Assembly (NCBI GenBank): GCA_965213625.1
Contig: CBDBZU010000004.1
Location: 1,568,001-1,632,000, forward strand
Direction: 5' to 3'
From: a bacterium
GTDB taxonomy: Bacteria > UBA8248
Length of the DNA stretch: 64,000 nucleotides
Shown: piece after piece, positions 1-64,000 of the stretch
Numbering within the stretch: position 1 is the first letter of the stretch
Layout of the letters: every line of letters begins with the position of its first letter
Program-made: the position numbers and the translations under genes
Notes under the pieces: model-generated
Told to the model about the DNA's origin: nothing
Database searches by the model: none
Seen by the model: only the letters and a program-made list of their open reading frames with translations

Positions 1-925
1 TTTCCGCCCGTCTTTGTTGGCCGCCATCTTGCTTCGGAACGCGCACCCTCAAAAGGGTATCCGGATCTCTCATGTCATCAATAGCCCGAAACCAGTCGTC
101 CGCAGTGGTCCCATCCCCGGCGGAATATGAAAGTGTTTTCATGGTGCGCGCATTGATGGCTATTCGTTTGAGCTGAATCAGAGAACCTTGCTCATCCATT
201 TCCCCCAAAACGATAGAGCGTTCACCCAGGTTGTGTTCGCTGAAGCGCAAACCTTCAGGTGAGCCGCTGTAGCATGCGGCGCCGCCGCTCCATCGGGCGA
301 CATCCAAAGGTTTGTGGTAATGGCCGATGGCTACATATCCAAAAGGCAGACGCTTTAAATCATCGGCTTCGAATGGATGTTCCTTGAATGCAGGGTGTTC
401 TGAGGCTAGAGCCGCTTCTGAGCCGTGTAAAAGCAAGATGGATCTATCGTTCAAATTGAGTTTTTGCGTGAGGATTTCTTGTAGAGGCGGCTTGAAGGCA
501 TCTTTTGTATCCCAGGGGATACCAGCAATCGTAAGATTGAGTTCGCAAATATTTTCTTGTGCCAACTCGGTAGCGGTATCACCATGGAAGAGGTGGATGT
601 AACTTGCCATTTCTGGTCGATTCCACACGGATTCCGGGTGTATTGGGTCATGATTGCCGGGTATGGCGAAACAGCGCACCCCTTTTTTGGATAAATGGGC
701 AAGGTTCTTCGAGACGATTTCTACGTCCCGATCGCTAGGATGAGGGGTATCGAATAGATCGCCCGAGATAAGAAATACCTGTGCGCCCCATTTGAGTGTT
801 TCGCGAACGGAGCGAAAAAACGCTACCCGAAGATCGGCTTGGCGCGCCGCTGCTTTACGAGGCGGAAGGTAGTCGAAGTCATAGCCGAGATGGAAATCAC
901 CGCAATGGGCGAATCGAAGGGTCAC
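1..925 (-). CDS. SbcD/Mre11-family DNA repair exonuclease (metallophosphoesterase), 3' end outside the window
   Basis: Not in the ORF track; translated by hand from GTG at 925 with GGAG upstream: MTLRFAHCGDFHLG...ISGDLFD...IPGNHD...LLLHG...VAIGHYH...YSGSPE, the SbcD motif series. Frame stays open to the window edge. Confidence 0.85.
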   Translation of the reverse strand, partial: MTLRFAHCGDFHLGYDFDYLPPRKAAARQADLRVAFFRSVRETLKWGAQVFLISGDLFDTPHPSDRDVEIVSKNLAHLSKKGVRCFAIPGNHDPIHPESVWNRPEMASYIHLFHGDTATELAQENICELNLTIAGIPWDTKDAFKPPLQEILTQKLNLNDRSILLLHGSEAALASEHPAFKEHPFEADDLKRLPFGYVAIGHYHKPLDVARWSGGAACYSGSPEGLRFSEHNLGERSIVLGEMDEQGSLIQLKRIAINARTMKTLSYSAGDGTTADDWFRAIDDMRDPDTLLRVRVPKQDGGQQRRAE

Positions 926-1085
926 TTTATCTCCCAGGGTCAAAATTTCGGCGATTGTGGCATGTGTGCAATGCGGTTGGCAAAAGCGGCAAGATAAAAA
1001 GGTACTTTTCCACATCGTCTTGACAGTAGGCATTGCGCCCGCTGATGATTCGTCTTTTGAGATATATTTTTCAGGAGAAACCGTT

Positions 1086-2795
1086 TTGGCAAAGAAATCG
1101 AGGATAAAAGCCTCGCAAAAATCTTATTCAAAAGAAGATTTGGTTCGGGCCGCCGCCGTAGCGGCTGGACTTGAAGCGTCGTTTACCGTGCCGGCTCCGC
1201 CGGGCGCCATGGCCCCTGCGCCTCTTCTGGACGAAATCAGGGAAATGGGAGAGGTCGGGCTCGCCGGTGTATTGAACCATCTGTCTTCCACCACACCGGA
1301 AGGGAGAATCCCCACACTTCTCGCTCTACGTGAGCTTGGGGATGTGTCCGTCGCTCAAAAGCTTGTTTCTCTTATTCGGACGATGCGTTGGTCGATACCG
1401 GGGCTCACTGCGCTCTTGGAAACTCTTCAGGCGTTGGATGCGGAAATAGAATTGCCAATTGGTTTTAATTCTGAAAGTTTGAGTCACGCTCAGGAGGTTT
1501 CTGGTCAATTAAGCCAAAATGAGACCCTCACGGTCGATTCCGCAATGTCCATCGTATCGTCATTGAAAGACCTGCCTTCTTTTTTACAGGAAGTCGTGTT
1601 GCGTGACGGTCTCGAGAACACGACTGACGATACAGAGAAGCGCCTGCTTGTGTTGGCTGAAGCGATGGGCCGAGAAGGAATTCTACCCCCTGCCTATTTC
1701 ATTCAAATCCTGGCGAACTTGGGTACGCAAGAGGCCGCGATTGCGCTTCAAAAACTCTCGGAATCCACCAAAGACAAAGATACGTTGTCACGGATTCGCA
1801 AGGCGATATTTCGGTTGAAGAACAAGGGCGTAGAAGTTGAAAAATTGCCTGATGCGGGTATTCATACTGCCCAGCGAACGAATTATCCGGACTATGTTCA
1901 TGCCGTAGTCAGCGCCGTAGACGGGCGTGGGCAGATGCTGTTGTGGCTTGCCCGCTCGAGGGTTCCGCGCGGGAGATATCTTGTGCAGGCGCGGTTGCAT
2001 CGGGGGCAAGGCATTGTTGAATTCACGGATGCGGAAATGAGTGCAAAAGAGTTGCGCAATGTTTTTCACCAAATTTCAGAAATGCCCACCTTGGCGTCAC
2101 AGGAAGTACCTGTCGGATATGCCATTTGGCTCCTTGAACGCGCTCAGCGCGAAAACGAGATGGGAGAAGTGCCGTTGCCCCGTGGCTATACACACGCAAA
2201 GCTCATGCTCGATCCCCTGGCGGAGAACGATGTATTTCCCTTGGAAGGGACACACCCTGTCCGCGCAATGGTGAATTCTCTTGCGGAGGATGAGAAGCGA
2301 ATGGAAGTGCGCACGCTTTTCGCCCATCGTCCTTTTTGGAGTTGGGTGATGGATGAAGATCGCGTGGCGCCGTTTTTTCAGGAGTTTATACAGTCGTTGG
2401 AAAGTCAGGTGGCGATTGATGAAAGTCAGAAAAAAGAGCGTCTTCAGCAGATTGTGGAAAACGGAGCGAAAGAAATTTTTCAGGAAAAGACATTGCGGGA
2501 ACGTATCGCAGGCCAGTTGGAAGACAATGGATACATATTTCATCAAGCGGGTGATGAACCTATGGCCCGTGAATGTGTGACGCTCGCGGATGAAGTGCTG
2601 GAGAATACGGATGAACCCACGCCACTGTTTGTCGAAATGGTTAAGTACTCCATCAATGTGATGCTTGAGCGTGTTATCCGCCAGGTCCGGGAATCCCAAG
2701 GTGAGGGTGGGGAACTACGAGAAGAGAATGTCGAGGATGGTGGTGTGTCGGAAAGTGCGGACTCGGAAGATTCACCTATCATCATCACGCCGTAA
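1086..2795 (+). CDS. Hypothetical protein, largely helical (HEAT-like segment), acidic C-terminus
   Basis: Long ORF 957..2795; likely start is TTG at 1086 after AGGAG at 1073-1077. No family recognised. Confidence 0.6.
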   Translation: MAKKSRIKASQKSYSKEDLVRAAAVAAGLEASFTVPAPPGAMAPAPLLDEIREMGEVGLAGVLNHLSSTTPEGRIPTLLALRELGDVSVAQKLVSLIRTMRWSIPGLTALLETLQALDAEIELPIGFNSESLSHAQEVSGQLSQNETLTVDSAMSIVSSLKDLPSFLQEVVLRDGLENTTDDTEKRLLVLAEAMGREGILPPAYFIQILANLGTQEAAIALQKLSESTKDKDTLSRIRKAIFRLKNKGVEVEKLPDAGIHTAQRTNYPDYVHAVVSAVDGRGQMLLWLARSRVPRGRYLVQARLHRGQGIVEFTDAEMSAKELRNVFHQISEMPTLASQEVPVGYAIWLLERAQRENEMGEVPLPRGYTHAKLMLDPLAENDVFPLEGTHPVRAMVNSLAEDEKRMEVRTLFAHRPFWSWVMDEDRVAPFFQEFIQSLESQVAIDESQKKERLQQIVENGAKEIFQEKTLRERIAGQLEDNGYIFHQAGDEPMARECVTLADEVLENTDEPTPLFVEMVKYSINVMLERVIRQVRESQGEGGELREENVEDGGVSESADSEDSPIIITP

Positions 2796-2815
2796 TCTCA
2801 TATTTGGAGAATTTG

Positions 2816-3214
2816 ATGGAATTCGGTTTTGATCATATTCACTACGTTTGCGCAGATGTAAAAGCATTTGCCGAGTATTTTCAAAATATATTCGACGCTG
2901 AAATTGTTCGCTACGACGAGGACTTTAAGGGTTCGCCCAATGCGGCGATCCAAATCGGCCGCCTGGTGATATTCGCGCGCGGCATCAGACCTGAAGAGAC
3001 TCCTGATTCCGTGGGGCCGGAACTGGTTCAGGGGCTGGATCATTTCGGGTTTGGTGTTCCGGATGTGGAAACCGCCGTGGAGTGGCTGAGGAATAAAGGG
3101 GCGGAGATTATGGTGGAGCCCGTGCGGCGCGGCGTAGGCGGGCGCATGATCGCCTATGTGAGGGGACCCGGAAATATCCGCATCGAGTTGTGCGAGAACC
3201 CGGCGGCTCTTTAA
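2816..3214 (+). CDS. VOC/glyoxalase family protein
   Basis: FDHIHY...GLDHFGFGVPDVE...GPGNIRIEL motifs; GGAG precedes ATG 2816. Confidence 0.85.
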   Translation: MEFGFDHIHYVCADVKAFAEYFQNIFDAEIVRYDEDFKGSPNAAIQIGRLVIFARGIRPEETPDSVGPELVQGLDHFGFGVPDVETAVEWLRNKGAEIMVEPVRRGVGGRMIAYVRGPGNIRIELCENPAAL

Positions 3215-3342
3215 GATACGCTCACATCCTGAGAACGAGAAATATCGGAGGAAAAACAGCGTGTTATTCCTGGCGCGATGTTTGGCGACACCTTCATCGC
3301 GACTGAATCACCAGGAATATTTTCTCTTGGAGGATATTACCG

Positions 3343-4590
3343 ATGGTCGATTTCCAGCTCACTCCCCGGCAGATGGAACTCAGAGATATTGCGAAAAGAT
3401 TTGCTACTGAAGTGATGATCCCCGCCGCGGAGGTCGCGGACCGTATCGAAGATCCTGAAGCATCCTTTAACTGGGAAGTTATTCGAGAAGGTTCGAAACG
3501 GGGCCTCAGGACGCTTACCGTCCCGAAAGAATTTGGAGGTGAAGGCGCCGACGTACTTTCCTGCGCCATCGTGGGTGAAACACTGGCGTATGGGGATTTG
3601 GGACTCGCCGTCGCCTTCGATCAGACGTGGAAGATTATGACGTCGATTGCGAATATGGCGAATGAAGAGCAACAAAAACGCTGGCTTCCCAAAATAATGG
3701 ATGATGATGAATGTATTCTGGCGACAGCCTGGACGGAACCCATGGCGGGTAGCGACAACGTCTGGCCCAATCAAAACCCTGGGGCAGGAATACAAACGTA
3801 TGCGGAAAAAAAAGGAGACCGCTGGGTATTGAACGGCGCGAAGCGTTATATCTCGAACGGGGGCCTCGCCAAAGTCTACCAAATCGCCGCGCGCACGGAT
3901 AAGAGCAACCCTATGATGAACAGCCTCACGGCCTTTTTGGTGCCATCTGACGCCAAGGGTTTTGAAGTAACCGAAGTATGGGACAAGCTCGGCCAAAGGT
4001 GTGTTCAGAACGGCACATTGGAATTTCATGATGTGGAAGTCCCGGCCGAGGACCAGATTGGAGAAGTGGGGCAAGCTCTGCCCGCTCTGGCGAATTTATT
4101 CATCAGACACGGAAGCAACATTCAAGCGGGCGCCACCGTCTTGGGAGTCGCGCAACGTGCGTATGATCTCTCATTGCAGTATGCGCATGCCCGAATCCAG
4201 GGCAGCGTGCCTTTGCTTGACCACCAGCTTCAGCAAATCAGGCTTGCGCGCATGGCGATGAAAATAGAAGCCTCCCGCTCTTATTTGTGGCGCACGGCGT
4301 GGTCCACCCAGCTCGAGGAGATGGACCGGAAAAATGCGATGCTCAGCAAGGTATTCGCGTCCGAGTCCGCCGTACAGGTGTGTCAGGAGGCGATGGAGCT
4401 TTGGGGCGCAGCGGGATATATGCGGAAAAATCCGATTGAGAAACTCATGCGTGATTCCTTGAGTTTTCTGCATTCGGACGGCACGAATGATGTGTTGACG
4501 CTTAAGGCTGCAGGCTTCCTGGAAGATCCGCCGCAAGTGGATGATCTGATTTACTCCCCTCGTGTCGCCGATGCGGCGGCGGGCAGGTAG
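3343..4590 (+). CDS. Acyl-CoA dehydrogenase family protein
   Basis: TEPMAGSD, LNGAKRYISNG, WDKLGQR, GAAGYMRKNPIEKLMRD motifs; GGAGG RBS. Confidence 0.92.
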   Translation: MVDFQLTPRQMELRDIAKRFATEVMIPAAEVADRIEDPEASFNWEVIREGSKRGLRTLTVPKEFGGEGADVLSCAIVGETLAYGDLGLAVAFDQTWKIMTSIANMANEEQQKRWLPKIMDDDECILATAWTEPMAGSDNVWPNQNPGAGIQTYAEKKGDRWVLNGAKRYISNGGLAKVYQIAARTDKSNPMMNSLTAFLVPSDAKGFEVTEVWDKLGQRCVQNGTLEFHDVEVPAEDQIGEVGQALPALANLFIRHGSNIQAGATVLGVAQRAYDLSLQYAHARIQGSVPLLDHQLQQIRLARMAMKIEASRSYLWRTAWSTQLEEMDRKNAMLSKVFASESAVQVCQEAMELWGAAGYMRKNPIEKLMRDSLSFLHSDGTNDVLTLKAAGFLEDPPQVDDLIYSPRVADAAAGR

Positions 4591-4656
4591 GGTTCAGTCA
4601 GACGGTGGAGATTCGAGGTGGTGGGAGGAGTTTGGGTGTTGCTCCTCTCTTTAGAG

Positions 4657-5553
4657 TTAGTTCCTGAAAGCGGTTATTAGAACTCCACCTGCGACGACGC
4701 AAATCGTGGCCAATACAGTCTTACGGTTGATTGTTTCGAGCTTGCCCAGGAAAAAATAGCTCAGAATCAATACCCAAACCGGTGCGATTCGGCTCAGGGG
4801 CAGAGCGGTGGACACGCTCGCCATCGTAAATGCAGTCCAGAGCATAAAGGAACTGCAAATACCAATAAGCCCCGCGCCTCCTACCCAGATGAAACCTCTT
4901 TTTTTGCCGCGAATATCACTTTGGCCGGGTAGGATTGGCTTTGTGAGAAGAAGAATACAATTGGCCGTAGCAAAAGAAATGAACATGCCGACGCTTGGCG
5001 TCATTTGATGCGTATAAGCGAGCTTGGCGAAGATAGGCGCTACTGCGTACGCCAGTGAAGCGACAAGCGGAAATATAAGCGCTCCTTGAAACCAGCTTCT
5101 GAAAGATTGTGATTTATCGTCTTGTATCCCGAGAATGGATACGCCGATGACGATACCCAGGGTCCCGAGTATTACCATTGCCGTCGGGTCCTCGCCCAAG
5201 ACTAGAATTGCAAAAAAAGTGCCCCAAATAGGGGCCGCTGAAGATATGGGCACGCTGCGGCTGAGCCCGATACGGGAGACTCCCACCAGGTAGAAATATC
5301 TACCTATGGTGGGACCCGCGACGCCCACGGCGGCGTACCACAAGATGGCTTCTGCCTTGGAAGTAAAAAGCGTGCCATTCAAGAGAGATATGATGAGGCC
5401 GCCCAGGCTTACGATTCCATTGACAATCAAAGCGGCGGCCAGTGGAGATACGCTTCTCATGCCTTGCCTGAGAAAAGTTTGCGCTACGGAGAATGTGATG
5501 GAGGATCCGATTGCCAGTAGTTCACCTAGACCAACGAGTTGAATCCAGTTCAT
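4657..5553 (-). CDS. EamA/DMT family transporter
   Basis: 298 aa, about 10 hydrophobic helices in two repeats. Confidence 0.85.
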   Translation of the reverse strand: MNWIQLVGLGELLAIGSSITFSVAQTFLRQGMRSVSPLAAALIVNGIVSLGGLIISLLNGTLFTSKAEAILWYAAVGVAGPTIGRYFYLVGVSRIGLSRSVPISSAAPIWGTFFAILVLGEDPTAMVILGTLGIVIGVSILGIQDDKSQSFRSWFQGALIFPLVASLAYAVAPIFAKLAYTHQMTPSVGMFISFATANCILLLTKPILPGQSDIRGKKRGFIWVGGAGLIGICSSFMLWTAFTMASVSTALPLSRIAPVWVLILSYFFLGKLETINRKTVLATICVVAGGVLITAFRN

Positions 5554-6290
5554 GGGCTGGTTTGCTTTTGCGTAAGATGAATTTCTCCGCCTTTGGATTT
5601 TCCCGGGTTCCGGTCTTTATAGTAGGAGCACATGCGCCGCATATCACAGTCAGCGCATTTGGGGTTGCGGGCGGTGCAAATGGTTCGGCCAAAGCTCAGC
5701 ATGTTCATGTGTAATTCGTGAGCACGGCCCCTTGGAATGAGTGGCGCAAGGACTGGGTGAGATTTTTCAGGCGTCGTTTTCTCAGGAATGATGCCCAATC
5801 GAATCATAATACGGTGAATGTGAACATCAATGGGGAACAAATCCCGGTTTGAAACCAACATCAAGGCGACATAAGCGGTTTTGACGCCGATACCTTTGTG
5901 CTGGGTGAGATACTGCACGGCGAAATCATCCGGTTCATCATGCAGGAATTCCAGGCAGAGCTGTTCTCTGTCCTTGCGAAGCCACCTCAGAAAATCCCGT
6001 ATCCTCCCGGCCTTTTGATTCCCCAAGCCAGCTGAACGAATTGCCTTGGCAAGATCAGCTTGGGGAGCGTCGGCGATTTCATCCCAACTGGAAAAAGTTT
6101 TTTTCAAGGAGTTAAACGCCATGTCGCGGTTATGATCGGTCGTGCTCTGTGAGAGGAGGGTTTCGACCAGAGAATCCAAAAGGTTACTTCGCTTTGTGCG
6201 TTTTGGCTTCCCGAAGCGGGACAATAGCCTGTCCGTGAGTTTCAGGATTTTTCGTTTTCGGGTGGTTGGAGAGGTAACACTGGTCGGCAT
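5550..6290 (-). CDS. nth: Endonuclease III (HhH-GPD glycosylase with 4Fe-4S motif)
   Basis: LLSQSTTD, KGIGVKTA, FPIDVHIHR, CTARNPKCADCDMRRMC. Confidence 0.88.
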   Translation of the reverse strand: MPTSVTSPTTRKRKILKLTDRLLSRFGKPKRTKRSNLLDSLVETLLSQSTTDHNRDMAFNSLKKTFSSWDEIADAPQADLAKAIRSAGLGNQKAGRIRDFLRWLRKDREQLCLEFLHDEPDDFAVQYLTQHKGIGVKTAYVALMLVSNRDLFPIDVHIHRIMIRLGIIPEKTTPEKSHPVLAPLIPRGRAHELHMNMLSFGRTICTARNPKCADCDMRRMCSYYKDRNPGKSKGGEIHLTQKQTSP

Positions 6291-6476
6291 TCTGTATCCT
6301 GGTGCGATGCGTTAATAATAAATCAGGACCGGATGGTTTCTTTGAATCGTAAAATATAGAACTCGCGTATGGTTTGGCAATTAGATTTCACAATGACGTA
6401 TCATCGCCAAAAAACGGAAAAAACCCTGCACTTTGCTGAATTGAAAATTCCTTTCTGGTTTAAGCTCACTGTGGCG

Positions 6477-7241
6477 TTACTTGCCACTGAATTGCTCTGT
6501 CCGCTTTGCTGCAGTGTTGGGCGACGGACGGAGCAATGCTGAAATTCGGGACGTGTCGTTGAAGACTTCGTTCGTTCGCTTGAGGCGTTCATATACTTTT
6601 GTGACTCTTGAGATATATTGGTGTGTTTCCTGAAATGGAGGGATTCCGTTATAACGCTCGATGTTTGCAGGCCCCGCATTGTATGAGGCCAGCGCCATAT
6701 GCAAATTCCAACCATAGAGCTCAAGTAGATATCGTAGATAACGTACTCCGCCTTCGATGTTTTCACCGATGTCGAGAACGTTGTTAAGGCCTAAATGTTT
6801 GGCAGTGATTGGGTTGATTTGCATCAGTCCTTTGGCGCCATCATTAGAAACGGCCAGTGCATTGAAGTTGCTTTCCACTTCGATTACGGCGCGGACCAAT
6901 AGGGGGTCAATTTCGTAGAGCCTGGAGTAATGATGTATGTACCAAAAAATGCCGGGTTTTTGGGTTGCAAAATTTCCACTTGTCGTCGTCTTCAATTGTT
7001 CATCAAGATGAGTTTTTTGAGCGAGAAACGGGATTTTCTTTATCTGCATCAATCTCGTTATAGATGGAAGAGGCTGCGCATAGAGCATCCATATAGCGAC
7101 AAGAGCAATTCCGGCCAGCGGAATTCTCGAAAACGCCCATATGTATTTATTTCGCCCGATGCGTAAATTCTTTAATTCAAGTATGAGGAAAAAAATATAA
7201 ATTGCGATCAGGGCGCCGATGACGAGGTTCATGAGATTCAT
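6477..7241 (-). CDS. Lytic transglycosylase (SLT domain) with N-terminal membrane helices
   Basis: VIEVESNFN, GAKGLMQI, ALASYNAG, GIPPFQET. Confidence 0.9.
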   Translation of the reverse strand: MNLMNLVIGALIAIYIFFLILELKNLRIGRNKYIWAFSRIPLAGIALVAIWMLYAQPLPSITRLMQIKKIPFLAQKTHLDEQLKTTTSGNFATQKPGIFWYIHHYSRLYEIDPLLVRAVIEVESNFNALAVSNDGAKGLMQINPITAKHLGLNNVLDIGENIEGGVRYLRYLLELYGWNLHMALASYNAGPANIERYNGIPPFQETHQYISRVTKVYERLKRTNEVFNDTSRISALLRPSPNTAAKRTEQFSGK

Positions 7242-7446
7242 TCCGAGTAGAGTATTTGAAATGGTTCGGGCTGAGCGCCTTTCCTTTTAGATTCAAACAA
7301 AGCCACGAGATAAAAGAGCAAGATCAGTTTTTTACGCAAAATAATAGAGATAATTATAGCGAGCTTGGTTTGGTAAAAAAAAAGAACGTCATCATTCCTT
7401 AAACGATAGATAACCATCTTCGAGTGAGCAAGCGGTAGATGATGAA

Positions 7447-8082
7447 TTATATCATGTCCAGGATGTCCTCAAATTTTTCCAAATATTTATCCGGCTTCAA
7501 TTTCATTATCTCATAGTGCTGGGAGTATTTCCCTTTGACGATCCATGCAGGGATAGATGCGTTTCTTGCGGCTTGCAAGTCGGTCGTCGTATCCCCAACC
7601 ATGACGACTTCTTCTGGTTTTACTTCAAGCAATTTGATGGCGGCGAAAAGCATTTCCGGGGCTGGTTTCGGCGCATATCCCTGGCGGTGCCCGAATACCG
7701 CTCGAATGTAGGGCAAGAGCCCGACGTGCTCTAACTGCTCTCTACAGAAGAACCATGCCTTGTTCGAAACGCAAGCCATCTGAATGCCCATGTGTGCGAG
7801 GGTTTCGAGCGTTTTTTTTACCCCCGGGATAATTTGGGTGCCCGCTGCGTTATGAACCTTGTAATGTGCGCGGTATATGCGCACTGCCTCGTTGGCCGTG
7901 TCTTCTCCCCAAAGTTGGGTGAATCTATCCTCGAGCGTAGGGCCTATGGATGCTAGAATTTCCGCATCGCTCATCTCGGTTACGCCCAGGTCGCGGCACA
8001 TGAGGCGCATGCACATTGCAATGCCCTCGTAGCTGTCGACAAGCGTGCCGTCGTGGTCTAAAAGAAGCGCGCGTATGCTCAT
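7447..8082 (-). CDS. HAD-family hydrolase (phosphoglycolate phosphatase-like)
   Basis: DHDGTLVDS, VSNK, KPAP, MVGDTTTD. Confidence 0.88.
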   Translation of the reverse strand: MSIRALLLDHDGTLVDSYEGIAMCMRLMCRDLGVTEMSDAEILASIGPTLEDRFTQLWGEDTANEAVRIYRAHYKVHNAAGTQIIPGVKKTLETLAHMGIQMACVSNKAWFFCREQLEHVGLLPYIRAVFGHRQGYAPKPAPEMLFAAIKLLEVKPEEVVMVGDTTTDLQAARNASIPAWIVKGKYSQHYEIMKLKPDKYLEKFEDILDMI

Positions 8083-8158
8083 CTAGTTACTTTCCATTCA
8101 ATCATGGACAACCATGATATGATTCCAACCGGAAGCGAAACTGGCAAACCATAACACC

Positions 8159-9313
8159 ATGGGCCTGTCTATGAAAATTGACTCGTCACCAAAATGTGAA
8201 GCAGCTCGACCTGAACGATCGCTGTCCTCTCGCCCTGTCGAGCTTGTCGGCATGGATGAGGAGGAACTCGTTTCACTGTGCGAGGGGATGGGGGAGCCCC
8301 CCTACCGAGGCCGGCAGCTATTTTCCTGGCTCTACGCCCAAGGTGTAATCGAAATCTCCCAAATGACCAACATCCCCAAGGATTTTAGAACAAAACTTGA
8401 GGAAGCGGCTCGCCTTGATATCCCCGAGATCGACGAAGAGAGCAAGAGCGCAGACGGTACGGAAAAATATGTGTGGCGGCTTCGTGACGGCGCACGAGTC
8501 GAGAGCGTCCGGATACCGATGAGGAACGTAAATGGCGTGATGCGGTGGTCTCTTTGCGTCTCCACGCAGGTCGGCTGCGCGATGGGATGCGCATTTTGCT
8601 TGACGGCGAAGATGGGTTTCGTACGGCAGTTGACGGCCGGTGAAATCGTCGGTCAATTCCTTGCCGCAAGAAACCTCCTCTCCCAAGGAGAGCGTTTCCA
8701 TAACATCGTGTTCATGGGAATGGGAGAGCCGCTCGATAATTTCGACGCCACCGTGAAGGCGGTGAGAATTCTCACGCACCCGCAGGCGAACGGCGTTAGT
8801 GCGAGGAGGCTTACCGTATCGACGGTAGGGGTCGTTTCGAGACTAAAACGTTTCGTCTCCGCCGTTCCAGGCGTGGGTCTGGCGGTATCGCTTCATGCTT
8901 CGGATGACGAAACCAGAGGAGAACTCGTGCCGGTGAACCGCAAGTGGAACCTGAAAGCCCTGCTTGATGAATGCCGGGATTTACCGTTCAGCGAGCGGCG
9001 CCGCATCACCTTCGAATACGTCATGCTCCGTGGGGTGAATGACTCGAACGCAGACGCGAAGAAACTCGCGAGGCTCCTGGAGGGGCTCAAGTGCAAGGTG
9101 AATATCATTCCCTGGAATCCGTTTCCGGGGACCCCTTTCGAGCGGCCCGACGATGGTCGGGTAGAGGAATTTCGCCGCATCCTTCAGGCGGCGGGCGTGG
9201 TGGCCACCACGCGCACTGCCAAGGGAGGCGATATCCTGGCGGCGTGCGGGCAGTTGGCCGATGCTCGCCGTCTAGCCGACCGAAGCGCACTGCAGCATAT
9301 TAACACCATATAA
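8159..9313 (+). CDS. rlmN: 23S rRNA/tRNA m2A radical SAM methyltransferase RlmN
   Basis: CVSTQVGCAMGCAFC, FMGMGEP, SLHA, NIIPWNP, ILAACGQL. Confidence 0.95.
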   Translation: MGLSMKIDSSPKCEAARPERSLSSRPVELVGMDEEELVSLCEGMGEPPYRGRQLFSWLYAQGVIEISQMTNIPKDFRTKLEEAARLDIPEIDEESKSADGTEKYVWRLRDGARVESVRIPMRNVNGVMRWSLCVSTQVGCAMGCAFCLTAKMGFVRQLTAGEIVGQFLAARNLLSQGERFHNIVFMGMGEPLDNFDATVKAVRILTHPQANGVSARRLTVSTVGVVSRLKRFVSAVPGVGLAVSLHASDDETRGELVPVNRKWNLKALLDECRDLPFSERRRITFEYVMLRGVNDSNADAKKLARLLEGLKCKVNIIPWNPFPGTPFERPDDGRVEEFRRILQAAGVVATTRTAKGGDILAACGQLADARRLADRSALQHINTI

Positions 9314-9336
9314 ATCAATATGTTAACTTTTATATA

Positions 9337-9375
9337 TTTATCGAAAAACCTCGTGAATTTATCGATATTTATTGA
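9337..9375 (+). promoter_or_regulatory. AT-rich operator-like motif with phased TTTATC boxes (copy 1)
   Basis: 33/39 nt identical to 41191-41229 by manual alignment. Confidence 0.5.
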
Positions 9376-9491
9376 ATTGTCTTGATTTGTCAGGTTGGAA
9401 AACGAGGTACTCGAAACGCTCCTTGCCCATGCGCACGGTATGTTGGTATACCTCTTGCCTAGGGAGACGCGGCCCCGGCGTATGCGGATAA

Positions 9492-10292
9492 ATGCGCGAC
9501 ACGACCCACCACGATGGATACACCGAAATGGCGGATGAAAGTCCGGAAACGGCAAGCCTCATTAGAGAGCTCACGAGCGGCATTTCTTCGATTCGAAAGA
9601 GCCAGGAAGAACTCGCCGGGAAACTCGATGCGCTCGAAGCCCGGGTCCGCAGCATCGAGGACGCCCTGGTCGCCGGCGCCCCCCAGCGGGAGACTGATGA
9701 AGTTGAGGAGTACGACTATCGTGTGCTGCTCCACTCCCGCACCTATGAGATAGAAGACGCCGAGGGTCGCACCGCGCGCATGGAGGGCGTGCGCCGTTGC
9801 CGGGCCCGGCGGGAGTTGTCCAGTGTGAATACGCGTTATCACACGGGCAGCGGCGACAGGGAGGTGGCCTATTCCTATCGTCTTCTGGAAAATGAGGAAG
9901 CAGACCCCATCTGGACGCCCATGGAATACCGTATCGAAAAGGGTGCGGGGTCGGATTATTCTGCGCATCTGCCCCTGACCGAGCCGATTCGCGCAGGTGC
10001 GCTATTCGATCTTCGCCACGAACTCGTCTTGCGCGATTCGTTCACGACCAGAAACGAATGGGTCACCCTCGTTGTCGAATATCCCACCGACGAGTTTCAC
10101 CTCGAAGTGCTCATCCCCCCCGGCCGCCAACTGGTGGGCGCGCGGCGCGAGGAATCCCAGGGAGCGTCGAACAGCTTCAACAAGCGCCGCGTCTATCCCC
10201 GGGTGCTGAACGAAACCGGCCAGACCCGCCTGGAATGGCGCGAAACCCAGCCCGTCACCGGAAGAGCCTATACGCTGTTCTGGGACTGGTAG
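9492..10292 (+). CDS. Hypothetical protein: N-terminal coiled coil plus beta-rich C-terminal domain ending YTLFWDW
   Basis: 266-aa ORF with host-like codon usage; no family confidently recognised. Confidence 0.7.
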   Translation: MRDTTHHDGYTEMADESPETASLIRELTSGISSIRKSQEELAGKLDALEARVRSIEDALVAGAPQRETDEVEEYDYRVLLHSRTYEIEDAEGRTARMEGVRRCRARRELSSVNTRYHTGSGDREVAYSYRLLENEEADPIWTPMEYRIEKGAGSDYSAHLPLTEPIRAGALFDLRHELVLRDSFTTRNEWVTLVVEYPTDEFHLEVLIPPGRQLVGARREESQGASNSFNKRRVYPRVLNETGQTRLEWRETQPVTGRAYTLFWDW

Positions 10293-10459
10293 GGGGTTGG
10301 GGACGATTTTTCGGTGGGATACATTTCATCTGAGATTTAGCCGGTTGCAAGAATTCAGATATTACGTGCAATCTCATATATGATGTTTTACTTGTCCTCG
10401 GCCCATTGCGGACGGAGTGCGGCCCATCTACGCATGCAAGACGGCAGTTTGAGCTTCTG

Positions 10460-10483
10460 GTAGGGACAGGTCGCGACCTGTCC
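10460..10483. repeat. GTAG-tagged REP-like palindrome
   Basis: GTAGGGACAGGTCGCGACCTGTCC; identical copy at 15046. Confidence 0.75.
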
Positions 10484-10683
10484 TTGCGGAAACGGAGAAA
10501 CCAGGTGGTTACAAGTGAAACGACCCGGACACCCCATTCCCGGATAGCGATATAACGGGTTTTCCATCGAGCGAACCACTGCTCCCTTTTTCACATCATC
10601 CCCTTTCTGCTAAACTCCGCGCTTTCATTGGCCCCGAACAGGGGGTATTTCGTTCATCACGTTTCAAGGGAGAATGCGCCATC

Positions 10684-10998
10684 ATGCTGGAGCCTGAAAT
10701 TTTTGTGGTCGACCTCACGGAGAACTTCGGCGGGGAAATCACCGCGGACGGCCGGGTGAAGACGACGAGGGAACAACTCGAGAGCTGCGCCGCCAAGTTC
10801 GGGGCGAGCGTTTCGGTGAGCCACGCCAAAAACTTCGAACTCGGCACCCACGTGCCGACCATCACCGTGCGGCGTCTCGAGAAAAAGGGCAGGAAGACCG
10901 AGACCGAACTCCTGTTCTTCTCCTACGAGGGTGAGGGTGGCGACATCGTCACCGACCCCGCCGAATGGGGGCGCGTGCCGACGCAGATATTCGGCTGA
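10684..10998 (+). CDS. Hypothetical protein
   Basis: 104-aa ORF, GGAG upstream, high GC at third codon positions. Confidence 0.65.
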   Translation: MLEPEIFVVDLTENFGGEITADGRVKTTREQLESCAAKFGASVSVSHAKNFELGTHVPTITVRRLEKKGRKTETELLFFSYEGEGGDIVTDPAEWGRVPTQIFG

Positions 10999-11224
10999 TC
11001 TGTATTTCGAGGACATCGTTCCCGCCTGTATCGTGGAGATAGCCGCCGGGCATACGATGGCGGGGACAGGGCCGTAACCCTGTTTGAGTGTTCATCTGTT
11101 TGTATGGTTTCATTATAAGGGAGCCGGGCAATTGCGCTCATCCCGCGTTCTGGTTCTATATTGTTCACGAGATAACCTTGAGATAACCTGACTGAGGACC
11201 CGGAAAGAGAAAGGGTGTGGGAAG

Positions 11225-11458
11225 GTGATCGATTTACAGCCGATCACTACGGGAGACCTCATAGCCATTGCGAATTGCGCCGTGGGTTTCGCTCAATGTA
11301 CTGTAATCTGGCATGGTCTCTACACCATGCGCGCCGATATCAGGAAAAGGGACAAAGCGCTTGATGCAATCATCGCCCAGGGCAAAGAGGGCAGGGAAGC
11401 GTTGCGGAAAACCATGCAGAATTTAGATATAACAATGGCGAGATTGGATAAACGCTAA
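11225..11458 (+). CDS. Small hypothetical protein (hydrophobic segment plus coiled coil)
   Basis: 77-aa ORF with purine-rich upstream region. Confidence 0.5.
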   Translation: MIDLQPITTGDLIAIANCAVGFAQCTVIWHGLYTMRADIRKRDKALDAIIAQGKEGREALRKTMQNLDITMARLDKR

Positions 11459-11646
11459 ATACCTCGGGAGATCAACCGAAGCCCTGGCTGTCCTGCTAAA
11501 AAGATTAGCGTAAGTTGCGGCGTTTCGTGAAGGCTTTACAACCTTTCTGAAATGGTTCCGTTTCCTCGTCGGTTTTCCGGTGAATACTCAGGCGTATTTC
11601 ACGCGCATCCCCCACGCGGGGCGGCACGCTGATTGAAAGGGTGAAG

Positions 11647-12072
11647 ATGGCGCGTTCATGGACGAGGGAGGAAGTCGAGCGGGTGTTCCAAGCCCGCTGG
11701 CAGGGGAATTTCAACGACCTCCTGGGTTTTGAGGTACTGGAAGCGGAAGAGGGTTTCGCCCGCGTCGCGATGCCCGTAGAGCCGAAGCTCCACCAACCTT
11801 TCGGGATCATCCACGGCGGCGCGCTGGCGTCGCTGGCCGACACCGTGGGCGGCGTGGGCAGCTATGTGAGCTATCCGGTCGGAACGGAAGTGGTGACGGT
11901 GGAGATGAAGATCAACTTCGTGCGCCCGGTGAAGGAGGGAACTCTCATCGGTGAGGCGAAGGCCCTCCATCTGGGGCGAAAAACCTCGGTGTGGGAGATG
12001 CGCATCGTGGATGATGCGGAAAAACTCGTCTGCTTCGCCTCGGCCACCTATATGGTCGTGAAAGAGGCGTAG
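11647..12072 (+). CDS. PaaI family thioesterase
   Basis: QPFGIIHGGALASLAD, TVEMKINFVRPV. Confidence 0.92.
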   Translation: MARSWTREEVERVFQARWQGNFNDLLGFEVLEAEEGFARVAMPVEPKLHQPFGIIHGGALASLADTVGGVGSYVSYPVGTEVVTVEMKINFVRPVKEGTLIGEAKALHLGRKTSVWEMRIVDDAEKLVCFASATYMVVKEA

Positions 12073-12312
12073 TAAGAGCATTCAGGGCGCGGACTCTGAA
12101 TCCCTCTCGTCCTTTTAGTTCGTCTGTGGTATCATCTCCACAAGTTGGAAGTCGATAATTCCGTAACCCAATATGATTCAACTGTTTATAGCTTTTGCGC
12201 TAAGTCGGCCGCAACGCGCCGGTTTCGGGCGCAGCGAGCGCTTGACGGGGTGGGGGACGTTTTCCCGATGGTTTCTTGGGGAGGCGGAAACCCCGTCCGA
12301 GAGAGGTGAAAG

Positions 12313-15021
<2,709 letters not shown>

Positions 15022-15045
15022 GGTCGTGCGCCTATCAGTGGTTTC

Positions 15046-15070
15046 GTAGGGACAGGTCGCGACCTGTCCC
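15046..15070. repeat. GTAG-tagged REP-like palindrome
   Basis: GTAGGGACAGGTCGCGACCTGTCCC just downstream of acnA. Confidence 0.75.
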
Positions 15071-15172
15071 TCGTCAGGATGGACGTAACGGGGACAACCA
15101 CATGGGGTTGTACCTGCAACCGTAAATACCTGACATTCGAGATGTCCAAAATCGGAGAATAATTGCTCTGTC

Positions 15173-15646
15173 CTGGATTCCGGCATTCGCCGGAATGACG
15201 TTGGGTTTGCTTATCGAAAGCGAGAAGGATGCGGCGTGTGGCCGGATGGAAAGGCCTTGAACCTGACGAAGCGTTGCGAAGTTGCCGTCATTCCGGCGAA
15301 TGCCGGAATCCAGAGCCGATAAGGTCTCCAAACAAGTCATTCCATTCGGGATTCTTCTCTTCGATTACCCCGATTTTCCAAGACCTCGGCCAATTTTTGA
15401 GCCTCTTCTCATATAAAATCGCGCTTTCCATGCTTTCATGGCTCTCGTACCAGACCAGCATGTGGACACCGTAACGTTTTGTGAACCCATCCTCCGAATT
15501 GTTCTTGTGTTGCCAGACTCGCCGGATGAGGTCTGATGTAACACCGATATACAGCGTTCCGTTACGTTTGCTTGCGAGAATGTAGACGCAGGGTTGTTTC
15601 ATTGCTCAAAAAATCTTTCTGGATTCCGGCATACGCCGGAATGACG
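15173..15646. repeat. Three CGTC-tagged palindromic repeats (15173-15200, 15286-15313, 15619-15646) around a GIY-YIG gene
   Basis: CGTCATTCCGGCGAATGCCGGAATCCAG and its reverse complement; further copies at 60669 and 60782. Confidence 0.85.
15288..15602 (-). CDS. Stand-alone GIY-YIG nuclease family protein
   Basis: VYILASKRNGTLYIGVTSDLIRRVWQHK...FTKRYGVHMLVWYE...EKRLKNW...NPEWNDL. Confidence 0.92.
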   Translation of the reverse strand: MKQPCVYILASKRNGTLYIGVTSDLIRRVWQHKNNSEDGFTKRYGVHMLVWYESHESMESAILYEKRLKNWPRSWKIGVIEEKNPEWNDLFGDLIGSGFRHSPE

Positions 15647-15745
15647 GCGGTGGTCAATTCCGAGCAATGAGCGAGGAATTGCGTACAGATGCGTTTCTCG
15701 CCATTGGCTTATGCAAACGCTCGTTCCTCACTCGCGTTTGACCCA

Positions 15746-16879
15746 TCACGAAACAACCTCCTGGAGCCTCCCCCAGATGTATTCCGCGTCTTCATCCGTG
15801 AGCGGGTCGGGCGAGATGAAGATACCCGAATCGCCGGATATCCCGACCTGCACACGCACCTCGCTATCCCACAGCGCATCGGCAACCTGATCGCGCGATT
15901 TCCCAAGCGATTCTGGGTCAATTTCGATCACGACTTCCGGCAAATCCTGCCCCAGCGAGTTGGGACGCCTGATGCGCGGCGAGAGTCCCCTCATCCCGGC
16001 TGTGCGCTCCATAAAGAACTCGCACCATTTCTCGTTGTGGGCGTATTGCTCCGCCTCGCCGCCGTCCAGGTAATGCTCAAACGCCGCGAGCAGGCCCACG
16101 ATGTCGTCGCGCCCCGCCTTCATGGGCCGGCCGATCGAATATTTGGGGCTTCCCATCATGGCGCAGGCTTTGATGATTTCTTCTTTGCCCAGGATGAGGC
16201 CCGTATTCTGTGGTCCGCCGATGCTCTTCCCCCCGCTGAAGATGGCGGCGTCGGCCCCCATCTCCTTTGTGTAGCGCCAAAGGTTGGAGGAGGGGGGCAG
16301 CTGCGCAGCGGCGTCCACGATTACGGGCACGTTCCTTTCGTGCGCGATCTCGATGATGGTTTCGAGCTTCAGAATGTTTTTACCCGCATAACGGCCCGGG
16401 AAATAGAAGACGCCCGCCGTTTTCTCCCCGATGGCCTCTTCGAGTTCCCAGGGATGGGTCTGCCGGTGCGAGCCGATCTCTACGAGCCTCGCTCCCGCCT
16501 GGCGGATATTGATGTCGTAGTGGTTTCTCTGGAAGCGGTGGATCACGATTTCGTTCTTTAAGCCGTCGGTGAAGGGGAGCTTGTCCATCAAGGCCGGGCT
16601 TCCGCCCGTGATGCAGGCGGCCGCGCACAGCACGAGGCCTGCGGCGGAACCGCTCGTGACGTAGGCAGCTTCGTTTTGCGTCATCCCGGCGATGCGCGCG
16701 CCCGCTTTCGCGTGGAGTTCGTTCATGTCCACCTGGGCGGCGTTCGCCTCCTGCATGGCGGCCCATACCTCGGGCCTCAGTCCCGAGCCGCCGAAGACGG
16801 TCTGGCGGGTGCGCGCGCTGATGACGCGGCGGATTCCGAGGTTACTCAGGAATTTTGGGTTTTGCGCGGATTCGTTAAT
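15746..16879 (-). CDS. SelA-like/DgaE-family PLP-dependent enzyme; probable ATT start at 16879
   Basis: VTSGSAAGL, VIVDAAAQ, FSGGKSIGGPQNTG. The family-like N-terminus (LGIRRVI...FGGS...PEVWAAM) lies upstream of the first ATG at 16756; AAGGAG sits 7 nt before the ATT. Confidence 0.8.
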   Translation of the reverse strand: MNESAQNPKFLSNLGIRRVISARTRQTVFGGSGLRPEVWAAMQEANAAQVDMNELHAKAGARIAGMTQNEAAYVTSGSAAGLVLCAAACITGGSPALMDKLPFTDGLKNEIVIHRFQRNHYDINIRQAGARLVEIGSHRQTHPWELEEAIGEKTAGVFYFPGRYAGKNILKLETIIEIAHERNVPVIVDAAAQLPPSSNLWRYTKEMGADAAIFSGGKSIGGPQNTGLILGKEEIIKACAMMGSPKYSIGRPMKAGRDDIVGLLAAFEHYLDGGEAEQYAHNEKWCEFFMERTAGMRGLSPRIRRPNSLGQDLPEVVIEIDPESLGKSRDQVADALWDSEVRVQVGISGDSGIFISPDPLTDEDAEYIWGRLQEVVS

Positions 16880-16890
16880 CGTCTTGCTCC

Positions 16891-17640
16891 TTAGCCAAGG
16901 GTGGAATACTGCAGCGTTGCGCCTCCGAGGACGTTCCAGGAGGCGTCGTCATCCGTCATTCCGTACAGGGAAAGGGTATGATAGCCCTCTTCATCGCGGG
17001 AGAAGCGCCTCTCGACATCGAACCTGAAGACCTGCGACGCCTCATGCGGCGTGAGTTCCAATTCGGCCGATTCCGGCGGTGTGCCGTCCAAGCCTATTCC
17101 CAAAAGAAGCGGCGAGGCGGCCCCCTCGCTCCTCACACGGCCCTCGATTTCGAGATGCGCCTCCTCCCCGCCCCAGACGAGGAAAGAGACGCTCATATCG
17201 GACGACACTTCTCGCCACCCGCCTGCGGTGATTGCCGCATCCGCGCGCAGCCTCTGCCGCCACTCGACCCGCTTTCTGTTGTGATGGCTCAGGATGAGTG
17301 TCCTGTGCTCCGGCCTGTCCGCCCAGTGGTAGTGTTTGGGCCTGCTCTCATAGGGTCTTCCCATGCCGACGAGAAGGGCGGAGGGGTCGCCGCGCATCAC
17401 CTCCTCATCGCCTATGGTCTCATGCCCCGTCGTGGAGGCAATGAGCTTTACACGCTCGCGTCCTTCATCCCAGGTCGCATAGACGTACTGCACCGTATCG
17501 ACGGGAGGCCGCGAGGCCACGTTGGGCGGAGTTTCTTGCAGGGTTCGCCGCCGCCTGCCGATACGTATTTCCCCGCCGCCGTGGCGCACGAGTTCGAGTT
17601 GGTGAAAGCCCCGGTATTCGAGACGGCACGGCTGGGACAT
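16891..17640 (-). CDS. Hypothetical protein
   Basis: ATG 17640 (MSQPCRLEY) preceded by GGAG; its stop codon overlaps the RBS of the next gene. Confidence 0.6.
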   Translation of the reverse strand: MSQPCRLEYRGFHQLELVRHGGGEIRIGRRRRTLQETPPNVASRPPVDTVQYVYATWDEGRERVKLIASTTGHETIGDEEVMRGDPSALLVGMGRPYESRPKHYHWADRPEHRTLILSHHNRKRVEWRQRLRADAAITAGGWREVSSDMSVSFLVWGGEEAHLEIEGRVRSEGAASPLLLGIGLDGTPPESAELELTPHEASQVFRFDVERRFSRDEEGYHTLSLYGMTDDDASWNVLGGATLQYSTLG

Positions 17641-17780
17641 GGAGTCTTCTCCATTCGATGCGCGTTTGGCATTGTTCGATGCGCCCATCATATCACGATG
17701 TGTCGGGACTCGTGATCGTGTATCATGGCGCCGCTCCGCCGCCCGGCGGCGTCTTCTATTTCTGTGACAGGAGTTTCGAA

Positions 17781-18824
17781 ATGCGTATCGTGACCACACT
17801 ACCGATGGACGATCTGAAAAAAGCGGGCGCAGCCGCCCGGGTGCTGGAAGCGGCCGGCTATGATGGTGTGATGACCATGGAAAACGCGCACCACCCGTTC
17901 CTGCCCCTGGCGGTGGCGGCGGTGGAGACCGAGCGCGTGGAGCTTCTGACCGCCGTGGCCATCGCCTTCCCGAGGAGTCCGATGGTGTGCGCGAACGCAA
18001 GCTGGGATTTGCAAGTCGCCTCGAACGGGCGCTTCGTCCTGGGACTCGGGCCCCAGATCCGTGCGCACAACTTGCGGCGTTTCAGCGTGCCCTGGACGAA
18101 ACCCGCCGCGAGAATGCGCGAATACGTGGAATCGCTCCGCGCAATATGGCGCGCGTGGCAAAGTGGGAAAAAACTCGATTACCAGGGCGAGCACTACCAG
18201 TTCAGCCTCATGACGCCCGCCTTCACACCGCCCTCCGGTGGTCAGCCCATGGCGCCGGTCACCATCGCGGCGGTGGGGCCGGGCATGCTGAAAGTGGCGG
18301 GAAGCCGCTGCGACGGTGTACGTCTGCATCCTTTTTGCTCGAGCAGGTATTTCGAGGAATTCTGCCTGCCGAAGCTCACGGACGGGTTCGGGGAGAACGG
18401 GATTACGCGCGAGCAGTTCGAGATTACAGGCGGGGGCTACATCGTCACCGGAGCGGATGAAGAAGCCTTGAGGCGCGGGATGGATGAGGTCAAGGTGCGC
18501 CTCGGCTTTTACGGATCGACGCCCGATTACTGGCCCGTGCTCGAGATGCACGGCTACGGCGATCTGGGCCGGAAATTGAGACAGATGACGCGCGAGGGAA
18601 AATGGGGCGAGTTGGCGGGCGAGATTCCGGACGACCTTGTCCACCTTTTCGCCGCCGTGGGCGTACATGCGGAGGTCAAAGATGCGATTGAGGCGCGCTT
18701 TGCGAACGGCGTCGATACCCTCTACGCGGGGATGCTCCCCACGGCGGACAAGGACCTGCCGCCCGACCTGATTCAGGACATCCAGACGATACCGGTGGCG
18801 TTTACGGGCTACGCGGAGAGGTAG
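17781..18824 (+). CDS. LLM-class (luciferase-like) probable F420-dependent oxidoreductase
   Basis: ENAHHPFLPL, AIAFPRSPM, WDLQVASNGRFVLGLGPQI, FSLMTPAF, FYGSTPDY; AGGAG RBS. Confidence 0.85.
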   Translation: MRIVTTLPMDDLKKAGAAARVLEAAGYDGVMTMENAHHPFLPLAVAAVETERVELLTAVAIAFPRSPMVCANASWDLQVASNGRFVLGLGPQIRAHNLRRFSVPWTKPAARMREYVESLRAIWRAWQSGKKLDYQGEHYQFSLMTPAFTPPSGGQPMAPVTIAAVGPGMLKVAGSRCDGVRLHPFCSSRYFEEFCLPKLTDGFGENGITREQFEITGGGYIVTGADEEALRRGMDEVKVRLGFYGSTPDYWPVLEMHGYGDLGRKLRQMTREGKWGELAGEIPDDLVHLFAAVGVHAEVKDAIEARFANGVDTLYAGMLPTADKDLPPDLIQDIQTIPVAFTGYAER

Positions 18825-18896
18825 GTCAGGCCCGACTGATGAAGGAGGGGCTGCTTGCCCGAGGAAGGCGGGTTTGCCGAATGAGGAGGCGTAACC

Positions 18897-18924
18897 GTAG
18901 TGACAGCCCCTCCTCGGGGCTGTC
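18897..18924. repeat. GTAG-tagged REP-like palindrome, second type
   Basis: GTAGTGACAGCCCCTCCTCGGGGCTGTC; near-identical copy at 60596. Confidence 0.7.
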
Positions 18925-18953
18925 CCACAAGCCCCCGTGCCTGTCCAGTACGC

Positions 18954-20345
<1,392 letters not shown>

Positions 20346-20438
20346 GCTGCCTCCTGCGGATGCGTTGTAAGGTATTGTTGGTCTTATCGTCTTATCGGGC
20401 CGGTCATCTTGTTTTGATCGTTGTTTTCAGGACGCGCC

Positions 20439-21467
20439 TCACCACGTGAGTACGATGCGGCCCACCGGGTCGCCCGCGCGCAGGGCGGCCAGCGCGTCGT
20501 TGGCGTCCGGCATCGGGGCTTCCTCGGTGATTACGGCGCGCACGCGGCCATCGTTCACCAGGCTCGCGGCGTCGGCCACGTCGCGCACCGTGTGGTTATG
20601 CGACGCGATGATCTGGATCCACTTATATACGAGTTGCGCGGGGTCGATCTCCACCTTCTGGCCGAAGGAATATCCCAGGATGACGAGGCGTCCGCCGGGC
20701 CGGAGCAGGTCGATGCACTGCTGGAGCACGGGCGGTACGGCGGCCCCGCCGACGATCTCGAGCGCGATATCCGCCCCGAAACCGTTCGTGATGTCCATCA
20801 CGGCCTTCACCGGGTCGGTTTCCATCGCATTCACCGTCTCGAACGCGCCCAGTTCGCGCGCCTTGGCGAGTTTCTCTTCCTTCACGTCCACGGCAATAAT
20901 GTTCGCGCCCAGGTGGTGGAGTAGTTGGAGAGCGTGCAGCCCGAGGCCCCCGACCCCGAAGATGACGGCGCACTCGCCGAGTTCGGGCCGCGCCATGCGA
21001 ATGGCGTGTAGGGGTGAGCCGAGCGTCCCGCCGATGAGGGAAGCGGCCGCCAGGGATACGTTATCGCCGATTTTCACGAGATTCCGCTCCGAGGCTGCGA
21101 CCAACTGGCCGAAACCGCCGTCTATCTCGATGCCTAAGCGTCCGGGTGAGTTCAGGCACATCTCCTCATGGCCCAGGCGGCACATGCGGCAGCGCCCGCA
21201 GGTCTGCTTGCTCACGACGACCACGCGGTCGCCGGGGGCGACGGAATCCACCTCTGCGCCCACATCGAGCACGACGCCTGAATTCTCATGGCCGAGCATC
21301 AGGGGCGTGGGGGCCGATTTGACGCTTCCGTCCACTATCTTCAAGTCCGTCGCGCACAGGCCGTTCGCCTTCGATTCCACGAGCACCTGGCGGGGGCCGA
21401 TCTTGGGTTCGGGCGCTTCTTCATAGGCGAGAGGCTGGCCGAATTGCTTGAGGATCATGGCCTTCAT
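20439..21467 (-). CDS. Zn-dependent alcohol dehydrogenase (MDR family)
   Basis: CATD, GHE, CGRCRMC...C, GVGGLG. Confidence 0.9.
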   Translation of the reverse strand: MKAMILKQFGQPLAYEEAPEPKIGPRQVLVESKANGLCATDLKIVDGSVKSAPTPLMLGHENSGVVLDVGAEVDSVAPGDRVVVVSKQTCGRCRMCRLGHEEMCLNSPGRLGIEIDGGFGQLVAASERNLVKIGDNVSLAAASLIGGTLGSPLHAIRMARPELGECAVIFGVGGLGLHALQLLHHLGANIIAVDVKEEKLAKARELGAFETVNAMETDPVKAVMDITNGFGADIALEIVGGAAVPPVLQQCIDLLRPGGRLVILGYSFGQKVEIDPAQLVYKWIQIIASHNHTVRDVADAASLVNDGRVRAVITEEAPMPDANDALAALRAGDPVGRIVLTW

Positions 21468-21594
21468 GGGCGGTTCCTCCGTATCGTCGGTTTTTGGGTC
21501 GATCTCGCGGCGATTCTAGCAGGCCCGCCAAGGGGATGCCAGATGGAGTGTTCTTTCCCTTGCTCGTTATTCCAGCGGATGCCGGAATCGAGAC

Positions 21595-22338
21595 CTACAT
21601 CCCCAGCCCGCCGTCGATTCGGAGCACGATGCCCGTCACGTAGCTCGCCTCATCCGACGCCAGGAAAACAAACCCAGCCGCCATCTCCTCGGGTTCTCCC
21701 CACCTGCCCAGGCAGATGCGCTCAAGATACTTGGACTCGAATCGCTCGTCCGTGCGAATCGTCTCCGTCATGGGGGTGATGGCCGCGGGCGAGACGCAGT
21801 TCACGGTTATGTTGTGGCGTCCCAGTTCGCGCGCCGCGCTTTGCGTCGCGCCGACGATGCCCATCTTGGCGGAGGAGTAGTTGATCTGGCCGATGGTGCC
21901 GCGAAGCCCCGCGCCCGAAGTCACGTTGATGATGCGGCCTTCCTTCCGGGGGATCATGCGCTTGGCCGCCGCGTGGATGCCCGTCCAGGTGCCCTTCAAG
22001 TGGACGGCGATCACGGAGTCCCACTGCTCTTCGCTCATCTTGTGGAGCATGGCCGCGCGCACGATGCCTGCGTTGTTCACCATGACGTTGATGGGCCCGT
22101 GCGTGGCCTCAGACGCGTCGAGAGCGCCCTCGACCTCCTCCAGCTTGCTCACGTCGGCCTTGTGGAAGAGCGCCTCGCCGCCTGCCTCTCTTATCAGGCG
22201 CGCCGTCTCCTCGCCCCCCTCCTCGTTCATGTCGACGACGAGCACCTTCGCACCCTCCTCGGCGAAGCGCCGGCACACCGAGCGTCCGATGCCCTGCGCT
22301 GCGCCGGTGACGAGGGCGTTCTTGTCTTTCAGTCTCAT
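21595..22338 (-). CDS. SDR family oxidoreductase (FabG-like)
   Basis: TGAAQGIG, NNAG, YSSAK. Confidence 0.92.
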   Translation of the reverse strand: MRLKDKNALVTGAAQGIGRSVCRRFAEEGAKVLVVDMNEEGGEETARLIREAGGEALFHKADVSKLEEVEGALDASEATHGPINVMVNNAGIVRAAMLHKMSEEQWDSVIAVHLKGTWTGIHAAAKRMIPRKEGRIINVTSGAGLRGTIGQINYSSAKMGIVGATQSAARELGRHNITVNCVSPAAITPMTETIRTDERFESKYLERICLGRWGEPEEMAAGFVFLASDEASYVTGIVLRIDGGLGM

Positions 22339-22362
22339 GGAATTCCTCTCTTTCTTATGGAC

Positions 22363-22764
22363 TCAGTCCAGCCAGGCCTGCGCCTCACCCCTGGTGACGA
22401 CGCGGCCGCCGGAGTCTACCGCCTCGATATCACAGGTGGCGTATTCCCGGCCATTCTCTTGCGTGACCTGGGTCACGACGCCCCGGCAGGTGATGACCTC
22501 TCCCAGCTTCACCATTCCCTGAAAGCGGACTTCGAGCCGCTTGTAGCTGCCCGCGCCGAATGTGTTCTCGACGAATTGCCCGAGAAAGCCCATCGAGAGC
22601 ATCCCGTGGGCGATGACGCCATCCAGGCCGCCCGCCCGCGCCGCCTCGTCGTCATAGTGGATCGAATTGAAATCTCCGCTTGCGCCTGCGTATTTCACAA
22701 GCTGTGTCCGCGATATGGGGTCCTTCACGAGATCGGGAAGCGCGTCGCCTTTTTGGTAGCTCAT
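22363..22764 (-). CDS. MaoC family (R)-dehydratase, catalytic subunit type
   Basis: YAGASGDFNSIHYD...IAHGM hydratase motif. Confidence 0.88.
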   Translation of the reverse strand: MSYQKGDALPDLVKDPISRTQLVKYAGASGDFNSIHYDDEAARAGGLDGVIAHGMLSMGFLGQFVENTFGAGSYKRLEVRFQGMVKLGEVITCRGVVTQVTQENGREYATCDIEAVDSGGRVVTRGEAQAWLD

Positions 22765-22774
22765 CGTCTCTCCC

Positions 22775-23209
22775 TCAGTTCTTGAATCGCCGGAGCGACA
22801 CCCACTTGCCCCCGCCTACGCGAGCGCCGTCGCGCGCGTCGGTAAACTCATATTCGCGCTCGACGAATACGAGGTCGCCCGTGCGGCCCGACTTTTCGGT
22901 GATGTCCACGATGGTGAAGGATACGTCCAGCTCATCGCCCGCTCGGATGGGCCGCTCGACCTCATAAACCTGCGAGGCGTGAAGCCCCACGTCGCCGAAA
23001 TCAGGCGGCAGATCGGGATAGGCGTCCTTTGCCCGGAAGGTGGTGGGAAACGTAGGTGGCGCGATAGCGTCGCCCCCCCGGTAGGCGGGGCTCCCGTCGC
23101 CGATAGCGTCCGCGAATTTCTCTATCGCCCCTTGCTCTACCCTCACGCGGTAGGGGCCGTGCTTTCGCCCCACCAGGGCGCGTATTTCGGGCGTGATTCT
23201 CTTGCTCAT
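22775..23209 (-). CDS. MaoC-like hotdog protein, partner subunit type
   Basis: FADAIGD...APPTF...RPIRAGD. Confidence 0.82.
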   Translation of the reverse strand: MSKRITPEIRALVGRKHGPYRVRVEQGAIEKFADAIGDGSPAYRGGDAIAPPTFPTTFRAKDAYPDLPPDFGDVGLHASQVYEVERPIRAGDELDVSFTIVDITEKSGRTGDLVFVEREYEFTDARDGARVGGGKWVSLRRFKN

Positions 23210-23222
23210 GCGGGTCCTCTCG

Positions 23223-25328
23223 TCAGGTTGTCTTAATCCGAACGTCCACGGCGATGCAGCCCTCCGCCGTGGCGATGAGCGGGTTGATGTCCATCTCGGC
23301 GATATCGTGTCTTAACTCCAGCGCCAGTCTCGAAATTTTGGCCATTATATCGGATATGTGCGGAATTTGAACTTTAGGCCCGCCCCGGAAACCATCGAAG
23401 ATGGCGCGCGAGCGAAGGCCTGTGAGCGCGCTTTCGGCATCTTTTGCGTGGAATGGAGGCAGAAGCCGGGCCACGTCGTTCAAGGCTTCCACGTACACGC
23501 CGCCCAGCCCCGCCGTCACGCACGGGCCGAACGTCTCATCCCGCGATATGCCGACCAGAAGCTCCAGGCCGCCCTCAACCATCTCCTGCACCAGAAGGCG
23601 GGCATCGTCCGCGAGTGAGAGCAGCCGCTCGGCGCAGGCCCGGACTTCCTGGGCTGTATTGAGATTCAAAATCACGCCGCCCGCCTCCGTCTTGTGTGCG
23701 AGGTTCTCCGATACGACTTTGAGCGCGACGGGGGTTTGATACGCCTCCCACGCCTTGCGTGCTTCTTCCGCCGTATCGACCAGAATTTCCCGTGGCCTCG
23801 GAATACCGTAGAGGTCCATGATTTCGGCGCAGGTTTCAGGCGGCAGAAATCCATCGGCGGATGGGGGAGAACGCCTGATGCTTCGCCTGGCCGTCTCCTT
23901 CCGTGTACGGTTTTTCGAGAGGGGCTGGGACGAGGCGGCCTCGCGCGCGTTATTAAGCGACAGTAGGGAATCCAGTCCGCGAATCGCGCGTGAATAATCG
24001 CCAAAAACGGGAACGGAGGCTTTTCTAAGCGCTTCTATCTGCTCTCTCGGACCGGTGAGCCATGCGAAGGCGACGGGCACGGGTGAGGATTCGAACAGCG
24101 CCTTCACCTCCGCCGTTATCTGTTCTCCCACGTGGTGGTAGACGCCCATGAGGAAGAGCAGCGCGTCCACGTGCTCGTCTCCCGCCACCGCTTCTCCCAC
24201 CGTCTTGAGCGGCTGACTCTCCGGTTGGCTGACCATCAGGGATACGAGGTCCACCGGATTGTCCTTGGGCGCGTAGTCGGGCAGGACGCCTGCGAGTTTT
24301 TCCTGTGCTTCCCCTGAGAGGATGGGGAGTGTAAGGCCCGCTTCGGTGCTTAAGTCCGCCGCGAGCGAACCCAGCCCGCCCGAGAAGCTCAAAATCCCCA
24401 CACCGTTTCCTTCGATTGGTCTGCTGCGCGCGAGGAAATCCGCAATCTCGATGAACTCGTCCATGGAGTCCAGCACCTGAATCCCGTATTGCGCGGCGAA
24501 GGCGTCGAAGACATCACTCGAAGTCGTGATGGCGGCGGTGTGGCTGCGCGCGGCGCGCGCGCCCTCTTCAGTCTTGCCGCCCTTGAGCAGGACGATGGGT
24601 TTCCCAAGCTCGAGTGCGCGCCGGGCGACTTTTTTAAGCCGCTTGCCGTTGCGCACCGATTCCAGATACCCGCAGATGACGCGCGTGTGCGGGTCGTCGA
24701 GGAAGTAATCCACGCATTCCGCGAAATCCACGTCCACCTCGTTGCCGAGGCTCACGAGGCTGCTGATGCCCGAGCCGCTCTCCTGAAAGCCCGTGAGCAT
24801 GCACGCCCCCATCGCCCCGCTCTGGGTGACGATGGCCACTGCCCCTGGGATGAGCGGGTCCTCATCGCGGATGGATATCGTAAAAGTGGCCATGAGCTTT
24901 GAGCGCACGTGCACCACGCCCATGCAGTTGGGGCCTAAGACGCGCATGCCGGAAGCGTCGCGGAGTTCCAGGATTTTCTCCTGTAGCGCCACGCCTTCAG
25001 GGCCAGTTTCCGCGAAGCCGGACGTAATGACGGCTGCGGCCTTTACGCCGCTTTCCGCGCACTGGGTGAGGGCGGGGAGCACGTCTTCTCTCGGGGTGCA
25101 GATGAGAGCGAATTCTGGCGCCTCGGGCAGGGAGGCGACGTCCGGGTAGCACTTAAGCCCCGCTATCACGTCCCGCCTCGGGTTGATGGGGTAGATGGGG
25201 CCGGGAAAGCCGTATTTCATCGTGAGGCGCAGGGGAATGCCGCCCAGGCGGTTCAGGTCGGAAGCCGCGCCCACTACAGCGAAAGAATTCGGGTGAAACA
25301 GGCTCGTCAGGGATTCGCGCGCGCTCAT
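23223..25328 (-). CDS. ADP-forming acyl-CoA synthetase family (CoA-binding plus ATP-grasp fusion)
   Basis: AVVGA, GPNCMG, TQSGA, LGNEVD, RSHT, HKTEAGGV, EMDINPL. Confidence 0.9.
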   Translation of the reverse strand: MSARESLTSLFHPNSFAVVGAASDLNRLGGIPLRLTMKYGFPGPIYPINPRRDVIAGLKCYPDVASLPEAPEFALICTPREDVLPALTQCAESGVKAAAVITSGFAETGPEGVALQEKILELRDASGMRVLGPNCMGVVHVRSKLMATFTISIRDEDPLIPGAVAIVTQSGAMGACMLTGFQESGSGISSLVSLGNEVDVDFAECVDYFLDDPHTRVICGYLESVRNGKRLKKVARRALELGKPIVLLKGGKTEEGARAARSHTAAITTSSDVFDAFAAQYGIQVLDSMDEFIEIADFLARSRPIEGNGVGILSFSGGLGSLAADLSTEAGLTLPILSGEAQEKLAGVLPDYAPKDNPVDLVSLMVSQPESQPLKTVGEAVAGDEHVDALLFLMGVYHHVGEQITAEVKALFESSPVPVAFAWLTGPREQIEALRKASVPVFGDYSRAIRGLDSLLSLNNAREAASSQPLSKNRTRKETARRSIRRSPPSADGFLPPETCAEIMDLYGIPRPREILVDTAEEARKAWEAYQTPVALKVVSENLAHKTEAGGVILNLNTAQEVRACAERLLSLADDARLLVQEMVEGGLELLVGISRDETFGPCVTAGLGGVYVEALNDVARLLPPFHAKDAESALTGLRSRAIFDGFRGGPKVQIPHISDIMAKISRLALELRHDIAEMDINPLIATAEGCIAVDVRIKTT

Positions 25329-25339
25329 GGGGTGGGGTG

Positions 25340-25777
25340 CTAGTCGAGGCTGCCGGCGGCGGCGCCAATGGTGACGGCTGCGCCGTCCTGGTTTACAAGC
25401 GAAATGTCGAAGAGATAGCGCGTCGCGCCGTCCTCAGGCGTTTTCTCCCTGAGCACAGCCTTCAGCGTCAGAATGTCGCCCGGGAAGATGGGTTTCACGA
25501 AAGAAACGTCCACCTCACCACGCGTGATGAAGCCCATCCCCAGGTGGTCGACCATGAGTTCGGTGATGAACGACACCGGGTGGCGGCCTGTCGCCACCGC
25601 GCGGGGGAGACCCGCCTTTCTGGCCACCTCATCGTCCGTGTGGATGTTCTTCGTATCCACGCCGCCGGTGACGTAGCGGTTGAATTTCAGGATGTCCTCC
25701 CAATCCACCTTGTGCGTTCGCTCGGGTAGTTCATCCCCAATATTCATATTGTCGAGTTCTGCTGGCTTATTAATCAT
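25340..25777 (-). CDS. MaoC family dehydratase
   Basis: NIHTDDEVARKAGLPRAVATG, FVKPIFPGD. Confidence 0.82.
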   Translation of the reverse strand: MINKPAELDNMNIGDELPERTHKVDWEDILKFNRYVTGGVDTKNIHTDDEVARKAGLPRAVATGRHPVSFITELMVDHLGMGFITRGEVDVSFVKPIFPGDILTLKAVLREKTPEDGATRYLFDISLVNQDGAAVTIGAAAGSLD

Positions 25778-26213
25778 CTTCTCCGTGCTTTCTCGTAAGG
25801 CTCAATACGGATGTGTGCGAGGAGGTGAGTAGCAACTCTCCCGCCTCGTTCGTGACGGCGAGTTCGCTCACGATCCAGCCCTTCTCGCGCTTCACGTACA
25901 GGTCTTTCACCGTGACTTTCTGGTGCACCGTCTCGCCGACCGGCACGGGCCTGTGGAAGCGGTAGCCGAGCTTGGCGTGGATTGTGCCGAAGCGCTTGTA
26001 GTTCTCATCATAAATGGCGAGCAGGTCGTTGATGAAGATCAACGGCGGCGCGATGGGACCGCCCGCGGGGGAATCGCCGGCATACCACTCCCGCTTTGCG
26101 CCCACGGCGTCGCAGTGCGCGTCCACCATCTCTTGCGTCACAGAGACGCTGCGCTCGCCGATTGTCATGCCGACTTCCAAGTTCTCCCAGACGAAATCGG
26201 GTTTCTCGTTCAT
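25770..26213 (-). CDS. MaoC-like hotdog protein, partner subunit type
   Basis: IAPP...IHAKLGYRFHRPVPVGE; overlaps the downstream MaoC gene. Confidence 0.78.
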   Translation of the reverse strand: MNEKPDFVWENLEVGMTIGERSVSVTQEMVDAHCDAVGAKREWYAGDSPAGGPIAPPLIFINDLLAIYDENYKRFGTIHAKLGYRFHRPVPVGETVHQKVTVKDLYVKREKGWIVSELAVTNEAGELLLTSSHTSVLSLTRKHGEDD

Positions 26214-26356
26214 TCGCGATACTCCATGCGCTGATGGGGGAGTGGATTCACTCGGTGCGTTTTTCGCCGTTTTCGGGCCTAGTATTAACCCGAACGGGTC
26301 CCGAAAAACAAGGGCGGTGGGAAGATATCTCTACTGCGTCGTCTTGCAAATCGGCT

Positions 26357-27022
26357 TCAGTTGTCGCCCTCTTTCGGCCCCGGGAAAGTTTCGGGCCAAT
26401 CCGCCGCCACCTCTTCGAGGTAGGTCTTCAAGTTCTCCGGGTCCTGCCTGCGCCCGATGGTGATGCCCGATATCGTTTTCGGTTCATCGAGCGGAATGCG
26501 CAGGGCGTCCTGGAAGCGGTTTCTCATGTTGAAATAGGTGATGACCATCGTGAGTTCGACGAATTCTTGGTCGTCGAAGTGGCGCCGCACCTCCTCGAAC
26601 ACGTCGTCGCGCGTCTTGGCGGTGTTCTTCGTCACATGCTCCGCCCACAGTACGGCGGCCTTCTCGCGTGCGTTCATCGTTTCGGAGTCCATATAGGCGT
26701 CCGAGCAGATTTCCTGCACCTGCACCTCGGTGACTCCGGCGTCTCGACCGAGCGCCGTATTGTGCCCGAGTCAGTAGTCGCACCCGTTCAGGTGGCTCGT
26801 CTTGATGACTGCGATTTCCTTGATCTTGGTGGGCAGCACCGTGCCCAGCCCCTCGCGCATGAGGGTGACGGTGAGCGGCAGGATGACTTTGGCGACGTAG
26901 GGCTGGTAGGCCATGACGGCGAAGGAATTCGCCACGCGGCCAAGCATCTTCGTCACGCCTGTGAATAGTTTCGCGGCCTCGCCTTCGGCTTCCTCGACAG
27001 GGATCGGTTTCATATAACTCAT
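26357..27022 (-). CDS. AhpD/CMD-family peroxidase-like selenoprotein (CxxU, in-frame TGA at 26773-26771)
   Basis: ORFs 26771..27022 and 26357..26725 share one frame, joined as SHLNGCDY-TGA-LGHNTALG; homologs have CxxC here; SECIS-like hairpin follows. Confidence 0.85.
26726..26770 (-). promoter_or_regulatory. Putative bacterial SECIS element
   Basis: After UGA: CUCGG..CGGCGCUC-GGUC-GAGACGCCG..CCGAG; the G-starting apical loop begins 21 nt after the UGA. Confidence 0.75.
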
Positions 27023-27038
27023 TCTTGCGCCCCCTTGC

Positions 27039-27776
27039 TCATTCTACGGGCGGCCAGATGCGCTTGCCGCGCGTCGGCGAGCCGGGCGTGTGGAGCAGGC
27101 GCTGGCATACGTGGTACGACCAGTCGTTCTCGCCCGGGAAGAGTTTGTCTGCGCGCGGGAAGTGCTCGAGGACTTTTTCCAACGAAACAAACTCATAAAA
27201 AATGCTGTGCTTCGCCCACCCCGCCACGGAGACCAGCTTGCGCGTTCCCACGCAGCCGCGCATGTACTTCATCGCGGGTAGGCGGTCCTGCGCGTACCAG
27301 GAACTCAGGTCGAAATCATCCTCGGGCGTAAAGCAGTTGAACGTGCCCATCTGTACTATCGGCGCGGGCACGCCGCCCAGGGCGCGGGTGTCGGCGGCGG
27401 GGCCGTTCACCCGGTCGACTTCGGTGAAGATGCCCGTGCGCTCGCCGATTCTTTTCGAGATCATCGCCTTCGTCCCATCGGAATAGGTTTCTGCAAGCTG
27501 CGCAGGGTTGGGACTCAGGAACACCTCCGCGCTCGATCCTCCGAATAAGAGCAAAAACTCGGTGCCATTCGGGATCGAGGGGTCGTCAGTGTAGGCCAGG
27601 TGTTCTTTTTTCTTGGATTTGGGCGATTCCCTGTCCACGAGCTCATAGTGCGCCGCCCACATGTAGCCGGGGCGTTTGAGCGCGTCCTTGATGTGGGTGT
27701 GGTGCAGCCAGTCGTTGTATTCGGCCTCGTCTTCTTTCGGCAGATCGTACCAGGTCGCCCAGATGCTTCGGTCCAT
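27039..27776 (-). CDS. Hypothetical protein with two EthD/Dabb-like repeats
   Basis: Repeated EYNDWLHHTHI...PG and DLSSWYAQDRLP...RG pattern. Confidence 0.65.
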   Translation of the reverse strand: MDRSIWATWYDLPKEDEAEYNDWLHHTHIKDALKRPGYMWAAHYELVDRESPKSKKKEHLAYTDDPSIPNGTEFLLLFGGSSAEVFLSPNPAQLAETYSDGTKAMISKRIGERTGIFTEVDRVNGPAADTRALGGVPAPIVQMGTFNCFTPEDDFDLSSWYAQDRLPAMKYMRGCVGTRKLVSVAGWAKHSIFYEFVSLEKVLEHFPRADKLFPGENDWSYHVCQRLLHTPGSPTRGKRIWPPVE

Positions 27777-27811
27777 GTGTTGTGTCCCCCAGGGGTATCG
27801 AAAAATAAGGT

Positions 27812-28195
27812 TTAAGCCTTCCGCTCCTCAAGTACGGCGCGAAGGCATTTAATGCCCATCATCAGCGAGGGGCCGCCGGCGGGAAAAATGAGGCATTGCA
27901 CGGCCTCGAATATCTCATCCTCGGTGGCTCCTAAGTCCAGCGCACGGTGGATGTGGTTTTTGACGTAAGTCTCCACTTCCGTGCCCGGCAGGCGCACGCA
28001 AAGGGCGGTGATGATGATGAGTTCCCGCATCTTCTCAGACAGCGCGCCCTCGCGCTTGATGACGTGGTTATAGAGCGCGCTTTGGCGCACGTGGTATTCG
28101 GGGTCTTTGTTGATGTAGAACTCCTGCTCGGGAAGCACCCAGCCGCGGTCGGCGACGGTCTTCTCTATCAGGGCCTTCTTCTCGGCTTCGTCCAT
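27812..28195 (-). CDS. Carboxymuconolactone decarboxylase (CMD) family protein, no CxxC
   Basis: GALSEKMRELI...HIHRALDLGATEDEIFEA...AGGP; ATG 28195 after GGAG. Confidence 0.82.
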   Translation of the reverse strand: MDEAEKKALIEKTVADRGWVLPEQEFYINKDPEYHVRQSALYNHVIKREGALSEKMRELIIITALCVRLPGTEVETYVKNHIHRALDLGATEDEIFEAVQCLIFPAGGPSLMMGIKCLRAVLEERKA

Positions 28196-28367
28196 CTTTG
28201 GTCTCCATCGTGGTGATGCGGGAGCAGGCCTGTCATAAGGCGCGCGTGCCGGCCCACATCCGGGGGCGACCGCCATGCCCGCAAAAACGCCCGGCTTCAT
28301 ATGCTATCGACCGGGCGTTCCTGTGAGAAATATTATGAAACCCGAAAAGATTCGGGGTGGTTTGTAG

Positions 28368-28440
<73 letters not shown>

Positions 28441-28620
28441 AAGAGAAAAGAGATTTACGACGCGTCGGCTCGTAAGTCAAGCCGTCCGCTGGAACCGCGG
28501 GCGGAGAAAGGCGGAATTCGGCACTCGCGCCGCCGCCTGCTTGACGAAGGCGGGGGCGGTGTGTTCAATACCTCCCTCATGGGGAACGCGGAACCTCACC
28601 AGGGTTGCATGCTCCTTTCA

Positions 28621-28697
28621 GCCGACGTAGCTCAGACAGGTAGAGCAGCTGATTCGTAATCAGCAGGTCACCGGTTCAAGTCCGGTCGTCGGCTCCA
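28621..28697 (+). tRNA. tRNA-Thr(CGU)
   Basis: GCCGACGTAGCTCAG...CTGATTCGTAATCAG...GGTTCAAGTCC...GGCTCCA. Confidence 0.95.
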
Positions 28698-28735
28698 TCA
28701 AAAATCTTTTCCGGTTACTCCATCCGAGGTGTTTC

Positions 28736-29635
28736 ATGGCGAAGCGAAATAGCGTGGGCGTTATCGGCCTGGGCCGCATGGGGAACCCCGTGGCGCAGCG
28801 GTTCATCGGGGCGAAGATGCCCTTGATGCTCTGGGACGTTTCAGACGATAGGCGGAAGCCGTTCGAGGAAACAGAGGGCGTCACTATCGCCACGCCGCGT
28901 GAAATAGGGGAGTCCTGCGCTGTCGTCTTCTTCGTCGTTCCCTCATCGGAGGAGATAGCGGCATGCTTCAAGGGAATAGACGGACTGCTCAAAAACCCGA
29001 GGAAAGGCCTCGTCGTCTATGACCTCACGACGTCGGACCCGGCGAAGACAAAGCGTCTCGCGAAGCGCGCCGAGCGCGCAGGGCTGGGCTATCTCGACGC
29101 CGGCATGAGCGGCGGGCCCGGTAACATTCTGGAGGGCAAGCTCACGCTCATGATCGGAGGAGACGAGAAACTCTTAAAGCGCACGAGGCGATACCTCGAA
29201 CCATTCGTGGATCACACCTTCCATCTGGGCGCGCTGGGTTCGGGCCACACCATGAAGCTCATCCACAACATGGTGCTCCACACGACGTTCCTGGCGACTT
29301 GCGAGGGCGCGCGCCTCGTTGAGCGTCTCGGGATGCGCGTCGAGGACATGATCGACATCTTCAACGCATCGACGGCCTACAGCTACGCGACCCGGCATCG
29401 TTTTCCGAACAACATCCTCTCTGGTACGTGGAACGGGCAGGCGCGCATCTACAACCTGCAAAAAGACGTCGGCCTCGCCGTCGGGATCGGGCGAGAACGC
29501 GGCGCGGACATCGAGCTCGCCGAGCATACGCTCTCGTTTTTGAGAAAGGCCGTAGATCGCGGGATGATCGAGGAGGACCTGACGCTTCTCTACCGCGATT
29601 TCGACCAGATACAGAAGATGGACGCGCCCGAATAG
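28736..29635 (+). CDS. NAD(P)-dependent beta-hydroxyacid dehydrogenase family
   Basis: GVIGLGRMG, DLTTS, LDAGMSGG, GSGHTMKLIHN. Confidence 0.9.
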   Translation: MAKRNSVGVIGLGRMGNPVAQRFIGAKMPLMLWDVSDDRRKPFEETEGVTIATPREIGESCAVVFFVVPSSEEIAACFKGIDGLLKNPRKGLVVYDLTTSDPAKTKRLAKRAERAGLGYLDAGMSGGPGNILEGKLTLMIGGDEKLLKRTRRYLEPFVDHTFHLGALGSGHTMKLIHNMVLHTTFLATCEGARLVERLGMRVEDMIDIFNASTAYSYATRHRFPNNILSGTWNGQARIYNLQKDVGLAVGIGRERGADIELAEHTLSFLRKAVDRGMIEEDLTLLYRDFDQIQKMDAPE

Positions 29636-29889
29636 GCCAAACTCGAGTGGATGCCGCTCAGGATGAGATTTGACGGGGGCCAATCCCTGAAAGTAGAATA
29701 CGCGCGCTTGTGAACCAGGGCAAAAATCTTTAAGTTTGCGCAAAATTGTAAAGTATTCCGGCAAGGTCTCGTTCGTCGCCGTTCATGCGAGCAGGCCTGA
29801 TTTTGGTAATTTTTCGGGGTCGCGGCCCCGGTAGTTTGGTTTTGACCACCTGAATCGGAACATTCTATTCCCATCAAGGAGAAAACGAA

Positions 29890-30477
<588 letters not shown>

Positions 30478-30489
30478 GGGAGCGATATC

Positions 30490-30954
30490 ATGGCTTTGAG
30501 CGTAGGTGATGCAGCACCCGATTTTGAACTGCCGAGAACCCTCGCCGAGGGCGATACGGTCAAGCTGAGCGATTTTCGCGGAAAGAGAAACGTTCTGCTT
30601 TGCTTCTACCCGTTTGATTTCTCCTCCGTGTGCAGCGAGCAGTTGCCCGCCTATCAGGCGGAGAAGGCGAAGTTCGATGCCGCCGACTGTGAGGTCATCG
30701 GCATTAGCGTGGACAGCCCGTTCGCACACGCCGCCTGGGCCGAGAAATACGGCATCGAGTTCCCGCTGCTGAGTGATTTTTTCGGCAAGGGAACGTGTGC
30801 GGCCTACGGTTTTCTGAACGACAAGGGGTTCAGCAACCGCGCGGTGGTTCTCGTCAACAAGGACGGGAACGTCGCATACATGGAAGTGACGGCCGCTCCG
30901 CCCGAAAAGCCCGACGACGATAAGCTCTTCGCGGCGGTCGAGGGTCTGGGCTAG
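30490..30954 (+). CDS. Peroxiredoxin (AhpE/BCP-like)
   Basis: [27 protein letters not shown]. Confidence 0.9.
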
Positions 30955-30978
30955 GCCTGTTTTGGAGTTCGTGTATCT

Positions 30979-31014
30979 GGGCGCGGGGTGGACATGCCCC
31001 GCGCCCGTTTTTTT
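30979..31014 (+). terminator. Rho-independent terminator after sod-prx
   Basis: GGGCGCGGGG/CCCCGCGCCC stem followed by T7. Confidence 0.8.
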
Positions 31015-31056
31015 GCGTCTCGCATACTGCGGGCGTCCGCCTGGGGGAGTAGGGAA

Positions 31057-31947
31057 GTGGTGAACGGGTTGTCAGCCGTCATCGATGGCATCGTCTCAGA
31101 TCCAGTGAGCGTATCCATCGAGCTTTACCCGCCCAAGGGGCGTAAGGCGGTGGAGCGCACCCTGCGTGAGGTGGCGGCCATACATGACGCGATGGACGTC
31201 GCCTTCACTTCGGTGACCTACGGGGCGGGCGGCTCCACGCAGGAGGGCACACTCGAACTCGTTCTGGAGTTGGCCCACCGCTATCCGAACCGCGTGGTCG
31301 CACACCTCACCTGCGTGGGCGCGAACGAGGCGGAAATCTCGCGCCTGATGGAGGTGTACCAGGATAACCGGGTGCGCGACATTCTCGCGCTTCGTGGAGA
31401 CATCCCCGAGGGCATGACGCGTGAAGAGGCCGTGGCCGGCGGATTCCGCTACGCCGCGGATCTCGTGCGCTGGCTCTGTAATTTCGACGGACTCCACTCC
31501 ATCGGCGTGGCGTGTTATCCCGAGGGCCACCCCGAAACGCCCGATAAAGCCAAAGATATGGATCACTTCGTCCGCAAGGTCGATGAAGGGGCCAACTACG
31601 CGGTTTCGCAGTTTTTCTTTGAAGCGCACGTCTGGGAGCGGTTCAGGGAGCAGATGGCGATGCGGAGCGTGGGGATTCCCCTGTCGCCCGGCATTCTGCC
31701 CGTGCGCGACCTGGGCCAGGTACAGCGTTTCGCGAAAAAATGTGGGGCGAACGTACCGAGAAGCGTCGTCGATGCGTTGGCTCCCTACGAGAATGACCCC
31801 GAGGCCTTTCAGGAAAGCGCGGCCGACCTGGCGGCGTTCCAGATTTGGGAGTTGATGGAACTGGGCGTCAGTCATTTCCACGTCTACGCGCTCAACCGCT
31901 CGGACATCGTCCTGCGTATCGCGGACAGGCTGGGCTGGCGCAGGTAG
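31057..31947 (+). CDS. metF: 5,10-methylenetetrahydrofolate reductase
   Basis: SIELYPPK, SVTYGAGGS, AHLTCV, LALRGD, YPEGHPE, SQFFF, HVYALNR. Start position approximate. Confidence 0.92.
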   Translation: MVNGLSAVIDGIVSDPVSVSIELYPPKGRKAVERTLREVAAIHDAMDVAFTSVTYGAGGSTQEGTLELVLELAHRYPNRVVAHLTCVGANEAEISRLMEVYQDNRVRDILALRGDIPEGMTREEAVAGGFRYAADLVRWLCNFDGLHSIGVACYPEGHPETPDKAKDMDHFVRKVDEGANYAVSQFFFEAHVWERFREQMAMRSVGIPLSPGILPVRDLGQVQRFAKKCGANVPRSVVDALAPYENDPEAFQESAADLAAFQIWELMELGVSHFHVYALNRSDIVLRIADRLGWRR

Positions 31948-32183
31948 GTTTTGGCGCGGGGACGCGACCATCCACCCTCGTTTTATCGAAAAAACATAGA
32001 ATCGCCACCTGTTTGTAACACCTCCCGAAGATATTTTCTCTATATTCCATCCCGTAGCGAGACATGAGAGTCAGTGCAAAATCTGGCATCCGAATGGAAG
32101 GTTTGCTCCAGCACTTTGGAAGGCGTCTTCTTGAGCCTTGGGAGATGCTAATCTTTACTTGTAATCCATAGGAGACGGATGGG

Positions 32184-33188
32184 ATGGGCTCGATGAAAAA
32201 TACCGCTTCAATCTTGAAGAGATGCCTTAGCGCGTTACTCGGCGCGACGACGCTGCTCGCGCTGACAGCAGGCGCCGCCTCGGCCGATAAACCCTTCACG
32301 TTCGTGGCGCTCGGCGACATGCCATACGGCAAGCCCGCGAAGGTTTATGCACCCTTCAAGACGTTGATCGGTCAGGTGAACACCCTGAAACCCGCATTCA
32401 CCATACACATCGGAGACACGAAGTCAGGCTCCACCCCGTGCTCGGACAAGATGCTGCTGGACCAACTCAATTTCATGAACACCTTCGACGCCCCGCTCGT
32501 CTATACGCCCGGCGACAACGAATGGACCGACTGTCACCGTAAAAAGGCCGGCCGCTTCGATCCGATTGAAAGGCTCGCCTTCCTGCGCAAGCACTACTTC
32601 TCTCACAGCCCGCGCTCGCTCGGTAAGGTTCCCATGAAGATCGAACGCCAGTCGGACCTGATGAAGAAATATGCCGCATATCCCGAGAACGCGCGTTTTG
32701 TGAAAGAGGGCGTCCATTTCGTGGCGGCGCACGTCGTGGGTTCAAACAACAACTTCGAGGTGCGCGACAGGCGCGCCATCGCGGAGTTCTTCGCACGTGA
32801 TAAGGCGAATGTCGCCTGGCTGAACGCGGGATTCGATAAGGCCGTCGCCGCAAAGGCCAAGGCGCTCGTGCTCGCGATTCACGCCAATATCTTCAAGCCC
32901 GGCTTTTTCTCCAAGAAAAAAGAGGCGTTCTCGGGCGCGTCGGGCTTTAAGCGGTTCGGCGATGCGCTGCTCAAAAATGCCGCCGCGTTCAAAAAGCCGG
33001 TTCTGCTGATCTATGGCGACAGCCACAAGTACCAGATTACGCGCCCGCTCTCGAAAAAAGCGCCGAACGTGCTTGCACTTCAGGTCTTCGGCGCCAAGCA
33101 GATGCACGCCGTGAAGGTGATGGTGGATACGAACAAGCCTGCGGTTTTCGCCATCCGGCCCATCAAGATCAAGGCGCTGGCGAATTAG
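32184..33188 (+). CDS. Exported calcineurin-like metallophosphoesterase
   Basis: Signal peptide; GDMPY, HIGDTKSG, PGDNEWTDCH, GDSH. Confidence 0.8.
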   Translation: MGSMKNTASILKRCLSALLGATTLLALTAGAASADKPFTFVALGDMPYGKPAKVYAPFKTLIGQVNTLKPAFTIHIGDTKSGSTPCSDKMLLDQLNFMNTFDAPLVYTPGDNEWTDCHRKKAGRFDPIERLAFLRKHYFSHSPRSLGKVPMKIERQSDLMKKYAAYPENARFVKEGVHFVAAHVVGSNNNFEVRDRRAIAEFFARDKANVAWLNAGFDKAVAAKAKALVLAIHANIFKPGFFSKKKEAFSGASGFKRFGDALLKNAAAFKKPVLLIYGDSHKYQITRPLSKKAPNVLALQVFGAKQMHAVKVMVDTNKPAVFAIRPIKIKALAN

Positions 33189-33238
33189 GTAGTTGCCATT
33201 ATTGCAGGCTATGCTCAGCGCGAGAAGCGATAAAAATG

Positions 33239-33275
33239 AACAAACCCGGCAAAGACGCGCTTTGCCGGGTTTGTT
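33239..33275. terminator. Hairpin, probable bidirectional terminator
   Basis: AACAAACCCGGCAAAG / CTTTGCCGGGTTTGTT perfect 16-bp inverted repeat between convergent genes. Confidence 0.75.
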
Positions 33276-33464
33276 GTTTGATAACTATCCTGATTGGGTG
33301 GTCGAATTATCGGAAGCAACAACAAAGTCGGGAAGATTTTCGCCTCCCTTGGCGGTTCTCACATAATTTTTAGGTTCAGGCGTTTGCCCTCGATTGGTTA
33401 TGATACGGGTTCAAGGCTACCATTAGACGCGCTGTATTTTGGAGAAGATTTCTTGGTATGTACC

Positions 33465-33728
33465 TTATTCCCATTCCTTGTTTTCTCTCAATGCTTCGAC
33501 TTTCGCCTCCAGGCTCACCATACGCCCATCGAGAAGTTCGAAGCCATCTCTCATCTCCGAATCGAGTTTGTCGAACCGTTGATCCATCCCTTCGAACCGT
33601 TGGTCTATCTCCTCGAACCGCTGGTCTGTTTCTTTCCTGAAGACGGCGAGTTCGTTCCTTACTTCCAAAATGGCTTTGGTTGTCTTTTCGTCTAGATTGG
33701 CGATAGCGGTGAGAATTTCCTGGCTCAT
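33465..33728 (-). CDS. Small coiled-coil protein with DQRF heptad repeats
   Basis: TDQRFEEIDQRFEGMDQRFDKLD; GGAG upstream. Confidence 0.7.
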   Translation of the reverse strand: MSQEILTAIANLDEKTTKAILEVRNELAVFRKETDQRFEEIDQRFEGMDQRFDKLDSEMRDGFELLDGRMVSLEAKVEALRENKEWE

Positions 33729-33890
33729 GTTGACACTCCGTTCGTATTACATTCGCTCTCAGCAAACAATATATGGAAATGGCGTCAGTGTCAACTATAT
33801 TATTCGTTCGTTCAAATATAAATGCTTTGCTCGCCTCGGAGGCGCAGTTGTGTGATGGGATTTTGGTGGGGTGGTCAGCTTACGCGCTGC

Positions 33891-35334
33891 CTAATCCAGC
33901 GGGGCGGGGAGGTGGGATTCTCCCATGAGGTATTCATCCACGGCGCGAGCGCAGGAGCGTCCGTCCGCTATTGCCCAGACCACCAGGGACGCGCCGCGCA
34001 TCATGTCACCCGCCACGAAGACGCCGGACGCGCTCGTCATCCATTGCTCATTGCGGCTCACCGCGCCGCGCCCGGTGCGCTCGAGCGCCAGTTCATTGAG
34101 CAGGGGATGGCAGTCGGGACCATGGAAGCCGATTGCCAGGAGAACGAGGTCCGCATCGATTTCCTCTTCCGTGCCTGGAATCTCGGTGAAGACGACTCTT
34201 CCATTCTCGCCATGGGATTCGTTCACCTTTACAGTATCGATTTTCTTGACGCGGCCGTTTTCGCCCAGGAACTGGCGGGTTTGAATCTGGAAGATGCGCT
34301 CCCCGCCCTCTTCATATATGGGCGCGGTGCGGAAAATGTTGGCGTAGTTCGGCCAGGGGTCGCTCAGCGGGTCCCGCTTGTCCGGCGGCCGCGGGTGGTA
34401 CTGGAACTGACGGACGGATTTGGCCCCCTGCCTGTGCGCGGTGCCCACGCAGTCCGCACCCGTATCGCCGCCTCCGATGACGACCACATGCTTGTCCTTC
34501 GCGGTAATGAACTCCTCATCCGGTATATCCTCGCCCGCGAGCCTTCGGTTCTGCATGGTGAGGTAGCGCATGCCGAAATAGATGCCTTCCATCTCACGGC
34601 CCGGAATCTGCAAATCCCTGTGCTGCAGTGCGCCTGCGGCGAGCACGATGGCGTCGAATTCTTCCTGTAACTCGGAGACCTTGGGGTCGACGCCCACGTT
34701 GGCATTCACGCGGAACGTTACGCCCTCCTCTTCCATCTGCTGCGTGCGGCGGTCGATGTAGGTCTTGTCCATCTTGAAATCCGGTATGCCGTAGCGCATG
34801 AGTCCGCCGAGCTTATCGTCGCGTTCCAACACGGTCACGAAGTGCCCCGCCCAGTTAAGTTGCTGGGCGGCGGCCAGACCCGCAGGCCCCGAACCCACGA
34901 CGGCGACTTTCTTGCCGGTCCGAACCGCAGGGGGAGTCGCCTGCACCCAGCCCTGCTCGAAGGCATGTTCGATGACGGATTTTTCGATCTCCTTGATCGT
35001 TACCGGAGAATCGTTGATCGTGAGGACGCAGGAATCCTCGCACGGCGCCGGGCAGAGCCAGCCTGTGAACTCGGGGAAATTGTTCGTCGCATGGAGCCTG
35101 TCGATGGCGTCTTTCCACAAATCCTTATAGACCAGATCGTTCCAGTCGGGTATCAGGTTTCCCAGCGGGCATCCCTCATGGCAGAAGGGAATGCCGCAAT
35201 CCATGCACCGCGCGCCCTGGCGCTGGAGCGTCTCGTGCGGCGTTGGGAGATAGACGACGTCCCAGTCGTTGACGCGCTCTTCCACGGGCCTCGTTTTGGG
35301 TCCTTCCCTGCCGAATTCCACAAATCCTGTCGGC

Positions 35335-35342
<8 letters not shown>
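33891..35342 (-). CDS. gltD: Glutamate synthase small subunit
   Basis: [46 protein letters not shown]. Confidence 0.96.
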
Positions 35343-39891
<4,549 letters not shown>

Positions 39892-40094
39892 TGTTTCACC
39901 AACTTTCTATCCGAGAGAAGTTCCAGGAGAATTTCCCGCTTGCCCATTCCACGGGGAACTCCTGAGTGCGTCTTTTGGACATCGCAAGATGATTTCCATG
40001 AGACGAAATCAGACTATAACATGCCCTGGATAATAAGGCAAACTAAAATATTTAATATATTGCATTAGATATATTTATATTGTAACCTTCGTTT

Positions 40095-40979
40095 ATGAAC
40101 ATCGAAACCTTGCGGCTTTATTGCCGCATCATCCAGGAGAGAAGTTTTTCCAAAGGAGCCGCTCAAAGCGGCGTCACCCAGTCCGCGGCGAGTCAGGCGC
40201 TTCGCCAGCTCGAGGGGGAATTGAGCGTCGATTTGCTCGACAGGAGCAAGCGGCCCTTCGGCATCACGGAAGAAGGGGCCCGGTTCTATGAGGCTTGCCG
40301 CAAGATGCTGGGGGAATTCGACCAGGTCTGCACGGAGATATCACACGGCATCGGCGAGGTGCACGGCCAAGTACGCGTCGCGGCCATCTACTCTGTGGGG
40401 CTTCATCAACTGGGCGCCTATATGCAGCGGTTCCGCTCCCTGTATCCCCAGGCGCGGGTTCGCCTCGAATGCCTCCATCCCGAGAAGGTCGTGCAATCCG
40501 TTCTGGACGATACGGCGGACGTAGGGGTTCTCTCCTATCCACCGCGGGACAAGGCGCTCCGGGTCGTGCCCTTCAAGGAAGAACCCATGTTCTTCGTCTC
40601 GCATCCGGGGCATCAACTGGCCTTTCGTCACGCGGTAAGGGTTTCCGACCTTGCGGGTGAGCCGTTCGTTGCCTTCGACGGCGATCTCGCCATCCGCAAC
40701 GCGATAGACAGAGTCTTGCGCAAGGCGGGCGTGAGCGTGGATGTCGTCATGGAGTTCGACAACGTGGAGAGCATCAAGGAAGCGCTATTCATCGACACCT
40801 GGGTGAGCATCCTGCCCGGCTCGGCGGTTCATAACGAGCGGGCCATGAACACGCTGGCGGTGCTGCCCTTCGAGGGGGCGCGTATCATCCGGCCGCTGGG
40901 CCTCATCCACAGGCGCGACAAGCCGCTCCACGGCGGTGTTAGGCGCTTCATCGAGCTTCTGGGCAGAGATCTCGACTAA
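40095..40979 (+). CDS. LysR-family regulator divergent from gltB
   Basis: SFSKGA...TQSAASQALRQLE HTH; MEFDNVESIK. Confidence 0.92.
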   Translation: MNIETLRLYCRIIQERSFSKGAAQSGVTQSAASQALRQLEGELSVDLLDRSKRPFGITEEGARFYEACRKMLGEFDQVCTEISHGIGEVHGQVRVAAIYSVGLHQLGAYMQRFRSLYPQARVRLECLHPEKVVQSVLDDTADVGVLSYPPRDKALRVVPFKEEPMFFVSHPGHQLAFRHAVRVSDLAGEPFVAFDGDLAIRNAIDRVLRKAGVSVDVVMEFDNVESIKEALFIDTWVSILPGSAVHNERAMNTLAVLPFEGARIIRPLGLIHRRDKPLHGGVRRFIELLGRDLD

Positions 40980-41058
40980 ACAACCCCTCCGGTAACTCCT
41001 ATCTTATCAACAGCTTGTCCGAGTATATCCGATAAATAATTATTTATGAATATAAATA

Positions 41059-41087
41059 TTGACATAATAGTTATATATAGATATATT
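41059..41087 (+). promoter_or_regulatory. Near-consensus sigma70 promoter
   Basis: TTGACA (41059-64), 17-nt spacer, TATATT (41082-87). Confidence 0.7.
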
Positions 41088-41190
41088 GCCTTTGCCTGAT
41101 GTGTGAATAAGAACATCACGCACAGGGGGATGAACAAGTTATCTATTTGATACTTATCGACTTATAAAGAATAATAGGAAATTCCATGAA

Positions 41191-41229
41191 TTTATCGAAT
41201 AACCCCGTGTATTTATCTAAATTTATCGA
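41191..41229 (+). promoter_or_regulatory. AT-rich operator-like motif with phased TTTATC boxes (copy 2)
   Basis: 33/39 identical to 9337-9375; boxes at +0, +21 and +31 in both copies. Confidence 0.5.
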
Positions 41230-41424
41230 TATTTTCAGAAATTCGCCTTGCCCGGATGATCCGTCCCGCGAAATCCCACCTTCTTCCCCACCGAACACGG
41301 CGTCTCGTACCGCCCGCGAGACGCCCCCCTCCAATAGCAACGAACCTTCAAAACAGCGCGGGTCATCCGGGCATTTCATACTTTCCGGCGCAGGGGCCGC
41401 ATACGCCGGTGGGAGGAATACGTC

Positions 41425-41670
41425 ATGAACGAGGCCGTCTCCTTCATCGGAACTCACGAGCGCACGCTCTCAGACCTTGTGGACGATGGGCTGGACGTCC
41501 CCGAAGAGGCCGCGCTGCTCGTCTACCGCGATCTTTCGCGCGAAATAAGCGTGAAACTCATCTTCCCGAATATCGAATCCGCCCGCGCCCGCGCCGACGC
41601 CCTCATCAGGTTGAAGAGAGCCCGCCGCTGCGACTTGTCCGTCACCCCGCTCAGAGAGGCGCTTTGCTGA
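41425..41670 (+). CDS. Hypothetical protein, translationally coupled to the next gene
   Basis: GGAGG RBS; TGATG stop/start overlap at 41668-41672. Confidence 0.65.
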   Translation: MNEAVSFIGTHERTLSDLVDDGLDVPEEAALLVYRDLSREISVKLIFPNIESARARADALIRLKRARRCDLSVTPLREALC

Positions 41671-42059
41671 TGCCGTCCGAAAAGACCTGCCGAAAGACGA
41701 CTACGAGCAAGCGGCGTAAGAGAAGCACCAAGCAGGCCGCGCCGGACCCCAGAACCCCGCGCCGCATCCTCGAGGAAGAGGCCTTTCTCACCAAACCCAT
41801 GCTTGCCAAGGTGCTCGGCTACAAGAGCTACCGCACGCTCGACGCCATCATCGCCGAAGACTGCGCGAGCGACACGCCCTGCCTCCGGCCCGTCTACCTG
41901 CGCCGCCCGCCACCGCGCGCGGGCGCCAGGCAGCCCGAGAACCACCCCTCCTTCAAGAGCGCGCGCTTCCGCCGCGAGGACGTACTTGCCTACGTCGAGA
42001 AGATGACGGAAGATTTCCCGCTCGATCTGGAATGGAAATTCGGCGGCATGCGGGAGTAG
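41670..42059 (+). CDS. Xis/MerR-like helix-turn-helix DNA-binding protein
   Basis: FLTKPMLAKVLGYKSYRTL...RFRREDVLAYVE resembles the excisionase-type wHTH pattern; basic N-terminal tail. Confidence 0.6.
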   Translation: MPSEKTCRKTTTSKRRKRSTKQAAPDPRTPRRILEEEAFLTKPMLAKVLGYKSYRTLDAIIAEDCASDTPCLRPVYLRRPPPRAGARQPENHPSFKSARFRREDVLAYVEKMTEDFPLDLEWKFGGMRE

Positions 42060-42266
42060 TCAATCCCGACTGATCAAGGAGGGATTGCGACCGTGCTGGA
42101 GGAGGTTGGTTTAACAATCCTTTACATCTCATATTCGGATTGTATGAGGATGAGGTTGAGATTTGTTCGGAAATAGGTATATTTGGCGAACGTTTAACCA
42201 CTCAAACGAGTTGCCAGGGGACCCGAATTAGTTGGCGGATGGTTGAGTCCGTAAGAGGGTTCTTAA

Positions 42267-42875
42267 TTGGCGAGAGAATTTTCCAAGGCATTCGATTTCA
42301 ATCTTAAATTCGAGCGCAGGTTCACGGTTCATATTGGCGTGGTTGCCTTTATCTTCGTCGGTGTGATCGTAGGTGTCTATTTCTTCTTGCCTGCTCATAA
42401 GGAGTTGGCGACGTTTATCGCTATTGCCGTTGGCGCCGCAGCTGCGATCGTCAGCGCTTTTTATATTGCTCAAAGCGTTTATGCGAATGTGGAATCCGAG
42501 CAAATGACCCGCACGATGTCCCTTACCTCTGAGTGGAACACCGCAAGTTTTTTCGACTCGAAAAAAGCCGTCATCGGGCTAATCAAACCCATAGCCGCCA
42601 AACCGAGAGAGGAGAGGCTGAGAATTATACAAGAGAAAATCAGAGGTGATGAAATTCTCGAATTGAACATAACGAATGTTTTGAATTATCTCGAAGACTT
42701 GGCGGTGTTGGTAGATAAAGGCTTTGTCAATGAGGACATCATCCGCGAACTGTTCCAGACAAATGTTTTACGCTATTTTGACGTATTCGAGCCGTGGATT
42801 GCAGACCTGAGAAACCGCAGGGGCAACCGTCTTTACAGAGGTCTTGAATATCTATGCCGGAAATGGGATACTTGA
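42267..42875 (+). CDS. Membrane-anchored hypothetical protein (DUF4760-like), lower GC
   Basis: Two N-terminal TM segments; VLNYLEDLAVLVDKGFVNEDII...LEYLCRKW. Confidence 0.65.
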   Translation: MAREFSKAFDFNLKFERRFTVHIGVVAFIFVGVIVGVYFFLPAHKELATFIAIAVGAAAAIVSAFYIAQSVYANVESEQMTRTMSLTSEWNTASFFDSKKAVIGLIKPIAAKPREERLRIIQEKIRGDEILELNITNVLNYLEDLAVLVDKGFVNEDIIRELFQTNVLRYFDVFEPWIADLRNRRGNRLYRGLEYLCRKWDT

Positions 42876-42982
42876 AACACTTAGGTGATTTTGTAATTAC
42901 CTGGCCGCTGAAAGGAGACCAAACGATGCTCCACACACACGACGAGGACCCCGGCTTCTAGCAAAGAAGACCGATATGAATT

Positions 42983-43017
42983 AAAGCCCCTCGGTAAACC
43001 CGGGGGGCTTTTCTTTT
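42983..43017. terminator. Probable bidirectional terminator
   Basis: AAAGCCCCTCGG...CCGGGGGGCTTTT hairpin between convergent genes. Confidence 0.7.
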
Positions 43018-43098
43018 GGCGAATCCGCAATCTCTTCTTTCTTGGCCGCAATCCCTCCCTCGTCACTCACAATCCCTCCCTCCCTGGTCGGGATTGAC

Positions 43099-43950
43099 CT
43101 ACCGCACCCCGCCCAGCCACGCTTCCTTCCATTGCCAGGCGGGTTTTCCCGTTTCTTTTTGTATCGCGGCCGCCGCGTCCTTGGCGGCGTAGACGCGCAT
43201 GAACTTCTTCACCCCCCACTCGCGCAGGAGATAGGCCACATAAGACCCCGCGAGAATGTAGAACATGCGCCGCACGGCCCTGTTCTCGAATCTGGGGATT
43301 CCGTTCTCGCCAACGAGGTCGAGCGCTTTCGTCGCGGGCGGGAACTCGCGCCTCAGAACCCGGCCCGCGAACTCATCCACCGATTCCCCGAAATTGGGAA
43401 AGGCGGCGTAGCCGCCCAGGCGGTCGTTCAGGTGAACGGCCAGGCCTTCCTTGAGCCAGAGCGTGTTCCAGTCCCACGCGATGATGTGAACCGTCTCGTG
43501 CAGATAGGGCGTTCTCCTCCCTTTTGCGAAAGAGAGGAACACCACCGGGTGCATGTATTTTCGCGGGCTGTAGGCCGTGATGGTGTGTGAGGGCGCGCGC
43601 CGGCTGTGGACGAAGAACTCGATTTTCTCCTGTCCGTAGGCCTCGCTTGAGAACGGAAGCCCAAGAAACTTCTCGGCGGCCTCGACCCCGGCGTCAATCT
43701 TTTGGTGCAGATCGCTCGCCTCATCAGCCGAGAGATAACCCGCCTCCACCCAGAGAATGGAGCGCGCGGAGACGCGTGTTTCTGCATTTTCCTTGATCGA
43801 GCGCATGAGACCGATGTCGCGGCAGCGCCCCGTGTAGGGGCCATAGGTGCATTCTCTGGCGTCCGCGCGAGGGATACTTACTGAACTGAGTAACAAAGCG
43901 GCGATGAAGAACAATTGGATGGGAAGATTTCTTGTGCGTCTTTTCGGCAT
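43099..43950 (-). CDS. Exported putative zinc metallopeptidase (gluzincin-like)
   Basis: Signal peptide; HETVH (HExxH) followed by WLKEGLA. Confidence 0.7.
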   Translation of the reverse strand: MPKRRTRNLPIQLFFIAALLLSSVSIPRADARECTYGPYTGRCRDIGLMRSIKENAETRVSARSILWVEAGYLSADEASDLHQKIDAGVEAAEKFLGLPFSSEAYGQEKIEFFVHSRRAPSHTITAYSPRKYMHPVVFLSFAKGRRTPYLHETVHIIAWDWNTLWLKEGLAVHLNDRLGGYAAFPNFGESVDEFAGRVLRREFPPATKALDLVGENGIPRFENRAVRRMFYILAGSYVAYLLREWGVKKFMRVYAAKDAAAAIQKETGKPAWQWKEAWLGGVR

Positions 43951-44037
43951 GGCGCGACCCCCTGTGTTGTACGGCGGCGATGATGTTGCAAAGACGCAAG
44001 GAAAAAGCGGTAAGGGGGGTGCGAACCGCGCTTGCGT

Positions 44038-44436
44038 CTATTTCGCTTTCTCTCCCGTTTTGGTTTTCCGCTGATGCGTGACGATGGGAAGCGGCTCGTT
44101 GCAGCCCTTGTCGAAGGCGATGCGGCGAAGTGCAGCGTTTCGCCGCTCGAGCGCTTCGGTTTCGGCCGCCTCTTTGCCCTTCAGGTCCATGAAGAACCAC
44201 GGCGCGACCAGGAATACGCCCGAAGCGCCGAGGATGAGGTTCTTGTTCGTCTTGTTCGTTCGCTCGGTCGTCTTTTTGGCGATTTCCTTCTTGTTGGCCT
44301 TGAGTTCCGCCTTGAGCGAGGCGCAGTCGCGCTTCTCATCGGCAGGCGTGTAGCGCGCCACCGGATTCGGTCCCGAACCAGCGCACCCGGATAAGAAAAA
44401 CATGAACGCCGTTGCCGCGCAGATCCGCTTCTTCAT
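44038..44436 (-). CDS. Putative lipoprotein
   Basis: Lipobox LSGC. Confidence 0.75.
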   Translation of the reverse strand: MKKRICAATAFMFFLSGCAGSGPNPVARYTPADEKRDCASLKAELKANKKEIAKKTTERTNKTNKNLILGASGVFLVAPWFFMDLKGKEAAETEALERRNAALRRIAFDKGCNEPLPIVTHQRKTKTGEKAK

Positions 44437-44487
44437 GAGACGCACCTCGTGGATGAACCCGAATGATTTTCCGTGAACGGCGCGGAC

Positions 44488-44976
44488 CTAGTTGACGATT
44501 TTCCAGCTACCGTCGGGTTGTCGGCAGGCGCGGCCATAGGCGCGTTCGGTCTTGCCGCCCACCGTGATGGTCTGCTGGAACTCGCGGCAATAACGGGAGG
44601 TCGAGCCTCTCTGTACCCGGTAGGTGCGCCTGGGCGTAATGGTGCCCCGGTTGCCCGTGTCGGGGTTTACCCACGTGCTGGCCACGTTCGTCTTGCCGCG
44701 CTCGAGCGATTTTTGCGTGCTTCGCGACATCAGCAGGCGGTCGCGCTCGTCGAGCTGCCGTCCGATGGAGCTGCCTACGAGGGTGCCGAGAACAGCGCCC
44801 GTGAAGGTTGCTACACTGCGGCCCCGGCCCTTGCCGAGCTTCGACCCGATGAGACCGCCCGCGATTCCGCCGATGATCGCTCCGCCGGTCTGCTTGTCCA
44901 TGGTTCCATCGGCGCGGCATCCGGCGAGCCCCAGGCTGAAAATGGCTACGAGGACGGTGGCGGTCAGTTTTTTCAT
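44488..44976 (-). CDS. Glycine-zipper 17-kDa surface antigen-type lipoprotein
   Basis: LAGC lipobox, glycine zipper, WVNPDTG, CREFQQ, ACRQPDGSW. Confidence 0.9.
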   Translation of the reverse strand: MKKLTATVLVAIFSLGLAGCRADGTMDKQTGGAIIGGIAGGLIGSKLGKGRGRSVATFTGAVLGTLVGSSIGRQLDERDRLLMSRSTQKSLERGKTNVASTWVNPDTGNRGTITPRRTYRVQRGSTSRYCREFQQTITVGGKTERAYGRACRQPDGSWKIVN

Positions 44977-45126
44977 GATTCATCTCCTGTGTATGGCGGC
45001 ATGCGCAGCGTCGCGCATTATACCAAAACGACCTTGGGCGACACGCATTTTATCATCCCTTACCCGCCGCTTGAAGGGCCGTTTTCCAGGTTTCCGCTCG
45101 AATCGAGCGTAATGAGCACATCTCCG

Positions 45127-45178
45127 CGCAGTTGCCCGCATTTTCCGTCATCGTTCTCACGCTAGCAAGACATAAACT
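45127..45178 (+). promoter_or_regulatory. Putative activator-dependent late promoter 1 (lysis cassette)
   Basis: CGCAGTTGCCCGCATTT (45127-43), 29 nt, TAAACT (45173-78). Confidence 0.7.
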
Positions 45179-45246
45179 CTCCCGGTTTGAGGCGCGCAGC
45201 CTGCGAGCGGCGCGCGGGATTTCATTTATAGATGGAGAGGAGAGTC

Positions 45247-45396
45247 ATGTCTGAGAAAAATGATTTTGAAAAAAGAACGGACGCCGTGCTGTCGCGCTGG
45301 GCGAAGGGAAAACACACCCTCTTGCGCCTGGTCGCCGTGGGCGCATTTCTCGTGAGTCTGGGTTTTTTCGTGGGGGGTTATGTATGGCGGCCGTAA
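45247..45396 (+). CDS. 49-aa single-TM protein leading the lysis cassette
   Basis: Below the ORF-track cutoff; GAGGAG RBS; MSEKNDFEKRTDAVLSRWAKGKHTLLRLVAVGAFLVSLGFFVGGYVWRP; overlaps the next gene. Confidence 0.65.
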   Translation: MSEKNDFEKRTDAVLSRWAKGKHTLLRLVAVGAFLVSLGFFVGGYVWRP

Positions 45397-45620
45397 AGAA
45401 CGCGAAGTATCGCCCCGTCGAGATTTTCCGGGATAAATCCGGGCGGCATCGCTTCCGCGTGCGGGCGAGGAACGGAAGAATTCTGGCGTCGAGCCAGGCC
45501 TACGCGCGCCGCTCGGGTGCGCGCAAGGGCGCTGCGGCGCTCCTGCGTCTGCTTAAAGAAGCGGGCGGGATAGGGAACCTGTTTGAAGGGGAGGGCAGGG
45601 GATGCTCGCTGACGAGTTAA
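45384..45620 (+). CDS. YegP/DUF1508-like protein
   Basis: EIFRDKSGRHRFRVRARNGRILASSQAY. Confidence 0.75.
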   Translation: MAAVKNAKYRPVEIFRDKSGRHRFRVRARNGRILASSQAYARRSGARKGAAALLRLLKEAGGIGNLFEGEGRGCSLTS

Positions 45621-46015
45621 TAGAGGAAATCAAGCGCGAGGAGGGTTTCATGCCGGTAGTGTATATGGATAGCAAGGGAAAGAAGACCATCGGCTACGGT
45701 ACGCTGCTCGAAGACGGGATATCGCAAGCCGAAGCAGAGATGCTTCTTCGCCATCGCCTGGGCCTGATGGCCGGTGAACTCGAGCGCTCCTCTGTCGGCG
45801 TGGTCTTCGCGGGTCTCAAGCCAGGCGCCAAGCGCGCGGTTCTGAACATGGCCTACAACATGGGCGTGCCGAGTCTTCTGGGCTTCAGGAAAATGTGGGC
45901 CGCGCTCGCGAATGGCGATTATGCGCGCGCGGCTGAGGAGGCGCTCGATTCCGATTACGCGAGGGAACTCCCCGCGCGAGCGGGCCGGGTGGCCGAGAGC
46001 ATGAGGAGCGCGTGA
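45602..46015 (+). CDS. Phage-type lysozyme/endolysin (GH24, T4-like)
   Basis: EEGFMPVVYMDSKGKKTIGYG has E/D/T at T4 lysozyme spacing; NMAYNMG...F.KM...A.EALDS.YA...P.RA.R. Confidence 0.9.
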   Translation: MLADELIEEIKREEGFMPVVYMDSKGKKTIGYGTLLEDGISQAEAEMLLRHRLGLMAGELERSSVGVVFAGLKPGAKRAVLNMAYNMGVPSLLGFRKMWAALANGDYARAAEEALDSDYARELPARAGRVAESMRSA

Positions 46016-46437
46016 TGGCCTTTTTGGAAAAACTCATCGGCGGCGGCGTCATCACGGCGGCGGAGGGCGTCGCCAACGTCATCGACAAATTCGTCGAAAC
46101 GCCGGATGAGCGGCGCGCGGCCGAGGCGATAAAGCAGAAGCTGATGATGCGGCCCTTTGAGGCCCAGAACGAGATCAACAAGATAGAGGCCGCCCACCGC
46201 AGCGCCTTCGTCGCGGGCGGCAGGCCGTTCATCCTGTGGACCTGCGGCGTCTCGCTCGCCTTTTATTTCATCCCCCAGTATGCGCTCGGCGCATGGCTCT
46301 GGACGCGGCAGGTGCTGATGAGCGGCGATCTCGTGCCCTATCCCGTCTCGGCGGATGGGCTTCTCGAACTCACGCTCGGGATGCTGGGTCTGGGCGCGCT
46401 TCGCACCGTCGAGAAGCTCACGGGCAAGGCGCGGTGA
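46012..46437 (+). CDS. Holin of the 3TM type
   Basis: QNEINKIEAAHRSAFVAGGRPFILW...GMLGLGALRTVEKLTG; overlaps the lysozyme stop. Confidence 0.85.
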   Translation: MMAFLEKLIGGGVITAAEGVANVIDKFVETPDERRAAEAIKQKLMMRPFEAQNEINKIEAAHRSAFVAGGRPFILWTCGVSLAFYFIPQYALGAWLWTRQVLMSGDLVPYPVSADGLLELTLGMLGLGALRTVEKLTGKAR

Positions 46438-46464
46438 GGAACTCCTGCGCAGGGAGGGGGGGGC

Positions 46465-46681
46465 TGAAAAAGCCCCGCGGGTCGGGCCGAACCACTCCCC
46501 CTTGAGGGGGTTGTTGAAAAACCTCACAAAAGGAGCGCGGTGGATTTCACTCCCCCTCAAGGGGGGAGTGGTTATTGAGCGCTCTACAAGAGAAGAACGG
46601 TTTGGCCCGACCCGTAAGGATTTTTTCAACAATCCCTTGTCAGGGGGGTAGCAGCGACGCTCCTCGGCGAGGGCTTTTTCA
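46465..46681. repeat. Composite nested inverted-repeat element (MITE/REP-like)
   Basis: IR pairs 46465-75/46671-81 and 46478-93/46599-614, CACTCCCCCTTGAGGGGG pair, GTTGTTGAAAAA/TTTTTCAACAA; related sequence at 52972 and 58183-58504. Confidence 0.7.
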
Positions 46682-46700
46682 TCGGGCATTCCCCCGACCC

Positions 46701-47105
46701 TCACGGGCCGCTTTTTCTTTTTGTGGGTTTCGTCTCGATGTGCTCCAGGGGATGGTCGTGCACGATCTTGATCTGCTCGGGGAGGATAAAGGCGGCGGTG
46801 AACAGTACGACGGCGCCCAGGCAGGTGACGAGCAGCCCCGGCAATATCACTTTGAAGCCCGTGAATTCGGCCCCCGCGCTCTCGCGCGCCTCGGCGCGCG
46901 ACTGCTGGGTGATGAAGGCGCCCATCGCCAGGATGATGCCGCCCACGATGGCGGTCGAGATTCTCAGGAGGTTTTTCTCCTCCGCCAGGTAGGCGAAGAG
47001 CAGGATTTCCTCCTCCCCGTGGCCTGAGGCCGGCGCGTCTGGCAATCCCAGGAACCATAGCGAGAGCATGGCGAATGCGGTGGTAGTCGGCGCGCGAAAG
47101 CGCAT
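46701..47105 (-). CDS. Hypothetical membrane protein
   Basis: AAGGAGG RBS before ATG 47105; signal-like N-terminus plus two TM segments. Confidence 0.65.
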   Translation of the reverse strand: MRFRAPTTTAFAMLSLWFLGLPDAPASGHGEEEILLFAYLAEEKNLLRISTAIVGGIILAMGAFITQQSRAEARESAGAEFTGFKVILPGLLVTCLGAVVLFTAAFILPEQIKIVHDHPLEHIETKPTKRKSGP

Positions 47106-47165
47106 CAAACGTCCTCCTTCCGGCCATTGTGCAGCGCGCAAGTCTTTTTCTCAACGGAAAGGCTC

Positions 47166-47217
47166 CGCATTTGCCCGCATTTGCCGCACACCCCCAACCC
47201 GCGCCGCCTTGTATGTT
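47166..47217 (+). promoter_or_regulatory. Putative activator-dependent late promoter 2 (gp26/gp27-like genes)
   Basis: CGCATTTGCCCGCATTT (47166-82), 29 nt, TATGTT (47212-17). Confidence 0.72.
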
Positions 47218-47363
47218 AGGGGAAATCTCCGCCGCGCGCGGGGGTGTTTGGCGTTTCGGAAAGAAAGTCATCGAGGAGGTGTTTCAGTGGGTGGAAGAAG
47301 TCTGGATTTCAGCGGGTGGCGTCCGGCGTGCCGGTATGAATGTCATCGAGGAGGTGCATTAAC

Positions 47364-47696
47364 GTGAACGAACTGGCGGCCCGCGTCCTGCGCGGCGACA
47401 TTTTGAAGACGCTGTATTACCAGGATGCCTTGCGCGCGGAATCGAGCGTGGGGAGTCTTCTCCTCTGGAGCGCGCTGCGCGAGGCGGGCCATCATGAAGA
47501 CGGCGCGCCCCTGGGCCGCGAGACGCTCGAGGCCTTCGTGGACGATCTGGCCGGGCGGGGTTTGGTGGAAAAGCGCACCCCGGGCGGGTTCGGCCGCCTG
47601 CTGACGGATTACGAGGCGCACCTTACGCGCAAGGGGCGCGGCTTGCTCGAAGGAGCCGTATCCGTCTCACCCGACATCCTCGTGGGGGATCTGTAA
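47364..47696 (+). CDS. Mu gp26-like winged-helix phage protein
   Basis: LRGDILKTL...DLAGRGLVE...AHLTRKGRGLLEG...PDI pattern; immediately upstream of the gp27-like gene; GAGGAGGTG RBS. Confidence 0.6.
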   Translation: MNELAARVLRGDILKTLYYQDALRAESSVGSLLLWSALREAGHHEDGAPLGRETLEAFVDDLAGRGLVEKRTPGGFGRLLTDYEAHLTRKGRGLLEGAVSVSPDILVGDL

Positions 47697-48268
47697 TGGA
47701 GAGGAGACGGGGCCGCAGATCGAAAGTAGTGGAATATGGCGCCGAGAAAATCGTCGATACCATGCTCGCCGAGGGGAAGACCTACCAGGAGGTGGCCGAG
47801 GCCTTCGAGAAGGAGACCGGGGAGAAGATAGCGCTCGGCTCCGTCGGGGCGCGCAACAACCGCCTGCTCGAGGGTATCCGCAAGACCAAGCGGGTGGAAG
47901 CCATGGTGGATGAGCTGATCGAGGAGGTCATGGCGTATGACGGCGAGGGCCGGGACCCGGGCGAGAAGGTGGCGGCGGCCGCCAGGCGGATGCTGATGAC
48001 CCAGGCGGTCGAGGCCGTCTCTCACATGGGGAAAGAATCCTTCGAGGGCCTCAAGCCCGAGAAACTGGCCCAGATGGTGAACGGGCTCGAGCGCAGCAGC
48101 ATCTCGGCCGAGAAGCTCAGGCTCCAGTACGAGGACGGCTTCGCCGCCGCCAAGATGGCTATCGTGAAGGAAGTGCGCGAGTCGTTCCGCGAGCATCCCG
48201 ATTTGATGGACCAGGTGTGCGAAATCGTCGAGGAGGCGACCCGAAAGCTCGAGGATCGGATCGAGTGA
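47696..48268 (+). CDS. Mu gp27/DUF3486-like putative small terminase subunit
   Basis: GRRSKV N-terminus, HTH-like GKTYQEVAEAF...IALGSVG, helical 190 aa; TAATG coupling to the upstream gene. Confidence 0.65.
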   Translation: MERRRGRRSKVVEYGAEKIVDTMLAEGKTYQEVAEAFEKETGEKIALGSVGARNNRLLEGIRKTKRVEAMVDELIEEVMAYDGEGRDPGEKVAAAARRMLMTQAVEAVSHMGKESFEGLKPEKLAQMVNGLERSSISAEKLRLQYEDGFAAAKMAIVKEVRESFREHPDLMDQVCEIVEEATRKLEDRIE

Positions 48269-48411
48269 TGGGGGGAGGAGGCAAGATTCGGGCTGGTTGA
48301 AATTTCAGTGATCTATGGCAAGATATGAAGAATCATTGCACCCTATGAGATAGGGTGTGGCTGTGTGATATATTTCTTGCACAAGTTCAGCTAACCGCAA
48401 AGGAGGGTGAC

Positions 48412-48876
48412 ATGAGCACGTTTCCGTTCTTTTTTACCTTTGTGGACAAGGTGGAAGGAAACGGCTTCGTAGCGGATATAAGAATGCTGGGAACGCTCCT
48501 CGGGATGAAAGAGGACGATTCCACATGGATGTACGGCGTACAACCGGGTGGAATCGCCGCGACTGGACAAAACGAGGATGAGGCATTCTCCATCTTCCGG
48601 CGAACCTACACGTCCGTCCTGTTCGACATGGCGGAGGATGCCGACGATTTCACGACCTTCAAACAGCGAGTGGAGGTTTTCTTCAAAGAAATCTGTGAAG
48701 AGACGAAACAAGAATGGGATGAAGCCGTTGAAGCGGTGCGCCGGGGAGATATTGAAGCCGAAGGACTGGAAAAGAAAAACGCAGATAAGCACCAGCCCTA
48801 TGTGCAAGTAAGATCCGTCAAAAAACCCAAGGCGGGGCGCAACATGCTGGATGAACCAAGAGCCATCGCCGCCTGA
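48412..48876 (+). CDS. HicB-like antitoxin
   Basis: QPGGIAATGQNEDEAF resembles the HicB N-domain; adjacent to a HicA-like gene; AAGGAGG RBS. Confidence 0.5.
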   Translation: MSTFPFFFTFVDKVEGNGFVADIRMLGTLLGMKEDDSTWMYGVQPGGIAATGQNEDEAFSIFRRTYTSVLFDMAEDADDFTTFKQRVEVFFKEICEETKQEWDEAVEAVRRGDIEAEGLEKKNADKHQPYVQVRSVKKPKAGRNMLDEPRAIAA

Positions 48877-49131
48877 ATGGCTTCAAGCGGTCGCGTACAA
48901 CTAAGAAAAATATGGAATATGCTCAAAAGATGCGCGCCAGGATGCGTTGTCACGGAAAAGACGCATCACTATTGGATTCAATTTGAAGGCCGTACCTATC
49001 CTTCATTCCCAAAGGGAGCGCATGGGAAGGGAATTCGGGCGGAAATTGAAGTTGGCCATATCAGGAAGATGATTCGGCACCTACATATCGACATAGACTG
49101 TGCGAGGAATGAATTGCCGGAAGTGTATTGA
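48877..49131 (+). CDS. HicA-like toxin
   Basis: 84 aa, basic; KTHHYW...PSFPKGAHGK...EIEVGHIRKMIRHL. Confidence 0.55.
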   Translation: MASSGRVQLRKIWNMLKRCAPGCVVTEKTHHYWIQFEGRTYPSFPKGAHGKGIRAEIEVGHIRKMIRHLHIDIDCARNELPEVY

Positions 49132-49373
49132 GCCTGAAACTTCAACCACTTCTGTTGCTAAGTAGTGAGAGTTTTCCAAAAAAGTATTTTCCCTAAAACC
49201 TCATCGCCAGCGGTTACATCTGAGCGGTGACCTGAGATCATAGCACCCGGCCGATTACCTCCCTATTGCTCCTGCCTCCCAACCCTGGACGCCTCACCTT
49301 CGCTCGGTTATATTCCTTTCATCCCCGAATATGTCACCGACGGTGATCCACCTTTTTCACGGAAAGGCGAAAC

Positions 49374-51122
49374 ATGAGCGAGTTCAAGAGCGAGGCAAGA
49401 GACGGAATGCGCATCGACTGGGACGTGCCGGTCGAGATGGATGACGGCGTGGTGCTGCGCTGCGACGTTTACCGGCCAGACGACGACGGCGAATACCCCG
49501 TCATCATGAGCTACGGACCCTACTGCAAGTGGCTTCATTTACAGGACGGCTACCCCCACCAGTGGAGCCTGATGGTGAACGATTATCCCGAAACCGTCAT
49601 GGGCACGAGCAACAAATACCAGAACTGGGAGCTCGTCGATCCCGAGAAATGGGTGCCCGACGGCTACGCCTGCGTGCGGGTGGACTCCAGGGGCGCCGGC
49701 CGCTCGCCGGGCTATCTGGAAGTGTGGTCCCCGCGCGAGACCAGGGATTTTTACGACTGCATCGAGTGGGCGGGCGTGCAGTCCTGGAGCAACGGCATGG
49801 TGGGCCTGAACGGCATCTCCTACTACGGTATGAACCAGTGGCAGGTGGCCTCGCTCCAGCCGCCGCACCTGGCCGCCATGTGCGTCTGGGAAGGAGCGGC
49901 GGATTTCTATCGCGATCTCGCCCATCACGGCGGCATCGCCTGCCGTTTCTCGGACACCTGGTACCGCCAGGCCGTCGTACCCCGCCAGCATGGTAAGGGA
50001 AACCGCGGCATCAAGAGCCGCATTAACGGCGATTGGATATCCGGCCCCGCCAACCTGAGCGAAGAAGAACTCGCTTCCAACAGGAGCGATTTCGGCCAGG
50101 ATATTCTCGATCATCCCCTCGTGGATGATTACTGGAAAGCGCGCATGCCCGATTACTCGAAAATCAACGTGCCGCTCCTATCCTCGGGCAACTGGGGCGG
50201 TGTGGGTCTGCACCCCAGGGGCAACACGGAGGGTTTTGTGCAATCGGCCACCGACGAGAAATGGCTGGAGATGCACGGGCTGGAACACTTCACGGAGTTT
50301 TATACCGATTACGGCGTCGCGCTCCAGAAGAAATTCTTTGGGCATTTCTTAAAGGGCGAGGATACCGGCTGGACGGAGCAGCCCAAAGTCCAGCTCCTGG
50401 TGCGGCATCCGGGCGAGAAATTCGTGCCGCGCGCCGAGAGCGAGTGGCCCATCGCGCGCACGGAGTGGACGAAGTATTACCTCCATTCCGGCTCCGGCAC
50501 ATTCCGGGCGGAACCCCAGACCAACGAGCGGGAGAAAACCTACGACGCGCTGGGCGACGGCTTAATCTACATCTCGCCGCCCTTTGCCGAGGAAACCGAG
50601 ATAACGGGTCCCGTGGCGGCCAAGCTGTTCGTCTCATCGGATACGGCAGATGCCGATTTGTTCCTCACCCTGCGCGTCTTCACGCCGGACATGACCGAGA
50701 TCGTCTACCGGGGTGCTAACGACCCGCATACGCCCGTGGCCATCGGCTGGCTCAGGGCCTCGCACCGAAAGCTCGACGAGGCGCTCACGCTGCCCTACCG
50801 GCCCTACCACACGCACGATGAGATTCAACCTTTGACGCCGGGCGAGATATACGAGTTGGATGTCGAGATCTGGCCGACCTCCATCGTGATTCCAAAGGAA
50901 TACCGCCTGGCGATCAGCGTCCGCGGGCGCGATTACGTCTGGCCCGGCTACGAGCCGTCCGCGCCCAAAATATCGGGCCGCGTGTATTACGGCGTGGGGC
51001 CCTTTAAGCACGACCTGAAAGAAGACAGGCCGACGGAACTGTTCGGCGGCAAGGTGACGCTGCACACCGGCCCGTCGTGTCCGTCCCATGTATTGCTGCC
51101 TGTGATTCCGTCGAAAGGATAA
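49374..51122 (+). CDS. CocE/NonD family hydrolase (S15), copy 1
   Basis: DGVVLRCDVYRP, DSRGAGRSPG, GISYYG, GWLRASHR. Confidence 0.92.
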   Translation: MSEFKSEARDGMRIDWDVPVEMDDGVVLRCDVYRPDDDGEYPVIMSYGPYCKWLHLQDGYPHQWSLMVNDYPETVMGTSNKYQNWELVDPEKWVPDGYACVRVDSRGAGRSPGYLEVWSPRETRDFYDCIEWAGVQSWSNGMVGLNGISYYGMNQWQVASLQPPHLAAMCVWEGAADFYRDLAHHGGIACRFSDTWYRQAVVPRQHGKGNRGIKSRINGDWISGPANLSEEELASNRSDFGQDILDHPLVDDYWKARMPDYSKINVPLLSSGNWGGVGLHPRGNTEGFVQSATDEKWLEMHGLEHFTEFYTDYGVALQKKFFGHFLKGEDTGWTEQPKVQLLVRHPGEKFVPRAESEWPIARTEWTKYYLHSGSGTFRAEPQTNEREKTYDALGDGLIYISPPFAEETEITGPVAAKLFVSSDTADADLFLTLRVFTPDMTEIVYRGANDPHTPVAIGWLRASHRKLDEALTLPYRPYHTHDEIQPLTPGEIYELDVEIWPTSIVIPKEYRLAISVRGRDYVWPGYEPSAPKISGRVYYGVGPFKHDLKEDRPTELFGGKVTLHTGPSCPSHVLLPVIPSKG

Positions 51123-51147
51123 TTTCAATAAACACGAGAGGTGCGCG

Positions 51148-52893
51148 ATGAGAGGGCGTAAATCCGAAATAGCCGACGGCATGCGGATCGACTGGGAGGT
51201 TCCGGTCGAGATGGACGATGGACTCGTGCTTCGCTGCGACGTCTACCGGCCCATAGCGGAAGGCCGCTATCCCGTTCTGATCACCTACGGGATTTACGGG
51301 AAGTGGCTCCACTTCGAAGACGGCTATCCCGAGCAGTGGCGGCGCATGGTGGAGCAACACCCCGACGTCGCGGCCGGTTCCTCGAACAAATACCAGAACT
51401 GGGAGGTCGTGGACCCCGAGAAATGGGTGCCGGACGGCTACGCCTGCGTGCGGGTGGATTCGAGGGGCGCCGGCCGCTCGCCGGGGTATATGGACCCCTT
51501 CTCGGATCGCGAAACGCGCGATTTCTACGAGTGCATCGAATGGGCTGGGGTACAGCCCTGGAGCAACGGCAAGGTTGGCATCAACGGCATCTCCTATTAC
51601 GCCATCAACCAGTGGCAGGTCGCGTGCCTGAAACCGCCTCATCTCGTCGCCATGTGCGCCTGGGAGGGAGCGGCGGATTTCTACCGCGACATGAACTACC
51701 ACGGGGGCATCTACTGCACCTTCACCGAGAACTGGTATCAGAACAGGGGGCGCTCCAAACAGCATGGCCTCGGCGAGCGCGGCTACAAGAGCCGGGTGAC
51801 GGGCGATTGGGTATCGGGGCCTGACACGCTGAGCGAAGAAGAACTGGGTGCCAACCGCTGCCGCCTGGGAGCGGAGATGCGCGCGCACCCGCTCGATGAT
51901 GAATACTGGCAGGCGAAAACGCCGGACTGGTCCCAAATCGAGGTGCCCTTTTTATCTTCGAACAACTGGGGCGGGCAGGGGCTTCACCCGAGGGGGAATT
52001 GCGAGGCCTTCATGAACGCTGCCTCGGAAGAGAAATGGCTGGAGAGCCACGGCATCGAGCACTGGACGGAGTTTTACACCGATTACGGCGTGGCGCTCCA
52101 GAAGAAATTCTTTGGCCATTACTTGAAAGGCGAGGACACGGGCTGGAAGGAGCAGCCGAGGGTCCTGCTCCAGGTGCGCCACCCCGGCGAGAAATTCGTG
52201 GAGCGCGCGGAGAACGAGTGGCCCATCGCGCGCACGAACTGGACGAAGCTGTATCTCCATACGGAAGGCCACCTGCTCGGCGAGGCCGCGCCCGCCGAGA
52301 CTGGTTCGGCCACATATGCCGGCTTGAGCGACGGCGTCACGTTCGTCTCGCCCCCCTTGAAGCGCGAAACCGAACTCACGGGACCCCTGGCGTCCAAGCT
52401 GTGGGTGTCATCTGAAACCCAAGACGCCGACCTGTTCCTCGTCATCAGAGTATTCACGCCAGATTTCAAGGAAGTCACCTTTCAGGGCGCGCTCGACCCC
52501 AAAACCCCGGTCGCCCAGGGCTGGCTCAGAGCCTCGCACCGAAAGCTGGATGAAGCCCGCACGCTTCCCTACCGGCCCTACCACGCGCACGACGAGGTGC
52601 AGCCCCTGACGCCGGGCGAGATATACGAACTGGACGTCGAGATCTGGCCGACCAGCATCGTGGTTCCAAAGGGCCATCGCATCGCTTTGAGCGTCCGGGG
52701 GTGTGACTACGTCTATCCGGGCGGCATCACCCAGGGGCTGCCGAACATGCCCGCCGTCTTCTCGGGCGTGGGACCGTTCCGCCACAACGACCCGGTCGAC
52801 CGGCCGCCTGAGGTGTTCGGCGGCGAGGTGACAATCCACACCGGTCCCGAGCATCCCTCCCACGTGCTCTTGCCGATTATCCCGCCGAAATAG
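51148..52893 (+). CDS. CocE/NonD family hydrolase (S15), copy 2
   Basis: Same motifs (GISYYA); colinear paralog of copy 1. Confidence 0.92.
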   Translation: MRGRKSEIADGMRIDWEVPVEMDDGLVLRCDVYRPIAEGRYPVLITYGIYGKWLHFEDGYPEQWRRMVEQHPDVAAGSSNKYQNWEVVDPEKWVPDGYACVRVDSRGAGRSPGYMDPFSDRETRDFYECIEWAGVQPWSNGKVGINGISYYAINQWQVACLKPPHLVAMCAWEGAADFYRDMNYHGGIYCTFTENWYQNRGRSKQHGLGERGYKSRVTGDWVSGPDTLSEEELGANRCRLGAEMRAHPLDDEYWQAKTPDWSQIEVPFLSSNNWGGQGLHPRGNCEAFMNAASEEKWLESHGIEHWTEFYTDYGVALQKKFFGHYLKGEDTGWKEQPRVLLQVRHPGEKFVERAENEWPIARTNWTKLYLHTEGHLLGEAAPAETGSATYAGLSDGVTFVSPPLKRETELTGPLASKLWVSSETQDADLFLVIRVFTPDFKEVTFQGALDPKTPVAQGWLRASHRKLDEARTLPYRPYHAHDEVQPLTPGEIYELDVEIWPTSIVVPKGHRIALSVRGCDYVYPGGITQGLPNMPAVFSGVGPFRHNDPVDRPPEVFGGEVTIHTGPEHPSHVLLPIIPPK

Positions 52894-52971
52894 GGATTAT
52901 CCACAGGCGGCGGGGCCGGAAAGTTGATAAAGCTTGGGAAGCGAATTTGGATTGCGCGCACGCTTTTGAAG

Positions 52972-53056
52972 TTCACTCCCCCTCAAGGGGGAGTGATTTC
53001 TTATCAACAAAGGTATTTGGAAGGCTGCTAATCTGTAGGGCTTTTTAACAACCCCA
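52972..53056. repeat. Partial copy of the CACTCCCCCTCAAGGGGGAGTG palindrome element
   Basis: Matches 46547-46570; ends TTTTTAACAACCCC. Confidence 0.6.
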
Positions 53057-53213
53057 AGCAGGAAGTACTCACCGCCGCCACGTTTCTTCGGCCCATCTCC
53101 GCCGGTCTCCTTTCTTGACGCGCCGAAGCCTGTGTGTGAGAATTTTCCCATCACCACATTTCAAAGAATACGATTGCACACTGGGCCATAGATCTAACCG
53201 GGGAGGAAAGTCT

Positions 53214-54164
53214 ATGAAGCGCATGATCGGCATCGTTATCGTGGCGGTTGCGTTCGCCGGGTTCACGTCGCCCGCGTTCGCGAAGGACATCAAGATAGGC
53301 ATCGTGGTGGAAACGCTGGGGAACCCCTACTTCGCGTGTCTCAAGCGTTCCGCCGAGGCGGAAGCCAAGAACCATCCCAACGTCAAGCTCACGGTATTGA
53401 GCGGCGCCCTGGGCACCGATTTGATCGGCGTGACCAAGATGATCGACGACATGATCCAGAAGCGCGTGCACGTCCTCGCATTCAGTGCCATCGACCCGAA
53501 CGCGATGGTGCAGACGGTCAAGAAGGTGCAGAAAAGCGGCATCCGCGTGCTCATCCATTCCGACGACCTGGCCAAGCAGGTGGCGCGGCATTTCGTCGGT
53601 CCGGATCAGTACTACGGGCAGTCGGCAGTCGCCAAGGCCGTCGCCGAGGAGTTGGGCGGCAAGGGCAAGGTCGCGCTCATGGAGGGCGTGCCGGGCAACA
53701 TGTCCAGCATCCTGCGGAAAAGGGGCGCCAGGGACACGCTGGCCAAGTACAAGGGCATCAAGGTGGTCGGCGTCTGGGCGGCCAACTGGGACCGCGCGCA
53801 GGGACTCAAGAAAGCCGAAGACATCCTGACGGCGCATCCCGACATCTCGGCCATCGTCGCTGTGAACGACGACATGGCCCTCGGCGCGCTCCAGGCCGTC
53901 AAGGCGCGTGGCAAGCTCGGCAAGATCATCGTCACGGGCTTCAACGGCGTCGAGGAGGCGATGCAGGAAGTCTATCGCGGCAACATGCTGGCGACCGTGC
54001 TGACATTTTGTGATTCCGTCGGCAAGCAACTCGTTCGCACGGGCGTCGACGTGGCGATGGATAAGGACGACAAGTCCAAATACACGATCGACACCGGCAC
54101 GATTCCGCTCGACACGAGACTGCTTCAGGCGGTCGGAAAGAATTTGAAAGCCGGCATCAAGTAA
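53214..54164 (+). CDS. Sugar ABC transporter substrate-binding protein (RbsB-like)
   Basis: Signal peptide; LGNPYF, ANWDR, NDDMALGA. Confidence 0.9.
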   Translation: MKRMIGIVIVAVAFAGFTSPAFAKDIKIGIVVETLGNPYFACLKRSAEAEAKNHPNVKLTVLSGALGTDLIGVTKMIDDMIQKRVHVLAFSAIDPNAMVQTVKKVQKSGIRVLIHSDDLAKQVARHFVGPDQYYGQSAVAKAVAEELGGKGKVALMEGVPGNMSSILRKRGARDTLAKYKGIKVVGVWAANWDRAQGLKKAEDILTAHPDISAIVAVNDDMALGALQAVKARGKLGKIIVTGFNGVEEAMQEVYRGNMLATVLTFCDSVGKQLVRTGVDVAMDKDDKSKYTIDTGTIPLDTRLLQAVGKNLKAGIK

Positions 54165-54245
54165 GAGATCAAACGCGGCGCCGCGCGGCGGAGGCGGGGG
54201 AAATGATCCCTGTCTCTGCGCGCGTCCTCGCCTGAGGGGACGGAC

Positions 54246-55451
54246 ATGCCCATTCCACGCGACGTGCTCCAGGCCGAAATCGACAGGCGGTTGGCGAACA
54301 CCCGGCGGCTGATGGCGGAGCGCGATTACGACGCCTTGATCGTTTACGGGAACAACAAGCTCTCCGGCAGCCTGCGCTATCTCACCGATTACTTTCCCGA
54401 CCGTGCGGGGTGGATCAGCTTGACGACCACAGAGACCGCCATCGTCGACGGGGGCGCGGCCTTCATCACGCAGGATGATGTTCCCGCGCTCATGGTCGAT
54501 CCGGGCCTCATGCCGACGCGCGAGGTGTGCGTCCCGCGCATCGTGGCCGGGGAGGGGTTCTCGGCGAAAAAGGGCGACGGCCTTTCCGTCGAGAACATCG
54601 AAAAACTCATCCGAGACACCGGCGACGTGAAGCGCGTCGGTATCGAGACGTTCGACAAGTTCCCCGCACCTCTTTACGCCGGGATGCGGGAGACGTTCCC
54701 GGACCTCGAAATCGTGCGCTCGACCATCGTCGAGGAACTCCGGATGGTGAAGAGCGATTTCGATCTCGAGATGATGCGAAAGGCAGGCCGGGTCGCGGAT
54801 TTGGGCCATGAGACCGTCGCCGGCATCCTGAGTACGGAGGGCGTCGGCAAAACGGAGCTCGAAATCATCCGCGCCGCCGAACACGCGATGCGCTCCGCCG
54901 ACCCGATTTACGAGGATTCGTGCAGCAGCTCACCGAGCCTCATCTGCAGCGGCTACCCGGTGGCGGGCGCGCTGTTGCACATGCCGAATCCGGCCAAGGC
55001 CATCGAGCGCGGCAACGTCGTGCACTGGGACATCTGCATGCGGTTCGAGGGCTACCCGGTCGACTCCTCGCGCACGCGCGCCATGGGGCCGGTGACGGAG
55101 GTCCACCGGCGCGCTTATGAGACCATTCTGGAAATTCAGCGAACGGTCATCGAGGAGGCGAAGCCGGGCGTCTTAGCGAGCAAACTCGTCGACACGGCCG
55201 AGGCGATGGCCCGCGACGCCGGTTTCGATTTGTGGGACAGGTTCTTGGGCCACGGCCTGGGATGGGACATCCACGAGCGCCCCGACATGGGCATCGAGAA
55301 ACTCCCCCTCGAGGAGAACATGGTGCTCGCCGTCGAGCCGCGCATCGCTGTCGACAACACCTATCTGTTCGGCAACGAGGACATGGTGCACGTCACGAAA
55401 GAGGGCGGCGTCTCCTTTACGTCTTTCCCGAGGGAGCCGCTGGAGATATAG
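54246..55451 (+). CDS. M24 family metallopeptidase/amidohydrolase
   Basis: LRMVKS, WDICM...DSSRT, GHGLGWDIHERP, VEP, NED. Confidence 0.9.
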   Translation: MPIPRDVLQAEIDRRLANTRRLMAERDYDALIVYGNNKLSGSLRYLTDYFPDRAGWISLTTTETAIVDGGAAFITQDDVPALMVDPGLMPTREVCVPRIVAGEGFSAKKGDGLSVENIEKLIRDTGDVKRVGIETFDKFPAPLYAGMRETFPDLEIVRSTIVEELRMVKSDFDLEMMRKAGRVADLGHETVAGILSTEGVGKTELEIIRAAEHAMRSADPIYEDSCSSSPSLICSGYPVAGALLHMPNPAKAIERGNVVHWDICMRFEGYPVDSSRTRAMGPVTEVHRRAYETILEIQRTVIEEAKPGVLASKLVDTAEAMARDAGFDLWDRFLGHGLGWDIHERPDMGIEKLPLEENMVLAVEPRIAVDNTYLFGNEDMVHVTKEGGVSFTSFPREPLEI

Positions 55452-55559
55452 CGGCGCGCGCGCGGAGGATGTTCGCGCCCAAGGCCGTGGCGGTCGCGGC
55501 CGCCATTTGCGCCGCCCGAACCTCCCACTGGCCCGATTTTCCAACTGGAAGACTCGTCC

Positions 55560-57146
55560 ATGACGTCATCCCCCTCCAGTCCAGCCGAATCTCCCCCTGA
55601 AAGCGCGGCGGAGCGCCTCATTCTCGACATGCGCGGCATCGGCAAGCGGTTTCCGGGCGTCGTGGCGCTCGACGAGGTGGATTTCAGCGTCCGTCCGGGC
55701 GAGGTCCACGTGCTTCTGGGCGAGAACGGGGCCGGCAAGTCGACCATGATCAAGATCATCGCGGGCGTCGTCGAAAAGGACACCGGCGAGATGGTGTTCG
55801 AAGGCGGCGTCATCGAGAGGTGCTCGCCTGCGCTCACGCGGGAGCTCGGCATCAGCGTCATCCACCAGGAACTGAGCCTCGTGCGGCTGATGGACGTGAA
55901 GAGCAATCTCTTCCTGGGCCGCGATTTGAGGAGCGCAAACCGTCTGCTCGGGCGGCTGGGCGTGAGAGACGAGACGGCGATGGAGCGGCGCTGCCGGGAG
56001 ATTTTCACCGAACTGGGGATCGAGGTCGACCCGAACGCCGAGGTGTCGAATCTGAGCCTCTCGGACATGCAGTTTCTCGAGATCGCCAAGGCGGTCGCCT
56101 TCGATGCGAAAGTCATCCTGATGGACGAACCCACCTCGTCCCTGGGCCCCGGGGAGAAAGAAGCGCTCTTTGGCGTCATCGAGCGATTGACGGAGCGCGG
56201 CATCGGGGTGGTCTACGTCTCCCACACGCTGGAGGATTGCCTCGCTATCGGCGATCGCATCTCCGTCCTGCGCGACGGGCGCCACGTCGGGTCCATCGGC
56301 GCCGAGAATACCGAGGTCGACACGCTTATCCGCATGATGACGGGGCGCACCTTCAGCGAACGCTATCCCAGAATTTCGGGCAAGGTGGGCAAGGAGGTTC
56401 TCGAAGTCAGGAATTTCACGCAAACGGGCGTGTTCAGCGACGTGAGTTTCCGCGTCAGGCAGGGCGAGATACTGGGTTTTGCGGGATTGGTCGGCGCAGG
56501 CCGCACGGACTTGTTCCGCGCGCTCTTCGGCCTGGAGCGGCCCGACGGCGGCGAGGTGTTCATCGACGGCCAGCCGGTGAGAATCAGGAAACCCCGCGAC
56601 GCCATCCGCCACGGGCTTTCCTTTCTGACTGAGGATCGCAAGAACCAGGGCGTGTTCCCGCTCTTATCGGTGTTGGAGAACCTGCTGATCACCCTGTTCA
56701 ACTTCGGCCGGGAAAGCCGCTCGCGCAAGCTCACGCGCATTATGGGCTGCATTAACGGCGCAGGCGCAACGCACCTCTCGCGCGACTATGTGGAGCGGCT
56801 GAGCATCAAGGTAGCCTCCTTGACGGATCAGATCGCCCAGCTCAGCGGCGGGAACCAGCAGAAGGTGCTTCTCGCGCGGGGGATATCCACAGGCGCGCGC
56901 ATCGTCATTCTCGACGAACCCACCAAGGGCGTCGACGCGGGCGCGAAGGTGGAAATTTACCGGATTCTTGAAGAACTGGCGCAGCTCGGTGTGGCGATCA
57001 TCGTGATATCCTCGGAATTGCCTGAAGTCACGGCCATCTGCAGCCGCATCATCGTGATGAACGAAGGCCGCATCACCGGCGAGGTGCTTCGTGAGGACGC
57101 TGACGCGGAAACCATCATGCGCTACGCGACGGGCACCGCGGCCTAA
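55560..57146 (+). CDS. Sugar ABC transporter ATP-binding protein (RbsA-like)
   Basis: GENGAGKST, MDEPT, LSGGNQQK, LDEPTKGVD. Confidence 0.95.
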   Translation: MTSSPSSPAESPPESAAERLILDMRGIGKRFPGVVALDEVDFSVRPGEVHVLLGENGAGKSTMIKIIAGVVEKDTGEMVFEGGVIERCSPALTRELGISVIHQELSLVRLMDVKSNLFLGRDLRSANRLLGRLGVRDETAMERRCREIFTELGIEVDPNAEVSNLSLSDMQFLEIAKAVAFDAKVILMDEPTSSLGPGEKEALFGVIERLTERGIGVVYVSHTLEDCLAIGDRISVLRDGRHVGSIGAENTEVDTLIRMMTGRTFSERYPRISGKVGKEVLEVRNFTQTGVFSDVSFRVRQGEILGFAGLVGAGRTDLFRALFGLERPDGGEVFIDGQPVRIRKPRDAIRHGLSFLTEDRKNQGVFPLLSVLENLLITLFNFGRESRSRKLTRIMGCINGAGATHLSRDYVERLSIKVASLTDQIAQLSGGNQQKVLLARGISTGARIVILDEPTKGVDAGAKVEIYRILEELAQLGVAIIVISSELPEVTAICSRIIVMNEGRITGEVLREDADAETIMRYATGTAA

Positions 57147-57171
57147 GGTGGTTCGGTAAGGGAGGGGAGCA

Positions 57172-58179
57172 ATGAGCGGCGAAGGAAAGGCGGACAGCGG
57201 GCGAGGCGCCGCCGCAAAGAGCGGGGGATACAGTGTCTACTCCCTCATCGCGTCCGGTTTTTCCAAGTACGGCCTCATCCTCGCGCTCATCTTGTTGGTC
57301 GTCTTTCTCTCCATCACGGCGGAGAACTTCTTCACCGTCTCGAACATGATGAACATCCTGCTCCAGTCGTCTAACATCGGCATCATGGCGGCGGGTCTCA
57401 CGCTGGTCATCATCTGTGCCGAGATCGACCTCTCGGTGGCCTCCATCCAGTCGATGGGCGCGGTCGTCGTCGCCCTTCTGCTCAAGGAATACGGTGTGCC
57501 CATCGTTCCGGCGGTGATCGCCACGCTGATTCTTGGGGTGCTCCTGGGCGGTGTGAGCGGGGTGTTCGTGGGCTGGTTCGCGATTCCCGCCTTCATCCTC
57601 ACGCTGGCGATGGACAGCCTCGCGCGCGGGGGCGCGCTCATCCTGACGGGTGAGCAGTCCATCTTCGGCCTGCCCGAGGCGTTCAGCGTGGTGGGGCAGG
57701 GCTACCTGGGTCCGTTCCCCATGGCCGCCGTCATCATGGGCGTCGTCTTCCTGGCCGCGCACCTCATCCTCTCGCGCACCGTCCTGGGCACGAACATCTA
57801 CGCCGTCGGCGGCAACAAGGAGGCCGCCCGCGTCGCTGGCGTGAACGTCTTCGCCGTCAAGCTGTTCGTGCTCGTCTTCAGCGGCTTCTGCGGCGCGCTG
57901 GCGGGCGTGGTGATGGCTTCGCGCCTCATGGCCGCCCAGGCCATCATGGGCATGTTCGACCTCATGGACGTCATCGCCGCGGTCGTCATCGGCGGCGCCT
58001 CGCTGCTGGGCGGTGAGGGGCGCATCATCGGCACCGTCATCGGCACGCTCATCATCGCGTGCATCAGAAATGGCCTGAACCTCCTGGGTATAGCCGCCGA
58101 TTGGCAGTTGCTGGCGGTCGGGGGGATCATCATCCTCGCCGTCCTGCTCGACTACGTGGGGAAAAAGCGCACGGCTTGA
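57172..58179 (+). CDS. Sugar ABC transporter permease (RbsC-like)
   Basis: IDLSV, YAVGGNKEAARVAG, IAAVVIGGASL. Confidence 0.93.
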   Translation: MSGEGKADSGRGAAAKSGGYSVYSLIASGFSKYGLILALILLVVFLSITAENFFTVSNMMNILLQSSNIGIMAAGLTLVIICAEIDLSVASIQSMGAVVVALLLKEYGVPIVPAVIATLILGVLLGGVSGVFVGWFAIPAFILTLAMDSLARGGALILTGEQSIFGLPEAFSVVGQGYLGPFPMAAVIMGVVFLAAHLILSRTVLGTNIYAVGGNKEAARVAGVNVFAVKLFVLVFSGFCGALAGVVMASRLMAAQAIMGMFDLMDVIAAVVIGGASLLGGEGRIIGTVIGTLIIACIRNGLNLLGIAADWQLLAVGGIIILAVLLDYVGKKRTA

Positions 58180-58182
58180 GAC

Positions 58183-58504
58183 GGTTGTTGAAAAAGTCCT
58201 CGTCGGGGGACATTGCCTTTAGCGGGAAGGCCGCTTTCGCGCGAACCCCCGACCTCCCATGTCGGAAGCAACCCCCCCTACCCCCCCCTTGTCAGGGGTC
58301 AAACGCGAGTGAGGAACGAGCGTTTGCATAAGCCATTGACGAGAAACACATCGGCTCGCAAAACCTCCCTCTTCGGTCGGTTTTGACCCTGACAAGGGGG
58401 GGTAGGGGGGGGTGGGTTTCCAGTGGAGAGGTGCGTCCCCTCCATCCCTTGAAAAGGGTATTTTTTCAACAACTCCTTGTCAGGGGGGCTTCTTCAACAA
58501 CCCC
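58183..58504. repeat. Composite inverted-repeat element (MITE/REP-like)
   Basis: GGTTGTTGAAAAA...TTTTTCAACAAC ends; internal CCCCCTACCCCCCCTTGTCAGGG inverted pair; 58461-88 matches 46621-48 at 26/28. Confidence 0.7.
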
Positions 58505-58652
58505 GCGTAGGGCGGCCTTCAGGAGCGTCCTTGCGCGCCGAGGAGCGCTGGCCGCCGCCCGCATTTAGGGGTGGATATCCCCCCCGTTTTTGGCTTTTCC
58601 TCACGAGCCGCTGGTGTATACTGGCCTCTGGAACCGCCGCCGGAGGCGTGAG

Positions 58653-60506
58653 ATGTCCGAATCCAGCAATCCCGAGCCGAGCACCCAGGAGAAGCAGGGG
58701 TTTTACTGCTCCATCGTTTTCAAGAGCCTCATTCTCGTCCTGATCATTCTCATCGTCGCCATCGTTCCGATGTCCTACCGCTACTATCAGTCGAGCTACA
58801 ATTACGAGCTCAACGTGCTCTCGGCCAGGCTCGAGTTCATTGCCGAGCGCGGTTCCGCCTTGATTGATGCGGAAGCCGTTCACAGCCTGCGGCTGCCGAG
58901 CGACAAGAATACCCCCGAATACAGGGAGGTGCTCGCCGCGCTCAGGCGCATCAAGCGGAACTCGGGCGTGGACAACGCCATTATCATGCGCAGACGCGCC
59001 GATGGAAGCTACGGATACGTCGCCGCCGCGCACGACGGGTTCCAAATCGGCCAGGACGCCCATATCCACAAGCTCTTCCCGGCCACCTACAAGGCCACGA
59101 ACGACACCTGGAACAAGGGCGAGATGATGCGCTCCCGGCTCTTCGGCGGAAAGGTGGGGGACCGCGAGTTCGACAAGTTCTTGCAACTCAACACGCCGCT
59201 CAAGCTGAACGGCAAGGTGGTGGCCATCCTGGTGCTCAACAAGATTGCGAACCCCGTTGCCGAGCAGGTGGCGACGAACACCTTCAAGCTGCTGCGCTTC
59301 ACCATCATCCTGGTCGCCCTTGGCCTCATCCTCTTCTGGCTCATCTCCTCACGGATGCTGCGCCTGATCAGGAACCTAACGAGCGCGGCGGAAGAGGTGA
59401 GCCAGGGGAATCTCGACGTCACGGTTCCCGCTAAGAGGAGCCACGACGAGGTGGGCCGCCTGGCCACTTCGTTCGAGGGCATGATCGATGGCCTGAAACA
59501 GCGCGATTTTATCCGCGACACATTCGGACGCTACATCAGCAAGGAGATCGTGGACGAACTCCTGAACTCGCCCGATGGCCTCAAGCTCGGCGGCGAGGTG
59601 CGCGAGGTGACTTTCCTGGTCTCGGACTTGCGGGGGTTCACCGCGCTCTCCTCTCGCCTTGAGCCGCACGAGGTCATCGAGGTCGTGAACCGTTTCCTGG
59701 AGCCGATGGTGGACATCATCACCAGACACCGGGGCACGGTGGATGAGTTCCAGGGCGACGGTATTCTCGCGTTCTTCGGCGCGCCGCTCGCCGAGCCCGA
59801 CGACTCGGCCCGGGCCGTGGCCTGCGCCGTGGAGATGCAGCGCGCCCTCGTCGAAATCAACGAGGAGCAGCGCAAGCGCGGCATGCCCGATCTTCACATG
59901 GGGATCGCCATCAACACGGGCGAGGTGATCGTCGGCAACATCGGTTCGGAAAAACGCACCAAGTACGGCGCGATGGGCACGGCCATCAACATGGCCTACC
60001 GCATCGAGTCCTACACCGTGAGCGGGCAGGTGCTCATCAGTATGGATACGTATCAGAAAATGGCGGAATTCGTTCAGGTGGGCGATACCCAGGATCTGCG
60101 CTTCAAGGGGCTGGGTGAGCCGGTTCGCGTCTACGAGGTGCGGGGGATGTCGGGGCCTTATGCGTGTGAGATGCCCGAGGCCGCGCCCGAGGTGTTCGTG
60201 GACCTCGCTGCACCGGTCGAGGTGCGGATGTTCGCGGTCGAGGGGAAGACGGTGTCGGACGAAGCCGTGCGCGCCGGGGTCGAGCGTGCTTCCGAGAATT
60301 GTCTGGACGTGGAGGCGGATGCTCCCTTTGAGAGGAACGCGAATCTCATGCTGCGGATGGCGGAAGAAACGGAAGTTTCAGACGTCTACGCGAAGGTCGT
60401 CGAGGCGGACGGGGCGAGATTGATGCTGCGCTTTACCTCCCTGCCCGATGACGCCAAGGCGTATTTCGAAAAGGTCAGGGCATCAGCCGCGCAATCGAGC
60501 ACGTAG
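58653..60506 (+). CDS. Membrane-bound class III nucleotide cyclase (TM-sensor-TM-HAMP-cyclase-PilZ-like), possibly guanylate cyclase
   Basis: HAMP DEVGRLATSF; VSDLRGFT, DEFQGDG, KYGAMGTAINMAYRIES. Confidence 0.88.
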   Translation: MSESSNPEPSTQEKQGFYCSIVFKSLILVLIILIVAIVPMSYRYYQSSYNYELNVLSARLEFIAERGSALIDAEAVHSLRLPSDKNTPEYREVLAALRRIKRNSGVDNAIIMRRRADGSYGYVAAAHDGFQIGQDAHIHKLFPATYKATNDTWNKGEMMRSRLFGGKVGDREFDKFLQLNTPLKLNGKVVAILVLNKIANPVAEQVATNTFKLLRFTIILVALGLILFWLISSRMLRLIRNLTSAAEEVSQGNLDVTVPAKRSHDEVGRLATSFEGMIDGLKQRDFIRDTFGRYISKEIVDELLNSPDGLKLGGEVREVTFLVSDLRGFTALSSRLEPHEVIEVVNRFLEPMVDIITRHRGTVDEFQGDGILAFFGAPLAEPDDSARAVACAVEMQRALVEINEEQRKRGMPDLHMGIAINTGEVIVGNIGSEKRTKYGAMGTAINMAYRIESYTVSGQVLISMDTYQKMAEFVQVGDTQDLRFKGLGEPVRVYEVRGMSGPYACEMPEAAPEVFVDLAAPVEVRMFAVEGKTVSDEAVRAGVERASENCLDVEADAPFERNANLMLRMAEETEVSDVYAKVVEADGARLMLRFTSLPDDAKAYFEKVRASAAQSST

Positions 60507-60595
60507 GGTATTCTCGCTTCACACCGAATAGGGGTTTTGAACGAGTCCTGATTCCGTGATTTGGCGTATGGAGCCGACCGGGGAGGGGGTTCTTC

Positions 60596-60806
60596 GTAGT
60601 GACAGCCCCTCCACGGGGCTGTCACGCAGGTCACGACCTGTCCCTACAAGAGGCAGTGCGGTTTTGTTCGTCATTCCGGCGAAAGCCGGAATCCATTTTG
60701 ACTTTGTTTTTATTTTCTGATTGTTTCCCGCTAATGATGGGGAGACGCAAAGCCGGTGTATTGTCATTCTGCTTTAGAATAGATTCCGGCTTTCGCCGGA
60801 ATGACG
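60596..60806. repeat. Cluster of GTAG-type (60596-60647) and CGTC-type (60669-95, 60782-806) palindromic repeats
   Basis: Direct sequence matches to repeats at 10460, 15046, 18897 and 15173-15646. Confidence 0.8.
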
Positions 60807-60879
60807 GTGGTGGGCAATTGCGGCCGGGGAGAGTTCTTCAACAACCTCGAATAAAAGAGGCTGCGCATTCGCGTGAACG

Positions 60880-60912
60880 AAAAACCCCGGGGACGCATCC
60901 CCGGGGTCTTTT
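60880..60912 (-). terminator. Terminator of amt (possibly bidirectional)
   Basis: ACCCCGGGGA/TCCCCGGGGT stem with an A-tract on the left (U-tract on the minus strand). Confidence 0.8.
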
Positions 60913-60922
60913 CCTGTACGGC

Positions 60923-62206
60923 CTAGCGTTCGTAGGCCGATTCGTTGTGCATCATGAGGTCGAGACCGCCGGATTCCTCGTTGGCGTCGGCTCTCAGGCC
61001 CACCATGGCGTCCACGATTTTGAGCAGGATGAAGGAGACGACGCCCGAATAGACGAGCGTGGCGATGACGCTCACGAACTGGATCCAGAGCTGTCTGCCC
61101 ATGCCGACGCCCTCGGCGAAGCCGACGCCGCCGAATCCCTCGGCGACGAATACGCCGGTCAGTATCGCGCCGATGATCCCGCCGACGCCGTGCACGGTGA
61201 ACACGTCGAGAGAGTCGTCCACCTTGAGCACCTGTTTCATGTAGTTGGTGGCGGCGAAGCAGCCAAGGCCCGCTATTGCGCCGAGCAGCAGCGCACCCAT
61301 CGGCCCCACGAAGCCCGAAGCAGGCGTTATGCCGACGAGGCCCGCCACCATGCCGGTAACGATGCCGAGCACACTCGCTTTGCCGTGCTTGATCCACTCC
61401 GCGAACATCCATGCGAGAGCGCCCGCCGCCGAGGAGATGTGCGTCACGAGCATGGCCATGCCCGCCGCGCCGTCGGCCGCAAGCGCGCTGCCGGCGTTAA
61501 AGCCGAACCAGCCGACCCACAGGATGCCCGCGCCCGTCACCGCCATGGGCAGGTTATGGGGCAGCATGGCCGTGTTGGGAAATCCGTGCCTCGGTCCGAT
61601 CAGGAGGGCGGCCACAAGAGCAGCGACGCCGGAGTTGATGTGCACCACCGTGCCGCCCGCGAAATCGAGCGCGCCCATCTCGCCGAGCCATCCGCCGCCC
61701 CACACCCAGTGGGCCACCGGCGCGTAGACGAGGATCACCCAGGCGATGGAGAAGATGAACATGGCCGAGAACCGCATCCGTTCGGCGAAGCTGCCCACGA
61801 TCAGCGCGGGCGTGATGATGGCGAATGTGAGCTGGAACATGGCGAAGACCGTCTCGGGAATGTTGCCCGAGAGCGATTCCACGCCCACGCCTGCGAAGAA
61901 CGCCTTGCCCAGTCCGCCGATGAAGGCGTTGCCGGCTTCGAACACCAGGCTGTAGCCGACGATGAGCCAGACGATGGACACGGCGCAAGCGATGGAGAAG
62001 CACTGCATCAGCACCGAGAGCACGTTTTTCGCGCGCACGAGACCACCGTAGAATAGCGATAGGCCCGGAAGCGTCATGAACAGGACGAGGGCGGTCGACG
62101 TCAGTATCCAGGCGGTGTTCCCGGTATCGAGTTTATCGGCCGCGAATGCGACCCCCGGGGCCAGTGTAAGCGCCGTGGCCCAAAGGACCAACACAAAGCG
62201 TTTCAT
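60923..62206 (-). CDS. amtB: Ammonium transporter
   Basis: FQLTFAIIT, HWVWGGGW, DFAGGTVVH, WFGFNAGS, DDSLDVFTVHG. Confidence 0.95.
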   Translation of the reverse strand: MKRFVLVLWATALTLAPGVAFAADKLDTGNTAWILTSTALVLFMTLPGLSLFYGGLVRAKNVLSVLMQCFSIACAVSIVWLIVGYSLVFEAGNAFIGGLGKAFFAGVGVESLSGNIPETVFAMFQLTFAIITPALIVGSFAERMRFSAMFIFSIAWVILVYAPVAHWVWGGGWLGEMGALDFAGGTVVHINSGVAALVAALLIGPRHGFPNTAMLPHNLPMAVTGAGILWVGWFGFNAGSALAADGAAGMAMLVTHISSAAGALAWMFAEWIKHGKASVLGIVTGMVAGLVGITPASGFVGPMGALLLGAIAGLGCFAATNYMKQVLKVDDSLDVFTVHGVGGIIGAILTGVFVAEGFGGVGFAEGVGMGRQLWIQFVSVIATLVYSGVVSFILLKIVDAMVGLRADANEESGGLDLMMHNESAYER

Positions 62207-62579
62207 CTTTTTGAACCTCCTTTAGAAGTTGGAACAATAATCCGAAAAGTGTTTTCCGCTCAGGTTTGAGGCGCCGTCTTCCGCCGCGTGGAGGGAAATT
62301 TAATCAATCCCGCCACGTCCCAGCGGTGTTCAACCGACGTCTTCGGGCTTGATTCTCGTCGTGATTCGACGCATAAACGTATCTCCTTGAGATGGTCTCG
62401 CGCCCCGGTGGGCGCCGAAACCAGCCATTGAGTCAAGGAAAATAGGGATTCCTTGCGGGGGAAACCCCCAATCGTCTCCAGAACAGTCCTGGGCGTTGGA
62501 AGAGCTATCCCCTACTATACCACCAGCAGCACCGGGTGTGTAGCGTGCGCCCGATTTCAAAAGGAGCTTTGCGGACGCC

Positions 62580-63065
62580 ATGCCTTCATTCGACATTGTT
62601 TCAAGGACGGATTTACAGGAAGTCGACAACGCGATCAATGGGGTGCGCCGGGAAATCGCCCAGCGCTTCGATTTCAAGGGGTCGAAATGCGCGCTCGATC
62701 GGAAAGATACGGAGGTCACCCTGCTGGCCGACGACGATTTCAAGCTCAGGCAGATGCACGATCTGGTGCATACCCATTTAACGAGACGTAAGGTGGATCT
62801 GCGCGCGCTCGACTTCAAAGACCCCGAATCCGCCGCAGGCGGCGCGCTCCGGCAGGCCATTCTCGTGAAGCAGGGCGTGGATCAGGATTCGGCGCGAGAG
62901 ATCGTCAAGAAGGTGAAGGCGACGAAGATGAAGGTGCAGGTCGCGATTCAAGGCGATCAGCTGAGAGTGAGCGGCAAGAAGCGCGACGACTTGCAGCAGG
63001 TGATATCCCTCTGCCGGGAGCTCGACCTCAAACTCGCGCTTCAATTCGAGAACATGCGCGATTAG
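62580..63065 (+). CDS. yajQ: YajQ family nucleotide-binding protein
   Basis: MPSFDIVS, QRFDFKG, RVSGKKRDDLQ, QFENMRD. Confidence 0.95.
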   Translation: MPSFDIVSRTDLQEVDNAINGVRREIAQRFDFKGSKCALDRKDTEVTLLADDDFKLRQMHDLVHTHLTRRKVDLRALDFKDPESAAGGALRQAILVKQGVDQDSAREIVKKVKATKMKVQVAIQGDQLRVSGKKRDDLQQVISLCRELDLKLALQFENMRD

Positions 63066-63075
63066 CGCCTGAGCG

Positions 63076-63127
63076 CGCATTTCCCCGCATTTGCGCGTCA
63101 TGGCTCACAGGCCCCATCCCCTATATT
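63076..63127 (+). promoter_or_regulatory. Putative activator-dependent late promoter 3 (large terminase)
   Basis: CGCATTTCCCCGCATTT (63076-92), 29 nt, TATATT (63122-27). Confidence 0.72.
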
Positions 63128-63178
63128 CCTCCTTCGTGAGGATGCGCGCGGCATCCTTGGACTGGAGGAGTTCCGGCT

Positions 63179-64000
63179 TTGCGCAAATCCCGGAAAATCA
63201 ATCGAGCGCCCGGCATGGCCCTTGCGGCCTGCGGGACCTCGCGTTTTTCGGGCGAGGCGCGTGGACTGGCCCGGTTTCTGACGAGCGAGATGTCGACCGA
63301 CTCGGGCGCTTTCACCCTCGAGGGCAGAGAGGCGTTTTCGGAGATCATCGCCGCGCTCGATGAAATCCTTGGAAAACGCACGCCCGATCAAACCATCAGT
63401 GTCCTGAAGGGCGCGCAGGTGGGCATGACCACCCTCGCCATCGGTTTTGCGCTCTACTGCGTCATCGTCCACCGCCTGAACGTGGGCTATTTTCTGCCCG
63501 ATCAGGATTTTGCGGATCGCTTCGATCAGACGCGCGTACGCCCGGCGCTCAGACACGAGAGAATCGCCTCAATCATGCGCGAGGGGAAATACAGGGGCGC
63601 ATCGCCTAAGGGCTTGAAGGAGTTCCCCGGCCGCGGGGGCTCGCGTTTTCTCTACATACTGGGTCTCAAGGACATCGGCAACGCCATATCCATCCCGCTC
63701 GACGTGCTTGTCCGCGACGAGGTGGACGACTTGCCCGCGGACAACCTCAAGTGGTCGAACGACCGCATCGACGCCTCACCCCTCGCCCTGACGCTCAACC
63801 TCGCCGTCGGCAGAACCCCGGGTGCTGGCATTCACGCCATGTACGAGGCGGGTGACAAGAGGCGCTGGCATGTGAGGTGCCCGGCGTGTCATGTGGAGAT
63901 TGTCCTGGAGGAGAACTGGCCGAAAATCTTTAGCGGCGATGCGCTCGCCTGTCCGGCTTGCGGCGGCGCGCTCGAGCGGGGCGCGGGGCGGTGGGAGGCC
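63179..64000 (+). CDS. Phage terminase large subunit, GpA-type ATPase domain; runs off the window end
   Basis: Not in the ORF track; TTG 63179 after GGAGGAG. Hand translation gives VLKGAQVGMTT (Walker A variant), GYFLPDQDFADRF, LVRDEVD (Walker B), YEAGDKRRWHVRCPAC...CPACG...GRWEA; 274 codons without a stop. Confidence 0.85.
   Translation, partial: MRKSRKINRAPGMALAACGTSRFSGEARGLARFLTSEMSTDSGAFTLEGREAFSEIIAALDEILGKRTPDQTISVLKGAQVGMTTLAIGFALYCVIVHRLNVGYFLPDQDFADRFDQTRVRPALRHERIASIMREGKYRGASPKGLKEFPGRGGSRFLYILGLKDIGNAISIPLDVLVRDEVDDLPADNLKWSNDRIDASPLALTLNLAVGRTPGAGIHAMYEAGDKRRWHVRCPACHVEIVLEENWPKIFSGDALACPACGGALERGAGRWEA

What the first reader, a model, noticed from the sequence alone, without database searches (positions are those of the whole stretch)
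41425..64000. Dispersed, apparently domesticated phage late-gene system (GTA-like candidate) interleaved with host genes
Seen: intact phage-type genes, all on the + strand, in the order HTH gene (41670), lysozyme plus holin (45602-46437), gp26-like plus gp27-like (47364-48268), large terminase (63179-). About 15 kb of host-type genes (CocE pair, ABC transporter, cyclase, amt, yajQ) separate the small and large terminase candidates. No stops or frameshifts were noticed in the phage genes, their codon usage looks host-like, and no integrase, transposase or att site is visible. Established: in Mu the order lysis - gp26 - gp27 - large terminase is compact, and known gene transfer agents are phage-derived, host-regulated and spread over several loci. 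Inference: a transposable-phage-derived module has been fixed in the chromosome, split up and kept under common control, e.g. as a gene transfer agent or other particle.
Basis: partly seen in the sequence, partly recalled or inferred. Interest (0 to 1): 0.92.

Follow-up and report, generated by a model that had tools for sequence, protein, structure and literature searches.

The report
Scattered, domesticated phage particle genes
A genus of uncultured bacteria has inherited, in pieces scattered among ordinary genes, an intact-looking set of phage head, tail, DNA-packaging and lysis genes that can no longer be a virus and probably builds particles carrying host DNA.

Summary
Lysozyme, holin, a Mu gp27-type small terminase and a GpA-type large terminase are real. 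Beyond base 64000 lie the second half of the terminase, a portal, 8 kb of host genes (including cdaA), then a capsid fusion, connectors, tail tube and chaperone. A second locus 2.26 Mb away holds tail-tip genes and a tape-measure-like gene.

Capsid, tail-tip gene A and the tape-measure-like gene are each present in 20 of 22 same-genus genomes. The interleaved layout was seen in all 4 relatives mapped, with dN/dS 0.05-0.46 and a gene tree matching the host tree.

The two genomes without the system (G009, G010) are not sisters. Each has deleted every block while keeping the flanking host genes.

The large terminase is split into ATPase and nuclease genes joined by a conserved NTGA stop/start overlap.

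Every block is preceded by the same 16-bp direct repeat, 29 nt upstream of a -10-like hexamer. About 100 such sites per genome occur in carriers and fall to near background in both non-carriers.

Best reading is a new, independently domesticated GTA-like system in a Nitrospinota/Tectomicrobia-labelled lineage. Particle production and DNA transfer are untested.

The parts
41425..41670 (+).
   Evidence: Found in 20 of 22 same-genus genomes, missing only in G009 and G010, the two genomes that lack the system. In G001 it lies at another place in the chromosome. dN/dS 0.31-0.52. No Pfam, PHROG, PDB or fold match.
45128..45178 (+). Promoter-like site before the lysis block: 16-bp motif (1 mismatch), 29 nt, then TAAACT
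   Evidence: A motif within 2 mismatches lies upstream of the lysozyme gene in 4 of 4 relatives.
45384..45620 (+). 78-aa DUF1508 ORF overlapping the lysozyme start
   Evidence: PF07411, E 1.3e-9. Found in G008 and G013 only, of the 4 relatives mapped.
45602..46015 (+). Endolysin (phage lysozyme)
   Evidence: PF00959, E 3.5e-11; phrog_7 endolysin, E 6.4e-20. 66-85% identical in 4 of 4 relatives, dN/dS 0.17-0.24. Deleted in G009 and G010.
46012..46437 (+). Holin (GTA_holin_3TM family)
   Evidence: PF11351, 46.6 bits against a cut-off of 24.8; phrog_3427, E 2.4e-23. dN/dS 0.05-0.21.
47167..47217 (+). Promoter-like site before the small-terminase block: perfect motif, 29 nt, then TATGTT
   Evidence: Present in G008 and G013. 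Absent in G001 and G007, where the lysis and terminase genes are contiguous.
47340..47696 (+). 118-aa ORF at the position of Mu gp26; function unknown
   Evidence: No family match. Found in 19 of 22 genus genomes, missing in G009, G010 and G001. dN/dS 0.07-0.20.
47696..48268 (+). Small terminase, Mu gp27 / DUF3486 type
   Evidence: PF11985, E 6.1e-7, above the cut-off; phrog_426, E 5.3e-10. Present in 4 of 4 relatives, dN/dS 0.15-0.37. Deleted in G009 and G010.
48355..49131 (+). Two small ORFs (173 aa and 84 aa); variable accessory genes
   Evidence: No family match. Found in G008 and G013 but not in G001 or G007. Homologues (46-50% identical) lie at the end of the compact element in G032.
63077..63127 (+). 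Promoter-like site before the large terminase: perfect motif, 29 nt, then TATATT
   Evidence: Perfect motif at about 100 nt upstream in 4 of 4 relatives.
63179..64000 (+). Large terminase, ATPase half (TerL-N, 352 aa), cut by the window end (true end 64237). The rest of the system lies outside the window and is listed in the evidence field in extrapolated window coordinates (window = C4 coordinate - 1568000)
   Evidence: TerL-N: PF05876; phrog_675 positions 25-345 of 576, E 9.3e-48. Aligns to residues 14-327 of the unsplit 552-aa homologue P0053. dN/dS 0.16-0.24. PARTS BEYOND THE WINDOW follow. 64234-64881 +: TerL-C, the nuclease half (phrog_675 positions 360-550, E 3.5e-11; aligns to P0053 343-527; NTGA overlap in 6 of 6 genomes). 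64878-66233 +: portal (phrog_10963, E 3.1e-47; G010 keeps only a 26-residue remnant). 74555-74606 +: promoter-like site, perfect motif then TAGATT. 74704-76782 +: capsid fusion, 692 aa (PF25209, E 1.6e-44; phrog_29592, E 3.3e-130; present in 20 of 22 genus genomes). 76816-78959 +: four connector ORFs (PF04883 and phrog_5 for 77912-78433). 79033-80172 +: tail tube (PF18906, E 5.3e-12). 80215-80637 with overlapping frame 80471-80821 +: chaperone-position ORFs, both frames conserved in L059 and L060. SECOND LOCUS, G000:C4:3893766-3900628 +: promoter-like site, then ORFs A (about 359 aa), B (177), C (403, TipJ-like lead), D (about 317), E (231), F (160, uncertain) and G (564, tape-measure-like, phrog_1535 E 5.2e-8). 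A, B and C are homologous to G032 ORFs downstream of its capsid and connector genes. A and G are each in 20 of 22 genus genomes. dN/dS 0.13-0.46. The whole locus is deleted in G009 and G010.

Best explanation
This is a phage-derived particle system that was domesticated in an ancestor of this genus, in a lineage whose relatives' records are titled Nitrospinota or Candidatus Tectomicrobia MAGs. It has been inherited vertically since. It derives from a siphovirus with a gp27-type small terminase. It keeps lysis genes, small terminase, large terminase, portal, capsid fusion, connectors, tail tube, chaperone, a tape-measure-like gene and tail-tip genes. No replication, integration or transposition genes were found. 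The genes now lie in five blocks: four within 39 kb separated by host genes, and one 2.26 Mb away. Each block has its own copy of one activator-type promoter, so one factor can switch all of them on. Inferred mechanism: on induction the blocks are transcribed together. Heads and tails assemble. The two-piece terminase (separate ATPase and nuclease subunits made by translational coupling) fills heads with DNA. Holin and endolysin release the particles. No head can hold a gene set spread over 2.3 Mb, so the particles cannot propagate the system. Whatever DNA they carry is mostly host DNA, which is what a gene transfer agent does. Shown here: gene content, vertical inheritance, purifying selection, conserved interleaving, joint loss, the shared promoter motif and the conserved terminase split. 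Inferred: expression, assembly, packaging of host DNA and transfer.
For: Conservation: capsid, tail-tip ORF A and the tape-measure-like gene are each in 20 of 22 same-genus genomes. Synteny: the interleaved order was found in 4 of 4 relatives mapped (G008, G013, G001, G007). Selection: NG86 dN/dS is 0.05-0.46 for the phage genes, with dS equal to that of host neighbours (0.3-0.5 against G008 and G013). Co-divergence: an 11-gene phage tree and a 12-gene host tree have the same topology, with internal branch 0.164 against 0.163. Joint loss: G009 (99% complete) and G010 (95%) lack all blocks while flanking host genes stay syntenic. G010 keeps a 26-residue portal remnant. In a 7-marker tree G010 nests with G000 and G013 (support 0.97-0.98), while G009 is a separate deep branch, so the losses are independent. 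Terminase split: the NTGA overlap is present in 6 of 6 genomes examined. The two halves cover residues 14-327 and 343-527 of an unsplit 552-aa homologue. Of 67 homologues found, the 52 that are at least 52% identical are 194-408 aa long, and 14 of the 15 that are at most 45% identical are 525-596 aa. Shared promoter. No match to PF02914 (Mu transposase core) or to Mor, and a single GpA terminase in the genome. No G000 match to any early-region ORF of phage Mae-JY22 other than its 98-aa ORF 18214-18510, which matches 7 places far from the blocks. ComEC is present, so a DNA-uptake route exists. The assembly is sound: one independent contig spans 20 kb across the phage/host junctions, though it may come from the source sample, and 4 other genomes share the layout.
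Against: There is no direct evidence of expression, particles or packaged DNA. Several expected parts are unrecognised or rest on position only: the chaperone, ORFs A, B, D, E and F, and any head-completion or receptor-binding protein. The tape-measure match is modest (E 5e-8) and that gene is displaced relative to L060 and G024. A split terminase could be impaired, although its conservation argues otherwise. In another genus (G041) the ATPase half shows a frame break. The comEC gene is not preceded by the motif. The motif network of about 100 sites is far larger than five operons need, so the system may do more, or something else, than a classical GTA. The factor that binds the motif is unidentified.
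Confidence: 0.6

Rival explanations
1. The system is domesticated and functional, but not for gene transfer. The particles, or only some of their parts, would serve another host purpose such as killing competitors, timed lysis, or delivery of DNA or protein to other cells. Alternatively the factor behind the motif network is the selected part, and the particle genes depend on it.
For: The same conservation, selection and joint-loss data apply, because none of them says what the particles carry or do. The motif network of 112 sites within 2 mismatches in G000, 66 of them promoter-like, disappears together with the element. That points to a function wider than five operons.
Against: Small terminase, both terminase halves and the portal are all kept under purifying selection. 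A tailocin-like killing particle would not need them. Complete head, packaging, tail and lysis modules together are the GTA pattern.
Confidence: 0.27
2. The large terminase is not truly two proteins. A programmed -1 frameshift near the overlap would produce one full-length enzyme. This is a sub-rival about mechanism, compatible with the main reading.
For: In G000 the nuclease frame is open for at least 28 codons upstream of its start codon.
Against: In G013 that frame has stops about 18 codons upstream. No conserved slippery heptamer is visible. An ATG or GTG start overlaps the TGA stop in 6 of 6 genomes, the classical coupling arrangement. Gene callers across databases report proteins of 194-408 aa for the whole clade.
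Confidence: 0.08
3. These are decaying remnants of one or several prophages with no present function.
For: The genes are dispersed among host genes, and no replication or integration genes are seen.
Against: ORFs are intact, with dN/dS 0.05-0.46, across genomes down to about 75% protein identity. The promoter motif is conserved in front of the blocks. All blocks are lost together in two independent lineages, whereas remnants would decay piecemeal.
Confidence: 0.03
4. This is an active prophage carrying cargo genes, or an assembly artefact that joins phage and host DNA.
For: Order and strand of the phage blocks are phage-like.
Against: The intervening blocks contain core genes (cdaA, a tadA-like deaminase, amtB) that are syntenic in genomes lacking the phage genes. 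The tail-tip genes are 2.26 Mb away. The same layout appears in 4 independently assembled genomes, three of them listed as single contigs, and one contig of a public run spans the junctions at even depth.
Confidence: 0.02

Closest known systems
RcGTA-type gene transfer agents of Alphaproteobacteria (Rhodobacter capsulatus; properties recalled, not from a call)
   Same: A phage-derived head, tail, packaging and lysis gene set that is vertically inherited, under purifying selection, spread over several loci and coordinately regulated. The holin belongs to the Pfam family named after GTA holins (PF11351).
   Different: The origin is independent. There is no GTA_TIM (PF13547) protein in the genome. 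The large terminase is GpA-type and the small terminase gp27-type. The capsid is a fusion protein. The host phylum is different. Dispersal is much finer, with host genes between small terminase, large terminase plus portal, and capsid. The terminase is split.
Bartonella BaGTA with its run-off replication origin, and Brachyspira VSH-1 (recalled, not from a call)
   Same: Both are independently domesticated GTAs. In some Brachyspira species the VSH-1 genes are split by host genes. BaGTA is coupled to a separate chromosomal DNA element that shapes what is packaged, a possible analogue of the dispersed modules seen here.
   Different: No homology was tested or seen. No replication initiator was found here. 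The dispersed modules here number about 50-100 per genome, not one.
Microcystis phage Mae-JY22 (PP438414.1) and Mu-like siphoviruses
   Same: This is the nearest phage record. Its portal is 40% identical and its capsid fusion 33%, and two connector genes match. It has the same late order: lysis, DUF3486 small terminase, large terminase, portal and so on to capsid and tail. It encodes Gam.
   Different: Mae-JY22 is a compact 41-kb phage with a single 520-aa large-terminase gene, which does not match ours at E 1e-3, and with early genes. The element here has none of those early genes apart from matches to a 98-aa ORF elsewhere in the genome. It is interrupted by host genes and has a split GpA-type terminase.
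Activator-dependent late promoters of temperate phages (Mu C/Mor; lambda CII with its TTGC-N6-TTGC direct repeat; recalled, not from a call)
   Same: A short repeat upstream of a -10 element with a weak or absent -35, one copy in front of each late operon. The G variant of the motif contains TTGC-N6-TTGC.
   Different: The repeat sits one helical turn further upstream than CII sites do. No Mor family protein is in the genome. About 100 sites per genome lie outside the phage genes.

Membership tests
Gene transfer agent (functional class) | Phage-derived structural, packaging and lysis genes in the host chromosome, inherited vertically with the host | tested here: met
   Marker genes in 20 of 22 genus genomes. 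Synteny in 4 of 4 relatives mapped. Phage and host trees congruent.
Gene transfer agent (functional class) | Genes maintained by purifying selection rather than decaying | tested here: met
   dN/dS 0.05-0.46, with dS equal to host neighbours. All blocks lost together in two independent lineages.
Gene transfer agent (functional class) | Not self-transmissible: no replication or integration module, and the gene set cannot fit in one particle | tested here: met
   No transposase, integrase or Mor was found among the scanned ORFs or by PF02914 and PF08765, although the PF02914 control was silent. The gene set is spread over 39 kb of interleaved DNA plus a locus 2.26 Mb away.
Gene transfer agent (functional class) | Particles are produced and contain more or less random host DNA | not testable with these tools
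   No RNA holder was listed, and only contigs were available.
Gene transfer agent (functional class) | Packaged DNA is delivered to recipient cells and recombined | not testable with these tools
   Only the presence of ComEC could be checked.
RcGTA-like GTA family (Alphaproteobacteria) | Homologues of the RcGTA head-tail cluster, for example the g15 GTA_TIM domain | tested here: not met
   PF13547 has no match in the genome, while the control rang in Caulobacter. The capsid, terminase and portal families differ.
Mu-like transposable phages | DDE transposase MuA (and MuB) for replicative transposition | tested here: inconclusive
   PF02914 found nothing, but its control rang in none of 14 genomes. 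The two large early ORFs of Mae-JY22 (12171-13946 and 14021-15358) give no tblastn match in G000.
Mu-like transposable phages | gp27 (DUF3486) small terminase next to the lysis genes | tested here: met
   PF11985 above the cut-off. The nearest phage, Mae-JY22, has DUF3486 in the same order.
Mu-like transposable phages | Mu-type head genes (gpT capsid) | tested here: not met
   PF10124 Mu-like_gpT scores 16.6 bits, below its cut-off of 20.1. The capsid matches Phage_capsid_4 instead, and the large terminase is of the GpA family.
GTA_holin_3TM (PF11351) | Match to the family model above its curated cut-off | tested here: met
   46.6 bits against a cut-off of 24.8, covering model positions 4-117 of 123.
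GpA-type large terminase (PF05876 plus nuclease domain in one chain) | ATPase and nuclease domains in a single polypeptide | tested here: not met
   There are two ORFs in different frames with an NTGA overlap, in 6 of 6 genomes examined. Fused relatives exist only at 45% identity or less.

The most novel reading that the evidence does not exclude
The system is more than five operons. A factor lost together with the element recognises about 100 copies per genome of one promoter motif. Many of these copies belong to conserved modules made of motif, extended -10, hairpin and a 70-nt AT-rich element (47 copies of that element in G000). Some are 10-bp-period repeat arrays that abut the AT-rich element, like iterons next to an unwinding region. 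In the boldest reading these modules are chromosome-wide launch sites, either packaging-initiation sites or local amplification sites. The host would then have spread the phage's own recognition sites over its genome, so that particles load host DNA from defined places. That would be a built-in, site-seeded generalised transduction system served by a two-subunit terminase.
Probability: 0.15. Interest if true: 0.95.

Novelty: new variant of a known kind. Interest (0 to 1): 0.82.

Why it matters
By my recollection only about five independent GTA lineages are known, all found through culture work. This would be a further independent domestication, in an uncultured lineage and from a different kind of phage, recognised from genomes alone. 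It has unusually clear evolutionary evidence. The interleaving with core host genes is conserved. The phage genes co-diverge with the host. Five separate blocks plus a genome-wide motif network were all lost together in two unrelated lineages.

Three further points are of interest. First, the large terminase is naturally split at the ATPase/nuclease linker and conserved in that form across a clade, which bears on how packaging motors tolerate separation of motor and nuclease. Second, different genera carry host insertions at different places (G041 has portal and capsid adjacent, while L065 and genus g1 have cdaA between them), so the steps of dispersal can be followed. Third, the roughly 100-site promoter network tied to the element gives a concrete handle on how a host controls, or is controlled by, a domesticated virus.

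Tried and rejected
RcGTA membership is rejected: no PF13547 match in the genome.

Looking for more phage genes downstream in extrapolated window coordinates 81-110 kb found only metabolic genes, including F420 biosynthesis.

tblastn with all 61 Mae-JY22 proteins found the portal, the capsid and two connector genes. The only other hits, to a 98-aa ORF (7 places) and weakly to the Dam-type methylase ORF (1 place), lie elsewhere in the genome. That phage was therefore too distant to map the remaining genes.

The 81-aa ORF could not be shown to be an HTH protein. Pfam, PHROGs and a PDB profile search gave nothing. The AlphaFold model (pLDDT 74.5, from an alignment of only 4 sequences) gave no Foldseek match at E <= 0.001.

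The motif is not a tRNA promoter: none of 41 sites lies within 400 nt of any of the 47 tRNA/tmRNA genes. Rfam gave no match at E <= 0.01 in 20 of the 41 loose motif sites. These were the 20 stretches I chose to fetch.

A sigma-54 reading of TGGCAGAATTCCCCTGC was rejected on my own spacing count: 12 nt between GG and GC where I recall 10 in the consensus.

Regular spacing of motif sites, as pac sites one headful apart would show, is not supported. The gap coefficient of variation is 1.1 and there is no strand bias. 31 of 66 promoter-like sites have a co-oriented ORF start within 700 nt. I estimate that is about what chance gives, so there is no evidence that they mainly drive protein genes. comEC has no motif nearby.

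Sequencing runs: no RNA holder was listed. In one search run X1 holds the whole 20 kb in one identical contig at depth 52, and it may be the source. Run X5, labelled viral metagenome, holds short low-depth contigs of relatives over host and phage parts alike, which cannot separate particle-packaged host DNA from cell contamination. Run X6 covers the host block at high depth and the phage parts thinly, which at a 90% likeness threshold may only reflect faster divergence. Run X24 gave one 187-nt piece.

Complex prediction for the two terminase halves was not run.

Literature: four searches were made. They were 'gene transfer agent' with Nitrospinota; with Tectomicrobia; with sponge, symbiont and prophage; and large terminase, split, nuclease domain and GTA. 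They listed no paper that describes this system. I saw only the search listings and the starts of abstracts. No paper was read and no supplements were seen. Statements about Mu, RcGTA, BaGTA, VSH-1 and lambda CII are recalled.

Those parts are now listed in the evidence field of the terminase part.

Full report
**1. What is in the window**

The window is G000:C4:1568001-1632000 of a 4.15-Mb genome with 59% G+C, 96.6% complete and 5.2% contaminated.
- endolysin at 45602-46015
- a 3TM holin of the family named after GTA holins at 46012-46437
- a Mu gp27/DUF3486-type small terminase at 47696-48268
- a GpA-type large terminase starting at 63179

The stretch 49374-63065 is host-type. It holds two S15 peptidases, an ABC transport set, an M24 peptidase, a HAMP-cyclase, AmtB on the minus strand and a YajQ-family protein.

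Two labels are not verified. The 'HTH gene' (41425-41670) and the 'gp26-like' ORF (47340-47696) are conserved ORFs without any family match.

**2. The set continues beyond the window**

I read the genome past base 64000. Coordinates are extrapolated window coordinates.
- The terminase ORF ends at 64237 and is only the ATPase half (phrog_675 positions 25-345 of 576).
- A second ORF, 64234-64881, in another frame, is the nuclease half (positions 360-550).
- The portal follows at 64878-66233.
- Then come 8 kb of host genes: an unknown 398-aa gene, UGSC, two luciferase-like monooxygenases, a tadA-like deaminase and cdaA.
- After these come a capsid fusion (true start TTG 74704, 692 aa), four connector ORFs, a tail tube protein (PF18906), and a chaperone-position ORF with an overlapping ORF in a second frame.
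- From 80.9 kb on there are F420-biosynthesis and other metabolic genes, with no phage genes up to 110 kb.

**3. The tail end is elsewhere**

A compact relative in genome G032 (same class, capsid 38% identical) carries ORFs downstream of its capsid and connector genes. Their G000 homologues lie at C4:3893639-3896733, 2.26 Mb away.

That second locus is a + strand operon of ORFs A to G:
- C gives a TipJ/Phage-tail_3 lead (Atlas score 0.95).
- G matches the C-terminal parts of tape-measure proteins (phrog_1535, E 5e-8).
- It is flanked by host genes: plsX, yceD, ppx and an M23 peptidase on one side, cinA on the other.

In two other genera (L060, G024) the G-like and A-like genes follow the chaperone directly. 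The ancestral order was therefore contiguous.

**4. Whose genome**

The record titles of contigs carrying close relatives of the capsid call them MAGs of Nitrospinota, Nitrospinaceae or Candidatus Tectomicrobia. The nearest phage record is Microcystis phage Mae-JY22, a 41-kb phage with Gam, DUF3486 and one unsplit large terminase. Its portal is 40% identical and its capsid fusion 33%. The terminase halves have no close phage relative: the best is 27% identity for the ATPase half, and there is none for the nuclease half.

**5. Vertical inheritance and selection**

With the capsid as query, 20 of 22 same-genus genomes (each a different species) have one intact copy at 77-91% identity. A second genus of the family has one at 71%. 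ORF A and ORF G are found in the same 20 of 22.

I mapped all G000 genes of the region onto 80-kb stretches of four relatives. The complete interleaved order recurs, except that G007 lacks the peptidase/ABC block. Locus 2 is likewise syntenic.

Pairwise NG86 dN/dS values are:

| Genes | dN/dS |
|---|---|
| Phage genes with family or synteny support, both loci | 0.05-0.46 |
| Capsid | 0.11-0.20 |
| Portal | 0.10-0.21 |
| Terminase ATPase half | 0.16-0.24 |
| Terminase nuclease half | 0.18-0.31 |
| Adjacent host genes | 0.04-0.49 |

dS is the same for phage and host genes. Trees from 11 phage genes and 12 neighbouring host genes have identical topology and an almost identical internal branch, 0.164 against 0.163. 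ORFs that gave dN/dS near or above 1 were set aside as wrong frames: 41143-41457 minus, 46575-47027, 47068-47367, 60599-62056 plus, and the 155-aa minus ORF in locus 2.

**6. Joint loss**

G009 (99% complete) and G010 (95%) lack the capsid, ORF A, ORF G, the 81-aa ORF and the 118-aa ORF.

DNA comparison shows the flanking host genes in place and each phage block cut out:
- lysozyme plus holin
- small terminase
- both terminase halves plus portal
- capsid to chaperone
- all of locus 2 between the M23 peptidase and cinA

G010 still has the last 26 codons of the portal gene. In a 7-marker host tree G010 groups with G000 and G013 (support 0.97-0.98). G009 is a separate deep branch, 75% identical to G010. 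These are therefore two independent losses, each removing five separate blocks. That is what one expects if the blocks work only together.

**7. History of dispersal**

In L065 (another genus, capsid 68% identical) the order is amt, terminase halves, portal, monooxygenase, cdaA, capsid, as in G000. L066 and L052 also have cdaA next to the capsid. In G041 (L059, 68%) portal and capsid are adjacent, with one 354-aa ORF between them, but the ATPase half lies about 11 kb upstream of the portal and shows a frame break. More distant relatives (32-42% identical) in other phyla mostly have portal and capsid 1.5-4 kb apart on one strand (6 of 8 loci), like ordinary prophages. Host insertions thus accumulated stepwise and differently in different lineages.

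**8. The split terminase**

The ATPase ORF stops at a TGA that overlaps the ATG or GTG of the nuclease ORF (NTGA) in G000, G008, G013, G001, G007 and L065, that is 6 of 6 genomes. The nuclease ORF starts just before the conserved FCGIDTGD strand.

The halves align to residues 14-327 and 343-527 of an unsplit 552-aa homologue, so the break is in the inter-domain linker.

Among 67 homologues in the 5.8-billion-protein collection:
- The 52 that are at least 52% identical are 194-408 aa long.
- 14 of the 15 that are at most 45% identical are 525-596 aa long.
- The exception is 307 aa at 32% identity.

The split is therefore a shared derived character of the clade that carries the dispersed system. 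Translational coupling of two subunits is the simplest reading. A programmed frameshift is a minor rival.

**9. Common control**

Alignments of the regions upstream of the blocks revealed GCATTT[CG]CCCGCATTT, a 6-bp direct repeat with a 10-bp period. Exactly 29 nt downstream is a -10-like hexamer.

| Site (extrapolated window coordinate) | Motif | Hexamer | Block it precedes |
|---|---|---|---|
| 45128 | 1 mismatch | TAAACT | lysis |
| 47167 | perfect | TATGTT | small terminase |
| 63077 | perfect | TATATT | large terminase |
| 74555 | perfect | TAGATT | capsid |
| C4:3893766 | perfect | TATATT | locus 2 |

In the four relatives the motif is at the orthologous place in 16 of 16 cases for the lysis, terminase, capsid and locus-2 blocks. 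For the small-terminase block it is there in 2 of 4; in G001 and G007 that block is contiguous with the lysis genes. The position, about -57 to -42, and the poor -35 region suggest an activator-dependent promoter. That is an inference.

**10. A genome-wide network that goes with the element**

G000 has 21 perfect copies and 112 within 2 mismatches. Of the 112, 66 have nAnnnT at +29, against a 4% background.

| Genome | Carrier? | Perfect copies | Sites within 2 mismatches | Reversed-pattern control |
|---|---|---|---|---|
| G000 | yes | 21 | 112 | not run |
| G001 | yes | 24 | not searched | 0 (at 0 mismatches) |
| G007 | yes | 33 | 87 | 0 |
| G008 | yes | not seen | 89 | 10 |
| G013 | yes | at least 33 | 120 | 1 |
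| G009 | no | 0 | 10 | 6 |
| G010 | no | 0 | 17 | 5 |

One of the G010 sites lies where the terminase promoter used to be. The network thus disappears together with the element, including in G010, which nests among carriers.

Many sites belong to conserved modules.
- 18 'type I' units consist of motif, 29 nt, TGGCAGAAT, a hairpin with compensatory changes, and then an AT-rich element of about 70 nt.
- That AT-rich element has 47 copies in G000 and 46 in G008. G001, G009, G010 and G041 each have 2 or fewer.
- About five 'type II' sites are arrays of up to six 10-bp repeats that abut the AT-rich element. One lies directly after the stop of ORF G.

They are not tRNA promoters and match no Rfam family. 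Their spacing is random-like, and they are not enriched upstream of ORFs.

Its fold could not be assigned. What binds the motif, and what the modules do, remains open.

**11. Interpretation**

The data fit a domesticated, coordinately controlled particle system that cannot be a virus any more. No replication or integration genes were found, and the gene set cannot fit into one head. It is nevertheless kept intact by selection.

It retains a full DNA-packaging apparatus, a head, a tail and lysis genes. The most likely product is therefore a tailed particle filled with host DNA, that is a GTA (confidence 0.6). A domesticated system with another use is the main rival (0.27). Decay, an active prophage and an artefact are practically excluded.

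It is not a member of the RcGTA family. It works like a GTA by inference only. Four literature searches listed no description of it (listings only).

**12. Limits**

- There is no expression or particle evidence: no RNA holder was listed, and only contigs were available.
- Several ORFs are assigned by position.
- dN/dS is pairwise NG86 on tblastn alignments.
- The trees use 5-7 taxa.
- Synteny was mapped in 4 of the 20 carriers.
- The PF02914 negative is weak, because its control was silent.
- The relatives are kin, so counts across them are not independent.

Noticed in passing
window 41700-44000 (ORFs 42267-42875 + and 43099-43950 -): A low-GC stretch (51-53% against 59%) holds a DUF4760 protein (PF15956, E 5.9e-24) and an unknown 283-aa ORF. 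DUF4760 was not found in any of the 4 mapped relatives, and the 283-aa ORF was found only in G008. This looks like a strain-specific insertion at the left edge of the lysis block.
   Followed up: partly
G000:C4, 47 sites, e.g. 783607 (locus L091), 3900722, 1849930: A 70-nt AT-rich repeat (core AACCCCGTGAATTTATC) has 47 copies in G000 and 46 in G008. G001, G009, G010 and G041 each have 2 or fewer. 18 copies sit behind a conserved motif-promoter-hairpin leader. There is no Rfam match.
   Followed up: partly
G000:C4:5392 and 190149 (+), ORFs starting 278 nt downstream: Two copies of a 412-aa ORF, identical over the printed first 40 residues and in length, are each preceded by a motif copy with 2 mismatches and CAGAAT at +29. 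In one search a separate pair of equally scoring ORFs 4-5 kb upstream of each (C4:444-1625 and 185201-186382) matched two ORFs beside the G032 element. This points to a repeat of several kb, possibly a mobile element. It was not annotated.
   Followed up: no
beyond the window: G000:C4:1648912-1653943 (extrapolated window 80912-85943), minus strand: An F420 biosynthesis cluster (cofE, cofC, cofD and an FrhB/FdhB-like protein) directly abuts the tail block. Several luciferase-like monooxygenases lie between and after the phage blocks.
   Followed up: no
G032 (loci L035-L038, reverse-complemented concatenate 44-68 kb): A compact relative of the element in another family of the same class: a 560-aa terminase of another type, portal, capsid and tail genes within about 25 kb, with high GC3 and some low-GC3 inserts. 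Whether it is a prophage or a second domesticated element was not determined.
   Followed up: partly
L001:3336-13340 in run X6: A related population in run X6 covers the host block between portal and capsid at depth 130-190 but the phage genes only thinly. It may be a relative without the phage blocks, like G010, or just faster-diverging phage genes at the 90% threshold.
   Followed up: no
window 46701-47141 (-): A 146-aa minus-strand ORF lies between the holin and the small-terminase block. Its DNA is kept (72-74% identical) in G009 and G010, which lost the phage genes on both sides. It is probably a host gene that split the lysis-terminase operon in the G000 clade. It matches no PHROG family, and Pfam was not run on it.
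   Followed up: partly

Follow-up and report, generated by a model that had tools for sequence, protein, structure and literature searches.

A shared promoter-like module precedes dispersed phage-derived operons in a sponge-associated bacterium

Three islands of phage-derived genes in a 64,000-nucleotide stretch of a bacterial genome (the window) are each preceded by a doublet of 7-bp direct repeats with a 10-bp period and, exactly 29 nt further downstream, by a -10-like TAnnnT hexamer. We consider it fairly probable that each doublet and its hexamer form the promoter of one operon in an activator-driven, phage-derived regulon. These would be sigma-70-type promoters with a -10 and no -35, at which a putative DNA-binding protein would occupy the two repeats in tandem, one helical turn apart, touch about 5 further bases towards -37 and recruit RNA polymerase; all islands would then fire together as one regulon. 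The gene set under such control would cover lysis, the small and large terminase, portal, protease-capsid, neck, tail tube and a tail module, and would be a vertically inherited, phage-derived set split by host genes and resembling a gene transfer agent (GTA).

The three doublets, CGCAGTTGCCCGCATTT (45127-45143), CGCATTTGCCCGCATTT (47166-47182) and CGCATTTCCCCGCATTT (63076-63092), are putative activator sites upstream of the lysis island, the winged-helix/small-terminase island and the large terminase and portal genes, respectively. Their hexamers, TAAACT (45173-45178), TATGTT (47212-47217) and TATATT (63122-63127), all lie at the exact 29-nt gap given in the original prediction, whose positions were verified. 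According to the gene calls in the window, the doublets are intergenic and oriented, as had been claimed, like the genes downstream, and none of the three sites has a -35-like hexamer 17 nt 5' of its -10. Within the window, the pattern CGCAKTTNNNCGCATTT occurs 3 times, on the plus strand only, well above background frequency as judged from 100 dinucleotide-preserving shuffles of the window (mean 0.00, maximum 0). The doublet had not been noticed before other genes of the window and, indeed, no further copy with up to two mismatches and nAnnnT at +46 is present there; a single CCCGCATTT at 58558 lacks both the distal repeat and a hexamer at the proper distance. This architecture, a good -10 preceded at fixed spacing by two heptamers whose centres, near -55 and -45, are 10 bp apart, supports the view that the window sites would act like promoters depending on an upstream element.

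The lysis island (45247-46437; all genes described in the window are on the plus strand) consists of a 49-aa ORF (45247-45396), a 78-aa ORF (45384-45620), an endolysin (45602-46015; Pfam Phage_lysozyme, 3.5e-11; phrog_7, 6.4e-20) and a holin (46012-46437; GTA_holin_3TM, 6e-12; phrog_3427, 2.4e-23). The second island opens with a 110-aa winged-helix (wHTH; PadR/MarR-like) protein (47364-47696), followed by a Mu gp27-like small terminase subunit (TerS, 47696-48268; Pfam Phage_Mu_Gp27, 6.1e-07; phrog_426, 5.3e-10), which is present in 21 of the 23 genus genomes, and by a pair of small genes of 154 and 84 aa (48412-49131). This pair is conserved and travels with the cluster; it has neither a Pfam nor a PHROG match and may, to judge by sequence patterns, be HicB/HicA-like. 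Its counterparts in the cluster of the distant genome G035 are 43% and 40% identical and have their own copy of the promoter module. Islands 2 and 3 are separated by host-type genes (49374-60506) encoding, by Pfam, two S15 peptidases, a sugar-type ABC transporter, an M24 peptidase and a HAMP-adenylate cyclase; we place them outside the proposed regulon, and pattern scans of the window found no doublet upstream of them. A YajQ-family gene (62580-63065; Pfam DUF520, 8e-62), a neighbour only, ends 11 nt 5' of the third doublet. Downstream of that doublet lies the N-terminal ATPase part of a gpA-type large terminase (TerL, 63179-64000; Pfam GpA_ATPase, 1.1e-18; phrog_675, 5.8e-37), a 352-aa ORF that extends 237 nt past the window end; the C-terminal part is a separate ORF of 215 aa further downstream, ahead of the portal gene.

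The count of three islands proved too low. These do share the module, which is also found outside the window at C4:1642554, upstream of the protease-capsid, neck and tail-tube genes, and at C4:3893765, 2.25 Mb away, upstream of a 7-ORF tail module ending in a tape-measure-like protein, so that at least five islands carry it.

Of the 23 genus genomes, 21 have the phage cluster in single copy and in synteny, each with one full-length match in the same order; three of these genomes also have short extra TerS fragments. Within the genus, the capsid protein is 78-92% identical, without internal stops and with a dN/dS of 0.09-0.19, which, together with the single-copy synteny, upholds the earlier proposal of maintained function rather than decay. 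The vertical inheritance expected of a GTA is thus found here as single copy, synteny across species and purifying selection and, since host genes also interrupt the cluster, it looks like a domesticated, GTA-like element. In other Nitrospinota/Tectomicrobia metagenome-assembled genomes (MAGs) the capsid is 58-70% identical; it has 32.6% identity to that of the nearest isolated phage, and no close relative was found in IMG/VR. Every Pfam and PHROG family that could be assigned to island genes has a structural, packaging or lysis role; several ORFs belong to no family and may hide a regulator or a replication gene. The flanks of the islands encode core metabolism, and no integrase or replication gene was found among the annotated ORFs around them. 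Part of this stretch is also present in two "viral metagenome" runs. The occurrence of scattered phage-derived genes behind one signal in a sponge-associated bacterium suggests that the cell still co-induces them.

The module is kept at orthologous positions within the genus. At the TerL site, all 19 relatives carry the doublet (16 exact, 2 with one mismatch and 1 with two), with TATATT at the identical offset in 19/19. The capsid site has the module in 19 of 20 relatives, the sole miss being severed by a contig end, and in the alignment of the capsid promoters intergenic conservation is highest at the doublet and at CCTAGATT, also where the sequences are most diverged. The lysis site shows a doublet with at most two mismatches and TAnnnT at +46 in 15/15 relatives, that is, in those whose lysis-upstream region was retrieved; the hexamer at this offset is TAGAAT, TAAACT, TAGGAT or TAGATT. 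At the TerS site, where the hexamers are TATATT, TATGTT or TATACT, 15 of 20 relatives have the doublet at up to two mismatches and G013 has a copy with 3 mismatches, none of them in the proximal repeat, while no doublet with TAnnnT at +46 was found in G001, G033, G007 and G015. By these counts among relatives, the predicted spacing has been retained at the TerL, capsid, lysis and TerS loci.

Beyond the genus, five distant Nitrospinota/Tectomicrobia genomes carry genome-specific variants of the doublet at the same N29 spacing, and in each of the five the capsid and TerL promoters share the same variant. The 5 nt 3' of the proximal heptamer are likewise identical between the capsid and TerL promoters in 6/6 genomes and differ between genomes (GCGCG, CCGGT, CCTGC, CCTGA, CCCGT and GAGGT), and the gap to TAnnnT in these promoters is 29 nt without exception. 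Such shared, genome-specific variants support, at the sequence level, one co-evolving trans-acting factor across the islands: factor and site would change together, leaving the heptamer and the following bases lineage-specific and uniform among the islands of one genome. Gene conversion, instead of selection by a shared factor, could also have made the variants of one genome identical. In G035, 10 co-oriented module sites lie inside its 54-kb cluster and just 4 similar sites occur in the rest of its 3.7 Mb.

This covariation bears on the reading that there is no dedicated activator and that RNA polymerase itself reads the doublet as an intrinsic element, which would mark strong promoters in the lineage and be a UP-like site for two alpha C-terminal domains or the target of an alternative sigma factor. 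We regard this as unlikely, although the doublet spans about -58 to -42, which we take to be the classic UP-element position, the 16S rRNA promoter of G000 carries a 1-mismatch doublet at the exact offset, 5' of a canonical TTGACA -35, and the majority of doublets in the genome are not beside phage genes. The slowly evolving alpha subunit would not be expected to produce a heptamer and 3' extension that vary by lineage and are uniform per genome. The doublet-like region of the rRNA promoter is, moreover, degenerate in most genomes of the genus (up to two mismatches and TAnnnT at +46 in only 6 of 21 genomes), and two same-genus genomes are nearly free of doublets, yet have the same rRNA promoter core. 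UP elements are A+T-rich, extend from -59 to -38 and function with the core polymerase of any close relative; the position fits, but the doublet is G+C-rich except for ATTT, is missing in two genus genomes and varies by lineage together with its partner promoters, and we rejected this candidate. As for a sigma factor, the 29-nt gap far exceeds the spacers between -35 and -10 elements, and we know of no such spacer near 29 nt long. The two nearly doublet-free genomes, G009 and G010, are those of the genus without the phage cluster; they have only 0-1 exact doublets, compared with 21-65 in each of 15 other genus genomes and 0 in 12 genomes of other genera, and a reversed control pattern gave 0 matches in every genome. 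The joint absence of cluster and doublets may represent a single evolutionary event.

Across this genome the doublet occurs well beyond the phage islands. CGCAKTTNNNCGCATTT has 40 matches genome-wide, and 170 with up to two mismatches; 79 doublets have at most one mismatch, and TAnnnT is found at +46 in 33 of them, at +45 in 4, at +47 in 4 and at any other offset from 30 to 65 in no more than 2. The expected clustering near phage genes was thus seen only in part, as a genome scan recovers the five islands and most matches lie elsewhere: among 76 doublets with a -10-like hexamer, only 5 have phage islands downstream. Most belong to a repeated intergenic element composed of convergent, sRNA-like units, and some precede ordinary metabolic genes, so that occurrence before unrelated genes, which had been named as evidence against the regulon, is partly observed. 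Accordingly, the idea of one activator-dependent regulon gains from the shared module, the fixed spacing and the covariation, and is weakened by a motif that is not phage-specific in the genome. With 5 of 76 hexamer-bearing doublets before phage genes, the factor may be a general host regulator without a special link to them. For the activator-driven regulon this would mean that, in the sponge-associated genus, the module has spread to, or is common to, some 70 or more other sites, mostly the convergent sRNA-like units, and that the regulon of this genome would be far larger than the phage genes.

The abundance of the repeat also raises the possibility, which we judge very improbable, that the doublets mark the termini or remnants of a once-mobile intergenic repeat (MITE-like, or an attachment-site module) with an outward- or inward-facing promoter, and that the phage-island copies are such mobile promoters, inserted by chance and retained, implying no common regulation. 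In line with it, of 106 selected doublets 60 are no more than 450 nt away from the AT-rich core of the repeated element, composite elements have inverted, doublet-bearing ends, elements are found at synteny breaks in some relatives, and P4-type integrases adjoin half elements. The phage-island copies, however, have no common sequence between doublet and hexamer or past the hexamer, and are likewise unlike the repeat families there; only the functional blocks and their spacing are kept. The module at the capsid and TerL genes is older than the repeat element, as it is present in distant lineages; it also occurs in three genus genomes that do not match the exact 14-mer of the AT core, and orthologous positions are kept in 19/19 and 19/20 relatives. 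Copies of a MITE-like repeat would be alike over the whole unit and have terminal inverted repeats on either side; such a repeat was rejected for the phage-island copies, which have in common only the doublet with some 5 nt on its 3' side and the hexamer at its fixed spacing.

The direction of regulation has to be considered separately. The doublet could instead be the operator of a repressor or silencer for the particle genes and the sRNA-like units, with the hexamer starting transcription unaided. Prophage-derived clusters are often kept silent, the sign of regulation is not given by sequence alone, and several -10 hexamers are near consensus (TATATT, TATGAT). Repression nonetheless appears quite unlikely to us, as the whole site (-58 to about -37) is 5' of the core promoter, the -35 is absent, and tandem direct repeats on one helix face beside the polymerase are typical of activators. 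Promoters without a -35 are normally weak unless activated, and this missing element is the sole ground on which we infer that the factor would activate rather than repress.

The 110-aa wHTH protein, the one conserved cluster member with a DNA-binding fold, is a weak candidate for the factor that would bind the doublets. It has 38 homologues, 56-96% identical to the query, and no Pfam family; the best Foldseek matches of its AlphaFold model (mean pLDDT 74.5) are PadR/LmrR/MarR proteins (E 3e-3, TM 0.5-0.64). A counterpart with 68% identity is found in the distant G035, again immediately 5' of TerS. The protein is missing from G001, although this genome retains 29 exact doublets, and it may be a DNA-recognition partner of the terminase. 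In G035, a stand-alone receiver protein, which has no DNA-binding domain, is encoded behind one module promoter.

Among known systems, phage Mu had been put forward as the model. Its late promoters Plys, PI, PP and Pmom are activated by C and its middle promoter by Mor, through a dyad-symmetric site that has its centre near -43.5 and overlaps the -35 region. Mu resembles the present case in that several dispersed late operons combine a -10 and a poor -35 with an activator site immediately upstream, a layout shared by the five islands of G000 and the ten sites of the G035 cluster, and the order of lysis genes, Mu gp27-like small terminase and large terminase is reminiscent of Mu. Here, in contrast, the site consists of direct repeats that have a period of 10 bp and their centre near -50, and the cluster encodes a gpA-type large terminase and a protease-capsid fusion. 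When the entire genome was searched in six frames, no match to the Mor/C family (PF08765) appeared at E<=0.01, while control genomes matched, and with a direct repeat in place of the dyad we rejected membership in a C/Mor-dependent regulon. The late promoters of P2 Ogr and P4 Delta, which use a zinc-finger activator and a TGT-N12-ACA site near -55, were rejected as well: the genome has no match to Ogr_Delta (PF04606), and the sites lack the TGT-N12-ACA dyad. The Mu C/Mor analogy consequently does not extend to membership.

Another known system is that of the lambda CII promoters, in which TTGC-N6-TTGC direct repeats straddle the -35 region. There, too, a phage activator reads two short direct repeats one turn apart without a usable -35, and the doublet contains TTGC-N6-TTGC when its spacer starts with G; the repeats lie, however, about 15 bp farther upstream here, and this genome often has TTCC in place of the first TTGC. 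The OmpR/PhoB boxes and the Streptomyces SARP sites are tandem heptamers for winged-helix activators; like the doublets, they are 7-bp direct repeats, with a period of 10-11 bp, beside a -35-less promoter. This likeness is one of site layout. Pho and SARP boxes extend over the -35 position, whereas the doublets lie 29 nt 5' of the -10.

GTAs are encoded by phage structural, packaging and lysis genes, with none for integration, replication or lysogeny; their particles package host DNA more or less randomly and cannot transfer their own full gene set, and dispersed loci under one regulator are known from RcGTA, with GafA/CtrA, and from Caulobacter, with GafYZ. The present cluster differs in its phylum (Nitrospinota/Tectomicrobia MAGs), in the host genes that divide it into at least five operons and in an unrelated promoter motif. 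It resembles these GTAs, in its genes as distinct from particles or DNA transfer, as a vertically inherited cluster of what appear to be structural genes only, with extra lysis and tail loci elsewhere, purifying selection and a holin of the Pfam family GTA_holin_3TM.

The three tandem-heptamer doublets (two 7-mer direct repeats with a 10-bp period) are present in the window at 45127–45143, 47166–47182 and 63076–63092, and each is separated by exactly 29 nt from a −10-like TAnnnT hexamer, TAAACT, TATGTT and TATATT, respectively. The full pattern of this module, CGCAKTTNNNCGCATTT, matches the window three times, always on the plus strand, and not once in 100 dinucleotide-preserving shuffles. All three doublets lie in short intergenic gaps and are oriented towards the genes downstream: the first precedes a 49-aa ORF, a 78-aa ORF, an endolysin and a GTA_holin_3TM holin, the second a 110-aa winged-helix gene and a Mu-gp27-like small terminase (TerS), and the third a gpA-type large terminase (TerL). 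Up to 45 kb, the window is taken up by core metabolism, with aconitase, fumarase, glutamate synthase and superoxide dismutase among the genes, and the TerS and TerL islands are separated by host genes encoding two S15 peptidases, an ABC sugar transporter, an M24 peptidase and a HAMP-adenylate cyclase. A YajQ-family (DUF520) gene (62580–63065) ends 11 nt ahead of the terminase promoter doublet; YajQ proteins are known as a host factor for transcription of phage phi6 and as c-di-GMP receptors, and the position of this gene may be mere neighbourhood.

In the 4.13-Mb source genome, where the window spans C4:1568001–1632000, at least five phage-type islands carry the module. One copy, at C4:1642554 (hexamer TAGATT), lies 10.5 kb beyond the window end and precedes genes for a protease-capsid fusion, an HK97-gp10-like neck protein and a tail tube protein; another, at C4:3893765 (hexamer TATATT), is 2.25 Mb away and is followed by seven ORFs, the last of which is tape-measure-like. 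Upstream of the capsid promoter doublet, at a distance of about 71 nt, the genus keeps a second, weaker doublet, CGTATGTTACCGCATTT (L020:10483–10499). The large terminase is divided between a 352-aa ORF with the ATPase and one of 215 aa; the two share an ATGA overlap, and the portal gene follows (window 63179–64000 and L020:1–881). Open TerL frames of about 357–365 aa in most relatives suggest that this split is conserved; G033 has a 560-aa open frame and G035 an internal TGA.

The genus is composed of sponge-derived metagenome-assembled genomes (MAGs) labelled Nitrospinota. Exact doublets number 21–65 in 15 of the 18 other genus genomes first sampled, the remaining three being G010 with one and G009 and G015 with none; 12 genomes of other genera contain no exact doublet, and a reversed control pattern gave no match in any genome. 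Of the 23 genus genomes, 21 carry the capsid, TerL and TerS genes, each in one full-length copy and in the same order, with short extra TerS fragments in three genomes; all three genes are missing from G009 and G010. The cluster is present in G015, where the doublets in front of the capsid and TerL genes have one mismatch. The spacing, which the original prediction required to be conserved at orthologous loci, is kept in front of the capsid gene in 19 of 20 relatives (TAnnnT at +46; the single miss is a contig end), in front of TerL in 19 of 19, always with the hexamer TATATT, and in front of the lysis genes in 15 of 15. At the TerS island, the module was found in 15 of 20 relatives, with an additional three-mismatch copy in G013, whereas G001, G033, G007 and G015 yielded no doublet that has TAnnnT at +46. 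When the regions upstream of the capsid gene are aligned, the doublet and the hexamer form the best-conserved blocks.

Capsid homologues with 58–70% identity occur in other Nitrospinota and Tectomicrobia MAGs. In five of these distant genomes (G035–G039), the capsid gene is preceded by a variant heptamer located exactly 29 nt before TAGATT or TACATT (in G039 the spacing was counted by hand), and TerL of the same genomes likewise shows the variant heptamer and the 29-nt spacing. The capsid and TerL promoters of one genome share the same heptamer type, CGCATTT or CGAATTT, and the same five following bases, which are GCGCG in the source genome, CCGGT in G035, CCTGC in G036, CCTGA in G037, CCCGT in G038 and GAGGT in G039. 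This covariation within genomes, together with the conservation at orthologous places, supports the proposal that the phage islands form one regulon. The complete genome G035 carries the extended motif CGAATTTCCGGTAGTTGG ten times, co-oriented, inside a 54-kb cluster, and similar sites outside the cluster number only four. The G035 promoters precede an M15 peptidase, the winged-helix/small-terminase pair, a stop-broken large terminase, a pair of 154-aa and 84-aa genes, a stand-alone receiver protein, the portal gene, a capsid-to-tube operon and a tail module, which in this genome adjoins the cluster. Both the modules at the distant capsid and TerL genes and the sites of the G035 cluster argue that the promoter code belongs to the phage-derived cluster and is older than the genus. 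Its wide use away from the cluster is a feature of the sponge genus.

Two further groups of genes were observed with the cluster. A pair of 154-aa and 84-aa genes (window 48412–49131) is without family match and is kept inside the phage-derived cluster; it has 43% and 40% identity to its counterparts in the G035 cluster (L118), where it carries its own copy of the module, and by eye it resembles a HicB/HicA-type pair. HAMP-adenylate cyclase genes (window 58590–60506) lie between the phage islands of the source genome, and the G035 cluster contains two paralogue-like matches to them on the opposite strand. Together with the stand-alone receiver behind a module in G035, these signalling genes seem to travel with the phage-derived cluster.

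Recognised families within the islands have structural, packaging or lysis functions, and the cluster is flanked by housekeeping genes. The order of the islands is kept, while the intervening host genes vary in length between genomes. The capsid gene shows dN/dS values of 0.09–0.19 against ten relatives and no stops, which, with the conserved order, favours maintained function rather than decay, as had been proposed. No close relative was found in IMG/VR, searched for a possible carrier of the activator, and the best match of the capsid to an isolated phage has 32.6% identity. These gene families, the housekeeping flanks, the kept order, the low dN/dS and the lack of a close viral relative would fit a domesticated particle system resembling a gene transfer agent (GTA) better than a decaying prophage. 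The portion of the literature covered by our search contained no paper tying GTAs to Nitrospinota or Tectomicrobia. A search for sequencing runs returned 24, among which two "viral metagenome" runs contain 0.25 and 0.16 of the sampled words of the window, a match that carries no weight as particle evidence.

A genome-wide scan gave a mixed answer to the expectation that the motif would cluster at phage genes: at least five phage islands do stand behind the module, but most of the 40 matches to the pattern (counted by hand) are not at phage genes. Allowing up to two mismatches, the source genome contains 170 doublets, 35 exact, 44 with one mismatch and 91 with two, and nAnnnT is found at +46 in 25, 24 and 27 of them, respectively, against a background rate of 4%; the spacing between doublet and hexamer is sharp across the genome. 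The scope was thus not restricted to phage genes, as most copies fall within a repeated intergenic element of about 250–500 bp and a few precede ordinary genes (a dienelactone-hydrolase/asparagine-synthase/glycosyltransferase set and an acyl-CoA dehydrogenase). The element is made up of two convergent doublet-plus-hexamer units around an AT-rich core bearing TTATCGATAAA-type repeats, the left units ending in CAGAAT and the right units in TATGAT or TATGCT, the latter sometimes preceded by one or two extra TATCCT units 100–145 nt apart. Examples are found on C4 at 2195605–2195863 (L001:156–414), 1237758–1238080 (L003) and 410150–410685 (L002), and some copies carry extra tandem units or tandem repeats of about 24 nt. 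An exact 14-mer from the core has about 45 copies in the source genome, lies within 450 nt of 60 of 106 selected doublets and occurs in 17 of the 23 genus genomes; behind its doublets, G007 has a diverged version of its own. A different doublet, CGCATTTTTGCGCACTT, forms a dense run of about 10 copies over 21 kb at G015:C64:1269590–1290277 and recurs elsewhere in this 8-Mb genome, which is otherwise almost without CGCATTT doublets.

Most units of the repeated element have no convincing ORF behind them, and the element may represent a set of related, convergent genes for small RNAs. An Rfam search of nineteen loci of the family (E ≤ 0.1) returned 16S rRNA only, and RNAalifold gave a 5-bp 5′ stem for the transcripts of the CAGAAT units and nothing for those of the TATGAT units. 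None of the 46 tRNA genes of the source genome is preceded by a doublet; the genome also encodes a standard one-piece tmRNA with the tag ADNELALAA and a tRNA-Sec (C4:107276–107636 and 1431748–1431843). Some copies of the element are syntenic between species and others are located at synteny breaks. Half elements, in which the AT-rich core is replaced, occur on C4 at 5391, 190148, 487582 and 4071582, one of the four places being a duplicate copy, and in the three checked a P4-type tyrosine integrase gene (Arm-DNA-bind_3 and Phage_integrase) lies about 300–340 nt further on (L177:434–1609, L178:483–1187 and L179:425–1606; one is truncated). The proximity of these integrases points to the AT-rich core as a likely attachment site for mobile elements, a role often played by tRNA and small-RNA genes.

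We infer the start sites, the co-expression of the promoters and the sign of their regulation. With transcription assumed to start about 7 nt past the hexamer, the heptamers would have their centres near −55 and −45, with conserved bases on their 3′ side extending to about −37; no −35 hexamer was found at the module promoters. In the best-supported reading, a protein would bind in tandem along a single helical face and recruit the polymerase. The variants differ between lineages and are uniform within a genome, the motif is missing from two congeneric genomes and it is concentrated in the G035 cluster, all of which favours a dedicated factor that evolves fast over a feature of the core polymerase. 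The covariation of promoter variant and lineage offers a direct route to this factor, through correlation with DNA-binding proteins. Among the proteins that travel with the cluster, the 110-aa winged-helix protein encoded before TerS (68% identity in G035) is the only one with a DNA-binding fold. This fold would suit an activator, but G001 lacks the protein and still has the cluster and 29 exact doublets; the protein is therefore a weak candidate and may instead aid DNA recognition by the terminase.

Other readings of the module were weighed. Structured leaders acting as attenuators or antiterminators were rejected, the five leaders folding no better than shuffled sequences (z from +0.2 to −1.5). 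Sigma-54 or ECF-type promoters were considered for the CAGAAT units and the heptamers and set aside, as their spacings, judged by eye, do not match the consensus spacings. The 16S rRNA promoter (C4:709465–709527, L019) has a one-mismatch doublet in the UP position, at the module offset from the −10, in the source genome and a few close relatives. In this promoter, TTGACA and TACTCT are separated by 18 nt, an arrangement conserved in 21 genus genomes; given this conserved −35 and the degeneration of the doublet-like stretch in most relatives, we do not count it in the regulon, and the stretch is probably an UP-like region.

If the dedicated-factor reading of the cluster is true, an exactly spaced short code would provide a sequence handle on the control of a domesticated phage particle system in an uncultivated sponge-associated lineage and would identify the whole regulon in any related genome. 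Judged against the part of the literature covered, GTA-like elements would be extended to a new phylum, with a bearing on gene exchange in sponge microbiomes. Use of the code at dozens of sRNA-like loci would be unusual, implying that a phage-type promoter was co-opted for host regulation, or the reverse. A joint reading, which we regard as possible but rather unlikely, would see here an ancient, undescribed GTA-like system of Nitrospinota and Tectomicrobia, with five to ten scattered operons sharing one private code (tandem heptamers, N29 and a −10) and a co-evolving factor; in the sponge symbionts, the code would have been copied to about 50 convergent sRNA-like pairs that double as integration sites for mobile elements. 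Particle production would then coincide with a genome-wide small-RNA programme, and the AT-rich cores between convergent promoters might mark the chromosome for packaging. As for known systems, the analogy with the Mu C- and Mor-dependent promoters is not supported, the Mor/C family being absent from the source genome, as is the Ogr/Delta family; the module is best filed as activator-type late-promoter control attached to a probably new GTA-like element.
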